Assembly: GCF_055900595.2 (NCBI RefSeq)
Contig: NZ_CM148325.1
Direction: 5' to 3' (one strand)
Length of the DNA: 64,000 nt
Shown here: one piece after another, positions 1 through 64,000 of the stretch
Layout: each line of letters starts with the position of its first letter
How positions within the stretch are numbered: the stretch's first letter is position 1
The notes under the pieces: generated by a model
Seen by the model: only the letters and a program-made list of their open reading frames with translations
What the model was told of the DNA's origin: nothing
Databases searched by the model: none
Program-made: the position numbers and the translations under genes

Positions 1-1381
1 GCCAGTAATCCACCGTTGGCAGATAACCACTACCGTAGTAAATCGGACTGGGTCCGGTGGCGTATGGTGTAAGAATGCTCCCCAGACCAATGGCCGCGCC
101 AACCATCAGGCAGAACACGGGAAGCGGGATTTCCGGCATCGCCAGCGCGGCGGCAATCATCATCGGCGCGAGAGCGGAGGTATACGCCGTGGCGCTGGCA
201 AAGAAGTAGCGTAGCAGATAAAACACCACAATCAACGCCACCATCACCATCGTTGGCGAATAACCGCTTAAGCTGCCTGCTAACAGTTTGCCAAACCAGC
301 TAATAAAACCGGTGTTGTTGAGTCCGGTAGCGAGGGTGATAAGCGAGGCCAGCCAGAAGAAAACGTTCCACGCCGCTTTATTACTGACAATATCGTCCCA
401 GCAGATAATGCGCAGAAGCAGCATCAGTGCCACCACGCTGTAACCGACCATCGCGGCATCGATATAATCACCGCCGAAAATCCACAGCACCAGTGCGCCT
501 ACCATCAGCCCCAGCATCCGTTTTTCACGAGAACAGAGCGGGCCCATTGCCTGCAGTTCCGTCTCTGCCCAGCGCGGCACCTGATCGCCAGACTTCAGTA
601 CCGGCGGGTACAGCACGTAAGCCAGCCAGGGAACCAGCAGAACCAGTAAAATGCTGAGCGGCAACATCCCGAGGAACCAGTCGCCCCAGCTCAGCGTGGC
701 GTGAGATGCGCTTTTCATCAGGCCAATTAACAGCAAATTTGGAGCCATCGCCGTCAGGAAAATGGCGCTGGTCACGCAGTCGGCAATAATCCCCATCCAC
801 ATGATGTACGAGCCAATGCTGCGCGAACTGCTGTCGTTTGGTTGTGATTGATAGAGTGGTGGCAGGTTACGGATGATGGGATAGATAATCCCCGCACCGC
901 GCGCCGAGTTGGACGGTGTTACAGGTGCCAGGATCAGCTCGGAGAACATTACCGCATAGCCGAGAAACAGCGTACGATGCCCCATCTTTTTCACCAGAAT
1001 CAGCGCGATACGTCGCCCCAGCCCGGTTTTTTCATAGCCTGTGCCAAACATAAAGGCGGCGAAAATCAGCCAGATAACCGAATTAGAAAAACCAGAAACC
1101 GCCCAGGAGAGGGATTTGGCGGTGAACTTAAAACCTGGCTGGGCGAGCTGCTCCGGGCTAAACAGCAGCCACGGCGAGAGAATGGCGATAATGGAGATAC
1201 CCACCATCGCCACCACGGCACCCGGCACGGGTTCGAGGATCAGTCCAACGATCACGCCAGTAAAAACGGCAAAGTAGAGCCAGGTATGACTCTCCAGCCC
1301 TGCGGGAACCGGAATTAGAGCAATAATGGCGATGACCGCCAGCGGCGCAAGGTATCGCCACCATTCAGTGGAAGGTTTCAT
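1..1381 (-). CDS. ttdT: L-tartrate/succinate antiporter TtdT, partial (N-terminus at 1381, C-terminus beyond window start)
   Basis: Minus-strand translation from ATG at 1381 (MKPSTEWWRYLAPLAVIAII...) is a polytopic membrane protein; open to the window edge; position next to ttdB/ttdA. Not in ORF track because it is truncated. Confidence 0.8.
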   Translation of the reverse strand, partial: MKPSTEWWRYLAPLAVIAIIALIPVPAGLESHTWLYFAVFTGVIVGLILEPVPGAVVAMVGISIIAILSPWLLFSPEQLAQPGFKFTAKSLSWAVSGFSNSVIWLIFAAFMFGTGYEKTGLGRRIALILVKKMGHRTLFLGYAVMFSELILAPVTPSNSARGAGIIYPIIRNLPPLYQSQPNDSSSRSIGSYIMWMGIIADCVTSAIFLTAMAPNLLLIGLMKSASHATLSWGDWFLGMLPLSILLVLLVPWLAYVLYPPVLKSGDQVPRWAETELQAMGPLCSREKRMLGLMVGALVLWIFGGDYIDAAMVGYSVVALMLLLRIICWDDIVSNKAAWNVFFWLASLITLATGLNNTGFISWFGKLLAGSLSGYSPTMVMVALIVVFYLLRYFFASATAYTSALAPMMIAAALAMPEIPLPVFCLMVGAAIGLGSILTPYATGPSPIYYGSGYLPTVDYW

Positions 1382-1430
1382 CGTGTTATGCCTGCGAAAA
1401 AGGAGAGGGGGGTGAGCCTCTCCGGGAGGG

Positions 1431-2036
1431 TTATTTGATGTAGTGGACGTGCTCGCAAATCTCTTCCACGATGGGATCGCGGCGTTCGGCGAACAGCTTT
1501 TTGTTTTCGGCTATCAGGTTGTTGCCGTGGGTATCAATAGAGACAATCAGCGGACCGAACTCTTTGACCCGGCAGACCCACAGCGACTCCGGCATCCCGA
1601 GTTCTGTCCAGTGCACCTCTTCAATCTCTTCCACCTGGGTTGCCGCCAGTACTGCGCAGCCTGCCGGGAAAATCACATGCAGCGCCTTGAATTTCTGGCA
1701 GCCTTCTTCGGTCAGCGGCCCCATTCCGCCTTTGCCGACCACCAGTTTCACGCCGGTCTGTTCGATAAATTCACGTTCAAAACTTTCCATACGCATACTG
1801 GTTGTCGGGCCGACGGATACCATCTCCCATTTGTCGCCGTTTTTGCGCACGATGGGGCCAGCGTGGAAAATCGCTTTGCCGTTGAGATCGTAAGGGATCG
1901 GACGTTTGAGTTCGATCAAGCGACGGTGACAAACGTCACGGCAGGTTACCAGCGTACCGGTCAGGTAGATCACATCGCCGACGCGAATATCTTGCAGATC
2001 TTCAGCTTTGATCGGGGTTGTCAGGATCTTTTTCAT
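1431..2036 (-). CDS. ttdB: L(+)-tartrate dehydratase beta subunit
   Basis: 201-aa ORF; 4-bp overlap with upstream ttdA; fumarate-hydratase class I C-terminal-like sequence. Confidence 0.88.
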
Positions 2037-2944
2037 AACGCGCTCCGGGTGTGAGACAGATTTTCAAAGGTGAGATCGGCATGAACCAGCAGTGTGCCGC
2101 GACGATGCGCCCAGCAGCCGGTAGAAACAGCAACGCCGATGGTTGACGGATGGCGGGCGGCAGATTCGATATGTACGCCCATCACTGAACTGTTGCCAGT
2201 CAGCCCCTGTGGACCAATCCCCAGACGGTTGAGTCCTTCTTCCAGGCGTAGTTCCAGCTCTGCCGCTTTTGGATTGGGATGGCGGCTGCCAATTGGGCGC
2301 AAAATGGCTTTACGTGAGAGCACAGCGGCGGTTTCCACCGAGGTGGCGATGCCCACGCCTACCAGTACCGGTGGACAGGCGTTTACGGCGAGGGTGGAGA
2401 TATTTTCGAAGACGAATTTCACTACGCCTTCGTAGCCTTCCGACGGCATTAACACTTTCGAACGACCAGGCAACGTGCAGCCGCCGCCTGCCATGTAAAC
2501 TTCGATTTCCGCATCGTCACCGTCGGGGACGATATCCCAGGTGACCCACGGTACGCCGCTGCCGGTATTTTTGCCGGTGTTCACTTCGTCAAAAATTTCT
2601 ACCGCATTGTGACGCAGTGGCGCTTTGACGGTTGCCTCTTCCACGGCTTGCTTAAGAATGCTTTGCAGCTCGCCAAGCAGTGGGAAACGGGAACCGACCT
2701 TAACAAAAAACATGATTTCGCCGGTGTCCTGACAGGCAGGACGATTCAGGTCGATTGCTTTTTGCATGTTGTCGAACATCGTGTGGTAGATGATTTTCCC
2801 CATCGACGACGTTTCGGCATCCTTTAGCTGTTTTAGTTTGTCCACCACGTCATCGGGCATTCGGGTAGAAATCATGGCGGTAAAGTTAGCGACAATCTCC
2901 GTCAACTTATTCACTGCCTGTTGCTTATTACTTTCGCTCATCAT
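2033..2944 (-). CDS. ttdA: L(+)-tartrate dehydratase alpha subunit
   Basis: 303-aa ORF; divergent from LysR regulator ttdR; Fe-S hydrolyase alpha-like sequence. Confidence 0.88.
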
Positions 2945-3150
2945 GGCAACTCCAGTTTATGTATTTGTCTGGAAAAATTCACCGCCACAAACTACCACTA
3001 AAAATGTGGTTTTATATTTTTTGCCGCCGTGAATATGTAATTCACAGTTCGTGAATCAACGCGAAAATAAGAATGAATATTGCGCCAGAGCAGGGAATGG
3101 CAATGTTTTGCGAAATACACTGCGCTTATCATAACTGCGGATAATTAACG

Positions 3151-4083
3151 ATGCTGAATAGCTGGCCTTTAGCCAAAGATTTGCAGGTACTGGTAGAAAT
3201 CGTCCACAGCGGGAGTTTTAGCGCCGCAGCGGCGACGCTTGGGCAGACGCCTGCATTTGTCACCAAGCGGATCCAAATCCTTGAAAATACGCTGGCAACA
3301 ACGCTGCTGAACCGCTCCGCTCGCGGCGTGGCGCTGACTGAAAGTGGCCAACGTTGTTACGAGCATGCGCTGGAAATCCTCACCCAATATCAGAGACTGG
3401 TCGATGACGTCACGCAAATCAAAACGCGCCCGGAGGGGATGATTCGTATTGGCTGTAGTTTTGGTTTTGGGCGCAGCCATATTGCGCCAGCTATTACCGA
3501 ACTGATGCGCAATTATCCTGAGTTACAGGTGCATTTTGAATTGTTCGATCGGCAAATTGATTTAGTGCAGGATAATATTGATCTGGATATTCGTATTAAT
3601 GACGAAATTCCTGATTATTATATTGCGCATCTTTTGACAAAAAATAAACGAATATTATGTGCAGCACCTGAGTATCTGCAAAAATATCCGCAGCCACAAT
3701 CCTTGCAGGAATTAAGTCGTCATGACTGTCTGGTGACCAAAGAGCGCGATATGACCCACGGAATATGGGAGTTGGGGAACGGTCAGGAGAAAAAATCGGT
3801 GAAGGTAAGCGGGCACCTTTCCTCCAATAGCGGCGAGATTGTGCTGCAATGGGCGCTGGAAGGAAAAGGAATTATGCTGCGTTCTGAGTGGGATGTTTTA
3901 CCGTTTCTGGAGAGTGGCAAACTGGTGCGAGTATTGCCGGAGTATGCACAAAGCGCCAATATCTGGGCTGTTTACCGGGAGCCGCTCTATCGCAGCATGA
4001 AATTACGTGTCTGCGTGGAATTTCTGGCAGCATGGTGCCAGCAGCGGCTGGGCAAGCCCGACGAAGGCTATCAGGTTATGTAG
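3151..4083 (+). CDS. ttdR: LysR-family transcriptional activator of ttdAB
   Basis: 310-aa ORF with N-terminal HTH (LysR type) and substrate-binding domain; divergent from ttdA. Confidence 0.88.
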
Positions 4084-4095
4084 ACTCGCGAAAAA

Positions 4096-4713
4096 TCACT
4101 CAGGATCCTTTTCGCGCTTTCTTTTGAATTTCGTCCAGATTTTTGTCTCCTGACGACGCCACAGACGCTGGATGTTGTCATGATGGCGCAGCAGGATCAG
4201 GCATGAGAGCATCGAAACCGGGAAGGTGAATTGTGGCTTAAACCACCAGACGTAAAATGGAGCAATCAGTGCGCTGACAATCGCTCCCAGCGACGAGTAT
4301 CCGCTCAATAGCACGGTCAGTAACCAGGTTCCCGCCATTACTCCGGTGAGATCCCAGCCAATTGGTGCGATGGCACCAAAAGCGGTAGCAACGCCTTTTC
4401 CTCCTTTAAAACCGAAGAAAACGGGCCAGATGTGTCCAAGGCAGGCGGCGATGGCAATTAAGCCTAGCCAGAAGGGGCTGACACCTAATTCATACGCGCC
4501 CCAGACGGGCAACATTCCTTTCAGAACGTCGAAAATCAGTACTGCTACGGCTGCTCCCTTGCCACCGATACGTAACACATTGGTTGCGCCAGGATTACCG
4601 GAGCCGCTGGTTCGCGGATCGGGCAGCCCACACAAGCGGCAAACCAGAATGGCACTGGAAATGGAGCCGCAGAGGTACGCGATGAGGATCATTCCAGGCG
4701 CGATTGCACTCAT
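4096..4713 (-). CDS. plsY: glycerol-3-phosphate acyltransferase PlsY
   Basis: 205-aa polytopic membrane ORF matching PlsY (YgiH). Confidence 0.88.
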
Positions 4714-4817
4714 AAGCTGTTCCGTTTTGAAAATTCGTGTTCAACGATGAATCTGTGGATAATACGCACATTTCGCCGGAAGTGGTATCCGGTTAGCCAA
4801 AAAGCAGGCAGGACGTG

Positions 4818-5186
4818 ATGGATATTGTATTTATAGAGCAACTTTCGGTAATCACCACTATTGGTGTTTACGACTGGGAACAGACCATCGAACAGAAGTT
4901 AGTGTTTGATATCGAAATGGCGTGGGATAACCGTAAAGCGGCGAAAAGTGATGATGTGGCGGATTGCCTCAGTTACGCTGACATTGCAGAAACGGTAGTC
5001 AGCCACGTCGAGGGCGCGCGTTTTGCGCTGGTGGAACGTGTGGCGGAAGAGGTGGCGGAGCTGCTGTTAGCACGCTTCAACTCGCCGTGGGTGCGTATCA
5101 AACTCAGCAAGCCAGGCGCAGTGGCGCGGGCGGCGAATGTTGGCGTCATCATTGAGCGTGGCAATAATCTGAAAGAAAATAATTAA
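4818..5186 (+). CDS. folB: dihydroneopterin aldolase
   Basis: ORF MDIVFIEQLSVITTIGVYDWEQ...; track ORF starts at GTG 4815, ATG at 4818 chosen. Confidence 0.85.
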   Translation: MDIVFIEQLSVITTIGVYDWEQTIEQKLVFDIEMAWDNRKAAKSDDVADCLSYADIAETVVSHVEGARFALVERVAEEVAELLLARFNSPWVRIKLSKPGAVARAANVGVIIERGNNLKENN

Positions 5187-5276
5187 TTTTACAGCTGTTA
5201 AACCAAACGGTTATAACCTGGTCATACTGCAATAGTTTGGACAAGCGTTACATTTTTATAATTTAGGGGTTTATTG

Positions 5277-6098
5277 ATGAGCGATATGCACTCGCTGCTG
5301 ATAGCGGCAATATTGGGTGTGGTCGAAGGATTGACAGAATTTCTGCCGGTATCCAGCACGGGCCATATGATTATTGTCGGTCACTTGTTGGGATTTGAGG
5401 GCGACACGGCGAAAACCTTTGAAGTCGTGATCCAGTTAGGATCAATTCTGGCGGTAGTAGTGATGTTCTGGCGACGTCTGTTTGGCCTTATTGGTATTCA
5501 CTTTGGTCGTCCGCTGCAACACGAAGGAGAAAGCAAAGGCCGTTTAACGCTGATCCACATTCTGCTTGGCATGATCCCAGCGGTAGTACTGGGGCTGTTG
5601 TTCCACGACACGATTAAGTCGTTGTTTAATCCAATAAATGTGATGTATGCGCTGGTCGTTGGCGGTCTGTTGCTGATTGCCGCCGAATGCCTGAAACCAA
5701 AAGAACCGCGTGCGCCGGGTCTCGATGATATGACCTATCGTCAGGCGTTTATGATTGGCTGCTTCCAGTGTCTGGCGCTGTGGCCAGGTTTCTCCCGTTC
5801 CGGGGCGACCATTTCAGGTGGGATGCTGATGGGCGTGAGCCGTTATGCGGCTTCTGAGTTCTCGTTCCTGCTGGCGGTGCCGATGATGATGGGCGCAACG
5901 GCGCTCGATCTCTACAAAAGCTGGGGCTTCCTGACAACTGGCGATATCCCGATGTTTGCCGTTGGGTTTATCACTGCCTTCGTAGTGGCGCTGATAGCGA
6001 TTAAAACCTTCCTGCAATTGATTAAGCGCATTTCGTTTATCCCTTTCGCCATTTATCGCTTTATTGTGGCGGCTGCGGTGTATGTCGTGTTCTTTTGA
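5277..6098 (+). CDS. uppP: undecaprenyl-diphosphate phosphatase (BacA/UppP)
   Basis: Membrane [33 protein letters not shown]...; second ATG of track ORF chosen as start. Confidence 0.88.
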
Positions 6099-6110
6099 TT
6101 GAGGAATAGT

Positions 6111-6142
6111 GTCGGATATGACGCTTGTGCGTCTTATCCGAC
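6111..6142. repeat. REP-like imperfect palindrome between convergent uppP and cca
   Basis: gtcggatatgacgc...gcgtcttatccgac inverted repeat (one mismatch), followed by ctggccgg. Confidence 0.45.
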
Positions 6143-6178
6143 CTGGCCGGTGTTTGCAATAAATTGAAATTCAAGTGC

Positions 6179-7417
6179 TTAATCAGGCTTTGGACAACGT
6201 TGTTCCTTCCAGCTGGCTACCGCCGCAATCCGCCGTCGGGTCAGCTCTTCGCGAATCTCCACACCTTTAAATCCCGCTTCAACGACGGCTTTTGTCGGCA
6301 CTGACTGTGCCACTTCCCAGGCTTCGCGCAACCAGCGGCCTTGCGGGTAGTCCGCTGATTCAAAACCGGTTCTGCCGCGCACATCAGCCTCGCTGGTCAG
6401 CGCCAGTTGCTCGACACGCTGCGGTTTACGCCAGGCGTCGATGGAATCAAATAGTTTGACGATGGTTTTTGGGTTCAGCATTGGGAAGGTGTGGATGAGA
6501 TCGTGAAACTCAGCCACCAGTCTGGCTAAATCGCGAATTTCATTTGGCACGCGCAGACGCTGGCATAGTTGTTCCACTAACTTCACACCCACCGGGCCAT
6601 GACCATGATGACGCGGCCAAAGTTCTGGCGGCGTCAGTCCTTTACCGAGATCGTGGCATAGCGTTGCGAAACGGACATCGACCTGCGGACTTAGCATCGC
6701 CGCCATTGAGAGCGTCATTAAGGTGTGAATACCGGTGTCGATTTCCGGATGCCACTTGGCAGGGGCCGGAACGCCAAACAGGGCGTCAATTTCCGGGAAT
6801 AAAACGCGCAGTGCGCCGCAATCGCGCAGTACCTGGAAGAACACCTGGGGATTGCGGGTAGTGAGGGCGCTTTCCGTCTCTTTCCACACCCGTTCAGGCG
6901 TCAGGTGTTCCAGTTCACCCGCGTGGGTCATCTCGCGCATCAGCGCCAGAGTTTCATCGGCAATACGAAAACCGAGGTGGGCATAACGCGCAGCAAAACG
7001 CGCCACGCGCAGTACGCGTAACGGATCTTCGCCAAAAGCGGGGGAAACATGGCGCAACAGACGATTTTGCAGATCGCCCAGACCGTTGTACGGGTCGATA
7101 ATCTCGCCGTTATCGTCCTGGGCCAGCGCATTAATGGTCAGATCGCGCCGCTTAAGATCATCTTCCAGCGTGACATCCGGTGCGGCATAGCAGGTAAAAC
7201 CGGTGTAACCGGAACCGGATTTCCGTTCGGTACGTGCCAGCGCATACTCTTCATGCGTTTGCGGATGCAGAAAAACAGGAAAATCGCGGCCTACCTGCTG
7301 GTAGCCCGCGTCGAGCATCTCCTGTGGCGTACTACCGACTACCACCCAATCTCTGTCTTTGACCGGTAGCCCTAACAATGCATCCCGAACAGCACCACCG
7401 ACCAGATAAATCTTCAC
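6179..7417 (-). CDS. cca: tRNA nucleotidyltransferase (CCA-adding enzyme) with HD phosphohydrolase domain
   Basis: 412-aa [31 protein letters not shown]...; HD motif (LCHDLGKG). Confidence 0.9.
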
Positions 7418-7480
7418 GCCATCATCCCTTCGTCAAATACACAATTCCTAATAATAAGACAGTGCAACGAAGAAGGCGAT

Positions 7481-8101
7481 TTAGTTCATCCAGCGATCTT
7501 TACGTTTGCGCGTTGGGATCAGGTGCGGCAGTACCAGACCGAGCAGCAAGCCAAGCCCCAGCACGCCGCCACCATACATAAACCACTGCATGATGATGGT
7601 GCGCTGTTTGTCATCCAGCTGCACGCTGGCGGCATCGACCTTTTTCTGCGCGACAATCAGCTCGTTTTTCAGTTTCTGATTTTCTTCTTTTAACCCGTTG
7701 ATCACGCTGTCGCTCTGCGCCACTTTTTGCTGCATTTCTGCGGTGCGCTGATTCCAGGTGTTATCGATATTGGTGAGCTTATCGGTCAGGGTTTTGACCT
7801 GATTTTCCAGATCTGGCACACGGGAGCGCAGGCTTGGCTCTGTGCTAAGTTGTTTCAACGGGATCCAGGCAGTACGGCCAGAGCTGTCTTTCACCTGGGC
7901 ATAATTGGTGTTGGCGTCAGTTTGTAATAAGGTCACTTCCTCGCCGGCGTTAACCGTGCCCACGAGGCGATAATGGTCTCCCGGACCGCTACGGACCCAG
8001 GTATTCAGTTCGTCAGAAACATAGCGCGTTTCTTCAGCGTGTGAGACGGCAGTGGCGCTAAGCGCGAGTAAAGTTAATCCGATCAGGCGTAATTTTGGCA
8101 T
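7481..8101 (-). CDS. ygiM: SH3-domain signal-transduction protein YgiM (HtrG)
   Basis: 206-aa ORF with signal peptide, coiled-coil segment and C-terminal TM helix. Confidence 0.8.
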   Translation of the reverse strand: MPKLRLIGLTLLALSATAVSHAEETRYVSDELNTWVRSGPGDHYRLVGTVNAGEEVTLLQTDANTNYAQVKDSSGRTAWIPLKQLSTEPSLRSRVPDLENQVKTLTDKLTNIDNTWNQRTAEMQQKVAQSDSVINGLKEENQKLKNELIVAQKKVDAASVQLDDKQRTIIMQWFMYGGGVLGLGLLLGLVLPHLIPTRKRKDRWMN

Positions 8102-8443
8102 CAGGCTGTCGTTATTGTCATGGAAAGTGGAACGATAGTAGTGGCATCAGTGTCGCTACGCAAAGCATTCGACATCAATCGGAATCCTCTGTGTCAGGTC
8201 TTGCCACTGCTTCAAACTTTTACGCCCGTCAAATTGCCCGTTGCATGGCAATTTGGCGCAAAATACTATCTACTGACAAAAAAGATCGCATTAAGTTCGC
8301 CGTTCATCGTCACTTATGTGACATAACCGATAAGTAAAGGCCTTGACATCCTCCCCCACCTTCGCGCAAAGCGACTCAGGAGGGGGATTCCCTTGTCAGG
8401 GTAGCAATACGTTGCCGCATTGCCCGGTTCCTCGCTCGACGGC

Positions 8444-9649
8444 TTACGCCGCCTTACGGGCGCGTCCTTTACGGACTGACGGCAATATTTGTCCTGCCGC
8501 CATGACTTCAAAACCTGCTGTTAATATATTGCGAGCGCCGTTTACATCGGCGTTTGCCGTATAGCCGCACGCGGTACAGATAAAGCTCGCCTGCGTCCTG
8601 CGGTTATTTTTCGATGTATGCCCACAACATGCGCATTTCTGACTGGTGTACGCCGGATTAATCGCCAGCACATCACCGCCGCGCCATGCCTGCTTATATT
8701 CGAGCTGGCGGCGCATTTCTGCCCAGCCCTGATCCAGTATCGCCCGGTTAAGACCTGATTTTGCCGCGACGTTGCGCCCCGGCTGGTCTACCGTACCCGC
8801 TGCTGATTTTGACATGTTCGAAACCTTTAAATCCTCAATGACTATCATCGCGTGGTTTTTGCTGATCGTCGTCGTGGTTTTATGAAGGTAATCGCGGCGG
8901 ATGTTTGCGATATGAGAGTGGAAACGGGAAATCTTCGCTTTCTGCTTTTTCCAGTTGGCGGAGAATTTAACCATCCGGGCCAGACGGCGCTGTAAGCGAG
9001 CCAGCTTATCCTGATTTTTTTTAAAGCTGTTTACCGGTTCAAAGACCGTGCCGTCTGAAAGTGTTGCCAGCTTTGTTATACCTGCATCCAGGCCTATTGC
9101 GCTGGTCGATGCGTGAATCGGATCGGTAACAGCTAATTCGACCTGAAAAGACACATACCAGTGTCCGGCATGCTGGCTGATGGTGCAATTTTTAATGACG
9201 CCTTCAATCTTCCGGGACTGACGAAATTTAACCCAGCCCAGTCCTGACGAGAGTTTCACACGGCCATAATCCAGCCCACAATATTTGCTGAAATTGACGA
9301 ACCGGATAGAGTCGCAGCCTTTGGTTTTCTTTTTGAAAACGGGCTTTTCAGCCGTCAGGGATTTATCAAAACAGCGATCCCATGCGCTCCGCAGGTCTTT
9401 CAGTTTCTGCTGGAGGTTGTCAGTGTAACCCTCAGCAAGAAAGGCCAGCTCAGGGAGTTTTTTCCAGCCCGTAAGTCGTTTATTCAGGTCGAAAGCTGAC
9501 GGAATTTTTCCGCCCGCGTCATGAATGCTCAGTGTTTCATTCAGTGCATAGTTCCAGACAAAGCGAGCGCAACCGCACAACTGACGCAACCTTTGCGCCT
9601 GCTGGTCAGTGGGGTAGAGCCTGTATTTATATGCTTTCTGGATTAACAT
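8444..9649 (-). CDS. tnpB: TnpB (OrfB) RuvC-like putative RNA-guided endonuclease of IS200/IS605 family
   Basis: 401-aa ORF; RuvC-I (AIGLDAGI), RuvC-II (IVIEDLKV), zinc finger CACCGH...CTACGY, RuvC-III (NADVNGARNI) all present. Confidence 0.9.
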   Translation of the reverse strand: MLIQKAYKYRLYPTDQQAQRLRQLCGCARFVWNYALNETLSIHDAGGKIPSAFDLNKRLTGWKKLPELAFLAEGYTDNLQQKLKDLRSAWDRCFDKSLTAEKPVFKKKTKGCDSIRFVNFSKYCGLDYGRVKLSSGLGWVKFRQSRKIEGVIKNCTISQHAGHWYVSFQVELAVTDPIHASTSAIGLDAGITKLATLSDGTVFEPVNSFKKNQDKLARLQRRLARMVKFSANWKKQKAKISRFHSHIANIRRDYLHKTTTTISKNHAMIVIEDLKVSNMSKSAAGTVDQPGRNVAAKSGLNRAILDQGWAEMRRQLEYKQAWRGGDVLAINPAYTSQKCACCGHTSKNNRRTQASFICTACGYTANADVNGARNILTAGFEVMAAGQILPSVRKGRARKAA

Positions 9650-9661
9650 TTTGCATTCAGT

Positions 9662-10114
9662 ATGTGGTTATTTAGAATGTACAATATATCCACATTTTTT
9701 TGGGAGGATCAATACGTGTGCGAAATCAATCGTTCACGCTATTCAGCTTACCTGTTGCATGTTCACGTTGTTTTTATGACAAAATACCGCCGTCCAGTTT
9801 TTGGTGAATTGCATCATGCAAACATGCGTCAGTATGTAGCGGAGGTATGCGCGGACTTTGGCGCCGAGTTAAAGGAATGTGACGGCGAGGCAGATCATGT
9901 TCACATGCTGATTGAATACCCACCGTTGGTGCAACTCACAAAGCTGGTAAACAGCCTTAAGTCCGTTACCAGTAGGCGGCTGCGGAATGATTTTATTGAT
10001 TTGCGCGCCGCGTATTCAAAGCCCGTACTCTGGTCACGCTCTTATTTCATCGGTTCATGTGGTGGAGCACCGCTGGAAGTTGTGAAAAAGTATATTCAGA
10101 ATCAGCGTGGCTGA
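9662..10114 (+). CDS. tnpA: IS200/IS605-family Y1 (HUH) transposase TnpA
   Basis: 150-aa ORF; HVHML (HuH) motif and C-terminal catalytic Tyr region (SYFIGSCGG); true start may be internal to the track ORF. Confidence 0.82.
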   Translation: MWLFRMYNISTFFWEDQYVCEINRSRYSAYLLHVHVVFMTKYRRPVFGELHHANMRQYVAEVCADFGAELKECDGEADHVHMLIEYPPLVQLTKLVNSLKSVTSRRLRNDFIDLRAAYSKPVLWSRSYFIGSCGGAPLEVVKKYIQNQRG

Positions 10115-10184
10115 TAAACTGCGGGCTTAACAGCCCAAATTCCCCTCCCGCCTACGTTGGGGGGGAGTACCCAGTGGAGGAAGG

Positions 10185-11486
10185 ATGGCTCAGGAAATCG
10201 AATTAAAGTTTATTGTTAATCACAGTGCCGTTGAGGCGTTGCGTGACCATCTCAATACGCTGGGCGGCGAGCACCATGACCCCGTGCAGTTGCTGAATAT
10301 TTACTACGAAACGCTGGATAACTGGCTGCGTGGGCACGACATGGGCTTACGTATCCGTGGCGAAAACGGTCGCTATGAGATGACCATGAAAGTTGCAGGA
10401 AGAGTGACAGGCGGCTTACACCAGCGCCCGGAATATAACGTGGCTTTGAGCGAACCGACGCTCGACCTGGCGCAGTTACCGACGGAAGTCTGGCCGAACG
10501 GCGAATTGCCTGCCGATCTCGCTTCCCGCGTACAACCGCTGTTCAGCACCGATTTTTATCGCGAAAAGTGGCTGGTAGAGGTCGATGGTAGCCAAATTGA
10601 AATCGCTCTCGACCAGGGGGAAGTGAAAGCGGGGGAATTTGCTGAGCCTATCTGCGAGCTTGAACTGGAACTGCTTAGCGGCGACACGCGCGCCGTGCTG
10701 AAACTGGCGAACCAACTGGTATCGCAAACCGGATTACGTCAGGGCAGCCTGAGCAAAGCCGCGCGCGGCTATCATCTGGCGCAGGGCAATCCCGCGCGTG
10801 AAATCAAACCGACCACCATTTTGCATGTTGCGGCAAAAGCCGATGTGGAACAGGGGCTGGAAGCGGCGCTCGAGCTGGCGTTAGCGCAATGGCAGTATCA
10901 TGAAGAACTGTGGGTCCGCGGCAACGATGCGGCGAAAGAGCAAGTGCTGGCTGCCATTGGCCTGGTCCGTCATACGCTGATGCTGTTCGGTGGCATTGTG
11001 CCGCGTAAAGCGAGCACTCACTTACGTGACCTGCTGACTCAATGCGAAGCGACCATCGCATCTGCGGTGTCTGCCGTAACGGCGGTCTACTCTACCGAAA
11101 CGGCGATGGCGAAGCTGGCGTTGACCGAATGGCTGGTAAGCAAAGCCTGGCAGCCGTTTTTAGATGCCAAAGCGCAGGGCAAAATCAGCGATTCTTTCAA
11201 ACGCTTTGCCGATATCCATCTTTCCCGCCATGCCGCTGAACTGAAAAGCGTTTTCTGCCAGCCATTAGGCGATCGCTACCGTGACCAATTGCCGCGCCTG
11301 ACGCGTGACATTGACTCAATATTGTTGCTGGCGGGTTACTACGATCCTCTCGTCGCGCAAGCCTGGCTGGAGAACTGGCAGGGACTGCGTCATGCCATTG
11401 CGACCGGGCAACGCATTGAAATTGAACATTTCCGTAATGAGGCAAACAATCAGGAACCGTTCTGGTTGCACAGCGGAAAACGTTAA
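10185..11486 (+). CDS. ygiF: inorganic triphosphatase (CYTH + CHAD domains) YgiF
   Basis: 433-aa [14 protein letters not shown]... (CYTH EXEXK motif); immediately upstream of glnE. Confidence 0.88.
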
Positions 11487-11508
11487 TCAGGCAAGGATAA
11501 AATCGCTT

Positions 11509-14349
11509 ATGAAGCCGCTCTCTTCACCGTTACAGCAGTACTGGCAGACCGTTGTTGAGCGGCTGCCAGCGCCTTTAGCCGAGGAATCACTTAGCGCACA
11601 GGCGAAGTCAGTACTTACCTTCAGTGATTTTGTGCAGGACAGCGTAATTGCGCATCCAGAGTGGCTGACGGAACTGGAAAGCCAGCCGCCGCAGGCCGAC
11701 GAATGGCAGCATTACGGTGCATGGTTGCAGAAGGCGCTCAGTGATGTAAGCGACGAAGCAGGGTTAATGCGTGAGCTGCGTCTGTTCCGGCGGCGCATTA
11801 TGGTGCGCATTGCCTGGGCGCAAACGCTGGCACTGGTTACTGAAGAGAGCATATTGCAGCAGCTCAGCCATCTGGCGGAGACATTGATTGTCGCCGCGCG
11901 TGACTGGCTGTATGAGGCCTGCTGCCGCGAGTGGGGTACGCCCTGCAATGCGCAGGGTGAAGCGCAACCGCTGCTGATTTTAGGCATGGGTAAACTGGGC
12001 GGCGGGGAGCTGAATTTTTCCTCAGATATCGATCTGATTTTTGTCTGGCCGGAACATGGTTGCACGCAGGGCGGACGCAGGGAACTGGATAACGCTCAGT
12101 TCTTTACCCGCATGGGTCAGCGGCTGATTAAAGTGCTGGATCAACCAACGCAGGATGGTTTTGTTTATCGCGTGGATATGCGACTGCGTCCGTTTGGCGA
12201 AAGTGGCCCGCTGGTGCTGAGCTTTGCGGCACTGGAAGACTATTACCAGGAGCAGGGGCGCGACTGGGAGCGTTACGCGATGGTCAAGGCGCGGATTATG
12301 GGGGATAGCGAAGGCGTCTATGCTAACGAGTTGCGTGCGATGCTGCGCCCGTTTGTTTTCCGCCGTTACATCGATTTCAGCGTCATCCAGTCGCTGCGCA
12401 ACATGAAAGGGATGATTGCCCGTGAAGTACGTCGTCGTGGTTTGACCGATAACATCAAACTTGGCGCGGGTGGCATTCGCGAAATTGAATTTATCGTCCA
12501 GGTATTCCAGCTCATTCGCGGCGGGCGCGAACCGTCGCTGCAATCGCGCTCTTTACTGCCAACGCTCAGCGCCATTGCCGCGCTGCATCTGCTTTCTGAA
12601 AACGATGCCGAACAATTGCGAGTGGCGTATCTCTTCCTGCGGCGTCTGGAAAACCTGCTGCAAAGCATTAACGACGAACAAACTCAGACGCTTCCTTCGG
12701 ATGAGCTTAACCGTGCGCGGCTGGCATGGGCAATGGATTTCGCGGACTGGCCGCAACTAACCGGGGCGCTGACCGGACATATGACCAATGTGCGCCGGGT
12801 GTTTAACGAATTGATTGGCGATGACGAAAGCGAAACACAGGAAGAGTCGCTATCGGAACAGTGGCGTGAGTTGTGGCAGGATGCGTTGCAGGAAGATGAC
12901 ACTACGCCAGTACTGGCGCATCTTAGCGAAGATGATCGCAAACAGGTGCTAACACTGATTGCCGATTTCCGCAAAGAGCTGGATAAGCGCACAATCGGGC
13001 CGCGAGGACGTCAGGTGCTCGACCATCTGATGCCGCATCTGCTAAGTGATGTCTGTGCGCGTGAAGACGCTGCTGTCACGCTGTCGCGCATTACGGCTTT
13101 GCTGGTGGGGATTGTTACCCGCACTACCTATCTTGAGCTGCTTAGTGAATTCCCCGCAGCGCTTAAGCATTTGATTTCGCTGTGCGCCGCATCGCCGATG
13201 ATTGCCAGCCAACTGGCGCGTTATCCATTATTGCTGGACGAACTGCTCGATCCGAACACTCTTTACCAGCCGACGGCGACGGATGCCTACCGTGATGAAC
13301 TGCGCCAGTATTTGCTGCGCGTGCCGGAAGATGACGAAGAACAACAGCTTGAGGCGCTGCGTCAGTTCAAACAGGCGCAACTGTTACGTATTGCGGCAGC
13401 GGATATCGCCGGTACGCTACCGGTAATGAAAGTGAGCGATCACTTAACCTGGCTGGCGGAAGCTATGATAGATGCCGTCGTTCAGCAGGCGTGGGTTCAA
13501 ATGGTTGCCCGCTACGGTAAACCGAATCACCTGAACGAACGCGAAGGGCGTGGTTTTGCGGTGGTCGGCTACGGCAAGCTGGGCGGCTGGGAGTTAGGCT
13601 ACAGTTCCGATCTTGACCTGATCTTCCTCCATGATTGCCCAATGGATGCGATGACTGACGGCGAGCGGGAAATCGACGGGCGACAGTTTTATCTGCGTCT
13701 GGCGCAACGCATTATGCACCTGTTCAGCACGCGAACTTCTTCCGGTATTTTGTACGAAGTGGATGCACGGCTGCGTCCGTCCGGGGCGGCGGGAATGCTG
13801 GTTACCTCTGCAGAAGCGTTTGCCGATTATCAGAAAAACGAGGCCTGGACGTGGGAGCATCAGGCGCTGGTGCGTGCGCGTGTAGTGTACGGCGATCCGC
13901 AGCTCACCGCGCACTTTGACGCGGTGCGTCGCGAGATTATGACGCTGCCGCGTGAAGGTAAAACTCTGCAAACGGAAGTGCGGGAAATGCGCGAGAAAAT
14001 GCGCGCGCATCTCGGCAATAAACATCGCGATCGCTTTGATATCAAAGCCGATGAAGGCGGAATTACCGATATCGAATTTATTACCCAATATCTGGTGTTG
14101 CGCTACGCTCATGAAAAACCGAAGTTAACGCGCTGGTCAGACAACGTGCGTATTCTGGAGCTGCTGGCGCAAAACGACATTATGGAAGAGCAGGAAGCGA
14201 TGGCGCTGACCCGTGCTTACACGACGCTGCGCGATGAACTTCATCATCTGGCATTACAGGAATTGCCGGGTCATGTGCCGGAAGATTGCTTTACCGCAGA
14301 GCGTGAACTGGTGCGGGCAAGCTGGCAGAAGTGGCTGGTGGAAGAATGA
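11509..14349 (+). CDS. glnE: glutamine synthetase adenylyltransferase/adenylyl-removing enzyme
   Basis: 946-aa product from ATG 11509 ([20 protein letters not shown]...); track ORF 11305 is an upstream in-frame extension overlapping ygiF. Confidence 0.92.
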
Positions 14350-14396
14350 AGTATGGTATTATCGCGCGCAAATTTTGAATCTCTCAGGAGACAGGA

Positions 14397-15830
14397 ATGA
14401 AAGTAACGCTGCCAGAGTTTGAACGTGCAGGAGTGATGGTGGTTGGTGATGTGATGCTGGATCGTTACTGGTACGGTCCCACCAGCCGTATCTCGCCGGA
14501 AGCGCCGGTGCCCGTGGTTAAAGTGAATACCATCGAAGAACGTCCGGGCGGCGCGGCTAACGTGGCGATGAATATCGCTTCTCTCGGTGCTAATGCACGC
14601 CTGGTCGGGTTGACGGGCATTGACGATGCGGCGCGCGCGCTGAGTAAATCTCTGGCCGACGTCAACGTCAAATGCGACTTCGTTTCTGTACCGACGCATC
14701 CGACCATCACCAAATTACGGGTACTTTCCCGCAACCAACAGCTGATCCGTCTGGATTTTGAAGAAGGTTTCGAAGGGGTTGATCCGCAGCCGCTGCACGA
14801 GCGGATTAATCAGGCGCTGAGTTCGATTGGCGCGCTGGTGCTCTCTGACTACGCGAAAGGTGCGCTGGCAAGCGTGCAGCAGATGATCCAACTGGCGCGT
14901 AAAGCGGGCGTTCCGGTGCTGATTGATCCAAAAGGCACCGATTTTGAGCGCTACCGCGGCGCTACGCTGTTAACGCCGAATCTCTCGGAATTTGAAGCTG
15001 TTGTCGGTAAATGTAAGACCGAAGAAGAGATTGTTGAGCGCGGCATGAAACTGATTGCCGATTACGAACTCTCGGCTCTGTTGGTGACCCGTTCCGAACA
15101 AGGGATGTCGCTGCTGCAACCGGGTAAAGAGCCGCTGCATATGCCAACCCAGGCGCAAGAAGTGTATGACGTCACCGGTGCGGGCGATACGGTGATTGGT
15201 GTGCTGGCAGCAACGCTGGCGGCGGGTAATTCGCTGGAAGAAGCCTGCTTCTTTGCCAACGCGGCGGCCGGTGTGGTGGTTGGCAAACTGGGAACATCCA
15301 CGGTTTCGCCGATCGAGCTGGAAAATGCAGTACGTGGACGTGCAGATACCGGCTTTGGTGTGATGACCGAAGAGGAACTGAAGCTTGCTGTAGCGGCGGC
15401 GCGTAAACGCGGTGAAAAAGTGGTGATGACCAATGGCGTCTTCGACATCCTGCACGCCGGGCACGTCTCCTATCTGGCAAATGCCCGCAAACTGGGTGAC
15501 CGCCTGATTGTCGCTGTGAACAGCGATGCCTCCACCAAACGGCTGAAAGGGGATTCCCGCCCCGTTAACCCTCTCGAACAGCGTATGATTGTGCTGGGGG
15601 CACTGGAAGCGGTCGACTGGGTGGTGTCGTTTGAAGAAGACACGCCGCAGCGCTTGATCGCCGGGATCTTGCCAGACCTGCTGGTGAAAGGCGGCGACTA
15701 TAAACCAGAAGAGATTGCCGGGAGTAAAGAAGTCTGGGCCAACGGTGGCGAAGTGTTGGTGCTCAACTTTGAAGACGGTTGCTCAACGACCAACATCATC
15801 AAGAAGATCCAACAGGATAAAAAAGGCTAA
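14397..15830 (+). CDS. hldE: bifunctional D-glycero-beta-D-manno-heptose-7-phosphate kinase / heptose-1-phosphate adenylyltransferase
   Basis: 477-aa [30 protein letters not shown]... Confidence 0.92.
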
Positions 15831-15909
15831 CCGGAAAGCGGTTCACAGATCTCGCTTCGAACCAGGCAGGCCTATTGACGCTGTTGTTTTTTCAACCTAA
15901 AGTAAAGGA

Positions 15910-16058
15910 ACAAGGGTAAGGGAGGATTTCTCCCCCCTCTGAATTGGTTGTTAATAAGCCTGGAAACTTACTAGTAACAACACAATCAGTATGATGACGA
16001 ACTTCATCATAACCCTTTCCTTCTATAAGGCCCCTTCTTCGGGAGGGGCTTTCCCGTT
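15910..16058 (+). ncRNA. sibD: Sib-family antisense antitoxin RNA (predicted), fully overlapping ibs copy 1
   Basis: Plus-strand promoter TTGACG(15875-80)-17nt-TAAAGT(15898-903); hairpin gcccct-tcttcggg-aggggc at 16029-16049 followed by T-rich tract. Ends approximate. Confidence 0.5.
15951..16010 (-). CDS. ibsD: Ibs-family type I toxin, 19 aa (MMKFVIILIVLLLVSFQAY)
   Basis: Minus-strand ATGATG at 16010, stop at 15951-15953; hydrophobic peptide matching the Ibs toxin pattern; symbol by position (ibsD/ibsE assignment uncertain). Confidence 0.7.
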   Translation of the reverse strand: MMKFVIILIVLLLVSFQAY

Positions 16059-16286
16059 TCAGCCCCTTGCTGACTCCCCGATTGTTGATGAGCGCCAGAC
16101 CCCGCGCAATGCTTTCCCAGAGGCAGTTTTGCCTTCCCCGAGCAGTCACGCAAAACGCTGCAACAGCCTGATCATTTGCAGTTTTTTGTGGAACACAGAT
16201 ATAAAAAATCCCCGGTTTTTTGGGCCAGGGATATGTGTTAATGAAACCTTCTTGACGCTGATTTTTTTTCAACCTAAAGTAAAGGA

Positions 16287-16434
16287 ACAAGGGTAAGGGA
16301 GGATTTCTCCCCCCTCTGAATGGCCGTTAATAAGCGTGGAAACTTATCAGTAACAGCACAATCAGTATGATGACGAACTTCATCATAACCCTTTCCTTAT
16401 GTAAGGCCCCTTCCTCGGGAGGGGCTTTCCCGTT
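16287..16434 (+). ncRNA. sibE: Sib-family antisense antitoxin RNA (predicted), copy 2
   Basis: Promoter TTGACG(16252-57)-17nt-TAAAGT(16275-80); terminator hairpin 16405-16425 + T tract. Ends approximate. Confidence 0.5.
16327..16386 (-). CDS. ibsE: Ibs-family type I toxin, 19 aa (MMKFVIILIVLLLISFHAY)
   Basis: Second repeat copy; minus-strand ATGATG at 16386, stop 16327-16329. Confidence 0.7.
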   Translation of the reverse strand: MMKFVIILIVLLLISFHAY

Positions 16435-16624
16435 TCAGCCCCTTGCTGACTCCCCGATTGTTGATGAGCGCCAGACCCCGCGCAATGCTTTCTCTTATGC
16501 AGTTTTCTCTTCCCCGAGTTGGCTCGCAAAACGCTGTAACAACCTGATCATTTGTACTTTTTAGCGGAACGCAGATATAAAAAATCCCCGGCTTTTTGGG
16601 CCAGGGATGTTCATAGTTGAAAAT

Positions 16625-18301
16625 TTATTCTATGTTTTCTGCGACGGGAGTTGTTGAGGTTAAGGGTGAAGTCAATGCCGCCAGTGAGCCGCCTGAAACG
16701 CCAATTTCATTGAGCAAGGAGTCAATCAGCGGTGCCTGTGTGCGGTAAGAAAGGGCGGCAGACAATGCCTGTTCTGCCAGGTTTCCGCCACTAACGCTGC
16801 CTGATGCCGCATCCCCCGCAGCACCACCTCGGTTTAATCCATCGACCTGAATAATCTTGATGCCGTCAATGGACTTCATCGGCTCAACGGATTTCTCTAT
16901 TACTGCAGGTAACGACTGTAATAGCGCCAGTTTGAATTTAAGGCTGGTTTGCTCGTCAGAAAGTACGTTGATAGCGTCGTTCAGCGCACGTTGCGCTTCT
17001 GCTTCCGCCAGGCCTTTTTTGCGTGTTGCTTCGGCTAACTCAACGATCGCCGCCGCCTGCATCTCTGCGGCTTCTTTCTCTGCGGCTTCTTTCTCTGCTT
17101 TCGCCCGCACGGTCAGTTCAACCGCTTTGGTTTCTGCATCCTGCGCGGCAGCGATTAGGGCAACTTGTTTAGCACGATCGGCTTCTGCGGTCTGGCGAGT
17201 GGTTTCTACGTTTTGCTGGGCGCTTACCGCTTCTGCAAGTGCAAGGTTGGCACGCGCTTCCGCTTGTGACTGCTGTTCCGATTTGGCGGCAATAGCGATC
17301 GATTTCGTCTGGTTGGCGATTTCGGTGACCTGCTGCTGTTCGATCTCTTTAATGCGAACTTCACGTTCAGCTTCAACTTTTCTGGAACGGACGACCTGTT
17401 CGCGGTCGATTTCCGTTTCCTGAATCTGTCGTTCAGCCAGAATTCGCGTCTGCTCTGCTTCCCGACGACGCTCGGCCTCAAAAGCCGCAATTTTCGCATT
17501 CTGCTCAGCGGTACGGGTTTTAACCTGCTGCTCCTGCTCAAGCGTCATAAACGCTTCTTGCTGTTCAATCTCCAGCTTCCGCGAAAGCGCATCACGGTTT
17601 TTCTCACGCACCGCAACTTCTACATCCTGTTCAACTTCGTTACGTTCGCGACGACGGCGCTCCGTCTCCTGCGTCAGCTTGGTTAAACCTTCGGCGTCAA
17701 AGGCGTTGTTAGGATTGAAATGTTCCTTCGACGTCTGGTTAAAGTTGGTAAGTGAAACGCTTTCCAGTTCCAGGCCGTTTTTCGACAGATCTTCAGCAAC
17801 GGTATTTTGTACGCCCTGCACGAAGTTCTCGCGGGTATCCTGTAACTCATGCATGGTCATTTGTGCAGCTGTTGCACGGAGGGCATCGACAAATTTATCT
17901 TCAACCAACATACGTAAGTCTTCAGGCGACAGGGTGCGTTGCCCCAGCGTCTGGGCGGCGGTGGCAATACCTTCCACTGACGGTTTTACCCGCACAAAGA
18001 AAGCGACAACGACATCGACGCGCATACGATCTTTCGTAATCAGGCTATCAATGGTTGAGCGGCTGACTTCCAGCTTCAGAGTATTCATATTGATGGGGAT
18101 TATTTCATGAAAGATCGGCATCACGATTGCGCCACCGCTCATTACCACTTTTTGCCCACCTAAACCAGTACGAACAAAAGCTTGCTCTGCCGAAGCGCGA
18201 CGATAGAGCCTGGCGAAAATAATTCCAATAATAAACAGAATGCATACGGCAATAATTGCGGTAAACATCCAGGAGGGCACAGAATTAACAATATCATCCA
18301 T
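16625..18301 (-). CDS. yqiK: SPFH/band-7 (flotillin-like) membrane protein YqiK
   Basis: 558-aa ORF; N-terminal TM, SPFH domain, long Ala/Glu/Gln-rich coiled-coil. Confidence 0.85.
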   Translation of the reverse strand: MDDIVNSVPSWMFTAIIAVCILFIIGIIFARLYRRASAEQAFVRTGLGGQKVVMSGGAIVMPIFHEIIPINMNTLKLEVSRSTIDSLITKDRMRVDVVVAFFVRVKPSVEGIATAAQTLGQRTLSPEDLRMLVEDKFVDALRATAAQMTMHELQDTRENFVQGVQNTVAEDLSKNGLELESVSLTNFNQTSKEHFNPNNAFDAEGLTKLTQETERRRRERNEVEQDVEVAVREKNRDALSRKLEIEQQEAFMTLEQEQQVKTRTAEQNAKIAAFEAERRREAEQTRILAERQIQETEIDREQVVRSRKVEAEREVRIKEIEQQQVTEIANQTKSIAIAAKSEQQSQAEARANLALAEAVSAQQNVETTRQTAEADRAKQVALIAAAQDAETKAVELTVRAKAEKEAAEKEAAEMQAAAIVELAEATRKKGLAEAEAQRALNDAINVLSDEQTSLKFKLALLQSLPAVIEKSVEPMKSIDGIKIIQVDGLNRGGAAGDAASGSVSGGNLAEQALSAALSYRTQAPLIDSLLNEIGVSGGSLAALTSPLTSTTPVAENIE

Positions 18302-18327
18302 TATTAAATTTCCTTTTGATTAATAAA

Positions 18328-18957
18328 TTACAGTATTTGGGGCCAGGGTTTTTTTTTCGCCAAATATCGCGTTGCAGAAAGTCGGCAAATAATTAATACT
18401 TTGTCTCCTTTAGTGAAAGTTTTTTCTTCTTCAGGTTCCAGTAGTAAATAATGTATTTGGCCAAATTGATCGGTGAGTTTTCCTTCACAGGGGTTACCTG
18501 AAGTGGCCTGATGTCCGGTAATTAATGCCATGCAGCCAATATATTCTTCTTCTGTAATAGCTGAACTATGGTCGCGTGGAATCCAGGGCGCAACTATTTT
18601 ACCGGTATAATGCACCGCAATAATCGTTAGCAGTAAACTGACAGGAACCACAAACAGATTTGTGAGTGGTGATTGCCAGACCATGATGCAGACCTGCTGT
18701 AGCAGGATGCCAATAAGGCCAAAAAAACCAGCATGTAAGCAGAGAACGACGAGAGCTGGCAATCTTCCAAAATTGAGATAATGAAGTGCCTGGCTAATAT
18801 GACCTGTGGTTATGGAATCATAATGGTCAAGATGTGCATCAAGAGCACCGGAAAGCATGTGACCGCAGATAAGTGCAAAAATTTCTAAAAGGCCGATCAA
18901 AAGTACAAAAGAAATAGCGAAAAGATAAGGGGTGTTATAGTCAGCGAATAAAATCAT
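18328..18957 (-). CDS. yqiJ: NfeD-like inner membrane protein YqiJ (partner of YqiK)
   Basis: 209-aa membrane ORF immediately upstream of yqiK in the same orientation. Confidence 0.82.
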
Positions 18958-19226
18958 ATGTCACTCCAATGTCCATTTAGTGACGCAATATTTATTTTGC
19001 GATAATTTCCTTGCTTACATTTATCTTTGTTAATAATAACACATGTTAGCGATGTTCTGAAAGAGAAAGTCTTTTAATGTTGTTTTTTTATTTTTCACTA
19101 AAAAGTGTGATCGGGAACAATATATTTACGCACGTTATGTTTAAAGGCACTACACTGATTGGGGAATACTGAAATCAGAAAAAGCATATGGCCTTAAAAG
19201 GTATGCGATAACCGGAGGATGTGCTT

Positions 19227-19427
19227 ATGGATCATAGTCTTAATTCTTTAAATAACTTCGATTTCCTGGCGCGTAGTTTTGCCAGAATGCACGCAGAAGG
19301 TCGCCCGGTCGATATTCTGGCCGTTACTGGTAACATGGATGAAGAACATAGAACCTGGTTTTGCGCACGTTATGCCTGGTATTGCCAACAGATGATGCAA
19401 ACCAGAGAACTGGAATTAGAACATTGA
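19227..19427 (+). CDS. glgS: surface composition regulator GlgS
   Basis: 66-aa [32 protein letters not shown]... Confidence 0.85.
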
Positions 19428-19431
19428 TATT

Positions 19432-19454
19432 ACGGGCCGTCTGGCCCGTTTTTG
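19432..19454. terminator. bidirectional Rho-independent terminator between convergent glgS and ubiK
   Basis: acgggcc-gtct-ggcccgt stem-loop followed by TTTTG. Confidence 0.5.
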
Positions 19455-19461
19455 TGGTGCT

Positions 19462-19761
19462 TTATTCTGCTTTATCAACCGGCGGGATAGCTGGAGGAGA
19501 TTGAAGTTCTGCTACCGGATTATTGCGCGCTTCCAGTTCGCTGATGCGTTGTTCCAGTAACGCCAGTTTTTCACGAGTCCGTAACAGGACTTGCGTCTGA
19601 ACGTCGAATTCTTCGCGGCTTACCAGATCGAGACGCGTCAACTGCGCTTGTAGGGTTTGGCGGATTTTTTTCTCCACATCTTCCCCGAACTCCCTGATTC
19701 CTTTAGGCATTGATTCGTGAACCTGGCGAGCGATTTGCTCAATTTTTTTCGGGTCAATCAT
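19462..19761 (-). CDS. ubiK: ubiquinone biosynthesis accessory factor UbiK (YqiC)
   Basis: [35 protein letters not shown]...; coiled-coil BMFP-like; start chosen internal to the 119-aa track ORF. Confidence 0.8.
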
Positions 19762-19883
19762 TGTAGTTTCCCTGTACTGATAGGTGTTGAGTGCCATTGT
19801 AGTGCGATAAGGGTAAGTCATAAACCAGAATTATGTGAAGCTATGCGTTGCTGCCGCTAATCATTAGCGTTATAGTGAATCCG

Positions 19884-20134
19884 CTTATTCTCAGGGCGGG
19901 GCGAAATTCCCCACCGGCGGTAAATCAACTCAGTTGAAAGCCCGCGAGCGCTTTGGGTGCGAACTCAAAGGACAGCAGATCCGGTGTAATTCCGGGGCCG
20001 ACGGTTAGAGTCCGGATGGGAGAGAGTAACGATTCTGTCGGGCATGGACCCGCTCACGTTATTTTGGCTATATGCCGCCACTCCTAAGACTGCCCTGATT
20101 CTGGTAACCATAATTTTAGTGAGGTTTTTTTACC
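19884..20134 (+). promoter_or_regulatory. FMN riboswitch (RFN element) in ribB leader (sroG region)
   Basis: Conserved RFN aptamer motifs (ttctcagggcggggcgaaattcccc...ggacagcagatccggtgtaattccggggccgacggttagagtccggatgggagag); preceded by promoter TTGCTG(19848)-17-TATAGT(19871). Confidence 0.75.
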
Positions 20135-20788
20135 ATGAATCAGACGCTACTTTCCTCTTTTGGTACGCCTTTCGAACGTGTTGAAAATGCACTGGCTGCG
20201 CTGCGTGAAGGACGCGGTGTAATGGTGCTTGATGATGAAGACCGTGAAAACGAAGGCGATATGATCTTCCCGGCAGAAACCATGACCGTTGAGCAGATGG
20301 CGCTGACCATTCGCCACGGTAGCGGTATTGTTTGCCTGTGCATTACTGAAGATCGCCGTAAACAACTCGATCTGCCAATGATGGTAGAAAATAACACCAG
20401 CGCCTATGGCACCGGTTTTACCGTGACCATTGAAGCGGCTGAAGGTGTGACTACCGGTGTTTCTGCCGCTGACCGTATTACTACCGTTCGCGCAGCGATT
20501 GCCGATGGCGCAAAACCTTCTGATCTGAATCGTCCTGGCCACGTTTTCCCACTGCGCGCGCAGGCGGGTGGTGTGCTGACGCGTGGCGGCCATACTGAAG
20601 CGACTATTGATCTGATGACGCTGGCAGGCTTTAAACCGGCTGGTGTGCTGTGTGAGCTGACTAATGACGATGGCACGATGGCGCGTGCACCAGAGTGCAT
20701 TGAGTTTGCCAATAAACACAATATGGCGCTCGTGACTATTGAAGACCTGGTGGCATACCGTCAGGCACATGAGCGTAAAGCTAGCTGA
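20135..20788 (+). CDS. ribB: 3,4-dihydroxy-2-butanone-4-phosphate synthase
   Basis: 217-aa [45 protein letters not shown]... Confidence 0.92.
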
Positions 20789-20820
20789 AAACCGCTGCTT
20801 AATTTACCGCGTTAATCAAT

Positions 20821-21528
20821 AAATATCCTCCGGCATAGCCGGAGGTTTTTCAAATGCGCCTGTAAGGCTCTGTTACCAGCCGCGCCCTAACAGGCGCATA
20901 CGATCTGACATTTGCATTCAACTTCGTTACTTACGGCCCGTAAACGGGCTGCCCGGATATGGAATCGATAACTGCTCCCCCATTTTATCCTCTTCAAGCT
21001 GGTGCTTTATGTAGTCCTGTATCTTCGCCGTGTTCTTACCCACCGTATCGACATAGTACCCTCGGCACCAGAACTCCCTGTTTCTGTATTTGAATTTCAA
21101 ATCCCCAAACTGCTCGTAAAGCATCAGACTGCTTTTCCCTTTCAGATATCCCATAAAGCCGGATACGCTCATTTTGGGTGGGATTTCCACAAGCATATGG
21201 ATATGATCTGCGCAGCACTCTGCTTCCAGAATCCGTACGCTTTTCCACTCACACAGCTTTCTCAAAATACTGCCTATCGCCCTACGCTTCTCTCCGTAAA
21301 ACGCCAGTCTTCGGTATTTCGGCGCAAAAACTATGTGATATTTACAGTTCCAGCGGGTGTGCGCTAAGCTCTTTTCGTCCCCCATTGGGACCCCCTTTTG
21401 ATTTCTTGTTTGACACTTGCAGTTGCCAGACCGCAAGGTGTTTTAACAAATCAAAAGGGGTTTTAATAACTGGCTCAAAGCTGAAAGCTTTCCGGAACCC
21501 CCAGCCTAGCTGGGGGTTTTCTGTGCAC
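20821..21528 (-). mobile_element. IS200 insertion sequence (~708 bp); ends inferred (+/-20 bp)
   Basis: 152-aa IS200 TnpA; left end (high coordinate) inferred from hairpins at 21495-21517 and 21391-21460, which match the recalled IS200 leader positions (nt 12-34 and 69-138). Confidence 0.65.
20927..21385 (-). CDS. tnpA: IS200 transposase TnpA (Y1/HUH)
   Basis: MGDEKSLAHTRWNCKYHIVFAPKYRR...HIHMLVEIPP...; 152 aa from second in-frame ATG. Confidence 0.9.
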   Translation of the reverse strand: MGDEKSLAHTRWNCKYHIVFAPKYRRLAFYGEKRRAIGSILRKLCEWKSVRILEAECCADHIHMLVEIPPKMSVSGFMGYLKGKSSLMLYEQFGDLKFKYRNREFWCRGYYVDTVGKNTAKIQDYIKHQLEEDKMGEQLSIPYPGSPFTGRK

Positions 21529-21530
21529 AA

Positions 21531-21565
21531 GAAACCGAAGCTATTACTGGCTTCGGTTTTTATTT
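21531..21565 (+). terminator. Rho-independent terminator, probably the native ribB terminator displaced by IS200
   Basis: gaaaccgaagc-tattactg-gcttcggttt followed by TTTATTTT, immediately outside the inferred IS200 left end. Confidence 0.5.
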
Positions 21566-21761
21566 TGCTCTTGTTATGCAAGATGTTAATTCCTCTTCTC
21601 TTTCTATGAGAAAATTTCATTAATATCAGGCATTCTTTTCCATTATGATCAAAATCATATAATTGTTCCGTTATTATGCGACCATATGAATATATCCGAA
21701 AAAGGATATGTGAATTTTATGCGCTAAATGTTTAGTATTGTTAAATATTAAGGGTAAAAGG

Positions 21762-21932
21762 ATGTTTATCGCCTGGTACTGGATTGTATTGATTGCTCTG
21801 GTTGTGGTGGGTTATTTACTGCATTTGAAACGTTATTGTCGGGCGTTTCGTCAGGACAGAGACGCACTGCTTGAAGCGCGGAATAAATACTTAAACAGTA
21901 CGAGAGAAGAGACAGCCGAGAAGGTAGAATAG
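21762..21932 (+). CDS. small (56 aa) single-TM membrane protein, unnamed
   Basis: RBS aagggtaaaagg-ATG; N-terminal hydrophobic helix then charged tail; followed by a 12-bp-stem hairpin (21950-21980). Confidence 0.4.
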   Translation: MFIAWYWIVLIALVVVGYLLHLKRYCRAFRQDRDALLEARNKYLNSTREETAEKVE

Positions 21933-21949
21933 GGCTTTAGTGAAGCTGG

Positions 21950-21980
21950 CAGAAGTTGTCCATGCGCTGGACAACTTCTG
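21950..21980. terminator. bidirectional terminator hairpin between small ORF and zupT
   Basis: cagaagttgtcc-atgcgct-ggacaacttctg perfect 12-bp stem, T-rich 3' flank. Confidence 0.55.
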
Positions 21981-21989
21981 ATGTTGCTT

Positions 21990-22763
21990 TTAACCAATTC
22001 CCGCCGTTTGTAGTAGCACTAAACTGAATCCCATCACTGACATTCCACATAGCACGCCATAGCTGGGGTTATTATTGGGGTCAATCTCTTTAGCTAGCGG
22101 CATTAATTCATCAACCGAGAGCGCCACCATAATTCCTGCAACCGCCGCCATGATTGCCGCCATGACCACCGGAGAAATCATGCTACCGAGGATTAACCAC
22201 GCCAGAACACCACCAAGAATTTCTGCCAGCCCAGAAATGCCCGCCCACAAAATTGCGGTGCGTTTTGACCCCGTTGCCGCGTAAACCGGCCCCGCAACTG
22301 CCAGACCTTCAGGAATATTATGCAATGCAACAGCCAGCGCGATGCCAAAGCCCAGCTCCAGGTTACTGCTCGCCGTGACAAAGGTGGCAATGCCTTCCGG
22401 GAAGTTATGCAGACTGATGCCGAGAGTGAGCAGAATGGCTGTGCGCTTGATCGATTTTGGCAACGGCTGCACCGATTTTTGCATTAAATCCTGCGGATGC
22501 GCATGTGGCAACATGCGGTCCAGACCAAAATAGCCAAGCAGACCGAAGATAAACATTCCATAACCCAGCACAGGCGACATTCCTTCGGCGGCTAATGCGG
22601 CAGGAAGCATTTCCATTAATGAGATGAGCAACATAATCCCCGCCGCAAATCCTAGCGAAAACGCCAGTAAGCGGTTCGAGGGTTTTTGTCCGAGAACGCC
22701 GAGAAACGCGCCAATAAACGTGGCTGCCCCCGCCAGTATGGTCAGAATGAGAGGTACTGACAT
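21990..22763 (-). CDS. zupT: ZIP-family zinc transporter ZupT
   Basis: 257-aa membrane ORF from [20 protein letters not shown]... Confidence 0.88.
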
Positions 22764-22878
22764 CGACAACTCCTTATAAATCTTTACCTTCAGGCAGATC
22801 GTCAAAATAACTGATGATCATCATCATTGTTATCCGGGTTCTTACTCCGCCGAACAAGCGTATTGTGAGGATATCAAA

Positions 22879-23694
22879 ATGACACCTTTAGTTAAGGATA
22901 TCATCATGTCTTCAACACGTATGCCAGCATTGTTTTTAGGTCACGGTAGTCCGATGAACGTGCTGGAAGATAATTTGTATACCCGCAGCTGGCAGAAGTT
23001 GGGGATGACATTGCCACGCCCGCAAGCGATTGTTGTGGTTTCGGCTCACTGGTTTACCCGTGGAACTGGAGTGACCGCGATGGAGACGCCGCCCACGATT
23101 CATGATTTTGGCGGTTTTCCGCAGGCGCTGTACGACACCCATTATCCTGCTCCGGGTTCGCCTGCGCTGGCACAGCGTCTGGTTGAGCTGTTAGCGCCGG
23201 TCCCTGTGACGCTGGATAAAGAAGCCTGGGGCTTTGACCACGGTTCCTGGGGCGTGCTGATTAAGATGTATCCTGACGCCGATATCCCGATGGTGCAGTT
23301 GAGTATCGACAGTACCAAACCTGCCGCCTGGCACTTTGAGATGGGGCGTAAACTGGCGGCTCTGCGAGACGAAGGAATAATGTTGGTCGCCAGCGGTAAC
23401 GTGGTGCATAACCTGCGTACGGTGAAGTGGCACGGTGATAGTTCACCGTATCCTTGGGCGATGTCGTTTAATGAGTATGTGAAAGCGAATCTGACGTGGC
23501 AAGGACCGGTAGAACAGCATCCTCTGGTGAATTATCTCGACCATGAAGGTGGCGCGTTATCGAACCCAACGCCAGAGCACTATCTGCCGTTGTTGTATGT
23601 CTTAGGTGCGTGGGATGGGCAGGAGCCAATTACCATTCCGGTCGATGGTATAGAAATGGGCAGTTTAAGTATGTTGTCGGTGCAGATAGGCTAA
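22879..23694 (+). CDS. ygiD: 4,5-DOPA dioxygenase extradiol-like protein YgiD
   Basis: ORF ...MPALFLGHGSPMNVLED...; start could be the internal ATG at 22909. Confidence 0.8.
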   Translation: MTPLVKDIIMSSTRMPALFLGHGSPMNVLEDNLYTRSWQKLGMTLPRPQAIVVVSAHWFTRGTGVTAMETPPTIHDFGGFPQALYDTHYPAPGSPALAQRLVELLAPVPVTLDKEAWGFDHGSWGVLIKMYPDADIPMVQLSIDSTKPAAWHFEMGRKLAALRDEGIMLVASGNVVHNLRTVKWHGDSSPYPWAMSFNEYVKANLTWQGPVEQHPLVNYLDHEGGALSNPTPEHYLPLLYVLGAWDGQEPITIPVDGIEMGSLSMLSVQIG

Positions 23695-23731
23695 TAATTA
23701 CCGGATGGCGAGTGCCATCCGGTATCATGGC

Positions 23732-24892
23732 TTATTCAACAAAAATATGTGGATAAAACCGAGACATATCCTGGGTGATCAATGCACGGTCTTCACGAAT
23801 GCCAATTCCGGCAGGTTGATCGTTCACCAGCCAGCTACCAATCAGCATATAGCTATCGCCGAATTTTGGTAACGGGTGGAATTGCTGAACAATCATCCCT
23901 TCTTCGCCATACGGACCTTCTGCTGCTTCAATGGTTTTGCCGTTCTCAATGATCGACACGTTTGCGCCTTCACGGGAGAAGATCGGTTTAACCACATATT
24001 TTTCCATTTGCGGATGATCATCTTCCGCAAAATAAGCGGGCAGCAGGTTCGGGTGATTCGGGAACATCTCCCACAGTAGCGGCAGAAGCGCTTTGTTGGA
24101 GATAATGCTCTTCCACGCCGGTTCCAGCCAGCGTACGCCTGCATCCTCCAGCTTGGTGGAGAACATCTCACGCAGCATAAATTCCCACGGATACAGCTTG
24201 AACAGGTTAGAAATCACCTGATCCTGTAAATCCGTGAACTGACCTTTTTCGCCTAAACCGATATCGTCGATGTAGAGGAATTCAGTAGCGATTTCAGCTT
24301 CTGTCGCGCAGTCCTGCAAATACTGAATGGTTCCGCGATCTTCCACCGTGTCGCGACAGCAGGTGAGATGCAGCAACTGGAAGCCATACTGTTCACGCAG
24401 CTGGACAAAGCGATCGATCAGCTTCTCTTGCAGACTGTTAAACTGGTCGCTGCCTTCCGGCAGGTTACCGGCGTTAAGCTGATCTTCCAGCCAGATCCAC
24501 TGAAAGAATGCGGCTTCATACAGTGACGTTGGCGTATCGGCGTTATTTTCCAGAAGTTTAGGTTCGCCAGTACCATCCCACGCCAGATCAAGACGCGAAT
24601 AAAGCGATGGCTGGTGAGTCAGCCATGACTGGCGCACAAAACTCCAGGTGTGTTTTGGAATGCGGAATTTGGTCATCAGCTCATCGCTGGCGATCACTTT
24701 TTCAACCACTTTCAGGCACATCTGGTGCAGTTCGGCGGTGACTTCTTCCAGCTTTTCAACCTGGGAGAGGGTCAACTTGTAGTAAGCATCTTCACACCAG
24801 TATGGCTCTCCGTACATGGTGTGAAAATTGAAACCGTATTCGTGGGCTTTTTCGCGCCAGTCCGGACGCTCGGTAATACTGACTCTTTCCAT
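23732..24892 (-). CDS. ygiC: glutathionylspermidine synthase-like ATP-grasp protein YgiC
   Basis: 386-aa [35 protein letters not shown]... Confidence 0.88.
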
Positions 24893-24897
24893 CGGTA

Positions 24898-25569
24898 TCA
24901 GCCACCCATTGAACGAGAAGAGGTGCCAGTTGCGCTACGCTGCATGGTGCTTTGTTTGGCAACAGATTCACCAAAGCCACCGCGGGTAACGGTAGTGGTG
25001 GTCGCCGGTTTCGGTGCCATGGCTGTCTTCGGTACGGTCATGGTGCGGCCTGGCTGCGCTGCGCCATAGTTTTTACCGGTGGCATCAGTATATTTACCGT
25101 AAGCCGGGCTGGCTGGGTTTTTCGAGGAGAACAGCGGCTGTTGTGCAAAGCCCGCGCCGCCGCCCATCAGACGCCCCATCATGTAACCGGCCATCAGCGG
25201 CATCCAGAAACTCCCGCTGGATTGCTGGGCCTGCGCCTGGTTTTCTGGTGCCATACCAGCCTGGGCTGGTGCCTGCTGGCACTGGCCTTCGCCAAATTCA
25301 GCAATACAGTCTTCACGAGTGGCGTATTTCGGCGCAGTACGTTCGGCTTCTTTCAGCGCATTGTTGTACGCAGTGGTACATTCTGCGCTTTTGCCTGGGT
25401 TTGCGGCTGAGCAGTCATCAGCATTTTGATACAGAGACACTGTCTCATCACTCTTTTCACAGCCTGCCAGCATAAAAACAGTGGCAACAGCAAGAGCGAC
25501 AGGTGTCAGATGGCGTGCGCTCCAGTTTTTGCGGAACGATGCGTGGCGTATGGATTTTGTCCGTTTCAT
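24898..25569 (-). CDS. ygiB: DUF1190 lipoprotein-like protein YgiB
   Basis: [37 protein letters not shown]...; co-directional with tolC and ygiC. Confidence 0.82.
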
Positions 25570-25716
25570 TTTTGTCTTCCGGGACCAGTGGTAAATACCC
25601 ATCAGAATAGAGGATGGCTGGTCGAAATTGAAGCGGGAAGGGGGAAGAATGCGGCAGATAACCCGTATCTTTACGTTGCCTTACGTTCAGACGGGGCCGA
25701 AGCCCCGTCGTCAGCA

Positions 25717-27198
25717 TCAGTTACGGAAAGGGTTATGACCGTTACTGGTAGTCGTGCGTGCGGATGCTTGCTGAACGGCTGGGGCCGGGCTATCTGGTGC
25801 ATAACCATCAGCAATAGCATTTTGTTCTGGCGTTTGCGGCGCAACGTTTTCTGGATTAGTGGAAACCGGTTTGCTCAGCGCATTGTTCAGTGCCAGCAGA
25901 TCCTGCTCGTTCAACGTACCCAGAGCTGATTTAATATTCAACTGGTTAATCAGGTAGTTATAACGCGCATTCGCCAGCTCTTGCTTGGCGTTGTACAGCG
26001 TGGTGGTGGCATCCAGCACATCAACAATGGTACGCGTACCGACCGAGTAGCCCGCTTCCATCGCGTCTAATGAGCTTTGAGCGGAAACTACGGCTTGTTT
26101 GTAGGCGTTAATGCTACTGATAGAAGCATTAATATTGTTGAAGGAGGAACGTACGGTTTGCACGACGCTACGATGGGCGCTTTCCAGTTGCTCACTGGCA
26201 CCAACAAAGTTGTACTGGGCCTGTTTCACCTGCGAGTTAACCATTCCGCCCTGATAAATCGGCAGCGAGAAGCTCAGACCAACTTTGTTCTGGCCCATAT
26301 TGCTATCGTCATACTGGGTACCAGCGGCACCACGGGTTTTCGAACCGCTATATGAGGTGTCAGAAATCCCGGTAGAAGCCGTTAAATCCAGAGTCGGTAA
26401 GTGACCATCCTGCGCCTGGCGAATTTGCTCGCGCGCCAGGTCCTGGCTCAAACGTGCCTGTAACAGCGACAGGTTGCGTTTTTCGGCTTCTTTCAGCAGC
26501 GCGTTAACCGGCTGTGGTTTGTCGGTTTTAAAGTTATCGACATTCAGTGCCGCCAGTTCCGGATAGTAATTACCGGTGATCTGACGCAGTTGCTCTACAG
26601 CGTTATCGAGGTTATTACGTGCGGTCACTTCATTCGCCAGCACGGTATCGTACTGTGCACGGGCGTTCTGCACGTCGGTGATCGCCACCAGGCCCACGTT
26701 AAAACGTTGAGTGGTTTGATCTAACTGACGGTAGATCGCTTCTTTTTGCGCCTGCGTATAGGAAAGAACATCAATGGCATTCAACACGTTGAAATAAGCA
26801 GTCGCGGTGTTGAGGATCAAGGTTTGTTGATCGGTCTGATACGTGACGTCCTGAATACCCGCTGCTTTTTCCTGTAGCGTTAACGCACGCCATTTCGACA
26901 TATCAAAAATGGATTGAGTTAACTGCAGGGACGCACTGGTCGCGTTAGAGTTGATGCCGTTCGCGTCGCGGTAGCCGTTGCTATAGGTGTAATCTGCACC
27001 TAAACCTAGCTGTGGCAGTAATGGACTGCGCGCTTCATTAATTTTTTCAAAGGCAGCATCACGATCGGCGGCAGACTTACGCAATTCCGGGTTACTAAGG
27101 CGTGCTTGCTGATAAACTTGCATCAGGTTCTCGGCCTGGCTCAACGTACTGAACCCAGAAAGGCTCAGGCCGATAAGAATGGGGAGCAATTTCTTCAT
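25717..27198 (-). CDS. tolC: outer membrane efflux channel TolC
   Basis: 493-aa product from MKKLLPILIGLSLSGFS...; track ORF has a 13-codon upstream extension. Confidence 0.93.
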   Translation of the reverse strand: MKKLLPILIGLSLSGFSTLSQAENLMQVYQQARLSNPELRKSAADRDAAFEKINEARSPLLPQLGLGADYTYSNGYRDANGINSNATSASLQLTQSIFDMSKWRALTLQEKAAGIQDVTYQTDQQTLILNTATAYFNVLNAIDVLSYTQAQKEAIYRQLDQTTQRFNVGLVAITDVQNARAQYDTVLANEVTARNNLDNAVEQLRQITGNYYPELAALNVDNFKTDKPQPVNALLKEAEKRNLSLLQARLSQDLAREQIRQAQDGHLPTLDLTASTGISDTSYSGSKTRGAAGTQYDDSNMGQNKVGLSFSLPIYQGGMVNSQVKQAQYNFVGASEQLESAHRSVVQTVRSSFNNINASISSINAYKQAVVSAQSSLDAMEAGYSVGTRTIVDVLDATTTLYNAKQELANARYNYLINQLNIKSALGTLNEQDLLALNNALSKPVSTNPENVAPQTPEQNAIADGYAPDSPAPAVQQASARTTTSNGHNPFRN

Positions 27199-27402
27199 TT
27201 GCATTCCTTGTGGTGAAGCAGTATTTAGCGCGATCAAACTGTAAAATTATTGCGGATTCTAGCAGAAGCCGCTACCGCAAAAGGTTGGCGTTACGTGCCA
27301 TAGGGCGTTAATGTGCCTCAATTTAACACATGACTGCTCAAACGGCAGTCAAACGTCGCTGAAATTCACATTTAATTCACTATTAGTGCCAGGACATTAA
27401 CA

Positions 27403-28032
27403 ATGCTTAAGCCAGACAACCTGCCCGTTACTTTTGGCAAAAACGATGTTGAAATTATTGCACGAGAAACACTTTATCGCGGCTTTTTTTCATTAGATCT
27501 TTATAGATTTCGTCATCGTCTATTCAACGGGCAAATGAGTCGTGAGGTACGGCGGGAAATTTTTGAGCGCGGTCACGCCGCAGTCTTGCTACCCTTTGAC
27601 CCAGTGCGCGATGAAGTTGTGCTGATTGAGCAGATTCGGATTGCCGCGTATGACACCAGCGAAACCCCCTGGCTACTGGAGATGGTGGCCGGGATGATTG
27701 AAGAGGGTGAAAGTGTGGAAGATGTCGCCCGTCGCGAAGCGATTGAAGAGGCGGGACTGATAGTCAAACGGACCAAACCGGTGTTAAGTTTCCTGGCAAG
27801 CCCTGGGGGCACCAGTGAGCGTTCGTCAATTATGGTGGGCGAAGTGGACGCCACGACCGCAAGCGGTATTCACGGTCTGGCTGATGAAAACGAAGATATT
27901 CGCGTTCATGTGGTAAGCCGGGAACAGGCATACCAATGGGTAGAAGAGGGGAAAATCGACAACGCAGCGTCGGTCATCGCTTTGCAATGGCTGCAGCTGC
28001 ATCATCAAGCGTTAAAAAATGAGTGGGCATAA
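27403..28032 (+). CDS. nudF: ADP-ribose pyrophosphatase (Nudix)
   Basis: 209-aa ORF with Nudix box ([22 protein letters not shown]). Confidence 0.9.
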
Positions 28033-28455
28033 ATGAAGCGTTACACACCTGACTTTCCTGAAATGATGCGCCTGTGCGAGATGAACTTTTCACAATTGCG
28101 GCGTTTGTTACCGCGCAATGACGCACCCGGCGAAACTGTAAGCTATCAGGTGGCAAACGCACAATATCGGCTAACGATTGTGGAATCGACCCGATACACT
28201 ACCCTGGTGACAATCGAACAGACTGCGCCCGCGATCAGTTACTGGAGCCTTCCGTCAATGACGGTGCGTCTGTATCATGACGCGATGGTGGCTGAAGTGT
28301 GTTCAAGTCAGCAGATTTTTCGCTTCAAAGCGCGGTATGATTATCCTAATAAAAAGTTGCATCAACGCGACGAAAAGCATCAAATTAACCAGTTTTTAGC
28401 GGACTGGTTGCGATACTGTTTAGCACATGGAGCGATGGCGATTCCGGTTTATTAG
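28033..28455 (+). CDS. yqiB: DUF1249 protein YqiB
   Basis: 140-aa ORF abutting nudF stop. Confidence 0.82.
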
Positions 28456-28479
28456 CGTCGTGAAACCTAAGGACACCAT

Positions 28480-29307
28480 TTGGAAAGCCTGTTAACCCTT
28501 CCTCTGGCTGGTGAGGCCAGAGTCAGGATTTTACAAATTACCGACACTCACCTGTTTGCGCAAAAGCACGAAGCCCTGTTGGGGGTAAATACCTGGGAAA
28601 GCTACCAGGCGGTGCTGGAGGCGATTCGTCCACACCAGCACGAATTCGACCTGATTGTCGCGACCGGTGATTTAGCGCAGGATCAATCCTCTGCGGCCTA
28701 TCAGCATTTCGCTGAAGGCATCGCAAGTTTTCGTGCGCCCTGCGTCTGGCTGCCGGGCAACCACGATTTTCAGCCTGCGATGTACAGCGCGCTACAGGAT
28801 GCGGGGATCTCCCCGGCGAAGCGGGTGTTTATTGGTGAGCAATGGCAAATCCTGTTGCTGGATAGCCAGGTGTTTGGCGTGCCGCACGGTGAGCTGAGCG
28901 AGTTTCAGCTTGAGTGGCTGGAACGTAAACTGGCTGATGCGCCAGAACGCCATACGTTGCTGCTGCTGCACCATCATCCGTTGCCTGCGGGCTGTAGCTG
29001 GCTTGACCAACACAGTCTGCGTAACGCGGGCGAACTGGATAACGTGCTGGCGAAGTTTCCGAACGTTAAATACTTGCTGTGTGGACATATCCATCAGGAG
29101 CTGGATCTCGACTGGAATGGTCGCCGCCTGCTGGCAACGCCATCGACCTGTGTACAGTTTAAGCCGCATTGTTCCAACTTTACGCTGGACACCATCGCGC
29201 CTGGCTGGCGTACGCTCGAGTTACATGCTGATGGTACGCTGACCACCGAGGTGCACCGCCTGGCGGACACACGTTTCCAACCTGATACCGCTTCAGAAGG
29301 CTACTGA
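28480..29307 (+). CDS. cpdA: 3',5'-cyclic AMP phosphodiesterase (metallophosphoesterase)
   Basis: 275-aa ORF with GDLAQD and GNHD motifs. Confidence 0.9.
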
Positions 29308-29888
29308 TGTCTACGCTTCTTTATTTACACGGTTTCAACAGTTCGCCGCGCTCTGCAAAAGCGAGTTTGTTGAAAAACTGGCTGGCGGAACATCACCCTG
29401 ACGTTGAGATGATCATTCCGCAGTTACCACCGTACCCTTCCGATGCGGCAGAACTGCTGGAATCCATTGTCCTGGAACATGGCGGCGATTCGCTGGGGAT
29501 CGTCGGTTCATCACTGGGGGGATATTACGCCACCTGGTTGTCGCAATGTTTTATGCTGCCCGCCGTGGTGGTAAACCCAGCGGTGCGCCCGTTTGAACTG
29601 CTGACGGACTATCTCGGTCAGAACGAGAACCCCTACACCGGGCAGCAATATGTGCTAGAGTCACGCCATATTTACGATCTCAAAGTCATGCAGATTGACC
29701 CGCTGGAAGCGCCGGATTTGATTTGGCTGCTGCAACAGACGGGAGATGAAGTGCTGGATTACCGCCAGGCGGTGGCGTACTACGCTTCCTGCCGCCAGAC
29801 TGTTATAGAAGGCGGCAACCATGCATTCACAGGCTTCGAAGATTATTTCAACCCGATCGTCGATTTTCTTGGTCTGCACCATCTCTGA
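29307..29888 (+). CDS. yqiA: esterase YqiA (alpha/beta hydrolase)
   Basis: 193-aa [22 protein letters not shown]...; GSSLGG nucleophile elbow. Confidence 0.85.
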
Positions 29889-29913
29889 CGATCAACTCGA
29901 ATTGCTAACTTAA

Positions 29914-31809
<1,896 letters not shown>

Positions 31810-31856
31810 AGGAAAGAACATTGCCCGGTCAGGATGGCCGGGCAAACAAGGCAGGA

Positions 31857-32171
31857 TTAAATCCCTGGCTGCAGAATACGAATATTCATCTCCAGCACGT
31901 CGCCTTTTACGGCTTCGCTGTACGCCTTCATGTGCGGGGTTTGCAGATGCGCTTCAAGGTGCGCGATGCTTTCCCACTGCTCAATCATCACGATAGAATC
32001 CGGTGCCATAGACTGGAAACTCACGCCAGCAGCACAATCCACCATTGGCGCATAGCCGTGGCAACCTTCTTCTTTCAGTACGGTTGGAACGATTTTAGCA
32101 AACTGATCCAACACTGCCTGACGGTGATGTTGACCAGGACGAGTACGGATTTCTGCGATTACTGTAATCAT
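31857..32171 (-). CDS. ygiN: quinol monooxygenase YgiN (ABM domain)
   Basis: 104-aa ORF MITVIAEIRTRPGQHHRQAVLDQF... Confidence 0.85.
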   Translation of the reverse strand: MITVIAEIRTRPGQHHRQAVLDQFAKIVPTVLKEEGCHGYAPMVDCAAGVSFQSMAPDSIVMIEQWESIAHLEAHLQTPHMKAYSEAVKGDVLEMNIRILQPGI

Positions 32172-32201
32172 GGTTAACTCCTTCTAAAGCCAGAGCTCTA
32201 G

Positions 32202-32783
32202 TTAACCAAAAATTTCCACAAGATGCTTGCGATATTCTTCAGTATAGCGGGGAACATCAGGCATTTTTATCACGTCATTAGCGATAAATGTCGGCAGCGG
32301 TTCCATACCAAGGAATTGGTTTGCTTTATGGAATGGTAGATACACACCGTCAACGCCAACCCCGTGGAAGAACTGATCTTTTTCGGTGAAAGCTTCCATT
32401 GGTGCGTTCCAGGTCAGGGAAAGCATATATTTTTTACCTTGTACCAGACCGCCAGAACCGTATTTTTTCGACGGATCTTTGCGGGTACGACCATCGCTGG
32501 CATACAGCGTACCGTGACCTTCGGTGAATACATCATCAATGTATTTTTTCACCGTCCACGGCGCGCCCATCCACCAGCCTGGCATCTGCCAGATCACCAC
32601 ATCAGCCCAGAGAAAGTTTTGTACTTCCGCTTTGACATCGTAGTCGCTGTCGGCGCGAACGATGCGGACATCATGCCCGAGGTCGCGCAGCGTGCCATCC
32701 GCGACTTCGGTCAGGGTGTCGTTCAGTTGACCATTGGAGTGGGCGAATTTTTTCGCGCCGTTGATAATCAGGATGTTGCTCAT
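32202..32783 (-). CDS. mdaB: NADPH:quinone oxidoreductase MdaB
   Basis: 193-aa flavodoxin-like ORF MSNILIINGAKKFAHSNGQLNDTL... Confidence 0.9.
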   Translation of the reverse strand: MSNILIINGAKKFAHSNGQLNDTLTEVADGTLRDLGHDVRIVRADSDYDVKAEVQNFLWADVVIWQMPGWWMGAPWTVKKYIDDVFTEGHGTLYASDGRTRKDPSKKYGSGGLVQGKKYMLSLTWNAPMEAFTEKDQFFHGVGVDGVYLPFHKANQFLGMEPLPTFIANDVIKMPDVPRYTEEYRKHLVEIFG

Positions 32784-33099
32784 TTTTTAACCTCAAGGTG
32801 AGACGTTTGCCGACTATAGTACGTCACAGAGCGGTACGGTGAAATTAGCAAAATGTGCAAACTCTTTTGCGAATTTAGCAAAAGTCTGATCTTGCTCCGA
32901 TTCACCGATGCAGGATAAATATTTTCTGAAAATGACAATACTGATAGCCATTCCTCATAATTCCTACTCGCACCGGATTAATTTACAGGTTTGGTTCGGT
33001 TTTTTGGGGATTAAAAATATGGCGTTGGATAAGTAAAAATGAAAATATCAACGCGTCACGTTGATAATTATAAATGGATTTTTATGAGCGTGCTAACAT

Positions 33100-33432
33100 A
33101 TGTTAAAGCATAAAATTCAAACAATATTTGAAGCTCTGTTATATATAATGCTTACTTATTGGTTAATAGATGCTTTTTTTGCATTCAATAAGTATGACTG
33201 GATGCTTGAGTCGGGAGACAATATTTGCAGTATACCTTCCGTTTCAGGCGAAGATCGTATATTGCAAACAATGATTGCAGCATTTTTTCTTCTGACGCCA
33301 CTTATTATTATTATCTTAAGAAAACTCTTTGTGCGAGAAATGTTTGAGTTTTGGTTATATGTAATCTCGCTCGTTATTTGTTTGGTTTGTGGTTGGTGGC
33401 TTTTTTGGGGACGGTTTATATTTTGCTATTAA
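33100..33432 (+). CDS. ygiZ: inner membrane protein YgiZ
   Basis: 110-aa hydrophobic ORF in AT-rich context adjacent to qseC. Confidence 0.7.
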   Translation: MLKHKIQTIFEALLYIMLTYWLIDAFFAFNKYDWMLESGDNICSIPSVSGEDRILQTMIAAFFLLTPLIIIILRKLFVREMFEFWLYVISLVICLVCGWWLFWGRFIFCY

Positions 33433-33438
33433 TAAAAT

Positions 33439-33468
33439 CTATGAGAGTCGTTTTAACGGCTCTCATAG
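33439..33468. terminator. bidirectional terminator hairpin between convergent ygiZ and qseC
   Basis: ctatgagag-tcgttttaacgg-ctctcatag 9-bp stem. Confidence 0.45.
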
Positions 33469-33477
33469 ACAGAGAAG

Positions 33478-34827
33478 TTACCAGCTTACTTTCGCCTCAA
33501 ATCCACCTTGTTCCGCATTCCCAAACTCAACATTCATGCCATGCAGCTTGGCGATTCGCTGGACAATTGAAAGCCCAAGTCCACTGCCGGTAGCGGTTTG
33601 TCCGGGTGGGCGATAGAAGCGTTCGCCAATTCTCGCCAGTGCCTCTGGTGTCACACCGGGGCCGTTATCCCTCACGATGAAATTATCGGCATTCAGCGTG
33701 ACGTCCACCACGCTACCTTGTGGACTGTAGCGCACGGCGTTATCCAGCAAATTTCGCACCAACAAACTTAGCAATAGCGGTTGTCCGGTGCGTTTGATGC
33801 CGTGGGCATTGAGTGTCAGTCGCACGTCAATTTTCGCCTGCTGCGCCGTGTGGTAAATATCCATCACCGACGATTGCAGGAGATCTTCAAGCGGGATCTC
33901 CGCGACGTCCTGAAGGTTATCCAGTGAGTCCAGCCGCGATAGCGTGAGCAGTTGATCAACCAGACGAGTAGCACGATCGATTCCGGAATGTAATTGAAGC
34001 AGCGCTTTTTTCCGCGCCTGCGGATCATCGTCAGAGAGCTGCGCAACTTCGGTTTGCACTTTCAGCGCCGTTAACGGGCTACGAAGTTCGTGAGCTGCGT
34101 CGGAGGTAAAGCGTCGTTCACGAACCATCATCGCATGTGTGCGGGCGAACAGTTGATTCAACGACTCAACCAGTGGACGCACTTCGCTGGGTACGCCCGT
34201 CGCGTTTAGTGGTTTTTCCGAGTCAGGGTCACGCATACGTAGTGCCAGCGCCAGTTTGTTCAGCGGCGCGAGTTCACGACCCAGTAGTACCATCATGATG
34301 ATTAACATAATCGGCAGTGCGACAAGCCACGGGATCAATTGCCCGGCAACAATTGCCAGCGCCATGTCTTCGCGGTATTCCCATTCCTGACCAACAACGA
34401 TGCGATATTTGCCATCAGGTGAGGTCATCCAGACAAAACGCCAGGGATCGTCTTCACCGACCAGTTGCCCGTCAGCAAAACCTTCCCGTTGATAGCTATA
34501 GGGAATATCTTCTCCGTTATCGCCATCGTTAAGGACCATTCTGCCGTCGTGGGTAAAGATGGCAAAGGTCAGCGCATCGTCATCAACATGACCGTGTTTT
34601 AATTTATTTGGCGTCTGTGCCATGCGATCCGCCGCGTTGATTTCGTTGAGATCGAGCGTACTTAACCGTTTGGCAAACAGCATCAGTTGGGTGTCGAACA
34701 ACTCATCGACGTTATCCGTTGTTTGTTTCCAGGCGACAAAGCTGGAAAGCAGCCAGGTCACCGAGGCCAGAATTAAAAAGATTAGCGTCAGCCTGACTCG
34801 CAGACTAAGACGTTGGGTAAATTTCAT
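33478..34827 (-). CDS. qseC: two-component sensor histidine kinase QseC
   Basis: 449-aa ORF with two TM segments, HAMP and H-box (AAHELRSPL) and HATPase domain; 4-bp overlap with qseB. Confidence 0.9.
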
Positions 34828-35483
34828 TTCTCACCTAATGTGTAGCCAATACCATGCACGGTACGAATAAAATCACTACCGAGTTTGCGTCGCAGATGAT
34901 GCACATGCACTTCAACGGCATTACTGGTGACCTCTTCGTCCCAGGTATACAGTTTCTCTTCAATCAGTTTGCGCGGCAGTACTCGACCAGCGTTACGCAT
35001 CAGTAATTCCAGCAGGGCAAATTCTTTTGGTTTCAGCGTTAAGGGTTCGCCAGCCAGCGTGGCGATACGTTTGCCGGGGTCGAGCATGACGTTGCCGTGG
35101 CGCAGCTCGTTGCTGGCCTGGCCGTTGGTTCGGCGCATCAGAGCTTCCAGCCTGGCGGCGACTTCTATCAACGCAAAAGGTTTACACAGATAATCGTCAG
35201 CTCCCAGACGCAGCCCTTCTACACGTTCCGCCAGCGCATCGCGCGCAGTCAGGATTAATACCGGCTCACGCTGACCTTTTTCTCGCCATTCGCGCAAAAT
35301 ATCGCGACCATCCATGCCCGGTAAGGTTAAATCCAGGATCACCGCATCATAAGGTGCGCTATATAGCGCCTCTTTTCCCTGACGACCTTGTGTAAACCAG
35401 TCGACGCTAAAACCCATTTTACTAAGGCCCGTTTTGATGCCGTCGCCAATCAGCATGTCATCTTCTATCAGTAAAATTCGCAT
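34824..35483 (-). CDS. qseB: OmpR-family response regulator QseB
   Basis: 219-aa [18 protein letters not shown]...; receiver + winged helix. Confidence 0.9.
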
Positions 35484-35634
35484 TTTTTCATCCCTGCGAT
35501 AACCATATTTGCTGCCAGTAAACCGTGTTGTAACGCGCTCTGTACAGCACTAAATTTTATTTTTTTCCCTTAAGAAGTTGTTAAGGACTATCTTGTTAAA
35601 TGCTCGAAAACAGACATTAAAGGGAGTAATAAAC

Positions 35635-36027
35635 ATGAAAAAATTCGCAGCAGTAATCGCAGTAATGGCCCTGTGCAGTGCACCGGTGATGGCAGCAGAG
35701 CAGGGCGGTTTTTCTGGTCCATCGGCAACACAAAGTCAGGCCGGAGGATTCCAGGGGCCGAATGGCAGCGTAACGACCGTAGAAAGCGCAAAATCCCTGC
35801 GTGATGACACTTGGGTCACCCTGCGCGGCAATATCGTTGAACGTATCTCTGACGATCTCTACGTGTTCAAAGATGCCAGCGGTACTATCAATGTTGATAT
35901 CGACCACAAACGCTGGAACGGCGTGACGGTGACCCCGAAAGATACCGTTGAGATTCAGGGTGAAGTCGATAAAGACTGGAACTCTGTTGAAATTGACGTC
36001 AAACAGATCCGCAAAGTAAATCCGTAA
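35635..36027 (+). CDS. ygiW: BOF/YgiW-family periplasmic OB-fold stress protein
   Basis: 130-aa product from MKKFAAVIAVMALCSAPVMAAEQGGF...; signal peptide. Confidence 0.85.
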   Translation: MKKFAAVIAVMALCSAPVMAAEQGGFSGPSATQSQAGGFQGPNGSVTTVESAKSLRDDTWVTLRGNIVERISDDLYVFKDASGTINVDIDHKRWNGVTVTPKDTVEIQGEVDKDWNSVEIDVKQIRKVNP

Positions 36028-36079
36028 TTGTTAGCGCTCCCGGGACACGTTCCCGGGAATAATTTCGCAGGGAGGCAAA

Positions 36080-36562
36080 ATGAAAAACCTGACACTGGAT
36101 GTAAATATTATCGATTTCCCATCAATCCCTGTGGCGATGTTGCCACATCGCTGTAGCCCTGAATTGCTCAACTACAGCGTGGCGAAATTTATCATGTGGC
36201 GTAAAGAAACGGGGCTTTCTCCTGTTAACCAAAGCCAGACTTTTGGTGTCGCCTGGGATGACCCTGCCACCACCGTACCGGAAGCGTTTCGCTTTGATAT
36301 CTGCGGCAGCGTTAACGAACCGATTCCCGATAATCGTTATGGCGTGAGTAATGGTGAACTTACCGGTGGACGTTATGCCGTGGCCCGCCACGTTGGCGAG
36401 CTGGACGATATTTCACATACGGTATGGGGCATCATTCGCCACTGGCTGCCTGCAAGCGGCGAGAAAATGCGTAAAGCACCGATTCTGTTTCACTACACCA
36501 ATCTTGCCGAAGGGGTAACAGAGCAGCGACTGGAAACGGATGTTTATGTGCCGTTGGCGTGA
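36080..36562 (+). CDS. ygiV: GyrI-like small-molecule-binding domain protein YgiV
   Basis: 160-aa ORF MKNLTLDVNIIDFPSIPVAMLPHR... Confidence 0.78.
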   Translation: MKNLTLDVNIIDFPSIPVAMLPHRCSPELLNYSVAKFIMWRKETGLSPVNQSQTFGVAWDDPATTVPEAFRFDICGSVNEPIPDNRYGVSNGELTGGRYAVARHVGELDDISHTVWGIIRHWLPASGEKMRKAPILFHYTNLAEGVTEQRLETDVYVPLA

Positions 36563-36899
36563 TGAAGAATCTTTACCGGAGTGTGAGTCAAATCACTCGC
36601 TATCAGTTTAAGTTAACGATGCCACAGGCGTAATGTTGTCCGCTCAGACTCTGACGGCACAGGATTTTGTCCTTCCACACAGAAACCGCCATTGGCGGTT
36701 TTCCGCTGCATAATCCTCAGGATTATGTCTATAGCAAAGAGTTGTATATAAAGGCACATTGGTGCCTTTATCGCCGTCGGAGCACGTCCGGCGGCGCTAT
36801 TCACGCTGATCTCCTGTGACTCGACGCGGCAGATAATGTAGTATCTCCGGCAATATTGCCCCTTTGAAGGCTGGCGAATAAGTTGAGGAATCAGAATTA

Positions 36900-39158
36900 A
36901 TGAGCGATATGGCAGAGCGCCTTGCGCTACATGAATTTACGGAAAACGCCTACTTAAATTACTCCATGTACGTAATCATGGACCGTGCGTTGCCGTTTAT
37001 TGGTGATGGTCTGAAACCTGTTCAGCGCCGCATTGTGTATGCGATGTCTGAACTGGGACTAAATGCCAGCGCCAAATTTAAAAAATCGGCCCGTACCGTC
37101 GGTGACGTACTGGGTAAATACCATCCGCACGGTGATAGCGCCTGTTATGAAGCGATGGTCCTGATGGCACAGCCGTTCTCTTACCGTTATCCGCTGGTTG
37201 ATGGTCAGGGGAACTGGGGCGCGCCGGACGATCCGAAATCGTTCGCAGCAATGCGTTACACCGAATCCCGGTTGTCGAAATATTCCGAGCTGCTATTGAG
37301 CGAGCTGGGGCAGGGGACGGCTGACTGGGTGCCAAACTTCGACGGCACTTTGCAGGAGCCGAAAATGCTGCCTGCCCGTCTGCCAAACATTTTGCTTAAC
37401 GGCACCACCGGTATTGCCGTCGGTATGGCGACCGATATTCCACCGCATAACCTGCGTGAAGTGGCTCAGGCAGCAATCGCATTAATCGACCAGCCGAAAA
37501 CCACGCTCGACCAGCTGCTGGATATCGTGCAGGGGCCGGATTATCCGACTGAAGCGGAAATCATCACTTCGCGCGCCGAGATCCGTAAAATTTACGAGAA
37601 CGGACGTGGTTCAGTGCGTATGCGCGCGGTGTGGAAGAAAGAAGATGGCGCGGTGGTTATCAGCGCATTGCCGCATCAGGTTTCAGGTGCGCGTGTACTG
37701 GAGCAAATTGCTGCGCAAATGCGCAACAAAAAGCTGCCGATGGTTGACGATCTGCGCGATGAATCTGACCACGAGAATCCGACCCGTCTGGTGATTGTGC
37801 CGCGTTCCAACCGTGTGGATATGGATCAGGTGATGAACCACCTCTTCGCAACCACCGATCTGGAAAAGAGCTATCGTATTAACCTCAATATGATCGGTCT
37901 GGATGGGCGTCCGGCGGTGAAAAACCTGCTGGAAATCCTTTCCGAATGGCTGGTGTTCCGCCGTGATACCGTGCGCCGCCGTCTGAACTATCGTCTGGAG
38001 AAAGTCCTCAAGCGCCTGCATATTCTGGAAGGTTTGCTGGTGGCGTTTCTCAATATCGACGAAGTGATTGAGATCATTCGCAATGAAGATGAACCGAAAC
38101 CGGCGCTGATGTCGCGCTTTGGCCTCACGGAAACTCAGGCGGAAGCGATCCTCGAACTGAAACTGCGTCATCTCGCCAAACTGGAAGAGATGAAGATTCG
38201 CGGTGAGCAGAGTGAGCTGGAAAAAGAGCGCGACCAGTTGCAAGGCATTCTGGCGTCCGAGCGTAAAATGAATAACCTGCTGAAGAAAGAACTGCAGGCA
38301 GACGCGCAAGCCTATGGTGACGATCGTCGTTCGCCGTTGCAGGAACGCGAAGAAGCGAAAGCGATGAGCGAGCACGACATGTTGCCGTCTGAACCTGTCA
38401 CCATTGTGCTGTCGCAGATGGGCTGGGTACGCAGCGCTAAAGGCCATGACATCGACGCGCCGGGCCTGAATTATAAAGCGGGTGATAGTTTCAAAGCAGC
38501 GGTGAAAGGTAAGAGCAACCAACCGGTAGTGTTTGTTGACTCCACCGGTCGTAGCTATGCTATCGACCCGATTACGCTGCCGTCGGCACGTGGTCAGGGC
38601 GAGCCGCTCACCGGCAAATTGACGTTGCCGCCTGGGGCGACCGTTGACCATATGCTGATGGAAAGCGACGATCAGAAACTGTTGATGGCTTCCGATGCGG
38701 GTTACGGTTTCGTCTGCACCTTTAACGATCTGGTGGCGCGTAACCGTGCAGGTAAGGCCTTAATCACTTTACCGGAAAATGCCCATGTTATGCCGCCTGT
38801 GGTGATTGAGGACGCTTCTGATATGCTGCTGGCAATCACTCAGGCAGGCCGTATGTTGATGTTCCCGGTAAGCGATCTGCCGCAGCTGTCGAAGGGCAAA
38901 GGCAACAAGATTATCAACATTCCATCGGCAGAAGCCGCGCGTGGAGAAGATGGTCTGGCGCAACTGTACGTTCTGCCGCCGCAAAGCACGCTGACCATTC
39001 ATGTTGGGAAACGCAAAATTAAACTGCGTCCGGAAGAGCTACAGAAAGTCACTGGCGAACGTGGACGCCGCGGTACGTTGATGCGCGGTTTGCAGCGTAT
39101 CGATCGTGTCGAGATCGACTCTCCTCGCCGCGCCAGCAGCGGCGATAGCGAAGAGTAG
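36900..39158 (+). CDS. parC: DNA topoisomerase IV subunit A
   Basis: 752-aa ORF; active-site AAMRYTE motif. Confidence 0.95.
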
Positions 39159-39199
39159 TATGCCGGGGAGGGTATTGCTTCCTCCCGCTTGCAAGGAAC

Positions 39200-39229
39200 G
39201 CCGGATGAAACGTTAAGTCGTCATCCGGC
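39200..39229. repeat. REP-like palindrome/terminator downstream of parC
   Basis: gccggatga-aacgttaagtcg-tcatccggc 9-bp stem; preceded by a second hairpin at ~39165-39190. Confidence 0.4.
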
Positions 39230-39391
39230 AGCATATTCAACCCCCGGAAACGATAAAAATTCCCTTGAAACCGTTGTTTATTCATGCGTTGCGATTAACA
39301 ATACGCTTTTCCAGAGAGCGGCTTTTAACAATGCCCTAACCTGATTTCAGGTGACGTACAATGCCAGTCTCTCAGACCTTCAGAGGGTGTT

Positions 39392-40129
39392 ATGCTATAT
39401 ATCTTTCGTCTTATTATTACCGTGATTTACAGCATCTTAGTCTGTGTATTCGGCTCCATTTACTGCCTTTTCAGCCCGCGTAACCCGAAACATGTAGCCA
39501 CCTTTGGGCATATGTTTGGTCGTCTTGCGCCGCTGTTCGGCCTGAAAGTTGAGTGTCGCAAACCTGCAGATGCTGAAAGCTACGGCAATGCTATTTATAT
39601 TGCTAACCACCAGAACAACTATGACATGGTGACAGCATCGAACATTGTGCAACCGCCGACGGTGACGGTAGGTAAAAAGAGTTTGCTGTGGATCCCCTTC
39701 TTTGGTCAGTTGTACTGGCTAACCGGCAACTTATTGATCGACAGAAATAACCGCACTAAAGCTCACGGCACCATTGCAGAAGTAGTGAATCACTTCAAAA
39801 AACGCCGTATTTCCATCTGGATGTTCCCGGAAGGTACCCGCAGCCGTGGTCGCGGCCTGCTGCCGTTCAAGACCGGAGCATTTCACGCGGCAATTGCGGC
39901 GGGCGTCCCGATTATTCCCGTGTGCGTCTCTACAACTTCGAATAAGATTAATCTTAATCGGCTACACAACGGTCTGGTGATTGTCGAAATGCTGCCGCCA
40001 ATTGACGTCAGTCAGTATGGCAAAGATCAGGTTCGCGAGTTGGCTGCCCATTGTCGTTCGATAATGGAACAAAAAATCGCTGAGCTCGATAAAGAAGTCG
40101 CAGAACGCGAAGCCGCCGGAAGAGTTTAA
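39392..40129 (+). CDS. plsC: 1-acyl-sn-glycerol-3-phosphate acyltransferase
   Basis: 245-aa ORF with HQNNYD (HX4D) and FPEGTR motifs. Confidence 0.9.
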   Translation: MLYIFRLIITVIYSILVCVFGSIYCLFSPRNPKHVATFGHMFGRLAPLFGLKVECRKPADAESYGNAIYIANHQNNYDMVTASNIVQPPTVTVGKKSLLWIPFFGQLYWLTGNLLIDRNNRTKAHGTIAEVVNHFKKRRISIWMFPEGTRSRGRGLLPFKTGAFHAAIAAGVPIIPVCVSTTSNKINLNRLHNGLVIVEMLPPIDVSQYGKDQVRELAAHCRSIMEQKIAELDKEVAEREAAGRV

Positions 40130-40202
40130 GTCGGCAATCTGTATTTTTGCGGGAACACTTTCCTGCACGGTATTACTTTAGCCAGTTTTACATGGAGCAA
40201 AT

Positions 40203-41615
40203 ATGTCACTCAGTCGGCGTCAGTTCATTCAGGCATCGGGGATTGCACTTTGTGCAGGCGCTGTTCCCCTGAAGGCCAGCGCAGCCGGGCAACAGCAACC
40301 GCTACCCGTTCCGCCGCTGCTTGAATCTCGCCGTGGGCAACCGCTGTTTATGACTGTACAACGTGCGCACTGGTCATTTACGCCAGGAACGCGCGCATCG
40401 GTCTGGGGAATCAATGGTCGTTACCTGGGGCCGACTATCCGCGTCTGGAAGGGCGATGATGTTAAGCTGATCTACAGTAACCGCCTGACAGAAAATGTCT
40501 CAATGACGGTGTCTGGTTTACAGGTGCCTGGCCCGCTGATGGGCGGTCCGGCACGGATGATGTCGCCAAACGCTGACTGGGCACCCGTATTACCCATTCG
40601 CCAGAACGCAGCGACATTGTGGTATCACGCTAATACCCCCAATCGCACGGCTCAGCAGGTCTATAATGGCCTTGCCGGAATGTGGCTGGTGGAAGATGAA
40701 GTCAGCAAGTCGCTGCCTATCCCCAACCATTATGGTGTGGATGATTTTCCGGTCATTATCCAGGATAAACGGCTGGATAATTTTGGTACGCCAGAATACA
40801 ACGAACCGGGAAGCGGCGGCTTTGTTGGAGATACGCTGCTGGTCAACGGTGTACAAAGCCCGTACGTTGAAGTCTCGCGTGGCTGGGTGCGCTTGCGTCT
40901 GTTGAACGCGTCGAACTCTCGTCGCTATCAACTACAGATGAGCGATGGTCGCCCGTTACATGTGATTTCTGGCGATCAGGGATTCTTGCCTGCTCCTGTA
41001 TCGGTGAAGCAACTTTCGCTGGCACCGGGCGAGCGCCGCGAGATTCTGGTGGATATGAGCAACGGTGATGAAGTGTCGATCACCTGTGGCGAAGCGGCGA
41101 GCATTGTTGATCGTATTCGTGGCTTCTTTGAGCCATCCAGCATTCTGGTTTCTACGCTGGTGCTCACGTTGCGCCCGACCGGGCTACTGCCGCTGGTTAC
41201 TGACAGCCTGCCGATGCGCCTGCTGCCAACTGAAATTATGGCCGGTTCGCCGATTCGCAGTCGCGATATCAGTCTGGGTGATGACCCGGGTATCAATGGG
41301 CAGCTGTGGGACGTCAACCGTATTGATGTCACCGCGCAGCAAGGAACGTGGGAACGCTGGACGGTACGCGCGGACGAGCCGCAAGCGTTCCATATTGAAG
41401 GCGTGATGTTCCAGATCCGTAACGTGAATGGCGCGATGCCGTTCCCGGAAGACAGAGGCTGGAAAGATACCGTTTGGGTTGACGGACAAGTGGAGCTGCT
41501 TGTTTATTTCGGTCAGCCTTCCTGGGCGCACTTCCCGTTCTACTTCAACAGTCAGACGCTGGAAATGGCGGACCGTGGCTCGATTGGGCAATTGTTGGTC
41601 AATCCGGTACCGTAA
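40203..41615 (+). CDS. ftsP: cell division protein FtsP (SufI), multicopper-oxidase fold, Tat substrate
   Basis: 470-aa ORF with twin-arginine signal (SRRQFIQASG). Confidence 0.9.
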   Translation: MSLSRRQFIQASGIALCAGAVPLKASAAGQQQPLPVPPLLESRRGQPLFMTVQRAHWSFTPGTRASVWGINGRYLGPTIRVWKGDDVKLIYSNRLTENVSMTVSGLQVPGPLMGGPARMMSPNADWAPVLPIRQNAATLWYHANTPNRTAQQVYNGLAGMWLVEDEVSKSLPIPNHYGVDDFPVIIQDKRLDNFGTPEYNEPGSGGFVGDTLLVNGVQSPYVEVSRGWVRLRLLNASNSRRYQLQMSDGRPLHVISGDQGFLPAPVSVKQLSLAPGERREILVDMSNGDEVSITCGEAASIVDRIRGFFEPSSILVSTLVLTLRPTGLLPLVTDSLPMRLLPTEIMAGSPIRSRDISLGDDPGINGQLWDVNRIDVTAQQGTWERWTVRADEPQAFHIEGVMFQIRNVNGAMPFPEDRGWKDTVWVDGQVELLVYFGQPSWAHFPFYFNSQTLEMADRGSIGQLLVNPVP

Positions 41616-41724
41616 TCGCCATACTCGCCCGAGAGGGCGAGTATGGAATACTTTTCGATTTCTCTTTCGTTCCGGCTTATAATCCCCGGCCTTTGATTAT
41701 TTTTTTATCATTTCTGGAAGCAAA

Positions 41725-43944
41725 ATGAGCTCTATCTCCCTGATCCAACCGGATCGCGACCTGTTCTCCTGGCCGCAGTACTGGGCCGCCTGTTTTGGAC
41801 CGGCACCGTTTTTGCCGATGTCTCGTGAAGAGATGGATCAACTTGGCTGGGATAGCTGCGACATCATTTTGGTTACTGGCGACGCGTATGTCGATCACCC
41901 CAGCTTTGGGATGGCGATTTGCGGTCGTATGCTTGAAGCGCAGGGCTTTCGTGTCGGGATCATCGCCCAGCCAGACTGGAGCAGCAAAGACGACTTTATG
42001 CGTCTGGGCAAACCGAATCTGTTTTTCGGCGTTACCGCAGGCAACATGGACTCGATGATCAACCGTTACACTGCCGATCGCCGTTTGCGTCATGACGATG
42101 CCTACACGCCAGATAACGTCGCGGGTAAGCGCCCGGATCGCGCCACCCTGGTTTATACCCAACGCTGTAAAGAGGCGTGGAAAGATGTGCCGGTGATCCT
42201 CGGCGGTATTGAGGCTAGTTTGCGTCGTACCGCGCATTATGATTACTGGTCTGATACCGTGCGCCGTTCCGTGCTGGTGGATTCCAAAGCCGACATGCTG
42301 ATGTTCGGTAACGGTGAGCGTCCGCTGGTGGAAGTGGCGCATCGTCTGGCGATGGGTGAGCCGATTAGTGAAATCCGCGATGTGCGTAATACCGCGATTA
42401 TCGTAAAAGAGGCGTTGCCAGGCTGGAGCGGTGTGGATTCCACCCGTCTTGATACTCCTGGGAAAATCGACCCGATCCCGCATCCGTATGGTGAAGATTT
42501 GCCGTGCGCGGATAACAAACCGGTGGCCCCGAAAAAGCAGGAAGCGAAAGCCGTAACCGTGCAGCCACCGCGCCCGAAACCGTGGGAAAAAACTTACGTA
42601 TTGCTGCCTTCTTTCGAGAAAGTGAAGGGCGATAAAGTGCTGTACGCTCATGCTTCGCGTATTCTGCACCATGAAACCAACCCAGGCTGCGCGCGTGCGC
42701 TGATGCAAAAACATGGCGACCGCTATGTATGGATCAACCCGCCTGCCATCCCGCTTTCTACCGAAGAGATGGACAGCGTCTTTGCGCTGCCGTACAAGCG
42801 CGTGCCGCATCCGGCTTACGGTAATGCCCGAATTCCGGCTTACGAAATGATCCGTTTCTCTGTCAACATTATGCGCGGCTGCTTTGGCGGCTGCTCTTTC
42901 TGCTCTATTACCGAGCATGAAGGTCGCATTATTCAGAGCCGTTCGGAAGATTCGATCATCAACGAGATTGAAGCGATCCGCGACACCGTGCCAGGCTTTA
43001 CGGGCGTGATTTCCGATCTCGGTGGGCCAACTGCCAACATGTATATGTTGCGCTGCAAATCGCCGCGCGCCGAGCAGACTTGCCGCCGTTTATCGTGCGT
43101 TTACCCGGATATTTGTCCTCATATGGACACTAACCACGAACCGACGATCAACCTCTATCGCCGCGCGCGTGATCTGAAAGGCATTAAAAAGATCCTCATC
43201 GCTTCCGGCGTGCGTTATGACATCGCCGTGGAAGATCCGCGCTATATCAAAGAGCTGGCGACCCATCACGTTGGCGGTTATCTGAAGATTGCCCCGGAAC
43301 ATACCGAAGAAGGGCCGTTGTCGAAGATGATGAAGCCGGGCATGGGCAGCTATGACCGCTTTAAAGAGCTGTTCGATACCTACTCGAAACAGGCAGGTAA
43401 AGAGCAATATCTGATCCCGTATTTCATCTCGGCACACCCCGGTACGCGTGATGAAGATATGGTGAATCTGGCGCTGTGGCTGAAAAAGCATCGCTTCCGT
43501 CTCGACCAGGTACAGAACTTCTACCCGTCGCCGTTGGCTAACTCCACCACCATGTATTACACCGGGAAAAACCCGCTGGCGAAGATCGGTTACAAGAGTG
43601 AAGACGTCTTCGTACCGAAGGGCGACAAACAGCGTCGTTTGCATAAAGCGTTGTTGCGTTACCACGATCCGGCAAACTGGCCGTTAATCCGTCAGGCGCT
43701 GGAAGCGATGGGTAAAAAGCATCTGATTGGCAGCCGTCGTGATTGCTTAGTGCCTGCGCCAACCATTGAAGAGATGCGCGAAGCCCGCCGTCAGAACCGC
43801 AATACCCGTCCGGCGTTGACTAAACATACGCCGATGGCGACCCAGCGTCAGACGCCTGCTACGGCAAAAAAAGCGTCGTCTACGCCATCTCGCCCGGTGA
43901 ATGCTGGTGCAAAGAAACGGCCTAAAGCGGCGGTTGGTCGTTAA
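41725..43944 (+). CDS. ygiQ: radical SAM protein YgiQ (UPF0313)
   Basis: 739-aa ORF with CxxxCxxC-like radical SAM cluster (CFGGCSFCS) and basic C-terminal tail. Confidence 0.88.
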
Positions 43945-43982
43945 GTGAAATGTGCCCGGCAGCAATGATACTGCCGGGAAAT

Positions 43983-44213
43983 TTATAACCTTGGTTTATA
44001 AGGACTGTTACGAACGTCTAAGCGGTAATGCGCTCTTGCTGTTTCGTCTTTAACTTGCTGAATTTCCGGACGCAGGGCGTCAATATCCTGTTGCAGTTGA
44101 TTAATTTTGTTATTCAATGCCTGAATATCATGTTCCAGGTGTTCAATTTTGGCATTGCTGGTACAGCCAACAAGATACAGCGCCAGCGGAATGGATAAGA
44201 TAAGTTTGTTCAT
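43983..44213 (-). CDS. Lpp-like coiled-coil lipoprotein (paralog of the adjacent gene)
   Basis: MNKLILSIPLALYLVGC lipobox then heptad-repeat segment (IEHLEHDIQALNNKINQLQQDIDALRPEIQQ); start chosen internal to the track ORF. Confidence 0.6.
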   Translation of the reverse strand: MNKLILSIPLALYLVGCTSNAKIEHLEHDIQALNNKINQLQQDIDALRPEIQQVKDETARAHYRLDVRNSPYKPRL

Positions 44214-44230
44214 TATGAATTCCAGAACCG

Positions 44231-44488
44231 TCATTCCGCATACATACGCAAGCAGCGCAGGCAATCAAAATAGTCCTGAGCATCAAGACGCGTATTGGCT
44301 CTGTTAGCTTCGGATTTTGCCGCATAGATTTGCGGGCGTAATGCTTTCATATCCTGCTCAAGCCGGGCGATTTTGGCATTTAATGTTTGCACATTGCTCG
44401 CCAGCTGATTGACCTTTTGCTCATTGACGCAGCCGCTGAGCAAGCAGGTTGCCAGAACAACAGCCCCCACGGTGAAAATCGTTTTCAT
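44231..44488 (-). CDS. yqhH: Lpp-like coiled-coil lipoprotein YqhH
   Basis: 85-aa [23 protein letters not shown]... lipobox plus heptad repeats ([29 protein letters not shown]). Confidence 0.72.
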
Positions 44489-44538
44489 ATAGTATTCCCT
44501 TTTATTTATTGTTCCGGCTAATTGTTATTTAATTCAGC

Positions 44539-45465
44539 TCATTGCTTTAATCTGGCGGCGGTTTTCACCTCAATCTGTTTAAGTAGGCTGCCGCTGTTCG
44601 GGCGGATAAAATCAGCGATTTCCCACTTACCTTCGCGCCGCTGTAAAACCAGTTCTTGCTCTTCGTTGTTGCCATTGGTCAGCGTAAAACGAACATGAAT
44701 GCGGGCGGAATCGGTGGTTTTCTCCAGGACACGGATTTCATCAACGCGTGAAAATAGCGACTCTTCGCCAAAACAGATCGGATTGTCGTAAATAAATTGC
44801 CGTTCTATTTGCATATCTTCATCGGGATTGTTGGCAGTCTTGAAGGTGGTTTTATAGAAGGCATTGACCGCCTGGCGGTAAGAGTCGGAAACCACCCACG
44901 TCCACGGCCAGCTATAATCAGCAATATGTTCAAAGAGTTCGGCAACAAAGGCTTCCGGCTGTTCTTTTTGCAACGAAGCTACAGCGGCCAGCGTTTTTTC
45001 ATTCTCGCTATTAACTGCTTGTAAGACGCTGCCATGATTGCTGACAATATCGTCAATGACCCAACGACCATTTTCCGCCACCATTTTCAGTGTCTGCGTG
45101 GTCTTTTCTTTATCGTCTTTAAAGATACGAAAGCGCACAACGGCATCGGCATGATCGGCGTCAGGTTGGGTTATCGCTACGCTTTCTAACACCAGATCGC
45201 CAAAATCCTGACAATCACAAACCGGATCATAATCCAGCCAGCCAATATTGCCCGGCAGCGTAAGATTGTCGTTCAGGGTAAGCGCCTGTTGAATACGCGC
45301 AGAAGTTATCGCTCGCTCTCCGGTTTCACCAAAATAAGGCGTACTGGCATCTGATTTATAGTTCTGATAAATCTGCCGGACTGTTTGTTCTACGGTCTGT
45401 GAAGGAGGCTGCGCGTGTACGGTAAAACTTGCCAGGGCTGCTAAAAACAGAAGTATTATTTTCAT
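44539..45465 (-). CDS. yqhG: DUF3828 periplasmic protein YqhG
   Basis: 308-aa ORF with signal peptide MKIILLFLAALASFTVHA. Confidence 0.8.
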   Translation of the reverse strand: MKIILLFLAALASFTVHAQPPSQTVEQTVRQIYQNYKSDASTPYFGETGERAITSARIQQALTLNDNLTLPGNIGWLDYDPVCDCQDFGDLVLESVAITQPDADHADAVVRFRIFKDDKEKTTQTLKMVAENGRWVIDDIVSNHGSVLQAVNSENEKTLAAVASLQKEQPEAFVAELFEHIADYSWPWTWVVSDSYRQAVNAFYKTTFKTANNPDEDMQIERQFIYDNPICFGEESLFSRVDEIRVLEKTTDSARIHVRFTLTNGNNEEQELVLQRREGKWEIADFIRPNSGSLLKQIEVKTAARLKQ

Positions 45466-45664
45466 CTGTTTTTCACCTCTCCGTTGCGTTTATCCCGGGT
45501 GTAGATGAATTGTTCCTTTAAGAGCTTCCTGCTCTGCATGATGATGTCCTTATATTTGGCATTCCTGAACAAGGAAGAGTAACAATGGGCAGGACGCGAG
45601 GGGAATAAATGATTTCTGAAAAGTCCGGTAGCGGAACATTACCGCCACCGGGAGAATTTGCGCG

Positions 45665-46492
45665 TTAGCCGCCGAACTGGTCGGGATCGGGGCCGAGGCG
45701 TTTGCCCTGGTCGAGTTTGGCAATTTCACCTAGCTCGTCTTTGTCGAGACGGAAATCCCAGACATCAAAGTTTTCGGCAATACGTGAAGGTGTTACCGAT
45801 TTCGGGATCACCACCAGGCCGTTATCCAGATGCCAGCGGATAACAATCTGCGCCGGGGTTTTGCCGTATTTATCTGCCAGATCGCGAATGACTTTCTGAT
45901 CGAAAACGCCTTTCCCACCTTGCGCTAATGGGCTCCAGGATTCGGTCTGGATTTTGTGTGTCGCGTTCCAGGCGTGAAGCTGGCGTTGCTGCATCAGCGG
46001 GTGGAGTTCAATCTGGTTTATCACCGGCGTCACGCCAGTTTCATCAATCAGGCGTTGCAGGTGGTGGATCTGGAAGTTGCACACGCCGATGCTTTTGATT
46101 AAGCCCTCTTTTTGCAATTCGATCATGCCCTTCCATGCTTCGACATAATGGTCAATAGCAGGAACGGGCCAGTGCATTAAGTAAAGGTCGACATAATCAA
46201 GCTGGAGTTTTTTCAGGCTGTCGAGCAGGGCTTCGCGGGGGCGCTTGTGGTCGTCGTTCCACAGTTTAGTGGTGATGAACAGTTCTTCTCTGTTAACTGA
46301 GGCATTTTTCAGGGCTTTGCCGACACCTTCTTCGTTCTTATAGGCCGCGGCGGTATCAATCGAGCGATAACCCACGTCTAACGCTTTTTGAATGGCAGTG
46401 ATTACTTCCTCATTACTTGCTTGCCAGACGCCCAGTCCCAACTGGGGCATGACATTGCCATCCTGTAGCTTAATAACGGTTGGATTAGCCAT
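45665..46492 (-). CDS. dkgA: aldo-keto reductase (2,5-diketo-D-gluconate reductase A / methylglyoxal reductase)
   Basis: 275-aa AKR ORF MANPTVIKLQDGNVMPQLGLGVWQ... Confidence 0.9.
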   Translation of the reverse strand: MANPTVIKLQDGNVMPQLGLGVWQASNEEVITAIQKALDVGYRSIDTAAAYKNEEGVGKALKNASVNREELFITTKLWNDDHKRPREALLDSLKKLQLDYVDLYLMHWPVPAIDHYVEAWKGMIELQKEGLIKSIGVCNFQIHHLQRLIDETGVTPVINQIELHPLMQQRQLHAWNATHKIQTESWSPLAQGGKGVFDQKVIRDLADKYGKTPAQIVIRWHLDNGLVVIPKSVTPSRIAENFDVWDFRLDKDELGEIAKLDQGKRLGPDPDQFGG

Positions 46493-46596
46493 ACGTTCCT
46501 CCTTTATATGAACTCACCGGAGCAGGCTCCGGTGAGGTGTTGTGAACTTAAGTCTGGACGAAATGCCCGAAAACGAAAGTTTGAGGCGTAAAAAGC

Positions 46597-47760
46597 TTAG
46601 CGGGCGGCTTCGTATATGCGGCGGCTGACATCCAGCGTAATGTCATGATTTTCGCCCAGTTGGGTCATACCGTGCTCTTCCAGTTTTTTCAACAAAGCCG
46701 GGATGGAGCTGCCGTCCAGACCGTAGTCGGAGAGGTGGGTCGGCACGCCTAATTGCTCAAAGAAATTGCGGGTTGCGGCAATCGCGGCGTCAATACGCTC
46801 ATCGTCAGAACCTTCTGTGATGTTCCAGACGCGTTCAGCATATTGCAGCAGTTTAGCGCGTTTAGTGTCGCGTTTCTCATTCCACAGTGCAGGCAGGACG
46901 ATAGCCAGCGTTTGCGCGTGATCCAGACCGTGCATCGCAGTCAGTTCGTGGCCCAGCATATGCGTTGCCCAATCCTGGGGTACACCTGCGCCAATTAAAC
47001 CGTTCAGCGCCTGAGTCGCCGCCCACATAACGTTGGCGCGTACATCGTAGTTTTCTGGCTCTTTCAGGGCTTTCGGACCATCTTCGATCAGCGTCAGCAA
47101 AATGCCTTCTGCGAAACGGTCCTGAATTTTGGCATCAACCGGTTTGGTAACATACTGTTCCACGGTGTGCACAAAGGCATCCACTACACCGTTAGCCACC
47201 TGACGCGGCGGCAGAGTGTAGGTATAAACCGGATCGAGCACGGCAAATACCGGCTGAACATGGGCAGAATGGAACGCCTGCTTGTCGCCTGTAGTTTTAC
47301 GGGAGATGACCGCACCTGCGTTGGATTCTGAACCGGTTGCTGGCAGCGTCAGCACACAGCCCATCGGGATGGCGCTTTTAATCTCTTTACCGCCCGTTTG
47401 TAGAATGTGCCACGGATCGATATTTTCTGGATAGTTAGCCGCCGCAGCGATAAATTTGGTGCCGTCCAGTACAGAACCGCCGCCAACCGCCAGCAGGAAG
47501 GTTACTTTCTGTTCGCGAACCAGTTTCACGGCATTCATCAGCGTTTCATAAGCCGGGTTTGGCTCAATACCGCCAAATTCCAGCACGTCCATGCCTTTCA
47601 GGGCATCCAGAACTTGATCGAGAACGCCGGTTTTTTTCACGCTGCCGCCGCCGTAGGTAATCAATACGCGTGCATCGTGAGGAATTTGCTCGCGTAAACA
47701 AGCGATTGCGCCTTTACCAAACAGAATGCGGGTTGGGGTGTGCAGATTAAAGTTGTTCAT
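46597..47760 (-). CDS. yqhD: NADPH-dependent aldehyde reductase (iron-containing alcohol dehydrogenase family)
   Basis: 387-aa product from [19 protein letters not shown]...; track ORF has an 8-codon extension. Confidence 0.9.
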
Positions 47761-47896
47761 TACTTGCTCCCTTTGCTGGGTCAATATGAGGGCAGAGATC
47801 GGTCTGCCTGATGTTTTTCATTGTGGTCGCCAGCGCCGTACCTCTCAATGCTCATTTCTGCCAATGTCTTGCCTATTTCTCCAGAGTGCTGGAGAA

Positions 47897-48853
47897 ATGC
47901 TACAAAATTGCGCACAATCAAATTGCCGCATTATTCCTAAGAAATTACGCGATATGAAACGTGAAGAGATTTGCCGCTTGCTGGCGGGTAAAGTTAATAA
48001 ACTGAAAAATAAAGAAAATAGTTTGTCAGAGCTATTGCCCGATGTGCGTTTGTTGTATGGCGAGACGCCTTTCGCACGTACGCCGGTGATGTACGAGCCC
48101 GGCATCATAATTCTCTTTTCTGGGCATAAAATCGGTTATATCAATGAACGCGTGTTTCGTTATGATGCCAATGAATATCTGCTGCTGACGGTGCCGTTGC
48201 CGTTTGAGTGCGAAACTTATGCAACGTCAGAGGTACCGCTGGCAGGGTTGCGTCTCAATGTCGATGTTTTGCAGTTACAAGAGCTGTTGATGGACATTGG
48301 CGAAGATGAGCATTTTCGTCCGTCGATGGCAGCCAGCGGGATTAACTCTGCCACGTTATCAGAAGAGATTTTATGTGCGGCGGAGCGGTTACTCGACGTG
48401 ATGGAGCGACCGCTGGATGCGCGTATTCTCGGCAAACAGATCATCCGCGAAATTCTGTACTACGTGCTGACCGGACCTTGCGGTGGCGCGTTACTGGCGC
48501 TGGTCAGCCGTCAGACCCACTTCAGCCTGATTAGTCGTGTGCTGAAACGAATTGAGAATAAATACACCGAAAACCTGAGCGTCGAGCAACTGGCGGCAGA
48601 AGCCAACATGAGCGTATCGGCGTTCCACCATAATTTTAAGTCTGTCACTAGCACCTCGCCGTTGCAGTATTTGAAGAATTACCGTCTGCATAAGGCGCGG
48701 ATGATGATTATCCACGACGGCATGAAGGCCAGTGCAGCAGCGATGCGCGTCGGCTACGAAAGCGCGTCGCAATTTAGCCGTGAGTTTAAACGTTACTTTG
48801 GTGTGACACCGGGGGAGGATGCGGCAAGAATGCGGGCGATGCAGGGGAGTTAA
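47897..48853 (+). CDS. yqhC: AraC-family transcriptional activator of yqhD-dkgA
   Basis: 318-aa product from [16 protein letters not shown]...; C-terminal AraC HTH; track ORF start 47726 overlaps the yqhD start. Confidence 0.85.
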
Positions 48854-48892
48854 ATGCGTTCCCGGTACCGCAACCGGGAACGGGGGAAATTG

Positions 48893-49552
48893 TCAGGCGT
48901 TACAGTATTTCTTTTTAATCACCACAAACAGCGTGCCTAACAAGCCTGCAGTTAACAAGGCAATCGGCAGGATCATCAGGAATGTCATTACCTGATCTTC
49001 ATGCCGTTTAACGAACGGAATCATGCTTAAGGCATAGCCGAAACTGGTTACTACGCTGACCCACAGCAATCCGCTTAGCCAGTTGAAAAACTGGAAGCGA
49101 CGGTTTGGTAGACCGGAAATACCCGCCATGGTTGGCAACAGCGTACGGACAAATGCGAGAAAACGTCCAGCCAGCAGCGCCAGCAGACCGTGACGGTCAA
49201 ACATACAGGTAGCACGCTGGTGATATTTGGCAGGAAGCTGTGCCAGCCAGCCTTTCACCGTTTTAGTATTCCCTAACCAGCGCCCCTGAATATAACTTAA
49301 CCAGCAGCCCAAACTTGCTGCGGCGGTCAGAATCGCAATCGTTGGCAGAAAATCCATAACCCCCTGGGCAATCAATGCGCCTGCCAGTATCAACAAGCTG
49401 TCGCCTGGCAAAAATGAGGCGGGCAGCAGGCCGTTTTCTAAAAACAGCGTGGCAAACATGACAAAGTAAACAACGCTAACAATATGAGGATCCGCCAGCG
49501 CGGCAAAGTCGTGTTGCCAGAGCGCAGCGATGATATCTTGAATAACAGCCAT
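48893..49552 (-). CDS. yghB: DedA-family inner membrane protein YghB
   Basis: 219-aa membrane ORF. Confidence 0.85.
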
Positions 49553-49690
49553 GGACTTTCCTGTGGAACAGCGTTTAAGCCTTTATCTGCCTATTGTACT
49601 CCTGAATCACCCGGGACGCCTTGATCCCGGACGCAACAATTTAAGACTTTTCACAATTAAATGTCTGCAAATTTGTCCAAACTGGCAACA

Positions 49691-50878
49691 TTACACAATT
49701 CGCGCAAAACCGGCGTCCAGATCGGCAATCAAATCGTCGACATCTTCCAGACCAATATGCAGGCGAATCAAGGTCCCGCTAAAATCGATCTCGCCTTGTG
49801 GACGAATGGCGGCGATATGTTCTGGTTGATTTGCCAGGATCAACGATTCATAACCGCCCCACGAGTAGGCCATGCTGAATAAACTGAAGTTATCCAGATA
49901 GTTCGCCAGCTCTTCATCATTGAGTTTTTTCTTAAGCACAAAGGAAAATAGCCCGCTGCTACCTGTAAAGTCTCGTTGCCAGAATTCGTGACCTTTACTG
50001 CCAGGCAGAGCAGGGTGGTTAACTCGTGCTACTTGCGGATGTTCCGCCAGCCATTTAGCTACTTTCAGGCTACTTTCGTGATGTTGACGCAGGCGAACAC
50101 CCAAAGTGCGCAGGCCACGGCTGGTTATATAGGCGGTATCGGCATCGACCATCTGCCCCATCAGATAGGCATTCTCCCGTAGCTGCTCCCAGCAACGGGC
50201 ATTGCATACGGCAGTACCAATCATCGCATCTGAATGCCCAACCAGATATTTGGTAGCGGCCTGAATGGAAACATCAATGCCAAAATCCAGCGCCTTAAAC
50301 AGCACGCCGGCCGCCCAGGTGTTATCGATCATAATGATGGCATCTGGCACTACACTGCGCACGGCGGCAACAATCGCCGGAACGTCGTGGACTTCCATGG
50401 TGATGGAGCCCGGCGATTCCAGAAATACAATTTTAGTGTTTGGCTGCACATGTTTAACAATATTCGCGCCAATCAGCGGATCAAACCACGATGTCGTTAC
50501 GCCCAGTTTGCTGAGGATTTTGCTACAGAAATCCTGACTCGGTTCATAGGCGGTGTTGGTCATCAACACATGATCGCCCTGTTCGACAAAAGCAAGAATG
50601 GAATTAGCAACCGCTGCTGCTCCGCAGGGGAACAGCACGCAGCCTGCGCCACCTTCCAGTTCGCACATCGCTTCTTGTAAGGAGAAATGGGTTAACGTTC
50701 CACGCCGTCCATAAAACAACTCGCCATTGGCGCGATTGCGTGTCGCGTGTTTTTTGGCTTCCACACTGTCAAAGACCAGCGAAGAAGCGCGCTGAATCAC
50801 GCTATTTACCGCGCCGAGAGTGTATTTTTTGCTGCGTCCTGCGTTGACCAGTTGAGTATCAAGCTTGTTTTCCGCCAT
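49691..50878 (-). CDS. metC: cystathionine beta-lyase (PLP-dependent)
   Basis: 395-aa product from [27 protein letters not shown]...; track ORF has a 45-codon extension. Confidence 0.9.
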
Positions 50879-50896
50879 GTCCGGATTCCTGTTTTT

Positions 50897-50912
50897 ATAC
50901 GTCTGGATGTCT
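50897..50912. promoter_or_regulatory. putative MetJ operator (tandem met-box-like 8-mers) upstream of metC
   Basis: atacgtct ggatgtct resemble the AGACGTCT met-box consensus (7/8 and 6/8), 19-34 bp upstream of the metC start. Confidence 0.4.
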
Positions 50913-51129
50913 AAACTAGCATGAATATTCGCGGGCGCATCCTGAAGAATTGGCATAAAGCAGAAAATTTTTGCAAATGGCGTGCTGGTGACTTTTTTAC
51001 TGCGTAAACGCAAGGAAAAGAAAGCAAAGGTACGGCAGTATGCAAATAGTAATGAGAACGACTATCAATTCGACGCCGTTTTGATATTATTATGCGCAGA
51101 TTTTGTGACTTGCGTCCTGGAGATACACA

Positions 51130-51864
51130 GTGGGTAATAATTTAATGCAGACGGACCTTTCCGTCTGGGGTATGTATCAGCACGCCGATATTGTCGTTAA
51201 GTGCGTGATGATTGGGCTTATTTTGGCCTCCGTAGTCACTTGGGCAATCTTCTTCAGTAAGAGCGTTGAGTTCTTCAATCAGAAGCGTCGCCTGAAACGC
51301 GAACAGCAACTGCTGGCCCAAGCGCGTTCCTTGAACCAGGCCAACGATATCGCCGCTGATTTTGGTAGCAAAAGCTTAAGCCTGCATTTGCTCAATGAAG
51401 CGCAGGATGAGCTGGAACTGTCAGAAGGCAGCGACGATAACGAAGGTATTAAAGAACGTACCAGCTTCCGTCTGGAGCGTCGGGTCGCCGCCGTGGGGCG
51501 TCAAATGGGCCGCGGTAACGGCTACCTTGCAACCATCGGCGCGATTTCGCCGTTTGTGGGCCTCTTTGGTACGGTCTGGGGCATCATGAACAGCTTTATC
51601 GGTATTGCGCAAACGCAGACCACTAATCTGGCTGTCGTTGCGCCGGGTATCGCAGAAGCTCTGTTAGCAACGGCAATCGGCCTCGTGGCAGCGATTCCAG
51701 CGGTCGTTATCTATAACGTATTTGCACGTCAGATTGGCGGCTTTAAAGCGATGCTGGGTGATGTCGCAGCGCAGGTATTATTGCTGCAAAGTCGTGACCT
51801 GGATCTGGAAGCCAGCGCCGCTGCGCATCCGGTTCGTGTCGCCCAAAAATTACGCGCAGGATAA
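51130..51864 (+). CDS. exbB: TonB-system energizer ExbB
   Basis: 244-aa ORF, GTG start, MGNNLMQTDLSVWGMYQHADIVVK... Confidence 0.9.
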   Translation: MGNNLMQTDLSVWGMYQHADIVVKCVMIGLILASVVTWAIFFSKSVEFFNQKRRLKREQQLLAQARSLNQANDIAADFGSKSLSLHLLNEAQDELELSEGSDDNEGIKERTSFRLERRVAAVGRQMGRGNGYLATIGAISPFVGLFGTVWGIMNSFIGIAQTQTTNLAVVAPGIAEALLATAIGLVAAIPAVVIYNVFARQIGGFKAMLGDVAAQVLLLQSRDLDLEASAAAHPVRVAQKLRAG

Positions 51865-51870
51865 TGTTCG

Positions 51871-52296
51871 ATGGCAATGCATCTTAACGAAAACCTCGAC
51901 GATAACGGCGAAATGCATGATATCAACGTGACGCCGTTTATCGACGTGATGTTGGTTCTGCTGATTATCTTTATGGTGGCAGCGCCGTTAGCGACGGTAG
52001 ATGTGAAGGTGAACTTGCCTGCTTCTACCAGCACGCCGCAGCCTCGTCCGGAAAAACCGGTTTATCTGTCGGTGAAGGCGGACAACTCGATGTTTATCGG
52101 TAACGATCCGGTCACCGATGAAACAATGGTTACAGCGCTGAATGCGTTAACCGAAGGTAAGAAAGATACCACTATCTTCTTCCGTGCGGATAAAACCGTC
52201 GATTACGAGACGTTGATGAAGGTAATGGATACGCTGCATCAGGCGGGTTACCTGAAGATAGGTCTGGTCGGCGAAGAAACTGCCAAAGCGAAGTAA
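51871..52296 (+). CDS. exbD: TonB-system energizer ExbD
   Basis: 141-aa ORF MAMHLNENLDDNGEMHDINVTPFIDVMLVLLIIFMV... Confidence 0.9.
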   Translation: MAMHLNENLDDNGEMHDINVTPFIDVMLVLLIIFMVAAPLATVDVKVNLPASTSTPQPRPEKPVYLSVKADNSMFIGNDPVTDETMVTALNALTEGKKDTTIFFRADKTVDYETLMKVMDTLHQAGYLKIGLVGEETAKAK

Positions 52297-52304
52297 AGAC
52301 AATT

Positions 52305-52402
52305 GCCTGATGCGCTACGCTTATCAGGCCTACAAAATATATTGCAACATATTGAATTTGCATGACATGTAGGCCGGATAAGGCGTTTAGACCGCATCCG
52401 GC
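52305..52402. repeat. BIME: two REP elements in inverted orientation
   Basis: gcctgatgcgctacgcttatcaggcctac ... gtaggccggataaggcgtttagaccgcatccggc. Confidence 0.6.
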
Positions 52403-52423
52403 AAGAGTTAAATGCATAATGAT

Positions 52424-52457
52424 GCCCGGTTGCTTTTCGCAACCGGGCATTTTTTTA
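52424..52457. terminator. Rho-independent terminator (exbBD / yghA convergent)
   Basis: gcccggttgc-ttttc-gcaaccgggc followed by ATTTTTTT. Confidence 0.55.
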
Positions 52458-53339
52458 GCCTAAATGCTCGCCGCCGCACACGCCGTGCACTTCTGCGGTG
52501 ACATAGCTCGACTCCTGACTTGCTAGATAAACATATACAGGGGCCAGTTCCGCCGGTTGCCCCGCACGTTTCATTGGTGTTTGCTGACCAAACTGCGGGA
52601 TCTTATCCTGCGTTTGTCCACCGGAAATTTGCAGTGCTGTCCAGATAGGGCCTGGTGCGACAATGTTCACTCGAATGCCTTTTTCTGCGACCTGTTTTGC
52701 CAGGCCACGGCTGTAGTTCAGAATCGCCGCCTTCGTAGCCGCATAGTCCAGCAAATGTGGGCTTGGCTGGTACGCCTGGATTGACGAAGTGGTGATGATA
52801 CTGGCACCTTTCGGTAGCAGGGGGATCGCTTCCTGGGTGAGCCAGAACAGTGCGAAAACGTTAATGGCAAACGTCTTTTGAAACTGTTCGCTGGTGAGGT
52901 CTGCAATATCAGGAATAGCAACCTGTTTCCCGGCGACCAGCGCCATAATATCCAGCCCGCCTAACGCCTTATGCGCTTCGTGAACCAGCGAACGGGCAAA
53001 CTTCTCATCGCTTAAATCGCCAGGCAGCAGGACGGCTTTGCGTCCGCATTCTTCAATGATCTTTTTCACATCCTGAGCGTCTTCTTCTTCCACGGGAAGA
53101 TAACTGATCGCTACGTCAGCGCCTTCACGCGCGTAAGCGATGGCGGCAGCACGACCGATTCCGGAATCGCCCCCTGTCACCAGTGCTTTACGATCTTTCA
53201 GGCGACCGCTACCAACATAGGTTTTCTCGCCGCAATCCGGCACCGGTGTCATTTTCGCCTGGATGCCTGGCGTCGGTTGTTTCTGTTTGGGATATTCACC
53301 AGTGTAATACTGCGTGGTCGGGTCTTTTAAATGAGACAT
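52455..53339 (-). CDS. yghA: NADP-dependent short-chain dehydrogenase/reductase YghA
   Basis: 294-aa ORF with TGGDSGIG Rossmann motif. Confidence 0.85.
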
Positions 53340-53460
53340 TGTTTTTCTCCCTTCAGGTTCAACGTCCTTTAAGGGTAGACGCTCTCGATGCGTTGATAAG
53401 GGAACCAGGAAGATCCCTAAACCTCGGATTTATGCGACAAAGGTTTAACGGATATGTTGA

Positions 53461-54024
<564 letters not shown>

Positions 54025-54063
54025 TCTGATTCGGGCGCGGTTCTCGCGCCCGTTATTAACAGG

Positions 54064-55104
54064 TCATTTATCGGAAGACGCCTGCCACAGATTCAGCTCG
54101 CCATCGGCGATATGCTGATCAATCTGCGCCAGCTCCTCGGTGCTAAATGTCAGATTATTTAGTGCCTGCACATTCTCTTCCAGTTGCTCCGCGCGGCTGG
54201 CACCAATCAATACCGACGTCACTCGCTCATCTTTCAGCAACCAGCTTAACGCCATTTGCGCCATTGATTGTCCACGCTGCTGTGCCATTTCATTCAATAA
54301 CCGCAGGCTGTTGAGGTTGGCTTCGGTGAGCATTTTCGGCGTCAGGCCACGAACTTTATTCCCTTCACGATGCATACGTGAATTTTCAGGAATACCGTTG
54401 AGATATTTGCCGGTCAGCAATCCCTGAGCCAGAGGAGTAAAGGCAATGCAGCCCACGCCGTTATGTTGCAGGGTATCCAGCAGGCCGCTTTTATCCACCC
54501 AGCGGTTCAGCAAATTGTACGAAGGTTGATGAATTAACAGCGGAATTTTCCACTCGCGCAGCAACTCGACCATTTTTTGCGTCCGCTCTGGCGAGTAAGA
54601 GGAGATCCCGACATAAAGCGCCTTACCGCTTTGTACCACATGAGCCAGCGCAGAGGCGGTTTCTTCCATCGGCGTATTTTCATCGACGCGATGAGAGTAA
54701 AAGATATCGACATACTCAAGCCCCATCCGCTTCAGGCTTTGGTCGAGGCTGGCGAGCAGGTATTTACGTGAGCCGCCAGAGCCGTACGGGCCGGGCCACA
54801 TATCGTATCCGGCTTTGGTAGAGATAATCAGTTCATCGCGATAAGCGGCAAAATCCTCCCGCAGCAGGCGACCAAAGTTCTCTTCTGCGCTTCCTGGAGG
54901 CGGCCCGTAATTGTTGGCTAAATCAAAGTGCGTAATGCCCAAATCAAACGCTTTGCGCAGGATCGCACGCTGTGATTCCAGTGCGTTAACGTGACCGAAA
55001 TTGTGCCATAAACCGAGCGATAACGCGGGCAGGCGTAAACCGCTTTTTCCGCAATAGCGGTATTGCATCTGCCCGTAACGTTCGGGATTCGCTAACCAGA
55101 CCAT
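54064..55104 (-). CDS. gpr: L-glyceraldehyde 3-phosphate reductase (aldo-keto reductase)
   Basis: 346-aa product from MVWLANPERYGQMQYRYCGKSGLRLPALSLGLW...; track ORF has a 37-codon extension. Confidence 0.9.
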   Translation of the reverse strand: MVWLANPERYGQMQYRYCGKSGLRLPALSLGLWHNFGHVNALESQRAILRKAFDLGITHFDLANNYGPPPGSAEENFGRLLREDFAAYRDELIISTKAGYDMWPGPYGSGGSRKYLLASLDQSLKRMGLEYVDIFYSHRVDENTPMEETASALAHVVQSGKALYVGISSYSPERTQKMVELLREWKIPLLIHQPSYNLLNRWVDKSGLLDTLQHNGVGCIAFTPLAQGLLTGKYLNGIPENSRMHREGNKVRGLTPKMLTEANLNSLRLLNEMAQQRGQSMAQMALSWLLKDERVTSVLIGASRAEQLEENVQALNNLTFSTEELAQIDQHIADGELNLWQASSDK

Positions 55105-55791
55105 GACCTCTCCTTTCCACCATTCAATTTCGAAACAATGTTTCCAGTTTAGCGATTTACCAGGGGGGATCCCGTAGCATCGCTCACAGTGTGACGAAAA
55201 ACTGGGCAAAAACACGTGCTTATGCTTTGCTTAAAAAAACACCAATTAAGGAGTGCAATGATGCCGCGTCTGACCGCTAAAGATTTCCCACAAGAGTTGC
55301 TGGATTACTACGACTATTACGCTCACGGGAAAATTTCGAAACGTGAGTTCCTCAACCTTGCGGCGAAGTATGCGGTGGGCGGGATGACGGCATTAGCGTT
55401 GTTTGATTTGCTCAAGCCAAATTATGCGCTGGCGACTCAGGTAGAGTTTACCGACCCGGAAATTGTTGCTGAGTACATCACGTATTCTTCGCCAAATGGT
55501 CACGGCGAGGTACGGGGTTATCTGGTGAAGCCCGCAAAGATGAGCGGCAAAACGCCAGCCGTGGTGGTGGTGCATGAGAATCGTGGACTGAATCCGTATA
55601 TCGAAGATGTGGCACGGCGAGTAGCGAAGGCGGGGTATATCGCCCTGGCACCTGACGGCTTAAGTTCCGTTGGAGGTTATCCGGGTAATGATGATAAAGG
55701 TCGTGAGCTGCAACAGCAGGTTGATCCAACCAAACTGATGAATGATTTCTTTGCCGCAATTGAGTTTATGCAACGCTATCCGCAAGCGACA

Positions 55792-55800
55792 GGCAAAGTG
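55792..55800. repeat. 9-bp target site duplication (GGCAAAGTG), left copy
   Basis: Identical 9-mer directly flanks both IS10 ends. Confidence 0.85.
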
Positions 55801-55813
55801 CTGAGAGATCCCC

Positions 55814-57022
55814 TCATAATTTCCCCAAAACGTAACCATGTGTGAATAGATTTTGAGTAAGCAGGGTTGCAGCCACGAGTGAGTCTTCCCTTGTTATTGT
55901 GTAGCCAGAATGCCGCAAAACTTCCATGCCTAAGCGAACTGTTGAGAGTACGTTTCGATTTCTGACTGTGTTAGCCTGGAAGTGCTTGTCCCAACCTTGT
56001 TTCTGAGCATGAACGCCCGCAAGCCAACATGTTAGTTGAAGCATCAGGGCGATTAGCAGCATGATATCAAAACGCTCTGAGCTGCTCGTTCGGCTATGGC
56101 GTAGGCCTAGTCCGTAGGCAGGACTTTTCAAGTCTCGGAAGGTTTCTTCAATCTGCATTCGCTTCGAATAGATATTAACAAGTTGTTTGGGTGTTCGAAT
56201 TTCAACAGGTAAGTTAGTTGCTAGAATCCATGGCTCCTTTGCCGACGCTGAGTAGATTTTAGGTGACGGGTGGTGACAATGAGTCCGTGTCGAGCGCTGA
56301 TTTTTTCGGCCTTTAGAGCGAGATTTATACAATAGAATTTGGCATGAGATTGGATTGCTTTTAGTCAGCCTCTTATAGCCTAAAGTCTTTGAGTGACTAG
56401 ATGACATATCATGTAAGTTGCTGATAGGTTTCCAGTTTTCCGCTCCTAGGTCTGCATATTGTACTTTTCCTCTTACTCGACTTAACCAGTACCAACCCAG
56501 CTTCTCAACGGATTTATACCATGGCACTTTAAAGCCAGCATCACTGACAATGAGCGGTGTGGTGTTACTCGGTAGAATGCTCGCAAGGTCGGCTAGAAAT
56601 TGGTCATGAGCTTTCTTTGAACATTGCTCTGAAAGCGGGAACGCTTTCTCATAAAGAGTAACAGAACGACCGTGTAGTGCGACTGAAGCTCGCAATACCA
56701 TAAGCCGTTTTTGCTCACGGATATCAGACCAGTCAACAAGTACAATGGGCATCGTATTGCCCGAACAGATAAAGCTAGCATGCCAACGGTATACAGCGAG
56801 TCGCTCTTTGTGGAGGTGACGATTACCTAACAATCGGTCGATTCGTTTGATGTTATGTTTTGTTCTCGCTTTGGTTGGCAGGTTACGGCCAAGTTCGGTA
56901 AGAGTGAGAGTTTTACAGTCAAGTAAGGCGTGGCAAGCCAACGTTAAGCTGTTGAGTCGTTTTAAGTGTAATTCGGGGCAGAATTGGTAAAGAGAGTCGT
57001 GTAAAATATCGAGTTCGCACAT
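55814..57022 (-). CDS. tnp: IS10 transposase (IS4 family, DDE)
   Basis: 402-aa ORF MCELDILHDSLYQFCPELHLKRLNSLTLACHALLDCKTLTLTELGRNLPTKARTKHNIKRIDRLLGN... Confidence 0.95.
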   Translation of the reverse strand: MCELDILHDSLYQFCPELHLKRLNSLTLACHALLDCKTLTLTELGRNLPTKARTKHNIKRIDRLLGNRHLHKERLAVYRWHASFICSGNTMPIVLVDWSDIREQKRLMVLRASVALHGRSVTLYEKAFPLSEQCSKKAHDQFLADLASILPSNTTPLIVSDAGFKVPWYKSVEKLGWYWLSRVRGKVQYADLGAENWKPISNLHDMSSSHSKTLGYKRLTKSNPISCQILLYKSRSKGRKNQRSTRTHCHHPSPKIYSASAKEPWILATNLPVEIRTPKQLVNIYSKRMQIEETFRDLKSPAYGLGLRHSRTSSSERFDIMLLIALMLQLTCWLAGVHAQKQGWDKHFQANTVRNRNVLSTVRLGMEVLRHSGYTITREDSLVAATLLTQNLFTHGYVLGKL

Positions 57023-57083
57023 TTTGTTGTCTGATTATTGATTTTTGGCGAAACCATTTGATCATATGACAAGATGTGTATCC
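57015..57083 (+). ncRNA. IS10 RNA-OUT antisense RNA (predicted from IS10 coordinates)
   Basis: Corresponds to IS10 bp 115-47; sequence tcgcacattttgttgtctgattattgatttttggcgaaaccatttgatcatatgacaagatgtgtatcc is antisense to the transposase start; GATC (dam) site in the pIN -10 region. Confidence 0.5.
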
Positions 57084-57129
57084 ACCTTAACTTAATGATT
57101 TTTACCAAAATCATTAGGGGATTCATCAG

Positions 57130-57138
57130 GGCAAAGTG
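57130..57138. repeat. 9-bp target site duplication (GGCAAAGTG), right copy
   Basis: Identical to 55792-55800. Confidence 0.85.
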
Positions 57139-57604
57139 GGTATTACCGGATTTTGCTATGGCGGTGGTGTATCGAACGCGGCGGCTGTCGCGTATCCGGA
57201 ACTGGCCTGCGCGGTGCCGTTTTATGGTCGTCAGGCACCCACTGCCGATGTGGCGAAGATTGAAGCGCCTTTACTGCTCCACTACGCGGAACTGGATACC
57301 CGAATCAACGAGGGCTGGCCCGCTTACGAGGCGGCGTTGAAAGCCAATAATAAGGTCTATGAGGCGTATATCTATCCGGGGGTTAATCACGGATTCCATA
57401 ATGATTCCACGCCCCGTTATGACAAATCTGCCGCCGATCTTGCCTGGCAAAGGACGCTGAAATGGTTCGATAAATATCTCTCCTGATAGGTTTATCTCTT
57501 ACGGGATTACGTCTTAAACAAGCATGAAAAAATAGCGTGCGCAAAAGTCGTTCTTTGCCTAAAATATCGCTATATATGACAATATATAGCGAATGAGGTG
57601 AACG

Positions 57605-57892
57605 ATGAATAACCATTTTGGTAAAGGCTTAATGGCGGGATTAAAAGCAACGCATGCCGACAGTGCGGTTAATGTGACAAAATACTGTGCCGGTTATAAA
57701 CGCGGTTTTGTATTAGGCTACTCACACCGGATGTACGAAAAGACCGGAGATCGCCAGCTTAGCGCCTGGGAAGCGGGGATTCTGACGCGCCGCTATGGAC
57801 TGGATAAAGAGATGGTAATGGATTTCTTTCGTGAGAATAATTCCTGTTCTACGTTGCGCTTTTTTATGGCCGGTTATCGCCTCGAAAATTGA
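57605..57892 (+). CDS. yghW: DUF2623 protein YghW
   Basis: 95-aa [38 protein letters not shown]... Confidence 0.75.
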
Positions 57893-58080
57893 TCAAACAT
57901 ACGTATTATCTTGCTTTAATTAATTACACTAATGCTTATTCCCTTCGTTTTAGTGCCCCGCCGCAGTATCATGATATCGATAACCATAATAAATGTGTGG
58001 TAAATGGCGCATCGATCGCATTATTGATTTTGCGATTGAGGCAAAATATATGCCAGGTCTTCGCAACGGAATAACTATAA

Positions 58081-59199
58081 ATGACTGGAGATAACACCCT
58101 CATCCATTCTCACGGCATTAACCGTCGTGATTTCATGAAGCTTTGTGCAGCATTAGCCGCCACCATGGGGTTAAGTAGCAAAGCCGCTGCAGAGATGGCC
58201 GAATCGGTTACTAACCCGCAGCGTCCGCCAGTTATCTGGATTGGCGCGCAGGAGTGCACCGGTTGTACGGAATCTCTGCTTCGTGCAACGCATCCAACGG
58301 TAGAAAACCTCATGCTGGAGACGATCTCTCTGGAGTATCACGAAGTGCTTTCCGCCGCCTTCGGTCATCAGGTCGAAGAGAACAAACATAACGCTCTTGA
58401 GAAGTACAAAGGGCAGTATGTGTTAGTGGTAGATGGTTCCATCCCATTAAAAGATAATGGTATTTATTGCATGGTTGCTGGTGAGCCGATTGTGGATCAC
58501 ATCCGCAAAGCGGCGGAAGGCGCAGCAGCCATTATCGCTATCGGTTCCTGCTCTGCGTGGGGCGGTGTTGCTGCAGCTGGAGTTAACCCAACTGGCGCTG
58601 TCAGCCTGCAAGAAGTTCTGCCGGGCAAAACCGTTATCAACATTCCGGGCTGCCCACCGAACCCGCACAACTTCCTCGCGACCGTTGCGCACATCATCAC
58701 TTACGGCAAACCGCCGAAACTGGATGACAAAAACCGTCCGACTTTCGCCTATGGCCGTCTGATTCACGAACACTGCGAACGCCGCCCGCACTTCGATGCT
58801 GGTCGTTTTGCCAAAGAGTTCGGTGATGAAGGCCACCGCGAAGGCTGGTGCCTGTACCACCTCGGCTGTAAAGGGCCAGAAACTTACGGCAACTGCTCAA
58901 CGCTGCAATTCTGCGATGTTGGTGGTGTGTGGCCGGTGGCGATTGGTCACCCGTGCTATGGCTGTAACGAAGAAGGTATCGGCTTCCATAAAGGCATCCA
59001 TCAGCTTGCCAACGTCGAAAACCAGACTCCGCGTTCGCAGAAACCGGATGTTAACGCTAAAGAGGGCGGCAACGTCTCTGCGGGCGCTATCGGTTTGCTC
59101 GGCGGTGTGGTTGGGCTGGTTGCCGGTGTCAGCGTGATGGCGGTGCGTGAACTGGGTCGTCAGCAAAAGAAAGATAACGCTGACTCACGGGGAGAATAA
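58081..59199 (+). CDS. hybO: [NiFe] hydrogenase 2 small subunit
   Basis: 372-aa ORF with Tat signal ([16 protein letters not shown]) and Fe-S cysteine motifs. Confidence 0.95.
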
Positions 59200-59201
59200 C
59201 C

Positions 59202-60188
59202 GTGAACAGACGTAATTTTATTAAAGCAGCCTCCTGCGGGGCATTGCTGACGGGCGCGTTGCCGTCTGTCAGTCATGCGGCTGCTGAAAACCGCCCGCCA
59301 ATTCCGGGATCGCTGGGGATGTTGTATGACTCGACGCTGTGCGTAGGCTGCCAGGCTTGCGTCACTAAGTGTCAGGATATCAACTTCCCTGAACGTAACC
59401 CACAAGGGGAACAGACCTGGTCGAATAACGACAAACTGTCGCCGTACACCAATAACATTATCCAGGTGTGGACCAGCGGCACGGGAGTCAACAAAGACCA
59501 GGAAGAGAACGGCTATGCGTACATTAAGAAACAGTGTATGCACTGCGTCGATCCGAACTGTGTCTCCGTGTGCCCGGTCTCCGCGCTGAAAAAAGATCCG
59601 AAAACCGGCATTGTCCATTACGACAAAGATGTGTGCACCGGCTGCCGTTACTGCATGGTCGCCTGCCCGTACAACGTGCCGAAGTACGACTACAACAACC
59701 CGTTTGGTGCGCTGCATAAGTGCGAGCTGTGCAACCAGAAAGGTGTGGAACGTCTTGATAAAGGCGGTCTGCCTGGCTGCGTAGAAGTGTGCCCGGCGGG
59801 CGCGGTGATTTTTGGTACGCGTGAAGAGCTGATGGCGGAGGCGAAAAAACGTCTGGCGCTGAAGCCTGGCAGCGAATACCACTATCCGCGTCAGACGCTG
59901 AAATCTGGCGACACTTACCTGCATACGGTGCCGAAATATTATCCGCATCTGTACGGCGAGAAAGAGGGCGGCGGTACTCAGGTACTGGTACTGACGGGTG
60001 TGCCTTATGAAAATCTCGACCTGCCGAAACTGGACGATCTTTCTACTGGTGCGCGTTCCGAACATGTTCAACACACCCTGTATAAAGGCATGATGCTACC
60101 ACTGGCTGTGCTGGCGGGCTTAACCGTGCTGGTTCGTCGCAACACCAAAAACGACCATCACGACGGAGGAGACGATCATGAGTCATGA
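59202..60188 (+). CDS. hybA: hydrogenase 2 4Fe-4S ferredoxin-type component
   Basis: 328-aa ORF with Tat-like signal ([13 protein letters not shown]) and multiple CxxCxxCxxxCP motifs. Confidence 0.92.
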
Positions 60189-61356
60189 TCCACAACCGCT
60201 GGGCGGCAAAATCATCAGTAAACCGGTCATGATTTTTGGACCGTTAATCGTCATCTGTATGCTCCTGATTGTGAAGCGTCTGGTGTTCGGTCTGGGCTCT
60301 GTCTCTGACCTGAACGGCGGCTTCCCGTGGGGCGTGTGGATCGCGTTTGACCTGTTGATCGGCACCGGCTTCGCCTGTGGCGGCTGGGCGCTGGCGTGGG
60401 CGGTATACGTCTTTAACCGTGGGCAATACCATCCGCTGGTACGTCCGGCACTGTTGGCAAGTCTGTTTGGTTACTCACTGGGTGGCTTGTCGATCACTAT
60501 CGACGTGGGGCGCTACTGGAACCTGCCGTACTTCTACATTCCGGGTCACTTCAACGTGAACTCGGTACTGTTCGAGACGGCGGTCTGTATGACCATCTAC
60601 ATCGGCGTGATGGCACTGGAGTTTGCTCCGGCACTGTTTGAACGTCTGGGCTGGAAAGTGTCGCTACAGCGTCTGAACAAGGTGATGTTCTTCATCATCG
60701 CGCTCGGCGCGCTGCTGCCAACTATGCACCAGTCTTCAATGGGGTCGCTGATGATCTCGGCGGGCTACAAGGTGCATCCGCTGTGGCAAAGCTATGAAAT
60801 GTTGCCGCTGTTCTCGCTGTTGACGGCGTTCATCATGGGCTTCTCGATTGTCATCTTTGAAGGTTCGCTGGTGCAGGCGGGTCTGCGTGGCAACGGTCCG
60901 GATGAAAAGAGCCTGTTCGTCAAACTGACCAACACCATCAGTGTGTTGCTGGCGATTTTCATCGTGTTGCGCTTTGGCGAGCTGATCTATCGCGACAAGC
61001 TGTCGTTAGCGTTTGCCGGTGACTTCTACTCCGTGATGTTCTGGATTGAAGTCCTGCTGATGCTCTTCCCGCTGGTTGTTCTGCGTGTGGCGAAGCTGCG
61101 TAATGATTCCCGCATGCTGTTCCTGTCAGCATTGAGCGCACTGTTAGGTTGTGCAACCTGGCGTCTGACCTATTCGCTGGTGGCATTCAACCCGGGCGGC
61201 GGTTACGCCTACTTCCCGACCTGGGAAGAACTGTTGATTTCTATTGGTTTTGTGGCTATTGAGATTTGCGCTTACATCGTACTCATTCGTCTACTGCCGA
61301 TACTTCCTCCTTTAAAACAAAACGATCATAATCGTCATGAGGCGAGCAAAGCATGA
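60178..61356 (+). CDS. hybB: hydrogenase 2 integral membrane subunit (NrfD/PsrC-like)
   Basis: 392-aa polytopic membrane ORF; 11-bp overlap with hybA. Confidence 0.92.
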
Positions 61357-63056
61357 GCCAGAGAATTACTATTGATCCGGTAACCCGAATTGAAGGGCAT
61401 TTACGCATCGATTGCGAAATCGAAAATGGCGTCGTTTCGAAAGCATGGGCTTCCGGTACCATGTGGCGCGGCATGGAAGAGATCGTGAAAAACCGCGATC
61501 CGCGCGATGCATGGATGATTGTGCAACGTATCTGTGGCGTATGTACTACCACTCACGCGCTGTCTTCTGTCCGTGTGGCAGAGAGCGCGCTGAATATCGA
61601 CGTTCCGGTTAACGCGCAATACATCCGTAACATCATTCTGGCTGCGCACACCACGCATGACCATATCGTTCATTTCTATCAGCTTTCAGCGCTGGACTGG
61701 GTGGACATCACTTCTGCACTGCAAGCTGACCCAACCAAAGCCTCGGAAATGCTGAAAGGCGTTTCGACCTGGCATCTGAACAGCCCGGAAGAGTTCACTA
61801 AAGTTCAGAACAAGATCAAAGATCTGGTTGCCAGCGGTCAGTTGGGTATTTTCGCTAATGGCTACTGGGGGCACCCGGCAATGAAACTGCCGCCGGAAGT
61901 GAACCTGATTGCGGTAGCGCACTACCTGCAGGCGCTGGAGTGCCAGCGTGACGCTAACCGCGTCGTGGCGCTGCTGGGCGGTAAAACGCCGCACATTCAG
62001 AACCTGGCGGTAGGTGGTGTCGCGAACCCGATCAACCTCGACGGTCTGGGTGTGCTGAACCTTGAGCGCCTGATGTACATCAAGTCTTTCATCGACAAAC
62101 TGAGCGACTTTGTTGAGCAGGTTTACAAGGTTGATACCGCGGTTATCGCCGCGTTCTATCCGGAATGGCTGACGCGCGGCAAAGGTGCGGTGAACTACCT
62201 GAGCGTGCCGGAATTCCCGACCGACAGCAAAAACGGCAGCTTCCTGTTCCCGGGCGGCTACATTGAGAATGCGGATCTGTCCTCGTATCGCCCGATCACT
62301 TCCCACTCCGATGAATACCTGATCAAAGGCATTCAGGAAAGCGCGAAGCACTCCTGGTATAAAGACGAAGCGCCGCAGGCACCGTGGGAAGGTACCACCA
62401 TTCCGGCTTATGATGGTTGGTCTGACGACGGGAAATATTCCTGGGTGAAATCACCGACTTTCTACGGCAAAACGGTAGAAGTGGGTCCGCTGGCTAATAT
62501 GCTGGTGAAACTGGCGGCAGGTCGCGAATCTACCCAGAATAAACTGAATGAAATCGTTGCGATTTATCAGAAACTGACTGGCAACACGCTGGAAGTGGCG
62601 CAGCTGCACTCCACGCTGGGCCGTATTATTGGTCGTACCGTTCACTGCTGCGAATTGCAGGATATCCTGCAAAACCAATACAGTGCACTGATCACCAATA
62701 TCGGCAAAGGCGATCACACCACCTTCGTGAAACCGAACATTCCGGCAACGGGTGAGTTCAAAGGTGTTGGCTTCCTCGAAGCGCCGCGCGGTATGCTCTC
62801 TCACTGGATGGTTATTAAAGACGGTATCATCAGCAACTACCAGGCGGTTGTTCCATCAACCTGGAACTCTGGCCCGCGTAACTTCAATGATGACGTCGGT
62901 CCTTACGAGCAGTCGCTGGTGGGTACGCCGGTTGCCGATCCGAATAAACCGCTGGAAGTGGTGCGTACCATTCACTCCTTCGACCCGTGCATGGCCTGTG
63001 CGGTACACGTAGTGGATGCCGACGGCAACGAAGTGGTTTCAGTGAAGGTTCTGTAA
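61353..63056 (+). CDS. hybC: [NiFe] hydrogenase 2 large subunit
   Basis: 567-aa ORF; N-terminal RICGVCTTTH and C-terminal DPCMACAVH Ni-binding motifs. Confidence 0.95.
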   Translation: MSQRITIDPVTRIEGHLRIDCEIENGVVSKAWASGTMWRGMEEIVKNRDPRDAWMIVQRICGVCTTTHALSSVRVAESALNIDVPVNAQYIRNIILAAHTTHDHIVHFYQLSALDWVDITSALQADPTKASEMLKGVSTWHLNSPEEFTKVQNKIKDLVASGQLGIFANGYWGHPAMKLPPEVNLIAVAHYLQALECQRDANRVVALLGGKTPHIQNLAVGGVANPINLDGLGVLNLERLMYIKSFIDKLSDFVEQVYKVDTAVIAAFYPEWLTRGKGAVNYLSVPEFPTDSKNGSFLFPGGYIENADLSSYRPITSHSDEYLIKGIQESAKHSWYKDEAPQAPWEGTTIPAYDGWSDDGKYSWVKSPTFYGKTVEVGPLANMLVKLAAGRESTQNKLNEIVAIYQKLTGNTLEVAQLHSTLGRIIGRTVHCCELQDILQNQYSALITNIGKGDHTTFVKPNIPATGEFKGVGFLEAPRGMLSHWMVIKDGIISNYQAVVPSTWNSGPRNFNDDVGPYEQSLVGTPVADPNKPLEVVRTIHSFDPCMACAVHVVDADGNEVVSVKVL

Positions 63057-63550
63057 TGCGTATTTTAGTCTTAGGGGTTGGCAATATTTTGCTGACCGAT
63101 GAAGCCATCGGTGTGCGGATTGTCGAAGCGTTAGAGCAACGATATATTCTGCCAGATTATGTTGAGATCCTCGATGGCGGCACGGCGGGAATGGAGCTGC
63201 TTGGCGACATGGCAAATCGTGATCATCTGATCATTGCGGATGCCATTGTGTCGAAGAAGAGCGCGCCGGGAACGATGATGATCCTGCGGGATGAAGAAGT
63301 TCCGGCGTTGTTTACCAACAAAATCTCTCCGCATCAGCTTGGCCTGGCCGACGTATTGTCGGCCCTGCGCTTCACCGGTGAGTTTCCGAAAAAGCTGACC
63401 CTGGTCGGCGTGATCCCGGAATCGCTGGAGCCACACATCGGCTTAACGCCGACGGTTGAAGCAATGATTGAACCTGCGCTTGAGCATGTTCTGGCTGCGC
63501 TGCGCGAATCAGGCGTGGAAGCCATCCCACGGGAGGCGATTCATGACTGA
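63056..63550 (+). CDS. hybD: hydrogenase 2 maturation endopeptidase
   Basis: 164-aa product from MRILVLGVGNILLTDEAIGVRIVE...; start overlaps hybC stop. Confidence 0.9.
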   Translation: MRILVLGVGNILLTDEAIGVRIVEALEQRYILPDYVEILDGGTAGMELLGDMANRDHLIIADAIVSKKSAPGTMMILRDEEVPALFTNKISPHQLGLADVLSALRFTGEFPKKLTLVGVIPESLEPHIGLTPTVEAMIEPALEHVLAALRESGVEAIPREAIHD

Positions 63551-64000
63551 AGAGATAGCAGGTTTCCAGACCTCCCCGAAGGCGCAAGTACAGGCAGCGT
63601 TTGAAGAAATTGCCCGGCGTTCGATGCACGATCTCTCTTTTCTGCATCCTTCAATGCCGGTGTATGTTTCTGACTTTACGCTGTTCGAAGGTCAGTGGAC
63701 GGGGTGTGTGATCACCCCGTGGATGCTGAGTGCGGTTATCTTCCCCGGCCCGGATCAACTCTGGCCACTGCGCAAAGTGAGTGAAAAAATTGGTCTGCAA
63801 CTGCCGTATGGCACCATGACCTTTACCGTTGGCGAACTGGACGGTGTTTCGCAATACCTCTCCTGCTCGCTGATGTCGCCGCTTTCGCACAGCATGTCGA
63901 TTGAAGAGGGCCAACGCCTGACGGATGACTGCGCACGAATGATCCTTTCGCTGCCAGTCACGAATCCGGATGTACCACACGCAGGGCGTCGCGCCCTGCT
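63543..64000 (+). CDS. hybE: hydrogenase 2-specific chaperone HybE, partial (runs off window end)
   Basis: ATG 63543 (MTEEIAGFQTSPKAQVQAAFEEIARR...), 8-bp overlap with hybD; open to the window edge. Confidence 0.8.
   Translation, partial: MTEEIAGFQTSPKAQVQAAFEEIARRSMHDLSFLHPSMPVYVSDFTLFEGQWTGCVITPWMLSAVIFPGPDQLWPLRKVSEKIGLQLPYGTMTFTVGELDGVSQYLSCSLMSPLSHSMSIEEGQRLTDDCARMILSLPVTNPDVPHAGRRAL

Follow-up and report, generated by a model that had tools for sequence, protein, structure and literature searches.

In the TnpB-omega-RNA systems of ISDra2 (Deinococcus radiodurans) and IS608 (Helicobacter pylori), the tnpB 3' region next to the right end of the element contains a structured RNA, and the flank at the left end reads TTGAT or TTAC. 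The right end of IS608 terminates in TCAA. Salmonella IS200 and Yersinia IS1541 carry a single Y1 gene in about 710 bp, together with a left-end terminator hairpin, art200/STnc490 and no clear duplication; for Salmonella IS200 a length of 707 bp is quoted (PMC4513863), and the element is usually called nearly dormant. IS10, the right module of Tn10, comprises 1329 bp with a DDE transposase, imperfect repeats, a 9-bp duplication and RNA-OUT. A literature search on ISEc41 revealed incidental mentions only.

We analysed a 64-kb stretch of E. coli DNA (the window), in which a sequence-only reading had located three IS elements. Their positions were corroborated: comparison with empty sites refined the limits, and Pfam and Rfam signatures agreed. 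All three are ordinary, already named insertion sequences (ISEc41, IS200 and IS10), and none is a new kind of element. They had been described as members of three unrelated families; there are only two, IS200/IS605 and IS4, because the transposases of ISEc41 and IS200 are homologous (32% identity, E 6e-18) and both match PF01797.

Very probably, the window covers core chromosome, from ttd to hyb, of an ST485-like E. coli that belongs to the rare cryptic clade I, and records three separate transposition events of very different ages. A 24-kb core sequence was ~100% identical in only eight of 5,426 complete genomes, including E200086, E400634, E500002, E600003 and 100117; the next tier comprised about ten genomes at 98.3-98.8%, and everything beyond these ~18 genomes showed at most 96.6% identity. 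Five of the eight nearest genomes have been typed as cryptic clade I, ST485, OND:H45 (PMC13064198). Judged by 24-kb core identity and this published typing, the MLST loci and Clermont markers falling outside the window, the host lineage is cryptic clade I, ST485-like, in line with the non-K-12 lineage proposed from the sequence. Phylogroup B2 had been assumed at first, prompted by the absence of mqsRA and yqiGHI and by the presence of Nissle 1917 among the ISEc41 matches. This assignment was dropped because published typing puts the nearest genomes in cryptic clade I, ST485; the near group of ~18 genomes contains no named B2 strain, and all other genomes stay at or below the 96.6% limit over the 24-kb core.

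The core genes reported as intact are indeed so: cca (412 aa), hldE (477 aa), parE (630 aa), parC (752 aa) and plsC (245 aa) have exactly the K-12 length, and glnE and tolC lie inside unbroken ORFs of 1014 and 506 aa, as measured from upstream alternative start codons. A tRNA scan found no tRNA genes in the window, hence no tRNA-linked islands. The two K-12 modules noticed as missing are absent, and short stretches occupy their places:

19457..19530, no strand: place of K-12 ygiL-yqiG::IS2I-yqiH-yqiI (6.6 kb); module absent, ~75 bp instead
36565..36691, no strand: place of K-12 ygiS-mqsA-mqsR (2.6 kb); module absent, ~127 bp instead

The IS200 copy lies behind ribB and shows the following features:

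20818..21528, minus strand: IS200, 711 bp, with a 2-bp AA ambiguity (20818-21528 or 20820-21530); empty site CGCGTTAATCAAGAAACCGAAGC in Z0117EC0005 and K-12
20827..20851, plus strand: right-end hairpin CCTCCGGCATAGCCGGAGG followed by TTTTT (terminator-like in the scan; DNA fold z = -4.0)
20927..21385, minus strand: tnpA, 152 aa, Y1 transposase (Pfam PF01797, E 7.9e-37)
21395..21518, minus strand: left-end regulatory region with tnpA 5'UTR, art200 (STnc490) antisense pair and terminator hairpin CCCCCAGC...GCTGGGGG (RF01405)
21530..21566, plus strand: native ribB terminator hairpin, shifted 711 bp from ribB (terminator scan, hairpin fold)

Its limits were derived from the empty site in Z0117EC0005 and the end consensus of five other copies, and RefSeq places a 459-nt tnpA (152 aa) at the matching position in other IS200 copies. 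The Rfam match to STnc490 (RF01405) scored 146 bits against a gathering score of 56, the left-end terminator hairpin was present in the DNA fold, and roles of the left-end parts (tnpA 5'UTR, art200 antisense) are taken as in PMC4513863. The element thus resembles Salmonella IS200 and Yersinia IS1541 in all the traits named above, but has 711 bp instead of the 707 bp quoted for Salmonella.

IS200 inserted 29 nt past the ribB stop codon, and its left end touches the foot of the ribB terminator hairpin; on the minus strand, this native terminator forms a hairpin with a T-tract that ends exactly at the left end of IS200. In all six IS200 copies examined, the left-end side adjoins a hairpin (-15.7 to -21.5 kcal/mol), compared with 0 to -8.7 kcal/mol on the other side. 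Terminators are known to be enriched just upstream of IS200/IS605 elements (10.1101/2025.07.22.666184). Like the five other copies, the insertion sits immediately behind a hairpin and T-tract when read along the tnpA strand; in this case these belong to the ribB terminator. The right-end hairpin would act as an intrinsic terminator on the plus strand and would now be the first to be met by ribB transcripts. Since IS200 brings this terminator-like hairpin at its other end, ribB is probably still properly terminated, as far as consensus-pattern prediction goes.

None of the 5,426 complete genomes has an IS200 at the ribB site. The window copy is 99.9% identical to a resident copy beside clcB in the ST485 relatives, and the other clade-I-like relatives listed have no IS200 place beyond the ribB flank. 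ST485 relatives hold 15-17 copies compared with a median of two among carriers, so that the distinctive IS load suspected for this lineage is borne out for IS200, a supposedly dormant element of which the window strain has one more. A resident IS200 of the ST485 clone would seem to have made one further insertion, private to this strain.

The third region contains IS10 within yghX:

55261..57486, plus strand: yghX (dienelactone-hydrolase family), split by IS10 into an N-part (55261-55800) and a C-part (57130-57486)
55792..55800 and 57130-57138, no strand: 9-bp target duplication GGCAAAGTG, from the sequence and a 9-bp overlap on aligning to an uninterrupted relative
55801..57129, minus strand: IS10 (IS4 family; RefSeq label 'ISVsa5 family'), 1329 bp, from the sequence and alignment to the uninterrupted relative
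55814..57022, minus strand: IS10 transposase, 402 aa (Pfam DDE_Tnp_1, PF01609, E 1.5e-24)
57015..57084, plus strand: RNA-OUT, antisense regulator of the IS10 transposase (RF00240, 97 bits against a gathering score of 41)

The inside end CTGAGAGATCCCC lies at 55801 and the outside end ...GGGGATTCATCAG at 57129; the terminal inverted repeats are imperfect, with ends CTGAGAGATCCCCTCAT... and CTGATGAATCCCCTAAT... In length, transposase, repeats, duplication and RNA-OUT there is no difference from IS10 of Tn10, and the copy is 100% identical over 1329 bp to that of EAEC 55989. The sequence-only reading had all three elements in intergenic or accessory positions, which is wrong for IS10: it breaks yghX at about codon 180 of 295, and YghX is intact (295 aa) in the closest relative Z0117EC0005, while yghX is a pseudogene in K-12. 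IS10 would have moved into yghX by cut-and-paste with a 9-bp duplication, knocking out a dispensable hydrolase gene. The target GGCAAAGTG fits four of the six specified positions of the IS10 hotspot consensus, NGCTNAGCN.

ISEc41 is located between ygiM and the ygiF ATG (slash, insertion point):

8343..10184, minus strand (tnpB orientation): ISEc41 (IS200/IS605 family), 1842 bp; K-12 empty site GTAAAGGCC/ATGGCTCAG
8343..8520, minus strand: candidate omega-RNA scaffold, from the tnpB 3' end to the right end (predicted fold and analogy with ISDra2/IS605)
8444..9649, minus strand: tnpB, 401 aa, TnpB/InsQ-type RNA-guided endonuclease, appears intact (Pfam HTH_OrfB_IS605, OrfB_IS605, Cas12f1-like_TNB)
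9662..10114, plus strand: tnpA, 150 aa, Y1 (HUH) single-strand transposase (PF01797 Y1_Tnp, E 1.5e-39)

The left end at 10184 directly touches the ygiF ATG, and the right end (...GGATGTCAA, minus strand) lies at 8343. The empty site of K-12 reads ...AAAGGCC/ATGGCT; compared with the empty sites of K-12 and RMDEC465, the junctions GGCC/TTGACA... and ...GGAAGG/ATG are unambiguous, without repeated bases. The element has neither terminal inverted repeats nor, by empty-site comparison, a target-site duplication. Its right-end subterminal hairpin is clear (CCCCCTCC...GGTGGGGGAGG, z = -2.3), and the left-end one is weakly supported (z = -1.3). TnpA covers 120 of 121 positions of the PF01797 profile; its gene is divergent from tnpB and co-oriented with ygiF. 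RefSeq labels a 99.9% identical copy in Z0117EC0005 as 'ISEc41 family'. The copies in CFT073, Nissle 1917 and ATCC 25922, which RefSeq also annotates as ISEc41, occupy the same ygiM/ygiF site and share the divergent tnpA and tnpB and the lack of inverted repeats and duplication. The window copy is 99.5% identical to these B2 copies over 1842 bp; it differs by nine substitutions and one 1-bp indel and by its clade I background, and nothing structural differs.

Full-length alignment of ISEc41 TnpB to ISDra2 TnpB (8H1J/8EXA) gave E 7e-47; opposite D191, E278 and D361 of the ISDra2 RuvC domain, the ISEc41 protein has D, E and D, so the nuclease appears intact. The candidate omega-RNA folds at -83.2 kcal/mol (z = -5.5 against 200 shuffles), and an Rfam search of 8343..8520 matched no family; its position was assigned by analogy with ISDra2/IS605 TnpB systems (10.1101/2023.03.14.532601). 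A predicted structured RNA at the tnpB 3' end beside the right end is thus shared with ISDra2 and IS608. Their arrangement differs in two respects: tnpA and tnpB are divergent in ISEc41, and its left-end flank reads ...GAGCCAT. The right end finishes with TCAA, as in IS608. By homology and position we infer TnpB activity, omega-RNA and TAM of ISEc41, and the putative guide would be the flank from 8342 downward (GGCCTTTACTTATCGG..., minus strand). ISEc41 moves by 'peel and paste' of single-stranded DNA, which leaves no duplication; very probably it reached the ygiM/ygiF spacer long ago and landed precisely at the start codon of ygiF. With TnpB apparently intact and a guide that would match the empty site, the nuclease would be predicted to cleave alleles that lack the element or have lost it, and so to favour its retention.

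ISEc41 together with both flanks was found at the same ygiM/ygiF site in 146 of 5,426 complete E. coli genomes, and the full-length element in 148, at a single place in every carrier listed. Carriers belong to several lineages, including CFT073, Nissle 1917 and ATCC 25922. All near-identical copies share one insertion site, identical to the base in all carriers. Plasmids in PLSDB contained no near-identical ISEc41; the best match reached 75.9%, and the ~76% relatives are mostly on Klebsiella plasmids. A 63-bp internal-deletion scar is retained at the site in ~8 genomes, which shows that losses do happen, and clean empty alleles occur within the clade-I-like group, e.g. in RMDEC465.

Pairwise comparison of the window with Nissle 1917 revealed 9 differences in 1841 positions of ISEc41 and 149 in 4642 and 202 in 4616 positions of the flanks (Fisher p = 4e-18). 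In the clade I and B2 carriers that were aligned, divergence was 0.43-0.76% in ISEc41 and 3.1-4.5% in the 4.6-kb flanks on each side (Fisher p 1e-14 to 1e-18); the element is thus ~8-fold less diverged than its surroundings (0.5% vs 3.2-4.4%). Flank mismatches restart within 95 bp to the right and within 280 bp to the left of ISEc41, and the flanks are as diverged as they are against K-12, which itself has no ISEc41. The spacer to the left is invariant across all genomes compared, so tract length is not readable there. That ISEc41 is far less diverged than its flanks implies that the occupied allele has apparently been exchanged horizontally between lineages, a reading based on five aligned genomes and BLAST summaries out of 148 copies; TnpB homing possibly helped this exchange.

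It is improbable that the three insertions together are the signature of a single recent and distinctive IS burst specific to this strain or lineage. That none of the 5,426 complete genomes has IS200 at ribB or IS10 in yghX, and that the IS200 count of the ST485 clone is unusually high, would fit such a burst, and for these two elements the strain-specificity suggested by the sequence-only reading holds relative to the complete genomes. It is refuted for ISEc41, whose identical site in 146-148 genomes includes the B2 strains; because this site is so widely shared, the three elements represent events of very different age, IS200 and IS10 being the recent arrivals, and since ISEc41 is single-copy in every carrier listed there is no sign of its recent activity. 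ISEc41 marks an old, shared allele and not the window strain. A still more improbable alternative, and the least credible of those considered here, is that the yghX insertion arose in the laboratory or during cloning, through an IS10 hop from a host strain or in storage, and does not belong to the natural genome. IS10 is notorious for hopping into cloned DNA in Tn10-derived hosts, and the insertion is present in none of the eight ST485 relatives, which have at most one extra IS10 place per chromosome and do not appear among the 40 best IS10 matches listed (all >=99.8%). However, natural E. coli often carry IS10 (1,967 of 5,426 genomes, with a full-length copy in 1,173 of these), and the IS10/yghX junction recurs, with identical flanks, at the end of an independent assembly of short reads, SRR27886137 (0 mismatches in 3,351 bp downstream), which appears to represent the same strain. 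SRR35371900, from another lineage, has IS10 at the identical junction with the same 9-bp target, as a natural hotspot predicts, so that the yghX target qualifies as an IS10 hotspot. With two start choices, the N-terminal part of YghX joined to the end of IS10 had no exact match, and look-up with the C-terminal fragment led to contigs carrying the IS10 junction. IS10::yghX is therefore private relative to complete genomes only, and its occupancy in drafts is nonzero.

Two further explanations concern the history of the ygiM/ygiF allele. A single insertion in the ancestor of clade I and B2, followed by vertical descent and many losses through precise excision or deletion, would account for carrier sites that are identical to the base, for the ~8 scarred genomes and for the clean empty alleles of the clade-I-like group; yet the low divergence of the element relative to its flanks when clade I carriers are compared with B2 carriers, the resumption of flank mismatches near the junctions and a flank divergence equal to that against ISEc41-free K-12 make such descent very unlikely. 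The horizontal exchange that we favour could itself have been driven by the element. The occupied allele would then be a homing element: after transfer, TnpB with its omega-RNA would cut the empty site of the recipient, that is the sequence adjoining the left end followed by the guide-matching flank, and ISEc41 would be copied in during repair, the conversion tracts being very short. K-12 and RMDEC465 carry the presumed target CTGAGCCAT/GGCCTTTACTTATCGG without any change, TnpB appears intact, and experiments on IS605-family elements have demonstrated that TnpB homes into vacated sites (10.1101/2023.03.14.532601, PMC10690162). A transposition-silent, single-copy natural homing allele that passes between clade I, B2 and one or more other flank backgrounds would account for the shared insertion point, for the lack of a second site or near-identical plasmid copy, and for the 8-fold lower element divergence with flank divergence resuming close to the junctions. 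Import of a short fragment by ordinary RecA recombination, however, gives the same pattern without TnpB, and the invariant left spacer keeps tract length from being measurable on that side; we therefore regard homing as a doubtful, speculative extension of the exchange, and the description of ISEc41 as such a homing allele as equally tentative.

The finding as stated, three named insertion sequences in a non-K-12 E. coli, matters little by itself. The IS200::ribB-terminator and IS10::yghX junctions provide strain markers within the clade I ST485 clone, which is eatA-positive and distributed worldwide, and they show that IS200, usually called dormant, is active in it. If ISEc41 were a homing allele, it would provide population-genomic evidence for TnpB homing between genomes in nature, beyond retention after excision. 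With one site, one copy and apparent horizontal exchange, ISEc41 may offer a clean natural test case for whether TnpB nucleases bias the inheritance of transposons between genomes.

Three transposase-bearing inserts were detected in the window from six-frame ORFs and the raw sequence, at the places named in the sequence-only reading, and their limits were refined and fixed by alignment to Z0117EC0005, the closest complete relative, and to K-12 MG1655. The window is collinear with Z0117EC0005 from position 1 to ~62.1 kb with 99.96-99.98% identity, except for inserts of 711 bp (after 20817/20823; IS200) and 1329 bp (55801-57129, flanked by a 9-bp overlap; IS10). The alignment to K-12 revealed an additional insert of 1842 bp (8343-10184; ISEc41). 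All three are named, well-understood and already known kinds of element. They had been taken for three unrelated families, but the ISEc41 and IS200 transposases are homologous, with a common Pfam family and 32% identity (E 6e-18); we count two IS families in the window, IS200/IS605 twice and IS4 once.

Two K-12 modules had been described as absent, and both were found in K-12 but not in the window:

19457-19530: position of 6.6 kb of extra K-12 DNA, ygiL-yqiG::IS2-yqiH-yqiI (alignment to K-12)
36565-36691: position of 2.6 kb of extra K-12 DNA, ygiS-mqsA-mqsR (alignment to K-12)

The core genes listed as intact are so: the ORFs of cca, hldE, parE, parC and plsC match those of K-12 exactly in length, and glnE and tolC are contained in uninterrupted ORFs with upstream alternative start codons. 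Several further features were noted. A surplus of ~270 bp over K-12 follows yqhH (43962-44230); for its counterpart in the relative, the annotation gives a 76-aa 'LPP leucine zipper domain-containing protein'. A tandem pair of Sib/Ibs type I toxin-antitoxin repeats, as in K-12 sibD/sibE, lies at 15875-16608 (Rfam SIB_RNA, 143 and 147 bits; mutual similarity 91.6%). Small length differences to K-12 in the cca-bacA (6118-6182) and yghA-exbD (52304-52403) spacers are probably REP-type repeats. From the 3' part of hybC onward (~62130-64000), the window differs from Z0117EC0005 by ~4% (73 mismatches in 1.87 kb), compared with 2 mismatches over 57.1-62.1 kb, and past ~62.1 kb K-12 is nearer to the window than to Z0117EC0005. 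The onset of divergence and the greater proximity to K-12 point to the boundary of a recombination tract near 62.1 kb, in the genome of either the window or Z0117EC0005.

A 24-kb core of the window was compared with 5,426 complete E. coli genomes. Eight matched at ~100%, about ten at 98.3-98.8% and the other ~5,400 at no more than 96.6%. Five of the eight nearest genomes are eatA-positive Global Enteric Multicenter Study isolates from five countries, typed as cryptic clade I, ST485, OND:H45 (PMC13064198). The assignment to a non-K-12 lineage was right yet understated: the lineage, cryptic clade I and ST485-like by its nearest core matches, is rare and deep-branching. Phylogroup B2 was dropped as a candidate because the literature assigns these nearest matches to cryptic clade I ST485.

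The three insertions differ greatly in age and spread. Relative to the complete genomes, their proposed strain specificity holds for IS200 and IS10, which occupy the window's ribB and yghX sites in none of the 5,426, but not for ISEc41, whose occupied site is common to ~150. Likewise, the IS load is distinctive in its IS200 component (15-17 copies in each of the eight ST485 genomes), but not in its ISEc41 insertion.

The IS10 copy has imperfect terminal repeats and a 9-bp duplication (GGCAAAGTG); EAEC strain 55989 has a copy that matches it at 100% identity.

55801-57129: IS10, 1329 bp, encoding a DDE transposase of 402 aa (Pfam)
57015-57084: RNA-OUT of IS10 (Rfam)
L019 1-35, L017 1-47 and L020 1-25: insertion ends of contigs that end in yghX

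It splits yghX near codon 180 of the gene's 295. This gene is intact in Z0117EC0005 and a pseudogene in K-12, so the view that no gene is disrupted fails here, although the gene is dispensable. IS10 was found anywhere in 1,967 of the 5,426 genomes (1,173 full-length), with a median of 2 and a maximum of 45 copies per carrier. When the truncated C-terminal fragment of YghX was looked up by exact match in read-set assemblies, four contigs proved informative. The SRR27886137 contig breaks off at the window's IS10 junction and shows 0 mismatches over 3,351 bp, which identifies it as the window's strain or clone. The SRR35371900 contig has the same junction and 9-bp target in a different, unrelated lineage (81 mismatches), which makes this target a recurrent IS10 hotspot. 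In SRR30938118, a third lineage, an IS1 end is found a few bases off the IS10 target, and SRR35641241, a fourth data set, ends at yghX in a Tn5 mosaic end, as an artificial library. Insertions recur at this point of yghX.

IS200 is usually called dormant. The window's copy lies 29 nt past the ribB stop codon, and its left end meets the native ribB terminator hairpin at the foot.

20818-21528, minus strand: IS200, 711 bp, with a 152-aa Y1 transposase (Pfam)
21395-21518: STnc490/art200 within IS200 (Rfam, 146 bits)
21529-21566: hairpin next to the IS200 left end (L005-L009 in the other copies)

The ends (AATAAATATCC...GTGCAC) and the 711-bp length are identical in five other copies from five genomes; a 2-bp AA at both junctions leaves the limits ambiguous by two bases. 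All six copies examined have a strong GC-rich hairpin 1-6 nt off the left end (-15.7 to -21.5 kcal/mol for 45 nt) and no strong hairpin at the other end (0 to -8.7 kcal/mol). On the tnpA strand each copy directly follows a hairpin and T-tract, that is, an intrinsic terminator, which indicates that IS200 may target such terminators. A preprint reports an enrichment of terminator-like sequences immediately upstream of IS elements, with the strongest effect for IS200/IS605 (10.1101/2025.07.22.666184), and a left-end terminator within IS200 has been described (PMC4513863). The right end shows CCTCCGGCATAGCCGGAGG and then TTTTT on the ribB strand, and ribB transcripts probably stop at this hairpin. 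IS200 was found anywhere in 2,642 of the 5,426 genomes (median 2, maximum 35 copies per carrier). One copy in the eight ST485 genomes is 99.9% identical to that of the window, and the other clade-I-like genomes among the matches listed had no IS200 location beyond the ribB flank. The high copy number and its absence from these relatives look like an expansion in the ST485 clone; relative to the complete genomes, we assign at least one more private copy to the window's strain.

ISEc41 lies at the ygiM/ygiF site. Clean empty alleles occur inside the clade-I-like group, as in strain RMDEC465. The empty site in K-12 and in RMDEC465 reads GTAAAGGCC directly followed by ATGGCTCAG; the 1842 bp (8343-10184) sit exactly between the two, without a repeated base on either side.

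Minus strand: tnpB, 401 aa (Pfam HTH_OrfB_IS605, OrfB_IS605, Cas12f1-like_TNB)
Plus strand: tnpA, 150 aa, divergent from tnpB (Pfam Y1_Tnp)
L014 1501-1563 (RM14723) and L015 1501-1563 (82.0311): ISEc41 scar at the ygiM/ygiF site

The Z0117EC0005 copy, 99.9% identical, is named 'ISEc41 family' in RefSeq. TnpB aligns over its full length with ISDra2 TnpB, whose structure is solved (E 7e-47), with conserved residues at the positions that match the catalytic Asp, Glu and Asp. RNA from the tnpB 3' end to the end of the element has a folding z of -5.5 against shuffles, a structured RNA at the position expected for a putative omega-RNA scaffold. The left end (tnpB orientation) adjoins the ygiF start codon: AAAGGCC upstream of the ATG in K-12 becomes GGAGGAAGG in the window (10170-10187), and the ygiM-ygiF spacer is shifted 1.8 kb from ygiF. 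With its native upstream sequence replaced and the spacer displaced, ygiF(-glnE) expression would depend on ISEc41, with transcription now from within or through the element.

Any ISEc41 match was found in 169 of the 5,426 genomes, and a near-identical one in 156 (148 full-length, ~8 scars), including CFT073, Nissle 1917, ATCC 25922 and clone D i14; with both flanks, 146 complete genomes have the site occupied. The 63-bp scar, at this same site in ~8 complete genomes, is made up of the element's initial 45 bp and final 18 bp, fused at a short GGGGGA repeat. It retains GGAGGAAGG before the ygiF ATG, and the flanks around it represent a third background.

The ISEc41 copies of the window (clade I) and Nissle 1917 (B2) mismatch at 9 of the 1841 positions aligned (0.49%), compared with 3.2% (left) and 4.4% (right) in the 4.6-kb flanks (Fisher p = 4e-18). 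In every clade I and B2 pair compared, the element is 0.4-0.8% and the flanks 3-4.5% diverged. Flank mismatches restart 95 bp to the right of ISEc41 and 280 bp to its left and are the same as those against K-12, which lacks the element; the left-hand 240-bp spacer does not vary in any of the genomes compared, and is hence uninformative. By these divergences the element is younger than the DNA on either side of it. A history of vertical descent and losses alone does not fit the figures; the far lower divergence of the element suggests that the occupied allele was exchanged horizontally between lineages.

This exchange needs no more than ordinary homologous recombination of a short imported fragment. 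It is rather improbable that TnpB biased repair toward the occupied allele by cutting empty ones (homing). Such cutting is conceivable because the empty site has CTGAGCCAT directly before a flank predicted to be usable as an omega-RNA guide. Homing is also favoured by the single ISEc41 copy in every full-length carrier listed and by the lack of a near-identical plasmid copy in the E. coli set or PLSDB (best PLSDB match 75.9%). TnpB-biased retention of IS605-family elements has been demonstrated experimentally (10.1101/2023.03.14.532601; PMC10690162). The population pattern of ISEc41 is the only lead here worth following.

Follow-up and report, generated by a model that had tools for sequence, protein, structure and literature searches.

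Two described elements set the paradigm for the locus analysed here. IS608, from Helicobacter pylori, likewise has a Y1/HUH TnpA, lacks inverted repeats, does not duplicate its target and carries its subterminal hairpins on one strand. Its left cleavage site (CL) is TTAC and its guide tetranucleotide (GL) is AAAG; the left cleavage site stands 19 nt from the hairpin foot and the right one 10 nt, and the terminus is TCAA (PMC3201880). In ISDra2, from Deinococcus radiodurans, as is predicted for the element described below, a structured RNA spans the 3' end of tnpB and the right end and is followed by a guide derived from the flank. The flank beyond the right end supplies the TnpB guide (PMC8612924; summary in PMC11870625).

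The element present at our locus is already known. Its family is catalogued and named (ISEc41 family), and the element is annotated in about 146 complete genomes; ISEc41 belongs to the IS605 group of the ISfinder IS200/IS605 family. In the literature we found passing mentions of ISEc41 in resistance and plasmid surveys, and neither a functional study of it nor a TAM for an E. coli ISEc-type TnpB. The present analysis adds the exact ends, a CCAT target and predicted TAM, a model of the omega-RNA, and a proposed correction of the tnpA start.

Extent and coding capacity of the element

The window, a 64,000-nucleotide stretch of contig NZ_CM148325.1, contains a complete IS200/IS605 element of 1,842 bp (8343-10184), bordered by ygiM (7481-8101, - strand) and ygiF (10185-11486, + strand). 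Both ORFs and the aligned insertion sit between these two genes, where the initial annotation had located them. Alignment with E. coli lacking the insertion yielded the exact left and right ends (LE and RE) and the target motif: the filled site reads ...GTAAAGGCC|[insert]|ATGGCTCAGG, the empty site ...GTAAAGGCC|ATGGCTCAGG..., and target duplication is absent. The extent first proposed, 8330-10175, is replaced by these limits. The same two end positions are the limit of homology in seven plasmid-borne relatives from Citrobacter, Klebsiella, Shigella, E. coli and Arsenophonus, which are 70-77% identical along the entire element. These plasmid relatives have their genes in the same order as the window copy, and share with it both ends, CCAT as target and TGTCAA as terminus. 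The closest described elements are ISEc41 and its enterobacterial relatives such as IS609. Terminal inverted repeats are absent, and imperfect palindromes of the same polarity lie subterminally at both ends, on the - strand. RefSeq and other public sources, following an NCBI naming rule, label the exact TnpA of the window “IS200/IS605-like element ISEc41 family transposase”. Our label, putative ISEc41-type element, rests on this RefSeq naming and would cover ISEc41 itself and an isoform without dividing them.

Both ORFs are full, and lie on opposite strands as an intact divergent tnpA/tnpB pair. We looked for a frameshift, an internal stop, a disrupted RuvC motif or a match to another transposase family, and found none in the two genes. 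The observation from which this work started is thus real and far beyond chance. Its assignment to the IS200/IS605 family also holds, TnpA passing model NF033573 “IS200/IS605 family transposase” (139.5 bits, cut-off 55) and TnpB passing NCBIfam model NF040570 “RNA-guided endonuclease TnpB” (356 bits, cut-off 100).

The tnpB gene (8444-9649, - strand) encodes 401 aa, an RNA-guided endonuclease by homology according to NCBIfam, Pfam and structure alignment; the Pfam domains are HTH_OrfB_IS605, OrfB_IS605 and Cas12f1-like_TNB, in keeping with the WED/REC/RuvC/TNB architecture of TnpB endonucleases. Homology with the ISDra2 TnpB is full-length: residues 2-379 align with structures 8h1j/8bf8 (E 7e-47), D188 (GLDAG), E272 (VIEDL) and D368 (NADVN) fall in the columns of the ISDra2 GVDVG, TEHL and HDRDEN motifs, and the CxxC pairs at 339/342 and 358/361 (C339, C342, C358, C361) are likewise aligned. 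The two proteins have the same D-E-D and CxxC...CxxC residues, and RuvC-I, RuvC-II, RuvC-III and the zinc finger are intact, as had been read from the ORF. Unlike ISDra2 TnpB, the window protein has a 15-aa insertion after RuvC-II, following E272. It is kept in five relatives (71-82% aa identity) and is therefore a family trait rather than damage. The C-terminus of the protein and the 5' segment of the omega-RNA are unlike those of most relatives, being common to only Klebsiella plasmid type L007/L008.

All Cas12 models fall far under their cut-offs on this protein, with sub-threshold NCBIfam hits to Cas12f2 and C2c8 and PDB hits to Cas12f. The RuvC and TNB core is common to Cas12f and type V CRISPR effectors; however, the window element has no CRISPR array and no cas genes, and its predicted guide comes from the transposon end. 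The expression “candidate programmable nuclease”, used in the initial annotation, fits essentially any intact TnpB.

TnpA aligns with the structure of IS608 TnpA (2a6m, E 2e-20). In the numbering of a 150-aa form, H79-V-H81 is aligned to the HIH of IS608 TnpA and Y144 to the Tyr of VKQYIENQ. H79, H81 and Y144 thus stand in the catalytic columns of 2a6m, which agrees with the Y1/HUH description (HVHML motif and C-terminal Tyr) given beforehand. The 150-aa form corresponds to the longest ORF (9662-10114). In seven relatives, conservation of TnpA opens 1-4 residues ahead of an EINRSR/KINRSR motif, at a GTG or an ATG, and in several of them this conserved start is preceded by a GGAG-type Shine-Dalgarno sequence. 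The equivalent start in the window is GTG 9716, with GGGAGG 8 nt upstream, and the corresponding 132-aa form is already in public databases (P0019). From this comparison the most likely tnpA gene is 9716-10114 (+ strand, 132 aa), and the 150-aa RefSeq start is probably 18 codons too long. The 12-bp gap between tnpB and tnpA reported earlier is correct for the longest ORF, which is also the RefSeq start; given GTG 9716, the spacer is most likely 66 bp (9650-9715). In a consensus scan, this divergent control region showed sigma-70-like sites facing tnpA (9650-9678, + strand) and tnpB (9712-9683, - strand). These are consensus matches alone, and are no evidence of function. The divergent arrangement differs from IS608, in which tnpA and tnpB are co-directional.

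Transposon ends, target site and predicted omega-RNA

Read on the - strand, the element is preceded in the flank by 5'-CCAT and terminates with ...GATGTCAA. Every copy among the seven relatives and the window ends with ...GAAGGTGGGGGAGGATGTCAA| and begins right after CCAT|. The + strand was considered as the active strand and rejected: the ygiM-side flanks vary among copies (AGGCC vs CAAAAT, etc.), whereas on the - strand CCAT and TGTCAA do not. Because the ygiM-side flanks differ, the - strand, which is the tnpB sense strand, is the active “top” strand of the element.

The left cleavage site, CCAT, occupies 10185-10188 on the - strand; it reads ATGG on the + strand, where it includes the start codon of ygiF. 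The empty site has it too, and CCAT therefore belongs to the target and not to the element. Among the related loci for which the left end was found, CCAT abuts LE in 18 of 19 copies, and CTAT in the remaining one; on this basis CCAT is predicted to be both target and TAM. LE itself (10115-10184, - strand) was delimited from its sequence, its DNA fold and the alignment of relatives. It contains a hairpin, IPL (10145-10167, - strand), of the form CTCCCCCC-loop-GGCGGGAG, in which the window copy has one C:C mismatch where the relatives have G:C; this mismatch could weaken TnpA binding. The guide tetranucleotide GL, GGTA (10168-10171, - strand), consists of the 4 nt 5' of the LE hairpin foot, and the left cleavage site is 17 nt from that foot. 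By direct reading of the sequence, CCAT is pairable with GGTA at all 4 positions, in the register of IS608 TTAC/AAAG.

At the other extremity, RE (8343-8443, - strand), which also forms the 3' portion of the predicted omega-RNA scaffold, is supported by RNA folding and covariation. Its hairpin, IPR (8352-8387, inner stem 8364-8375, - strand), reads CCCCCTCC...GGTGGGGG. TCAA at 8343-8346, which is TTGA on the + strand, is the right cleavage site and stands 10 nt from the hairpin foot. Both hairpins have a C-rich 5' arm and a G-rich 3' arm on the - strand. The organisation is close to that of IS608: 17 versus 19 nt on the left, 10 nt on the right and TCAA as terminus in both elements, and, in both, complementarity between the left cleavage site, which lies in the flank, and the 4 nt located 5' of the hairpin foot. 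However, the target is TTAC in IS608 and CCAT here, and the hairpin sequences are unrelated.

The terminal 20-mer was found invariant at 73 loci of a species-representative genome collection, in hosts including Photorhabdus, Pantoea, Aeromonas, Pseudomonas, Comamonadaceae and the K. pneumoniae chromosome; about 30 of these copies are in Vreelandella rituensis. A second LE-like motif near position 1424 of the window has 2 mismatches and lies inside a terminator-like hairpin; it was set aside as a chance match.

The stretch of 101 nt from the tnpB stop codon (8444-8446) to the element end is non-coding. When folded as RNA together with the flank, this region is more stable than its shuffles (z = -2.8). 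When 21 right ends were aligned with MAFFT without anchors and passed to RNAalifold, 11 pairs only were recovered, the variable stems being misaligned. When the alignment of 15 distinct relatives was anchored on the invariant blocks, 95% of cells were standard pairs, with compensatory double changes in 10 of 33 pairs; these figures are biased towards the structure, since the fold was predicted from the same alignment in which pairs were counted. Slid controls, in which 3' partners were moved by 1-3 columns, gave 37-49% paired and 2-4 compensatory pairs. Stem B (8403-8424, - strand) has the strongest covariation and is non-coding; stem C (8390-8401, - strand) is part of the consensus fold. Because stem B is part of neither the ORF nor the TnpA-binding hairpin, its covariation argues for a structured RNA, and the covarying 3' structure that follows tnpB is read here as a predicted omega-RNA scaffold. 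An Rfam scan of 7400-11000 (E <= 1) returned zero matches, so no curated RNA family covers this predicted RNA. Most of the predicted scaffold lies after the stop codon, in contrast to ISDra2, where it is inside the ORF.

By analogy with the TnpB mechanism, the omega-RNA guide is predicted to be the 16 nt at 8327-8342 on the - strand (5'-GGCCTTTACTTATCGG), which belong to the flank and are outside the element. The succession of CCAT and GGCCTTTACTTATCGG was found in the empty-site genome only; neither the filled allele nor the remnant allele described below contains it. A CCAT-guide match restricted to the empty allele is the layout that would be expected for cutting of the donor joint after excision. 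The predicted TAM also departs from those of the characterised TnpBs that were checked, which are T-rich, such as TTGAT (the ISDra2 TAM) or TTAC; CCAT is not.

Proposed cycle and distribution in E. coli

Taken from the IS608/ISDra2 paradigm and the anatomy described above, the cycle of the element would be as follows. The Y1 TnpA would recognise the two subterminal hairpins on the - strand; one cut would fall on the 3' side of the flanking CCAT, the other on the 3' side of the TCAA terminus. The element would then travel as a single-stranded circle, and enter 3' of a CCAT without target duplication. TnpB would bind an omega-RNA made of the non-coding region past its stop codon and the right end, with a 3' tail extending into the ygiM-side flank. 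Excision would join CCAT to this flank, and thereby remake the TAM and target that TnpB is predicted to cut; the proposed consequence of such a cut is recombination with the sister chromosome, which would restore the element. The excision and homing steps are drawn from Karvelis 2021 (PMC8612924) and from Meers 2023 as summarised in PMC11870625.

For the distribution, 5,426 complete E. coli genomes were searched by megablast. The ygiM-ygiF region was found throughout, and the full element at the exact site in 146 of them, among which are CFT073, Nissle 1917, ATCC 25922 and ABU 83972. Full-length copies are at least 99.4% identical, with a median of one place per genome. Of 148 such copies, 146 were confirmed by their junctions to be at ygiM/ygiF; the other two were not matched by the junction query, and their site was not placed. 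No second insertion site was seen among the junction-confirmed copies (146 genomes). All of these being at one site, they give no direct sign of recent transposition. Ten further genomes have a 63-bp remnant at the ygiM/ygiF site, in which the first 18 nt of LE are fused to the RE hairpin at a common TCCCCC; about 5,270 genomes have the empty site. Judging from this fusion point, the remnant is an internal deletion between the end hairpins, and not an apparent product of TnpA excision. The single-site pattern fits vertical inheritance of an inactive copy and, equally, retention enforced by TnpB.

TnpB proteins occur in IS607 and IS1341 elements too, and the window TnpB matches the IS607_TnpB model at 168 bits, below its cut-off of 350. 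Membership of IS607 or IS1341 nevertheless has almost nothing in its favour, since the transposase next to it is of the Y1/HUH type, not a serine recombinase, and scores above the cut-off of the IS200/IS605 equivalog, and the end architecture is like that of IS608. The same near-zero probability applies to chance ORFs, which are excluded by E-values of 1e-41 to 1e-106. It is also very improbable that TnpB has been domesticated for a host role, for instance as a TldR-type RNA-guided regulator, and is no longer at the service of a transposon. A single copy, fixed in a lineage and located at a gene start, is what such a role could look like; but regulators of the TldR type are described as nuclease-dead derivatives (PMC10705468), whereas the RuvC D-E-D triad and the zinc finger are intact here. 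Moreover, tnpA and both transposon ends are kept, and the guide region, like that of mobile copies, is ordinary flanking sequence.

A more serious possibility, although in our view a doubtful one, is that of an immobile relic with intact ORFs, no longer transposing in E. coli and inherited vertically, whether or not TnpB and the omega-RNA are still made. A single copy in each of 146 genomes, located at ygiM/ygiF in all of them and at least 99.4% identical, would be expected of it, as would the C:C mismatch in the LE hairpin, absent from the relatives, and the loss of the interior in ten genomes by deletion between the end hairpins rather than by precise excision. However, neutral decay would be expected to bring disruptions, whereas divergent strains have kept the two ORFs, all the catalytic residues, and the hairpin and cleavage site of each end, and homing mediated by TnpB would by itself yield a stable single-site pattern. 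We consider that the window very probably carries an apparently functional, complete ISEc41-type IS200/IS605 copy, whose excision and homing would proceed as proposed above by analogy with the described elements.

A more specific scenario can be put forward tentatively. TnpB could be an active homing nuclease with a 5'-CCAT TAM that is not T-rich, and its omega-RNA could be permanently aimed at the empty ygiM/ygiF allele found in about 97% of E. coli, locking the element in carrier lineages such as CFT073 and Nissle 1917; LE would at the same time supply a ribosome-binding site to ygiF, and read-through from tnpA would transcribe this gene.

Effect on ygiF and significance

The element ends directly 5' of the ygiF ATG, and the native upstream region is pushed 1.8 kb away. 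Immediately ahead of this ATG, TAAAGGCC is swapped for the element's own GGAGGAAGG. Transcription of ygiF would now occur by read-through from tnpA. Since CCAT is ATGG on the other strand and the complement of LE reads GGAGGAAAAG, a family habit of landing on start codons and donating a Shine-Dalgarno sequence was considered. It was rejected: of 17 flanks, a single one, that of the window copy, leads into a long ORF (ygiF, 433 aa), and the others run for 1-77 codons.

The discovery value of the element is small, its genes being correctly annotated in RefSeq and its biology following the IS608/ISDra2 paradigm. It nevertheless provides a TnpB native to E. coli, present in the probiotic Nissle 1917 and in the reference strains CFT073 and ATCC 25922, with defined ends, a predicted TAM and a scaffold supported by covariation. 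Because these three components are in hand, the protein is directly testable as a compact editor with a non-T-rich TAM. As for the hosts, in carriers of the element ygiF, and perhaps also glnE downstream of it, would be expressed from an upstream region that the insertion has rearranged.

A 63-bp remnant at the ygiM/ygiF site

In 10 complete E. coli genomes, a 63-bp remnant is found at the exact site of the element. In E. coli RM14723 it occupies positions 1201-1263 of the comparison locus (L003); the matching point in the window is the junction 8342|10185. A deletion between the TCCCCC runs that lie within both end hairpins has joined element bases 1-45 to the final 18. Because one hairpin and the terminal TCAA survive, together with the left cleavage site and the GGTA motif (GL), the remnant is a mini-derivative of the MITE/PATE-like kind. 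It also interrupts the predicted TnpB target.

The 3' module and relatives on plasmids

At window 8425-8470, the window copy differs from most relatives, as does the Klebsiella type (L007/L008). In these two, TnpB has a C-terminus (residues approximately 378-401) that ends in GRARKAA, and is unlike that of most relatives, where the tnpB ORF continues through a conserved GCCTGTGGAG...GAAGCAGGAACC block. The predicted 5' segment of the omega-RNA likewise sets both apart from most relatives. Together, these differences look like a swap of the 3' module within the family.

On the Klebsiella plasmids, the right-end flank (GTAGCTGAACATTTCCAGGAA...) is common to two clearly different elements, those of L007/L008 and L009. 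Their left-end flanks differ, and another tnpB lies directly downstream in L009. This arrangement suggests tandem or nested insertions, or else one site reused by different members of the family. Several TnpB elements, nested or tandem, are also present on a further plasmid (L005). The large E. coli plasmid pA123_1 (L004, 3001-3950) carries an internally deleted relative, approximately 79% identical, in which a partial tnpA is fused to a tnpB without its N-terminus; it is flanked by umuDC on one side, and by a type IV CRISPR array with csf2 on the other.

The right-end 20-mer in other organisms

Around 30 identical copies of the right-end 20-mer, many of them at contig ends, were found in a single draft genome, that of Vreelandella rituensis TQ8S (L058-L084). 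They point to a recent burst, in that species, of an element related to this one or of its miniature derivatives. The proteobacterial 20-mer also occurs in the Firmicute Paenibacillus alkalitolerans (L042) and in an archaeal contig, from a Methanomassiliicoccaceae MAG (L055). As the sequence upstream of the archaeal 20-mer showed no resemblance to the omega-RNA scaffold, we rejected it as a true element and consider it a chance or contaminant match.

A mismatch in the left-end hairpin

In the E. coli chromosome, the element's left-end hairpin (window 10160-10167) contains a C:C mismatch; a G:C pair is present at this position in all plasmid and other relatives examined. The mismatch may weaken TnpA binding, and may be part of the reason why the element occupies a single site.

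Follow-up and report, generated by a model that had tools for sequence, protein, structure and literature searches.

A predicted guide-RNA locus at the tnpB 3′ end of an ISEc41-family insertion element between ygiM and ygiF of Escherichia coli

Does the insertion element lodged between ygiM and ygiF on an Escherichia coli chromosome encode, at the 3′ end of its tnpB gene, an RNA guiding the TnpB nuclease, and if so, where does this RNA end and which sequence would it target? In the element ISDra2, the TnpB-bound RNA is composed of the tnpB 3′ end and the right end of the element, the last ~16 nt coming from the flanking DNA (PMC8612924). The locus was analyzed in a window of 64 kb (the whole stretch of DNA studied, 64,000 nt), which harbors the chromosomal genes bacA, cca, ygiM, ygiF, and glnE. 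In line with the prediction from the sequence, though within other limits, the omega-RNA (right-end RNA) serving the TnpB of this ISEc41-family element is very probably encoded on the minus strand from 8460 to 8327. The guide RNA had not been annotated before but is almost certainly an ordinary representative of the TnpB guide-RNA class. The locus comprises the following genes and signals:

8101-7481, minus strand: ygiM, the gene beside the right end of the element
8343-10184, minus strand as the top strand: complete IS200/IS605 element of the ISEc41 family, 1842 bp (K-12 empty-site alignment and RefSeq)
8444-9649, minus strand: tnpB, encoding an RNA-guided endonuclease of 401 aa (ORF, RefSeq, and phmmer)
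9662-10114, plus strand: tnpA, encoding a Y1/HUH transposase of 150 aa, divergent from tnpB (ORF, RefSeq, HVH motif and SYF tyrosine in the translation)
9683-9712, minus strand: weakly supported candidate promoter 5′ of tnpB (consensus scan, 9 of 12 matches)
From 10185, plus strand: ygiF, divergent from ygiM, the element sitting between the two

The limits of the element are exact. Global alignment to the empty site of E. coli K-12 placed the left end at 10184 and the right end at 8343, both junctions being unambiguous (...AAGGCC|TTGACATCC... and ...GGAAGG|ATGGCT...) and devoid of a target duplication; read on the minus (tnpB) strand, the element terminates as ...GGGGGAGGATGTCAA|GGCCTTTACTTATCGG. 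The right-hand boundary was also followed in three sets of relatives, i.e., five plasmid copies (from Klebsiella, E. coli, and Arsenophonus plasmids), 34 bacterial genome loci found via the TnpB protein (TnpB identity down to 46%), and at least 129 distinct metagenome or genome cores. Their similarity ends exactly at ...GGAGGATGTCAA| (8343, after TCAA), and the flank is different at every insertion. An end of the element near 8300, as originally predicted, is therefore contradicted by the empty site and the relatives alike. The interval proposed for the locus (8250-8460) holds at its upper limit, where 8460 coincides with the predicted 5′ end of the scaffold, but its lower part (8250-8326) is host intergenic DNA belonging to neither scaffold nor guide. 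The tnpB stop codon (8444-8446) and the right end are separated by 101 nt, non-coding and structured; a right end abutting the stop and leaving no scaffold, which had been named among the findings that would speak against a guide RNA, is not what is seen.

The 100% identical RefSeq locus is described as an InsQ/TnpB-family RNA-guided endonuclease together with an ISEc41-family IS200/IS605 transposase (tnpA). By its translation, TnpB is full length with an intact catalytic site: phmmer matched it to ISDra2 TnpB (8H1J/8EXA) over residues 2-379 at E = 7e-47, the RuvC triad (D188, E272, and D368) falls into the conserved catalytic D/E/D columns, and the zinc ribbon displays two CxxC motifs, CACC and CTAC. 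A protein of this make-up would be expected to act as a nuclease.

The supply of the RNA appears to be linked to that of the TnpB mRNA. A consensus scan revealed no sigma-70-like promoter on the minus strand within the 3′ part of tnpB, so biogenesis would depend on transcription of tnpB followed by processing. The site at 9712-9683 is the only promoter-like one on the minus strand in 8200-9800 and hence a candidate source of the precursor transcript. ISDra2 TnpB has been reported to produce omega-RNA by processing the mRNA of its own gene (PMC10278001), and, by analogy, processing of the tnpB transcript is likely the main route here: the guide RNA would be co-transcribed with tnpB and then probably cut from the 3′ part of its mRNA.

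The lack of an internal promoter is also in line with another reading, according to which the omega-RNA locus is real but a relic, that is, a fixed and vertically inherited copy in one E. coli lineage whose RNA and TnpB are no longer expressed or active. Of 5426 complete E. coli genomes, 146 have the element at the ygiM/ygiF site, which is empty in the remainder. Each carrier has one copy of the element, the full locus residing at the same site in 146 of 146, and the right-end portion recurs at ≥99% identity in about 150 records. Since the element is single-copy and found at the same site in all carriers, it may be inactive at present; inactive natural TnpBs do exist, e.g., that of IS608 (HpyTnpB), for which the assays of Meers et al. 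showed no activity (bioRxiv 10.1101/2023.03.14.532601). Still, the tnpA and tnpB frames are intact, and so are the catalytic residues, the two ends of the transposon, and every scaffold helix, which argues against decay, and a relic is regarded as rather unlikely.

The predicted guide-RNA scaffold is built of the following parts, all on the minus strand:

8343-8460, minus strand: predicted omega-RNA scaffold, ~118 nt (identity to relatives, fold, covariation, and model R1)
8430-8460, minus strand: stem 1, CCCGU (8460-8456) with GCG(A)GG (8435-8430), predicted from the MFE fold and by analogy to relatives
8453-8438, minus strand: hairpin GGCGGC-GUAA-GCCGUC, 6 bp, inside stem 1 (MFE fold)
8426-8432, minus strand: AGGAACC motif, invariant in 12 of 12 sequences of alignment A1
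8403-8424, minus strand: helix P1, 9 bp, with a GCAA (GNRA-type) tetraloop (covariation in 12 relatives)
8390-8401, minus strand: helix P2, a short CCC(U)/(A)GGG hairpin (covariation, one double-changed pair)
8390-8387, minus strand: GAAU before P3
8352-8387, minus strand: helix P3, the subterminal hairpin of the right end, spanning 36 nt and including an internal stem (inverted repeat I4 and covariation)
8343-8351, minus strand: invariant tail GGAUGUCAA, ending in TCAA, the last scaffold sequence before the guide

The scaffold would thus overlap the last five codons and the stop codon of tnpB and end at the right-end boundary; its 5′ end is placed near 8460 by analogy. Its core of 90 nt (8432-8343) consists of AGGAACC, P1, P2, GAAU, P3, and the tail. 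The arms of P3 (8352-8361 and 8378-8387, inverted repeat I4) are 90% complementary and represent the imperfect palindrome noticed earlier at 8350-8392, which proves to be the subterminal hairpin of the right end. The minus-strand segment 8560-8323 (238 nt) folds at -102 kcal/mol vs. -80 ± 4.6 kcal/mol for shuffled sequences (z = -4.8), a value matched by none of 200 shuffles. Identity to the Klebsiella plasmid relatives amounts to 86-89% over 8467-8343 (125 nt) vs. about 80% over the last 558 nt.

The pairing was assessed in alignment A1, comprising 12 relatives sharing the scaffold architecture, with pairs counted on the proposed structure. In this alignment, 93.5% of the cells were paired vs. 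45-54% when the 3′ partners were slid by 1-3 columns; changes on both sides were recorded in 12 of 26 pairs, and the covariation score (0.416 vs. 0.191 ± 0.020 in shuffled alignments) was reached by none of 500 shuffles. Most of the signal is carried by P1, in which eight of nine pairs changed on both sides, 92.4% of the cells are paired, G-U pairs are frequent, and the loop is always of the GNRA type (GCAA, GUAA, or GCGA). For P3, the respective figures are 94.8% and three double-changed pairs; for P2, 91.5% and a single double-changed pair, which lends this helix weak support. A covariance model built from the same 12 sequences (R1) gave a single match in the 64-kb window, at 8432-8343 with 105.9 bits, and retrieved other subgroups of the scaffold family at 14-64 bits.

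The 5′ part of the scaffold is best seen in a broader sample. An equivalent of stem 1, a long-range helix in which the bases immediately 5′ of AACC pair with a segment ~40 nt upstream, covaries in 122 distinct relatives (CCUGU/GCAGG in 60, CCUCU/GGAGG in 15, and CCUAU/GUAGG in one). The sequences of stem 1 and of the 5′ end are invariant within the window's own subgroup and yielded no covariation support there, so stem 1 of this copy is assigned by analogy. RNAalifold returned no consensus structure for the 5′ region across all subgroups because this alignment mixes different architectures.

Could the conserved right end be a DNA signal only, i.e., a single-stranded hairpin and cleavage site for TnpA plus constrained C-terminal codons of tnpB, with no functional RNA? 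In IS608 of Helicobacter pylori, the hairpins are subterminal and confined to one strand, while terminal inverted repeats and a target duplication are both lacking; its right end is cut after TCAA, and GAAT precedes the foot of the hairpin on the 5′ side. The window's element matches IS608 in the hairpins, the GAAT, the TCAA cut, and the lack of duplication, and its right end looks like a TnpA substrate in presenting the top-strand subterminal hairpin (8352-8387), a TCAA end in all relatives, and no target-site duplication. TCAA is the commonest right-end cleavage site in a published survey (PMC9956272). P3, the GAAT preceding it, and the terminal TCAA would accordingly qualify as TnpA recognition features of the IS608 type, and P3 would be conserved for TnpA anyway. 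Moreover, the helices could form in DNA, as pairing on the opposite strand is almost equal (89.2% vs. 93.5% on the tnpB strand, a modest preference). However, the strongest covariation is found in P1 (eight of nine pairs) and stem 1, which are situated 15-70 nt 5′ of the TnpA hairpin and are mostly non-coding; conservation of P1, non-coding and upstream of that hairpin, is difficult to account for by a role in DNA. GNRA tetraloops and many G-U pairs are characteristic of RNA, and the experimentally studied TnpB elements all make a guide RNA from the same region (PMC10097598, PMC8612924, bioRxiv 10.1101/2023.03.14.532601). A purely DNA-level role is accordingly judged highly improbable; P3 probably serves both purposes, as the single-stranded DNA recognized by TnpA and as the final stem of the scaffold.

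The presence of several stable GC-rich hairpins directly after the tnpB stop codon might also suggest a transcription terminator of tnpB or a 3′ structure stabilizing its mRNA in place of a guide scaffold. Yet no U-tract follows any of the hairpins, and a scan of the minus strand in 8200-8460 revealed no terminator, nor is there a terminator-like site after the guide. A terminator would likewise have no need for the invariant single-stranded AGGAACC and GGAUGUCAA or for a precise end at the transposon boundary, so there is hardly any room left for this explanation. A palindrome formerly suggested as a part of the hairpin-rich region does occur (gtcacttatgtgac), but at 8309-8322, one base away from the reported 8308-8321, in host DNA and outside the RNA. 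As a scaffold part or terminator, this GTCACTTATGTGAC (8309-8322) was rejected: it is host DNA present in K-12 as well, with no T-run after it. With a 5+4+5 layout, it has no statistical weight, and it lies 3′ of any guide of 16-20 nt.

The guide-RNA reading, then, is the one in which the exact boundary, the 101 nt of structured sequence, the covarying helices, the variable 3′ flanks, and the apparently intact TnpB come together, and the earlier proposal of a minus-strand guide-RNA locus across the tnpB 3′ end and the right end is borne out at this level. The features bearing on the guide and its target are as follows:

8327-8342, minus strand: predicted 16-nt guide GGCCUUUACUUAUCGG, host DNA on the ygiM side (a 20-nt guide would reach 8323)
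10100-10184, minus strand: left end of the element (alignment of the left ends of relatives)
About 10142-10167, minus strand: left-end hairpin, with GGTA (plus-strand TACC, 10168-10171) 5′ of its foot
10185-10188, minus strand: predicted target/TAM CCAT (plus-strand ATGG, the ygiF start codon and a G), host DNA in the K-12 empty site

The expectation that the guide would stem from the ygiM-proximal flank agrees with the K-12 empty site, where 8342-8327 is host DNA on the ygiM side. The predicted guide sequence is unique in the 64-kb window, and in the empty site the DNA matching it directly adjoins CCAT. In two Klebsiella copies (L003 and L004), the scaffolds are nearly the same and the flanks unrelated. 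Transcription into the flank is presumed, and the guide length of ~16 nt is adopted by analogy to ISDra2 (PMC8612924).

A motif search located CCAT immediately outside the left end in eight of eight independent insertions of the window's subgroup, whereas blastn-short with the left end returned the same E. coli insertion only. The GGTA 5′ of the left hairpin is complementary to CCAT position by position. In IS608, the left-flank and hairpin-foot tetranucleotides, likewise complementary by position, are TTAC and AAAG; their counterparts in the window's element are CCAT and GGTA. The predicted target is CCAT here vs. TTAC in IS608, and the gene order here is divergent. The CCAT/GGTA pair fits the DNA-guide rule put forward for target choice by TnpA (bioRxiv 10.1101/2023.03.14.532601). 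Since TnpA and TnpB have been reported to use the same motif (PMC8612924; bioRxiv 10.1101/2023.03.14.532601), CCAT is also the predicted TAM of TnpB.

Collectively, these features suggest the following sequence of events. TnpB would be bound by the ~118-nt scaffold, comprising stem 1 with its GNRA hairpin, AGGAACC, P1, P2, P3, and GGAUGUCAA, and transcription past 8343 would make the final ~16 nt a copy of the host flank GGCCUUUACUUAUCGG. Excision by TnpA would leave a rejoined minus-strand site in which CCAT directly meets the right flank, the predicted donor joint target being CCAT|GGCCTTTACTTATCGG. The TnpB–RNA complex could then recognize this site by the CCAT TAM and the guide match and cut it, so that repair from the sister copy would restore the element.

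How similar is the predicted RNA to that of ISDra2? The likeness includes its placement on the tnpB strand, across the tnpB 3′ end and the right end into ~16 nt of flank, and its length (~118 nt predicted here vs. 116 nt in the resolved ISDra2 scaffold; PMC10097598). An ISDra2-like Deinococcus element (L164) shares the layout of the 3′ module, i.e., GAAUC, a hairpin, and GAGG..UCAA. This element ends in GAAUC-ACGCGAC-UUCA-GUCGUGU-GAGGUUCAA, and the scaffold family of the window's copy in GGAAUCC-hairpin-GGAGGAUGUCAA. The terminal hairpin of the Deinococcus relative is shorter, with a 4-nt loop fitting ISDra2 stem 4 (PMC10097598), whereas P3 spans 36 nt; the segments of the Deinococcus element fit the published numbering of stems 2-4 and the pseudoknot, but those of stem 1 do not pair. 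Model R1 did not find this Deinococcus locus at E ≤ 10. A terminal module resembling stem 4 and a long-range helix resembling stem 1 were found, while the 5′ half of the window's scaffold (AGGAACC, P1, and P2) is unlike ISDra2. The two systems also differ in the TAM (predicted CCAT here vs. TTGAT in ISDra2), in the orientation of tnpA (divergent here, overlapping and co-directional in ISDra2), and in that the ISDra2 RNA is known experimentally and the present one predicted from sequence.

The pseudoknot of ISDra2 was sought as well. Its partner segment there is GGAAU, a counterpart of which was not located in the window's scaffold. The P2 loop UGACA is complementary to UGUCA of the tail in the window but not in the relatives, and this pairing was discarded as a coincidence; a UGA triplet capable of pairing with UCA recurs in other subgroups and is absent from that of the window. 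The tail was fixed by the search pattern, so the collected sequences are uninformative as to covariation at this position.

Known RNA families were also consulted. RF03065 and RF02998 have been named as TnpB-associated RNA families; according to Meers et al., these two Rfam models cover a small subset of such RNAs (bioRxiv 10.1101/2023.03.14.532601). They are, like the present scaffold, structured RNAs at the 3′ end of orfB/tnpB genes of the IS605 family. The covariance-model search against known omega-RNA families advised in the original prediction came back empty: cmscan of 7400-10800 against Rfam 15 gave no matches at E ≤ 10, RF03065 and RF02998 included. Yet the scaffold class is common: at least 120 metagenome contigs matched the AGGAACC-anchored pattern AGGAACC..GGAATCC..GGAGGATGTCAA. 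In E. coli K-12, the IS609/insQ-type elements carry a related tnpB whose coding part is about 77-78% identical in DNA sequence, but this similarity ends near 8514, and the last ~170 nt, harboring the scaffold and the right end, are unalignable by blastn. A literature search retrieved no study of the RNA of the window's element: full-text matches to ISEc41 concerned resistance genomics only, those to IS609, insQ, and ISEc46 included no work on this RNA, and those to the tail sequence were unrelated primers.

It is tentatively proposed, as a possibility with somewhat worse than even chances, that the scaffold class AGGAACC ... GGAAUCC-hairpin-GGAGGAUGUCAA, abundant in Proteobacteria and metagenomes, represents a distinct structural variant of TnpB guide RNA, its 5′ part lacking the ISDra2-type pseudoknot and its TAM, CCAT, being new and not T-rich; the same proposal holds that the element supplies the ygiF leader and ribosome-binding site and that the guide matches native ygiF leader DNA beside the start codon. 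For basic biology, the locus is of little consequence, TnpB guide RNAs at the right ends of IS200/IS605 elements being already established. One gain is in annotation, with exact boundaries, a scaffold model, and a guide becoming available for a non-coding RNA that recurs in hundreds of plasmids of Klebsiella and E. coli as well as in 146 of the 5426 complete E. coli genomes. A very common scaffold class devoid of an Rfam family constitutes a database gap, and the CCAT TAM predicted for this TnpB subgroup is of interest for the mining of compact genome editors.

The neighborhood of ygiF deserves a separate remark. A general role of the left end in targeting start codons and supplying a ribosome-binding site was considered and dismissed, as two other insertions (L005 and L006) adjoin no annotated gene start; since at least these two are not at such a start, the adjacency to ygiF looks accidental. 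In the window, the insertion sits exactly on the ygiF start codon, with the native ygiF leader replaced, so that the leader and ribosome-binding site of this gene would now be supplied by the element.

The element is inserted directly 5′ of the ygiF start codon (ATG at 10185; window 10170-10190), and the native ygiF leader, which reads ...TAAAGGCC|ATG in K-12, is displaced by 1.8 kb. The sequence preceding this ATG is now the left end of the element (GGAGGAAGG|ATG), and tnpA is oriented toward ygiF, so the expression of ygiF may have become dependent on the element. As for tnpA itself, the annotated start (ATG at 9662) gives rise to an odd N-terminus, MWLFRMYNISTFFWEDQYV. An in-frame GTG at 9716-9718, located 7 nt downstream of GGGAGGA, looks likelier as the start codon.

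On the side of the right end, the ygiM–ygiF intergenic DNA harbors two host palindromes, CGTCAAATTGCC/GGCAATTTGGCG (window 8227-8258) and GTCACTTATGTGAC (window 8309-8322). K-12, whose empty site is the same intergenic DNA lacking the element, has both of them there as well; they may represent regulatory sites of ygiM or ygiF.

The 3′ region of tnpB was also compared with that of its relatives. Compared over window 8514-8900, genes of the type of E. coli K-12 insQ (IS609-type), which are approximately 77–78% identical to the window tnpB and are found in thousands of E. coli genomes, lose their similarity near 8514; hence, their 3′ end and right end differ from those of the window element, as presumably does their guide-RNA scaffold. 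Relative to its Klebsiella relatives, the window tnpB carries an 18-nt insertion at ~8480-8510, just upstream of the predicted scaffold, which looks like a partial duplication of AAG(H/Q) codons.

The terminal hairpin of the right end (window 8392-8343) recurs as a 50-nt, 90%-identical copy on many E. coli and Salmonella plasmids (matches H155-H167), several copies sharing the coordinates 3041-3090 (e.g., NZ_MN334220.1 3041-3090). Most have no annotated gene beneath them; these copies may be solo ends or remnants.

Several draft-genome contigs (L008, L015, and L036) terminate exactly at ...GATGTCAA, which suggests that assemblies are interrupted at this repeat. At locus L003 (1-600), two IS605-family elements lie at most ~450 nt apart, with a right end at 64 and the next left end at ~510. 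A metagenome contig (L130, 3398-3487) represents the same E. coli insertion as that in the window, with an identical flank, and carries a C-to-G change breaking one base pair of P1, the 9-bp helix of the predicted scaffold.

Follow-up and report, generated by a model that had tools for sequence, protein, structure and literature searches.

An ISEc41-type IS200/IS605 element lies flush against the ygiF start codon of Escherichia coli and supplies the ygiF leader

IS605 and IS608 of Helicobacter pylori and ISDra2 of Deinococcus resemble the element described here in that they pair a Y1 HUH transposase (TnpA) with TnpB, lack terminal inverted repeats (TIRs) and produce no target duplication. They have subterminal imperfect palindromes, and are also alike in having a left end (LE) situated immediately 3' of a fixed target of 4-5 nt. 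IS200 of Salmonella belongs to the same transposase family and is similarly low-copy and apparently near-immobile, with structured ends; in IS200, tnpA follows the LE, which prevents read-in by means of a terminator and sequesters the ribosome-binding site (RBS) in a stem. Another set of parallels is found in IS10 pOUT, the hybrid promoters of IS1, IS2 and IS5, ISEcp1-blaCTX-M and ISAba1-blaOXA, where an IS end replaces a gene's own expression signals, as appears to be the case at the locus considered here. In work on TnpB homing, vacant sites are cleaved where a TAM-like target is followed by the flank of the right end (RE); as in those systems, an intact tnpB abuts the RE in the present element (Karvelis 2021, PMC8612924; Meers 2023, 10.1101/2023.03.14.532601; Zedaveinyte 2023, 10.1101/2023.11.20.567912). 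How does a copy at the start of an E. coli gene compare with these systems?

The window analysed is a 64,000-nt stretch of an E. coli chromosome. Its gene order is cca, ygiM (minus strand), tnpB (minus strand), tnpA (plus strand), then ygiF, glnE and hldE (plus strand), with tnpB reading toward ygiM. The main features are:

7481-8101, minus strand: ygiM, an SH3-domain protein gene and divergent neighbour (open reading frame list, Pfam SH3_3, RefSeq annotation at identical loci)
8102-8342, plus strand: native ygiM-ygiF intergenic region, 241 bp (intact and identical in alignment with K-12)
8343-10184, minus strand: complete ISEc41-type IS200/IS605 element, 1842 bp (empty-site comparison, RefSeq naming, ends common to relatives)
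8444-9649, minus strand: tnpB, 401 aa, RNA-guided endonuclease family protein (Pfam, NCBIfam)
9662-10114, plus strand: tnpA, Y1/HUH transposase, from the annotated ATG at 9662 (Pfam, NCBIfam)
10185-11486, plus strand: ygiF, inorganic triphosphatase with CYTH and CHAD domains, intact at 433 aa (Pfam, PDB 5A60)
11509-14349, plus strand: glnE, 22 nt 3' of the ygiF stop (Pfam GlnE; CFT073 RefSeq start mapped onto the window)

The boundaries of the insert were set by aligning the window with the empty site of K-12 MG1655, which reads ...GTAAAGGCC|ATGGCTCAG..., where the bar marks the insertion point, or at greater length ...GATAAGTAAAGGCC|ATGGCTCAGGAA.... The left flank stops at 8342 and the right flank resumes at 10185, with no target duplication at the 1842-bp insert in this comparison. 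The bases flanking each junction differ, so both junctions are fixed and cannot slide by 1 bp. The top strand of the element corresponds to the minus strand of the window, with the LE at 10184, where it touches the ygiF ATG directly, and the RE at 8343.

The original prediction, which concerned an IS whose tnpA reads into ygiF-glnE, is borne out in most of its geometry. The tnpA gene is on the plus strand in the same direction as ygiF-glnE, its TGA occupies 10112-10114 and the gap to the ygiF ATG at 10185 is exactly 70 nt; the native upstream region, placed about 1.85 kb away, is displaced by 1842 bp. The position of the end, however, has to be revised. It was put some 10-20 bp upstream of the ygiF RBS, but the alignment places the tip at 10184, adjoining the ATG, and the Shine-Dalgarno (SD)-like sequence at 10176-10184 is therefore IS DNA. 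As the insertion is seamless, the LE tip constitutes the whole proximal 5' leader of ygiF. Rather than stopping short of the RBS, the element takes its place, together with that of the entire native 5'-UTR of ygiF; the native AAGG-CC-ATG leader bases now lie 1842 bp upstream of the gene.

Two independent checks agree with the empty site and confirm the same ends. In related elements from other hosts, the start base aligns with 8343 and the end base with 10184; these relatives are from a Citrobacter plasmid (77% identity), Klebsiella plasmids (74%), Aeromonas, a Rhodocyclaceae MAG and four Enterobacterales MAG copies. A 63-bp remnant found at the ygiF site in 10 E. coli genomes consists of 8343-8387 joined to 10167-10184; the join spans a GGGGGA microhomology, and the 18-bp tip still precedes the ygiF ATG. 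The start of ygiF itself is certain. The protein aligns with PDB 5A60/5A61 beginning at Met1, residue 4 opens the catalytic ExExK motif and an upstream in-frame stop is present at 10128-10130, all of which point to ATG 10185 as the true start.

The element has the protein signatures of its family. TnpA scores 135.4 bits with Pfam Y1_Tnp (cut-off 23) and 139.5 bits with NCBIfam NF033573 transpos_IS200 (cut-off 55), and its translation shows the HVH motif and the SYF tyrosine. TnpB contains the Pfam domains OrfB_IS605, Cas12f1-like_TNB (zinc-ribbon) and HTH_OrfB_IS605, and scores 356 bits with NCBIfam guided_TnpB (cut-off 100). The two genes are divergent, which is an IS605-type arrangement. A repeat search revealed no TIRs; only the hairpin arms of both ends resemble each other. 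Judged by its sequence, this is a normal IS200/IS605 family member, with a Y1 TnpA, a TnpB, neither TIR nor target site duplication, and a fixed target. The name ISEc41 follows the RefSeq product name of identical copies, 'IS200/IS605-like element ISEc41 family transposase'. For tnpA, a GTG at 9716 is a more likely start than the annotated ATG at 9662, because of a GGGAGGA SD at 9702-9708 and the upstream position of a promoter-like site, discussed below. The two ends are:

8343-8443, minus strand: RE, with an imperfect subterminal palindrome at about 8349-8388 (DNA fold; conserved from base 8343 in relatives)
10115-10184, plus strand: LE, with hairpins at 10122-10135 (small) and 10139-10168 (GC-rich, subterminal) and a 16-nt tip (RNA fold, relatives aligned)

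The RE and the 3' region of tnpB are conserved from base 8343 in alignments with the Citrobacter and Klebsiella relatives, and the top strand terminates here in ...ATGTCAA. As single-stranded DNA the RE top strand folds at -13.5 kcal/mol (z = -2.1), and the predicted fold of the LE top strand is no better than that of shuffled sequence (z = 0.15). As plus-strand RNA, the LE forms a stable 10-bp hairpin (10139-10168).

Why does the element end exactly at a start codon? The answer lies in its target:

10185-10188, plus strand: ATGG, the ygiF start codon plus one base and complement of the target 5'-CCAT-3' (empty site, relatives)

ATGG directly follows the LE in eight of the nine aligned relatives (the Citrobacter and Klebsiella plasmids, Aeromonas, Rhodocyclaceae and four MAG copies), and the visible flanks beyond it are unrelated; the ninth, a Mangrovibacter copy, has a different end. 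Since ATGG is already present in the K-12 empty site, it is target and not IS sequence. The comparisons indicate that the element inserts 3' of 5'-CCAT-3' on its top strand, i.e. the tnpB sense strand. Because CCAT is the complement of ATGG, the junction is flush with the ygiF ATG, and every gene whose first four bases are ATGG carries a target right at its start codon. A 50-kb sample of CFT073 contains 415 CCAT sites. The insertion point falls outside coding sequence in 38, and seven of these 38 are annotated ATGG start codons, so that start codons represent about one in five of the non-disruptive sites. An improbable coincidence is thereby ruled out; with disruptive insertions purged, insertion at a start codon is unremarkable. 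A CCAT-targeting IS200/IS605 element can thus land on an ATGG start codon and leave the gene whole. Fusion to gene starts was also looked for in other copies and is not found: in the four MAG copies and the Citrobacter copy, the ATG opens only short or unannotated frames.

What then is the translation signal of ygiF in this strain? The following sequence is the candidate:

10176-10184, plus strand: IS-derived SD-like GGAGGAAGG, with a GGAGG core ending 4 nt short of the ATG (no counterpart in the K-12 empty site)

At the same spot the K-12 allele reads AAGG-CC-ATG. The IS tip is computed to pair with the 16S 3' end at -9.3 kcal/mol and the K-12 leader at -3.5 kcal/mol, which suggests that the IS-supplied SD pairs better with 16S rRNA than does the native one. 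Translation of ygiF would proceed from the IS-borne SD; the -9.3 kcal/mol pairing counts toward such initiation, whereas the 4-nt spacing to the ATG, near the lower limit of what is functional, counts against it. Positions -13 to -4 in the IS allele have a mean unpaired probability of 0.38-0.59. The possibility that the LE hairpin sequesters the SD with its C-rich arm was considered and is unsupported, as this arm pairs with the G-run and not with the SD in both minimum free energy and ensemble structures.

The suggestion that ygiF is transcribed by read-through from tnpA, or from within the IS, is a reasonable one on the sequence. One site was prominent in the scans:

9650-9678, plus strand: best candidate tnpA promoter, TTTGCA-17 nt-TAGAAT (consensus scan; PWM 11.2)

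By consensus scan and position weight matrix (PWM), this is the strongest plus-strand promoter-like site near ygiF, located at the tnpA start; the sigma-70 PWM is rough, and scores at this level arise by chance about 0.33 times per kb. The TTTGCA block is conserved in both plasmid relatives but overlaps the tnpB start, and the -10 hexamer differs in the Citrobacter and Klebsiella relatives. Promoters of tnpA in the IS200 family are typically weak. Between tnpA and ygiF (10115-10184), neither consensus scan nor PWM gives a plus-strand promoter-like site above background, and no terminator-like site was found by scan. The untranslated stretch from the tnpA stop to the ygiF ATG is only 70 nt, which counts for read-through. 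The hairpin at 10139-10168 is followed by UACCCAGUGG and not by a U-run; an intrinsic terminator is ruled out on this ground, but a hairpin of this stability could pause or attenuate transcription even without a U-tract.

The mechanism proposed is that most ygiF transcription would come from the promoter-like site at 9650-9678, the tnpA transcript being extended at its 3' end through the LE hairpin and into ygiF. The explanation preferred as a whole combines a seamless IS insertion, tnpA read-through, an IS-derived SD and an extra promoter for glnE and hldE inside ygiF; it is judged somewhat more probable than not. A full-text literature search for ygiF or glnE promoters or transcription start sites gave only the RutR and SELEX papers considered below, and the supplements of Cappable-seq and SMRT-Cappable-seq contained no matches to the gene names or coordinates.

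Could the native ygiF promoter still drive the gene, with the whole IS forming a leader of about 1.9 kb? The native intergenic region is intact and 100% conserved, and it carries a candidate promoter pointing toward ygiF (TTGCAT at 8241-8246, a 17-nt spacer and TACTAT at 8264-8269), with a PWM score of 9.4 for which the background is about 0.9 per kb. Its displaced leader and promoter region now points into the antisense strand of tnpB, however, and the transcript would have to traverse the RE, antisense tnpB and then sense tnpA. No strong plus-strand terminator was found along this path; the sole candidate (8591-8603) has a weak 5-bp stem and is within chance expectation, although such as it is it would stand in the way. 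Long untranslated RNA is a good substrate for Rho-dependent termination, to which about 1.3 kb of untranslated antisense RNA would lend itself, and transcription would also collide with convergent tnpB/omega-RNA transcription. Such a long leader is considered very unlikely. A promoter directed outward from the 3' end of tnpA or from the LE, which would serve ygiF independently of tnpA transcription, is quite unlikely as well. Many other IS families carry outward promoters, and an extended -10-like TGATAAACT is present at 10111-10120, where TGnTAAACT fits the extended -10 pattern (PWM 5.9); but scores of 5.9-6.4, as seen in the LE and tnpA 3' end, arise 7-11 times per kb in the window, and the consensus scan shows no plus-strand site there and no recognisable -35. 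Finally, has the insertion effectively silenced ygiF, with the gene decaying in IS-bearing lineages? Its native promoter is displaced and ygiF is non-essential, but the 433-aa frame is intact in all eight IS-bearing genomes inspected and ygiF is annotated as intact in every IS-bearing genome among the matches listed, a strong SD precedes it, and the only pseudogene in the loci inspected is a frameshifted tnpB in one strain. The intactness of ygiF is weak evidence because the IS is young; silencing is nevertheless regarded as highly improbable.

The position of glnE differs from that of ygiF. Dependence of the nitrogen-regulatory glnE operon on the IS, as originally predicted, is only weakly supported, because K-12 has signals inside ygiF and the window contains sequences resembling a RutR box and a promoter:

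11121-11136, plus strand: RutR-like box TTGACCGAATGGCTGG inside ygiF (pattern search)
11422-11450, plus strand: candidate internal glnE promoter TTGAAC-17 nt-AACAAT, about 60 bp upstream of the glnE ATG (PWM 10.4)

In K-12, a RutR site is located inside ygiF, 373 bp upstream of glnE (PMC2475637), and a SELEX peak of RNA-polymerase holoenzyme lies upstream of glnE; the reported coordinates place it about 240 bp upstream, inside ygiF, and it was obtained in vitro with a minor sigma factor (PMC5493296). On these data, an additional promoter of glnE within ygiF is probable. A mere 22 nt, with no terminator, separate ygiF from glnE, and read-through or co-transcription into glnE is therefore expected. 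In the preferred explanation, glnE and hldE would receive tnpA read-through together with transcripts from a promoter in the 3' part of ygiF, and given such a promoter the nitrogen-regulatory function would be independent of the IS. A stronger version holds that promoters within or beyond ygiF drive glnE and hldE, and that the IS rewires ygiF alone and leaves these two essentially as they were. The K-12 peak (PMC5493296) and RutR site (PMC2475637), the box at 11121 and the promoter-like site at 11422-11450 (PWM 10.4) all favour it, and the IS-bearing strains include laboratory and probiotic strains that grow well; the short spacer, from which co-transcription is also expected, and the in vitro, minor-sigma nature of the peak weigh against it. 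The chances of this stronger version are put at slightly less than even.

How widespread is the insertion? The full IS is present at the ygiF junction in 146 of 5426 complete E. coli genomes, including CFT073, Nissle 1917, ATCC 25922, ABU 83972 and clone D, and the 63-bp remnant is in 10 further genomes of the same set. No copy of at least 99% identity was found at any other site, chromosomal or plasmid, in the complete E. coli genomes. Counts of the C/T allele at position -1, made by short BLAST queries, are approximate in that IS-bearing genomes also score 100% on half-queries. The IS is carried by several divergent E. coli backgrounds, which counts as tolerance of the insertion. The window strain and CFT073, for example, differ by 3.4-6% over about 30 kb; over the 2.9 kb on the left of the IS the difference is 3.7%, over the 3.2 kb on its right 5.0%, and in the IS itself only 0.49%. 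Among eight IS-bearing genomes, the IS copies are 0-0.81% apart, and the flanks up to 4.0% (left) and 5.35% (right). Values of dS between the window and CFT073 are 0.007 for tnpB and 0.011 for tnpA, as against 0.11 for cca, 0.10 for ygiM, 0.16 for ygiF and 0.25 for glnE. By this measure divergence in the IS genes is 10-30 times lower than in the genes on either side.

An IS that was ancestral to E. coli and repeatedly lost is ruled out by the dS of about 0.01 in the IS versus 0.10-0.25 in the flanks. With its genes so much less diverged than their surroundings, the IS is far younger than the lineages that carry it, pointing to recent lateral spread to the same site. Recurrent transposition is implausible because a single site is occupied among roughly eight CCAT per kb. 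The simplest reading of these comparisons is that the element passes laterally by homologous recombination, with the perfectly conserved DNA next to it as anchor. On the right of the IS, lineage-specific flank SNPs begin at a distance of 55-96 bp, and on the left at 189-280 bp. Closer to the element all alleles are identical, empty ones as well, and for this reason a co-conversion tract beside the IS, which was also considered, is uninformative.

Might TnpB have a part in this spread? One sequence next to the element deserves mention here:

8327-8342, minus strand: RE-flanking DNA, putative omega-RNA guide GGCCTTTACTTATCGG (analogy with characterised TnpB systems, PMC8612924; 10.1101/2023.03.14.532601)

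The empty site reads CCAT followed by GGCCTTTACTTATCGG, an arrangement like that of TAM and guide. A search of 7400-11600 for an omega-RNA or leader element gave no Rfam match at E <= 1. By analogy with related elements, it is possible that TnpB cleavage of empty sites stimulates transfer (10.1101/2023.03.14.532601; PMC8612924). In the most far-reaching interpretation, the element may not be a transposing IS in E. coli but a selfish allele tied to one locus, the ygiF start site, that has recently moved between deeply diverged lineages by homologous recombination, perhaps stimulated by TnpB. The 241-bp intergenic region and the first ygiF codons would act as recombination anchors; TnpB and omega-RNA might cut empty sites (TAM CCAT, guide GGCCTTTACTTATCGG), in an inter-strain homing analogous to that of homing endonuclease genes; and the IS would be tolerated or even favoured because of the stronger ygiF RBS and the transposase-driven transcript. 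The interpretation rests on the occupation of one site only, the dS of about 0.01 in the IS versus 0.10-0.25 in the flanks, and the flank SNPs near the junctions. It is speculative and, taken as a whole, unlikely to be correct. A literature search for ISEc41, or for TnpB in CFT073 or Nissle, yielded only resistance-typing lists and unrelated reviews, and Kaur et al. make no use of the ygiF-site element.

The insertion itself is ordinary and is already annotated in public genomes. Four things are new: the exact junction, with the IS tip serving as leader and SD of ygiF; the rule that the target is CCAT; the remnant allele; and the pattern across the population. CFT073, Nissle 1917, ATCC 25922, ABU 83972 and the window strain all have a ygiF without its native leader or RBS. 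Comparisons of ygiF and glnE expression, reporters and promoter annotations derived from K-12 will be wrong for these widely used strains. The wider point is the combination of a single locus, divergent flanks and a very shallow IS genealogy; should TnpB have a role in it, the pattern would amount to natural evidence that RNA-guided homing takes place between strains.

How, finally, does the ygiF-site element relate to the known systems? With an RE ending in TCAA it resembles IS608, and with divergent tnpA and tnpB it resembles IS605. The target differs, being CCAT here, as seen in eight relatives and the K-12 empty site, versus TTAC, TTTAA or TTGAT among the characterised IS605, IS608 and ISDra2; the LE tip of the enterobacterial copies also differs from those of the three elements in being purine-rich and SD-like. 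By sequence, the architecture is of the IS608 type with another tetranucleotide. Unlike Salmonella IS200, the ygiF-site element has its LE downstream of tnpA and no terminator-like structure with a U-tract. In contrast to the IS10, IS1, ISEcp1 and ISAba1 cases, what the sequence demonstrates at ygiF is replacement of the RBS and leader rather than of a promoter, with transcription presumably supplied by read-through of the transposase gene. An empty ygiF site would present the TAM-like CCAT directly before the RE flank, the same arrangement as in the TnpB homing papers. Those papers concern the retention of an element after excision within a cell, whereas the question raised by the ygiF site is one of spread between lineages.

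Among 5426 E. coli genomes, the IS is found at one site. How did it come to be there? When window 8343-10184 is compared with loci L002 and L050-L055 from other E. coli genomes, the dS of the IS is about 0.01, as against 0.10-0.25 for the neighbouring genes on both sides in the same genomes, i.e. the IS is 10-30 times less diverged, and lineage-specific SNPs reappear in the flanks 55-280 bp from the element. The single site, the low dS and the nearness of the lineage-specific SNPs imply that the IS spread laterally and recently into the identical site. Homologous recombination, possibly assisted by TnpB, may be the mechanism of this spread.

The base directly left of the element, window position 8342, is a C/T polymorphism across E. 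coli and would be position 1, the TAM-proximal one, of the presumed TnpB target. Genomes with the empty site carry C in roughly 4190 cases and T in about 450, e.g. LF82, N3 and ATCC 11775; the IS-bearing WL297 also has T. Farther along, past hldE (window ~20786-23732), CFT073 (locus L056) is collinear with the window and differs in content, with extra DNA of about 4.6 kb and 3.7 kb at two points; the blocks between these segments are only 92-94% identical to the window.

The IS copies themselves vary. The left-end hairpin has in its 3' arm (window 10159-10165) a G-run that is 7 nt long in the window, 2017-02-2CC, N96, R32_14_1F and WL297, and 6 nt long in CFT073, MS1494 and A25. The MS1494 tnpB is frameshifted (L054 3502-4706; window 8444-9649). 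Elsewhere among the copies, tnpB shows non-synonymous changes as often as synonymous ones (e.g. 6 and 3, respectively, between the window and WL297), which hints at relaxed constraint, the counts being too small for a test.

The annotated tnpA start, ATG 9662, lies 5' of, or inside, the best promoter-like site. The gene more plausibly starts at GTG 9716, which is in frame, follows a GGGAGGA at 9702-9708 and gives a product of 132 aa. On the opposite side, transcription of tnpB and of any omega-RNA leaves the element through its right end and heads for ygiM, which is on the same (minus) strand (window 8444-8101), and thus both IS genes read into the host genes beside them. The native promoter-like site of ygiF (8241-8269), now displaced, would direct transcription convergently into the right end. 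For glnE, the mechanical ORF list gives GTG 11305, with an overlap of 182 nt with ygiF; RefSeq and K-12 have ATG 11509, 22 nt past the ygiF stop.

A 63-bp remnant of the IS is present at the identical site in 10 complete E. coli genomes, and consists of 45 bp of the right end and the 18-bp tip of the left end:

L003 (E. coli RM14723) 1501-1563, IS remnant, equivalent to window 8343-8387 plus 10167-10184

The remnant arose by a deletion across a GGGGGA microhomology. It still places the IS-derived Shine-Dalgarno sequence before ygiF, and adds just 63 bp to the distance from the native promoter region. The remnant allele is thus a natural control.

What the first reader, a model, noticed from the sequence alone, without database searches (positions are those of the whole stretch)
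15870..16620. Tandem Sib/Ibs type I toxin-antitoxin repeats; 19-aa toxin ORFs missed by the ORF track
Two ~375-bp direct repeats each carry a minus-strand ATGATG ORF of 19 codons (MMKFVIILIVLLLVSFQAY; MMKFVIILIVLLLISFHAY) and, on the plus strand, a near-consensus sigma70 promoter plus terminator for a ~150-nt fully antisense RNA. This matches the SibD/SibE-IbsD/IbsE arrangement described between hldE and yqiK in K-12. The 101-aa and 65-aa plus-strand ORFs in the track are artefacts of the repeat.
Basis: partly seen in the sequence, partly recalled or inferred. Interest (0 to 1): 0.5.

Follow-up and report, generated by a model that had tools for sequence, protein, structure and literature searches.

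The report
Tandem Sib/Ibs toxin-antitoxin pair

Summary
The observation and the interpretation both hold. Window 15875-16624 contains two direct repeats (period 376/377 nt; 89-97% identical). Each gives a full-length Rfam SIB_RNA hit on the + strand (143 and 147 bits against a gathering score of 56). A profile built from the five K-12 Ibs peptides picks out only these two among 1,199 small ORFs in the window (E about 1e-12). Synteny matches K-12: glnE-hldE-[unit]-[unit]-yqiK-yqiJ. Eight RefSeq E. coli genomes carry an identical locus, and PGAP annotates both ORFs there as Ibs-family toxins. Using K-12's curated RNA ends, the Sib RNAs are 15910-16054 (145 nt) and 16287-16430 (144 nt). The ibs promoters and start sites, taken from published primer-extension data, fall at 16109-16074 and 16485-16450 on the - strand. 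There are four refinements. The hldE-proximal unit sits in the sibE slot. Both peptides are new alleles closer to K-12 IbsD than to IbsE. The sib promoter matches 9 of 12 consensus positions. The Rfam hit coordinates include the promoter and omit the terminator. The 101-aa and 65-aa + strand ORFs do not keep their frame in K-12 and are most likely spurious. Verdict: already known, low interest.

The parts
15875..15909 (+). sib promoter, unit 1 (hldE-proximal; K-12 sibE slot): -35 TTGACG 15875-15880, 17-nt spacer, -10 TAAAGT 15898-15903, ending at -1
   Evidence: Promoter scan, 9 of 12. It differs by 1 nt (in the -10) from the 35 bp upstream of the K-12 sibE +1. [quoted passage not shown]
15910..16054 (+). 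Sib antitoxin RNA, unit 1, 145 nt (+1 = A in the context GA-A-CA)
   Evidence: Rfam RF00113 hit at 15875-16025, 142.9 bits. The ends were transferred from the curated K-12 sibE ncRNA feature, and the RNA starts ACAAGGGT and ends GGGGCTTTCC exactly as K-12 SibD/E do. Fold -53.5 kcal/mol, z = -4.95.
15951..16010 (-). ibs toxin ORF, unit 1: MMKFVIILIVLLLVSFQAY plus stop; purine-rich AAGGAAAGGG 3-12 nt upstream of the ATG
   Evidence: Translation. Ibs profile E = 4.2e-13. Annotated as Ibs family toxin WP_072148302.1 in identical genomes. Two residues differ from K-12 IbsD and five from IbsE.
15957..15979 (+). TRD1-equivalent of Sib unit 1 (loop of the long central hairpin; antisense to ibs codons 11-18)
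   Evidence: Columns aligned to SibC +46..+68, which Han et al. 2010 (PMC2943612) defined as TRD1.
16010..16028 (+). TRD2-equivalent of Sib unit 1 (single-stranded junction antisense to the ibs ribosome-binding region)
   Evidence: Columns aligned to SibC +99..+115. Mostly unpaired in the predicted fold: about 9 of its 19 nt form the single-stranded junction, and the rest lie in the closing stem and the base of the terminator stem.
16027..16054 (+). Sib terminator, unit 1: 11-bp hairpin with UUCG loop, then UUUCC
   Evidence: Fold. The K-12 sibE 3' end maps here. Not found by the T-tail-based scan.
16074..16109 (-). ibs promoter and start site, unit 1: -35 TTGCGC 16109-16104, 17-nt spacer, -10 AACAAT 16086-16081, +1 G at 16074
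   Evidence: Placed by homology. The ibsD +1 sequence GTCAGCAG comes from the T7 template primer and primer-extension mapping in PMC2943612. The segment 16055-16109 is 100% identical between the two units.
16208..16232 (-). Duplicated copy of the yqiK terminator hairpin (ATCCCTGG...CCGGGGAT followed by a T run), upstream of the unit-1 ibs promoter and downstream of the unit-2 ibs gene
   Evidence: Homologous to 16584-16608. Present only in D/E-type units and absent from K-12 sibA/B/C units. Any role as an insulator or as an ibs unit-2 terminator is inferred.
16252..16286 (+). sib promoter, unit 2 (yqiK-proximal; K-12 sibD slot): TTGACG-17-TAAAGT
   Evidence: Promoter scan. All 35 bp are identical to the K-12 sibD minimal promoter, which was characterised in PMC12956327.
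16287..16430 (+). Sib antitoxin RNA, unit 2, 144 nt
   Evidence: Rfam RF00113 hit at 16252-16401, 147.4 bits. Ends transferred from the K-12 sibD ncRNA feature. Fold -53.7 kcal/mol, z = -4.82.
16327..16386 (-). ibs toxin ORF, unit 2: MMKFVIILIVLLLISFHAY plus stop
   Evidence: Translation. Ibs profile E = 3.6e-12. Annotated as Ibs family toxin WP_100733770.1.
16333..16355 (+). TRD1-equivalent of Sib unit 2
   Evidence: Alignment to SibC +46..+68.
16386..16404 (+). TRD2-equivalent of Sib unit 2
   Evidence: Alignment to SibC +99..+115.
16450..16485 (-). ibs promoter and start site, unit 2: -35 TTGCGC 16485-16480, -10 AACAAT 16462-16457, +1 G at 16450
   Evidence: Homology with the mapped K-12 ibsD start. 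Identical to unit 1 over this segment.
16584..16608 (-). yqiK intrinsic terminator (9-bp stem followed by a T run), directly after the yqiK stop at 16625 and upstream of the unit-2 ibs promoter
   Evidence: Terminator scan. yqiK ORF 16625-18301 on the - strand.

Best explanation
The hldE-yqiK spacer carries two tandem Sib/Ibs type I toxin-antitoxin modules of the SibD/SibE subfamily. In each unit a weak promoter on the - strand (TTGCGC-17-AACAAT) makes an ibs mRNA of about 160 nt that encodes a 19-residue hydrophobic peptide. Overproduced Ibs peptides insert into the inner membrane, depolarise it and stop growth. On the + strand a stronger promoter (TTGACG-17-TAAAGT) makes a structured Sib RNA of 144-145 nt. 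That RNA spans the whole ibs ribosome-binding site and ORF and ends at its own hairpin terminator. Sib first contacts its own unit's ibs mRNA through two exposed segments: TRD1, a hairpin loop antisense to the 3' part of the ORF, and TRD2, a single-stranded junction antisense to the translation-initiation region. Pairing then spreads along the RNA, translation is blocked and the mRNA is degraded. The two units differ in the TRD segments, so each Sib is expected to control mainly its own ibs. What was shown here: the sequence features, the homology, the synteny, the predicted folds and the mapping of the RNA ends. What is inferred from K-12 experiments: expression, toxicity, cognate-only repression, and probable NAD capping of the +1A Sib transcripts.
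For: Two full-length Rfam SIB_RNA matches at 143-147 bits, gathering score 56. Two 19-codon ORFs inside them on the opposite strand, singled out by a K-12 Ibs profile among 1,199 small ORFs. End-to-end alignment to the K-12 sibE/sibD spacer with the same flanking genes. The Sib RNAs are 89-94% identical to K-12 SibD/E and 73-78% identical to SibA/B/C, with identical 5' and 3' ends. The unit-2 promoter is identical over 35 bp to the experimentally defined sibD minimal promoter, and G-2 A-1 A+1 C+2 A+3 are preserved in both units. Both Sib RNAs fold far better than shuffles (z about -4.9) into the closing stem, 5' hairpin, long central hairpin, start-codon hairpin, single-stranded junction and terminator described for SibC. 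The ibs promoter and +1 are conserved and 100% identical between units. PGAP annotates both toxins in eight identical genomes. Mechanism from the literature: PMC2943612 for TRD1/TRD2, cognate specificity and mRNA degradation; PMC8309996 for IbsC membrane depolarisation and loss of viability.
Against: Nothing was measured for these particular alleles. The peptides differ from the tested K-12 Ibs peptides at 2-5 of 19 positions, including F4 and Q17/H17. Differences between the two units fall in TRD columns only modestly more often than elsewhere (5 of 42 columns against 6 of 105; Fisher p = 0.30), so cognate discrimination is plausible but is not demonstrated by the sequence. The NCBIfam scan of the peptides, padded to 20 aa, returned no family. 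The terminator tail is poor in U and was missed by the scan.
Confidence: 0.96

Rival explanations
1. The plus-strand ORFs of 101 aa (15991-16296) and 65 aa (16367-16564), or the 132-aa minus-strand ORF (15892-16290), are the real genes, and the small RNA and peptide features are secondary.
For: The ORFs exist. One RefSeq genome with an identical locus annotates the 101-aa ORF as hypothetical protein WP_077757011.1.
Against: The frames are not conserved. In K-12 the same ATGATG starts give 59 and 27 aa with different sequence after indels, and the 132-aa frame is broken by stops. There is no NCBIfam hit at E <= 1. Seven of eight identical genomes and K-12 do not annotate them. The ORFs start inside the Sib RNA and run through its terminator and the ibs promoter.
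Confidence: 0.02
2. One or both units are decaying relics of a duplication: the sequence is still recognisable but the toxin or antitoxin is no longer functional.
For: The peptides carry substitutions not seen in the K-12 paralogues (F4, Q17, H17). Some E. coli genomes keep only one unit at this locus, so the second copy is dispensable. The review states that C-terminal residues matter for IbsC toxicity.
Against: Both ORFs are intact with ATGATG starts and a ribosome-binding sequence. Both sib promoters, both +1A contexts, both terminators and both ibs promoters are intact. The same peptide alleles recur in other genomes that differ elsewhere in the locus, which suggests they are maintained.
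Confidence: 0.05
3. The repeats belong to an unrelated intergenic repeat family (for example REP/BIME or a miniature transposon) that resembles Sib only by chance.
For: None beyond their being intergenic direct repeats.
Against: Full-length covariance-model hits at E about 1e-30. No inverted repeats were found. The alignment to K-12 sibD/sibE is collinear with the same flanking genes.
Confidence: 0.005

Closest known systems
E. coli K-12 sibD/ibsD and sibE/ibsE (b4447/b4664, b4611/b4666)
   Same: Same chromosomal slot (glnE-hldE | unit | unit | yqiK-yqiJ), same tandem arrangement and period, and the same RNA 5' and 3' ends. The sibD minimal promoter is identical in unit 2. The ibs promoter and +1 are the same, and the Sib RNAs are 89-94% identical.
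   Different: The spacer is 92.4% identical overall, against 96.4% for hldE. The peptides are different alleles...VSFQAY and ...ISFHAY with F4, against K-12 ...VSFAAY (IbsD) and ...LSFPTY (IbsE) with L4. The TRD1 and TRD2 sequences differ from both K-12 copies. By sequence, both window units are nearer K-12 D than E, so the D/E names transfer only by position.
E. coli K-12 sibC/ibsC (the experimentally dissected member)
   Same: Same architecture: an sRNA that fully overlaps a 19-codon ORF, the same stem layout, TRD1 in the loop of the long hairpin and TRD2 in the junction before the terminator.
   Different: Only 73-75% RNA identity. It sits at a different locus (fau-serA), as a single copy, with an unrelated sequence upstream of the ibs promoter.
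Other chromosomal type I toxin-antitoxin repeats of E. coli (Ldr/Rdl long direct repeats, Hok/Sok, ShoB/OhsC, Zor/Orz)
   Same: A small hydrophobic membrane toxin repressed by an antisense RNA, often present as tandem repeats (literature cited).
   Different: In Sib/Ibs the antisense RNA covers the entire ORF and ribosome-binding site rather than only part of the mRNA, and the toxin is far shorter at 18-19 aa. Rfam detected no sequence relationship to those families.

Membership tests
Sib antitoxin RNA (Rfam RF00113 SIB_RNA) | Sequence and secondary structure match the family covariance model above the curated gathering score | tested here: met
   147.4 and 142.9 bits against a gathering score of 56; model positions 1-147 of 147, not truncated.
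Sib antitoxin RNA (Rfam RF00113 SIB_RNA) | Own promoter and intrinsic terminator that define an RNA of about 140 nt | tested here: met
   TTGACG-17-TAAAGT, identical or 1 nt different from the K-12 sibD/sibE promoters. The terminator hairpin is predicted. Curated K-12 ends map to RNAs of 145 and 144 nt. Transcription itself was not observed.
Sib antitoxin RNA (Rfam RF00113 SIB_RNA) | Two target-recognition domains (TRD1, TRD2) that vary between paralogues and confer cognate specificity | tested here: inconclusive
   Both TRD-equivalent segments are present and differ between the two units (3 and 2 differences). Enrichment over the rest of the RNA is not significant (5 of 42 against 6 of 105; p = 0.30). 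Specificity needs an experiment.
Ibs type I toxin | An 18-19-codon, highly hydrophobic ORF on the strand opposite sib and lying wholly inside it | tested here: met
   ORFs 15951-16010 and 16327-16386 (-) lie inside Sib 15910-16054 and 16287-16430 (+).
Ibs type I toxin | Sequence homology to the characterised Ibs peptides | tested here: met
   A profile of K-12 IbsA-E gives E = 4e-13 and 4e-12, the only two hits among 1,199 small ORFs. Identity to IbsD is 17 of 19 and 16 of 19. RefSeq names the identical proteins Ibs family toxins.
Ibs type I toxin | Match to a curated NCBIfam or Pfam family model | tested here: inconclusive
   The NCBIfam scan of the peptides, extended by one upstream codon to reach the 20-aa minimum, returned nothing at E <= 1. 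The peptides are too short for this tool and for profile_search, which has a 30-aa minimum.
Ibs type I toxin | Overexpression is toxic (membrane depolarisation, growth arrest) and is relieved by the cognate Sib | not testable with these tools
   Known for K-12 IbsC and others from the literature. Not measured for these alleles.
sibD/sibE locus of E. coli | Tandem pair between hldE and yqiK | tested here: met
   hldE ORF 14397-15830 (+) and yqiK ORF 16625-18301 (-) flank the repeats. The gene order is the same in K-12 MG1655, JM109 and the identical genome.

The most novel reading that the evidence does not exclude
The hldE-yqiK locus may act as a polymorphic two-slot cassette system. A small pool of TRD1/C-terminal alleles (PTY, QAY, HAY, AAY, ATY) appears to be shuffled between slots and lineages by recombination or gene conversion, under selection that keeps the two resident Sib/ibs pairs from cross-reacting. 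On this reading the amino-acid variation at Ibs residues 17-18 is driven by RNA-level discrimination rather than by peptide function. The window's QAY + HAY combination, with F4 in both copies, would then be an untested specificity pair.
Probability: 0.2. Interest if true: 0.3.

Novelty: already known. Interest (0 to 1): 0.08.

Why it matters
It matters little beyond correct annotation. It confirms that two real 19-codon toxin genes and two antisense RNA genes lie in a spacer where length-limited ORF callers see nothing, or see spurious 65-132-aa ORFs. One RefSeq genome does carry such a spurious 'hypothetical protein'. The locus also gives two natural Sib/Ibs alleles (QAY and HAY types, both with F4). 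These could serve in experiments on how nearly identical cis-antisense pairs avoid cross-talk, but the system, its location and its mechanism are already described for E. coli K-12.

Tried and rejected
(1) I scanned the peptides, padded to 20 aa, against NCBIfam and found no hit. I treat this as a length limitation, not as evidence against membership, and replaced it with a custom profile of the five K-12 Ibs peptides searched against all small ORFs in the window.

(2) I tested whether the differences between the two units concentrate in the TRD1/TRD2 columns. The trend is there but is not significant (p = 0.30). Only the K-12 D-versus-E comparison reaches p = 0.035.

(3) I asked whether the roughly 140 bp of each unit beyond the ibs promoter (16110-16251) carries a family-wide conserved element. 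It does not. It is the least conserved part between the two units (79%) and does not align to the K-12 sibA/B/C units. Its one clear feature is a duplicated yqiK terminator hairpin.

(4) The simple terminator scan did not find the Sib terminators because their tails are poor in T, so I used the fold and the K-12 3' ends instead.

(5) A third promoter-like hit at 16344-16371 (+) lies inside unit 2 only and has no counterpart in unit 1. I regard it as chance.

(6) The original description (Fozo et al. 2008, PMC2597788) is not held in the library. What it reports is cited here through PMC2943612 and PMC8309996.

(7) I considered the plus-strand ORFs as genes and rejected them.

Full report
**What is in the sequence.** The spacer between a 477-aa ORF ending at 15830 (+) and a 558-aa ORF ending at 16625 (-) contains two direct repeats in register. 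These are 15875-15944/16252-16321 (97% identical) and 15945-16244/16321-16620 (89%), with a period of 377/376 nt and no inverted repeats. The ORF lister has a 20-aa floor and does not report them.

**It is not chance.** An Rfam scan of the whole window gives two full-length SIB_RNA (RF00113) hits on the + strand, at 16252-16401 (147.4 bits) and 15875-16025 (142.9 bits). The gathering score is 56 and the E-values are about 1e-30. I built a profile from the five K-12 Ibs peptides and searched all 1,199 ORFs of 10-60 aa in the six frames of the window. Only the two candidate ORFs scored (E = 4e-13 and 4e-12), and the next best had E about 2.

**Identity of the locus.**
- The 794-bp spacer matches 5,425 of 5,426 complete E. 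coli genomes. Eight are 100% identical and most are 90-95% identical.
- In an identical genome the gene order is glnE-hldE-[Ibs toxin]-[Ibs toxin]-yqiK-yqiJ-glgS, and PGAP names both 60-nt CDSs 'type I toxin-antitoxin system Ibs family toxin' (WP_072148302.1, WP_100733770.1).
- K-12 has the same order. The hldE-proximal gene is ibsE/sibE and the yqiK-proximal gene is ibsD/sibD.
- The window aligns to the K-12 spacer end to end at 92.4% identity. The flanking genes are 96.4% (hldE), 95.5% (glnE 3' part) and 93.3% (yqiK) identical. The window therefore comes from an E. coli lineage fairly distant from K-12, and the spacer is only a little more diverged than its flanks.

**Exact anatomy.**
- MG1655 carries curated ncRNA features for sibD (145 nt) and sibE (144 nt). 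Transferring those ends gives Sib RNAs at 15910-16054 (145 nt) and 16287-16430 (144 nt). Both begin ACAAGGGT and end GGGGCTTTCC, exactly like K-12 SibD/E.
- The +1 A sits in the context G-2 A-1 A+1 C+2 A+3, the context reported for sibD in PMC12956327.
- The 35 bp upstream are TTGACG-17-TAAAGT, 9 of 12 consensus matches. Unit 2 is identical to the K-12 sibD minimal promoter. Unit 1 differs from K-12 sibE at one position in the -10.
- The Rfam model's first 35 positions are therefore promoter, and the model stops before the terminator. This is why the Rfam coordinates are offset from the RNA.
- Both RNAs fold much better than shuffled controls (-53.5 and -53.7 kcal/mol; z = -4.95 and -4.82). 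The fold has a closing stem, a 5' hairpin, a long central hairpin, a hairpin formed by AUGAUGA/UCAUCAU (the complement of the ibs start), a single-stranded junction and an 11-bp terminator hairpin. This matches the layout described for SibC.
- Each ibs ORF lies wholly inside its Sib RNA.

**ibs promoters.** Han et al. (PMC2943612) mapped the ibsD start by primer extension, and their T7 template primer gives the +1 sequence GTCAGCAG. The same sequence places the ibs starts at 16074 and 16450 (-), 20 nt beyond each Sib 3' end. Upstream of each lies -10 AACAAT and -35 TTGCGC with a 17-nt spacer. This 55-nt segment (16055-16109) is 100% identical between the two units, whereas the next 142 nt are only 79% identical. 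The predicted ibs mRNA (16074 to 15910, -) is also strongly structured (z = -4.2), with the start codons held in a hairpin.

**Relationship to the K-12 family.**
- The two window Sib RNAs are 89-94% identical to K-12 SibD/E and 73-78% identical to SibA/B/C.
- By sequence, both are closer to K-12 D than to E. At the peptide level, unit 1 differs from IbsD at 2 residues (L4F, A17Q) and from IbsE at 5. Unit 2 differs from IbsD at 3 (L4F, V14I, A17H) and from IbsE at 5. The D/E names therefore transfer only by position.
- Alignment of full units shows that family-wide conservation runs from the sib -35 to about the ibs +1. Beyond that, the A/B, C and D/E types are unrelated.
- The D/E-type unit includes a minus-strand hairpin followed by a T run. 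At 16608-16584 this is the yqiK terminator, and at 16232-16208 it is a duplicated copy. This indicates that the duplication arose in place. Each ibs promoter is thus preceded by a terminator, which I infer insulates the toxin gene from read-through.

**Mechanism (inferred from K-12 work).**
- Sib RNAs are constitutively made and repress the cognate ibs mRNA.
- SibC uses TRD1 (+46..+68, hairpin loop, target inside the ORF) and TRD2 (+99..+115, junction, target in the initiation region). Pairing then spreads and the mRNA is degraded.
- Non-cognate Sib RNAs do not repress, and swapping TRDs swaps specificity.
- Overproduced IbsC depolarises the membrane within minutes and kills. A preprint reports that Salmonella IbsA inhibits the Fo sector of ATP synthase.
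- In the window the TRD-equivalent segments are 15957-15979/16010-16028 and 16333-16355/16386-16404. They differ between units at 3 and 2 positions. This enrichment over the rest of the RNA is not significant (5 of 42 columns against 6 of 105; p = 0.30), so discrimination is plausible but unproven.

**The larger ORFs.**
- The plus-strand 101-aa and 65-aa ORFs start at the ATGATG that is the reverse complement of the ibs start hairpin. They run through the Sib terminator and the ibs promoter.
- In K-12 the corresponding ORFs are 59 and 27 aa with shifted frames, and the 132-aa minus-strand ORF is broken.
- None of them hits NCBIfam.
- One of the eight identical genomes nevertheless annotates the 101-aa ORF as a hypothetical protein.

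**Diversity.** In five further genomes the two slots carry different combinations of C-terminal/TRD1 alleles. PTY is hldE-proximal in K-12 and R32_14_1F but yqiK-proximal in 2013C-4282, and QAY and HAY recur. One genome has a single unit. This suggests recombination among units, but the sample is too small to test.

**Verdict.** The feature is the known, already annotated sibD/sibE-ibsD/ibsE locus in a non-K-12 allele. Novelty: already known. Interest: low.

Noticed in passing
window 15875-15909 and 16252-16286 versus the Rfam hits 15875-16025 and 16252-16401: Positions 1-35 of the Rfam SIB_RNA model correspond to the sib promoter (-35 to -1), and the model ends before the terminator. Rfam hit coordinates are therefore shifted about 35 nt upstream and about 29 nt short of the curated K-12 RNA ends.
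   Followed up: yes
window 16208-16232 (-) and 16584-16608 (-): The D/E-type repeat unit contains a copy of the yqiK intrinsic terminator hairpin. It is absent from the K-12 sibA/B/C units, which implies the tandem duplication arose in situ and leaves a terminator upstream of each ibs promoter.
   Followed up: partly
L007, L008, L009, L010 (E. coli R32_14_1F, 2013C-4282, N3, KOr021) compared with window 15951-16010 and 16327-16386: Ibs C-terminal/TRD1 alleles (PTY, QAY, HAY, AAY, ATY) occupy different slots in different genomes, and KOr021 has only one unit at this locus. Both window copies share F4 where both K-12 copies have L4, which could reflect gene conversion or shared ancestry.
   Followed up: partly
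L006 461-766 (+), equivalent to window 15991-16296: RefSeq genome E200086 annotates the 101-aa plus-strand ORF as hypothetical protein WP_077757011.1. Seven other genomes with the identical sequence do not.
   Followed up: yes
window 15829-15843 (-): A terminator-like hairpin with a T run on the minus strand overlaps the hldE stop codon. It could end ibs unit-1 transcripts before they run antisense into hldE.
   Followed up: no
window 55814-57084: A 402-aa IS4-family transposase ORF (NF033591, 402 bits) lies on the minus strand, with an Rfam RNA-OUT hit (97 bits) overlapping its 5' end on the plus strand. This looks like an IS10-type insertion sequence.
   Followed up: partly
window 19883-20031 (+), 21395-21518 (-), 46531-46594 (-): Other Rfam hits above the gathering score: FMN riboswitch (121 bits), STnc490 Hfq-binding sRNA (146 bits) and ES173 sRNA (99 bits).
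   Followed up: no
window 16625-18301 (-): yqiK is 558 aa here against 553 aa in K-12, because of a 15-nt indel in the alanine/glutamate-rich repeat region. The flanking genes are only 93-96% identical to K-12, and just 8 of 5,426 complete E. coli genomes carry this spacer allele, so the window comes from a minority lineage.
   Followed up: partly
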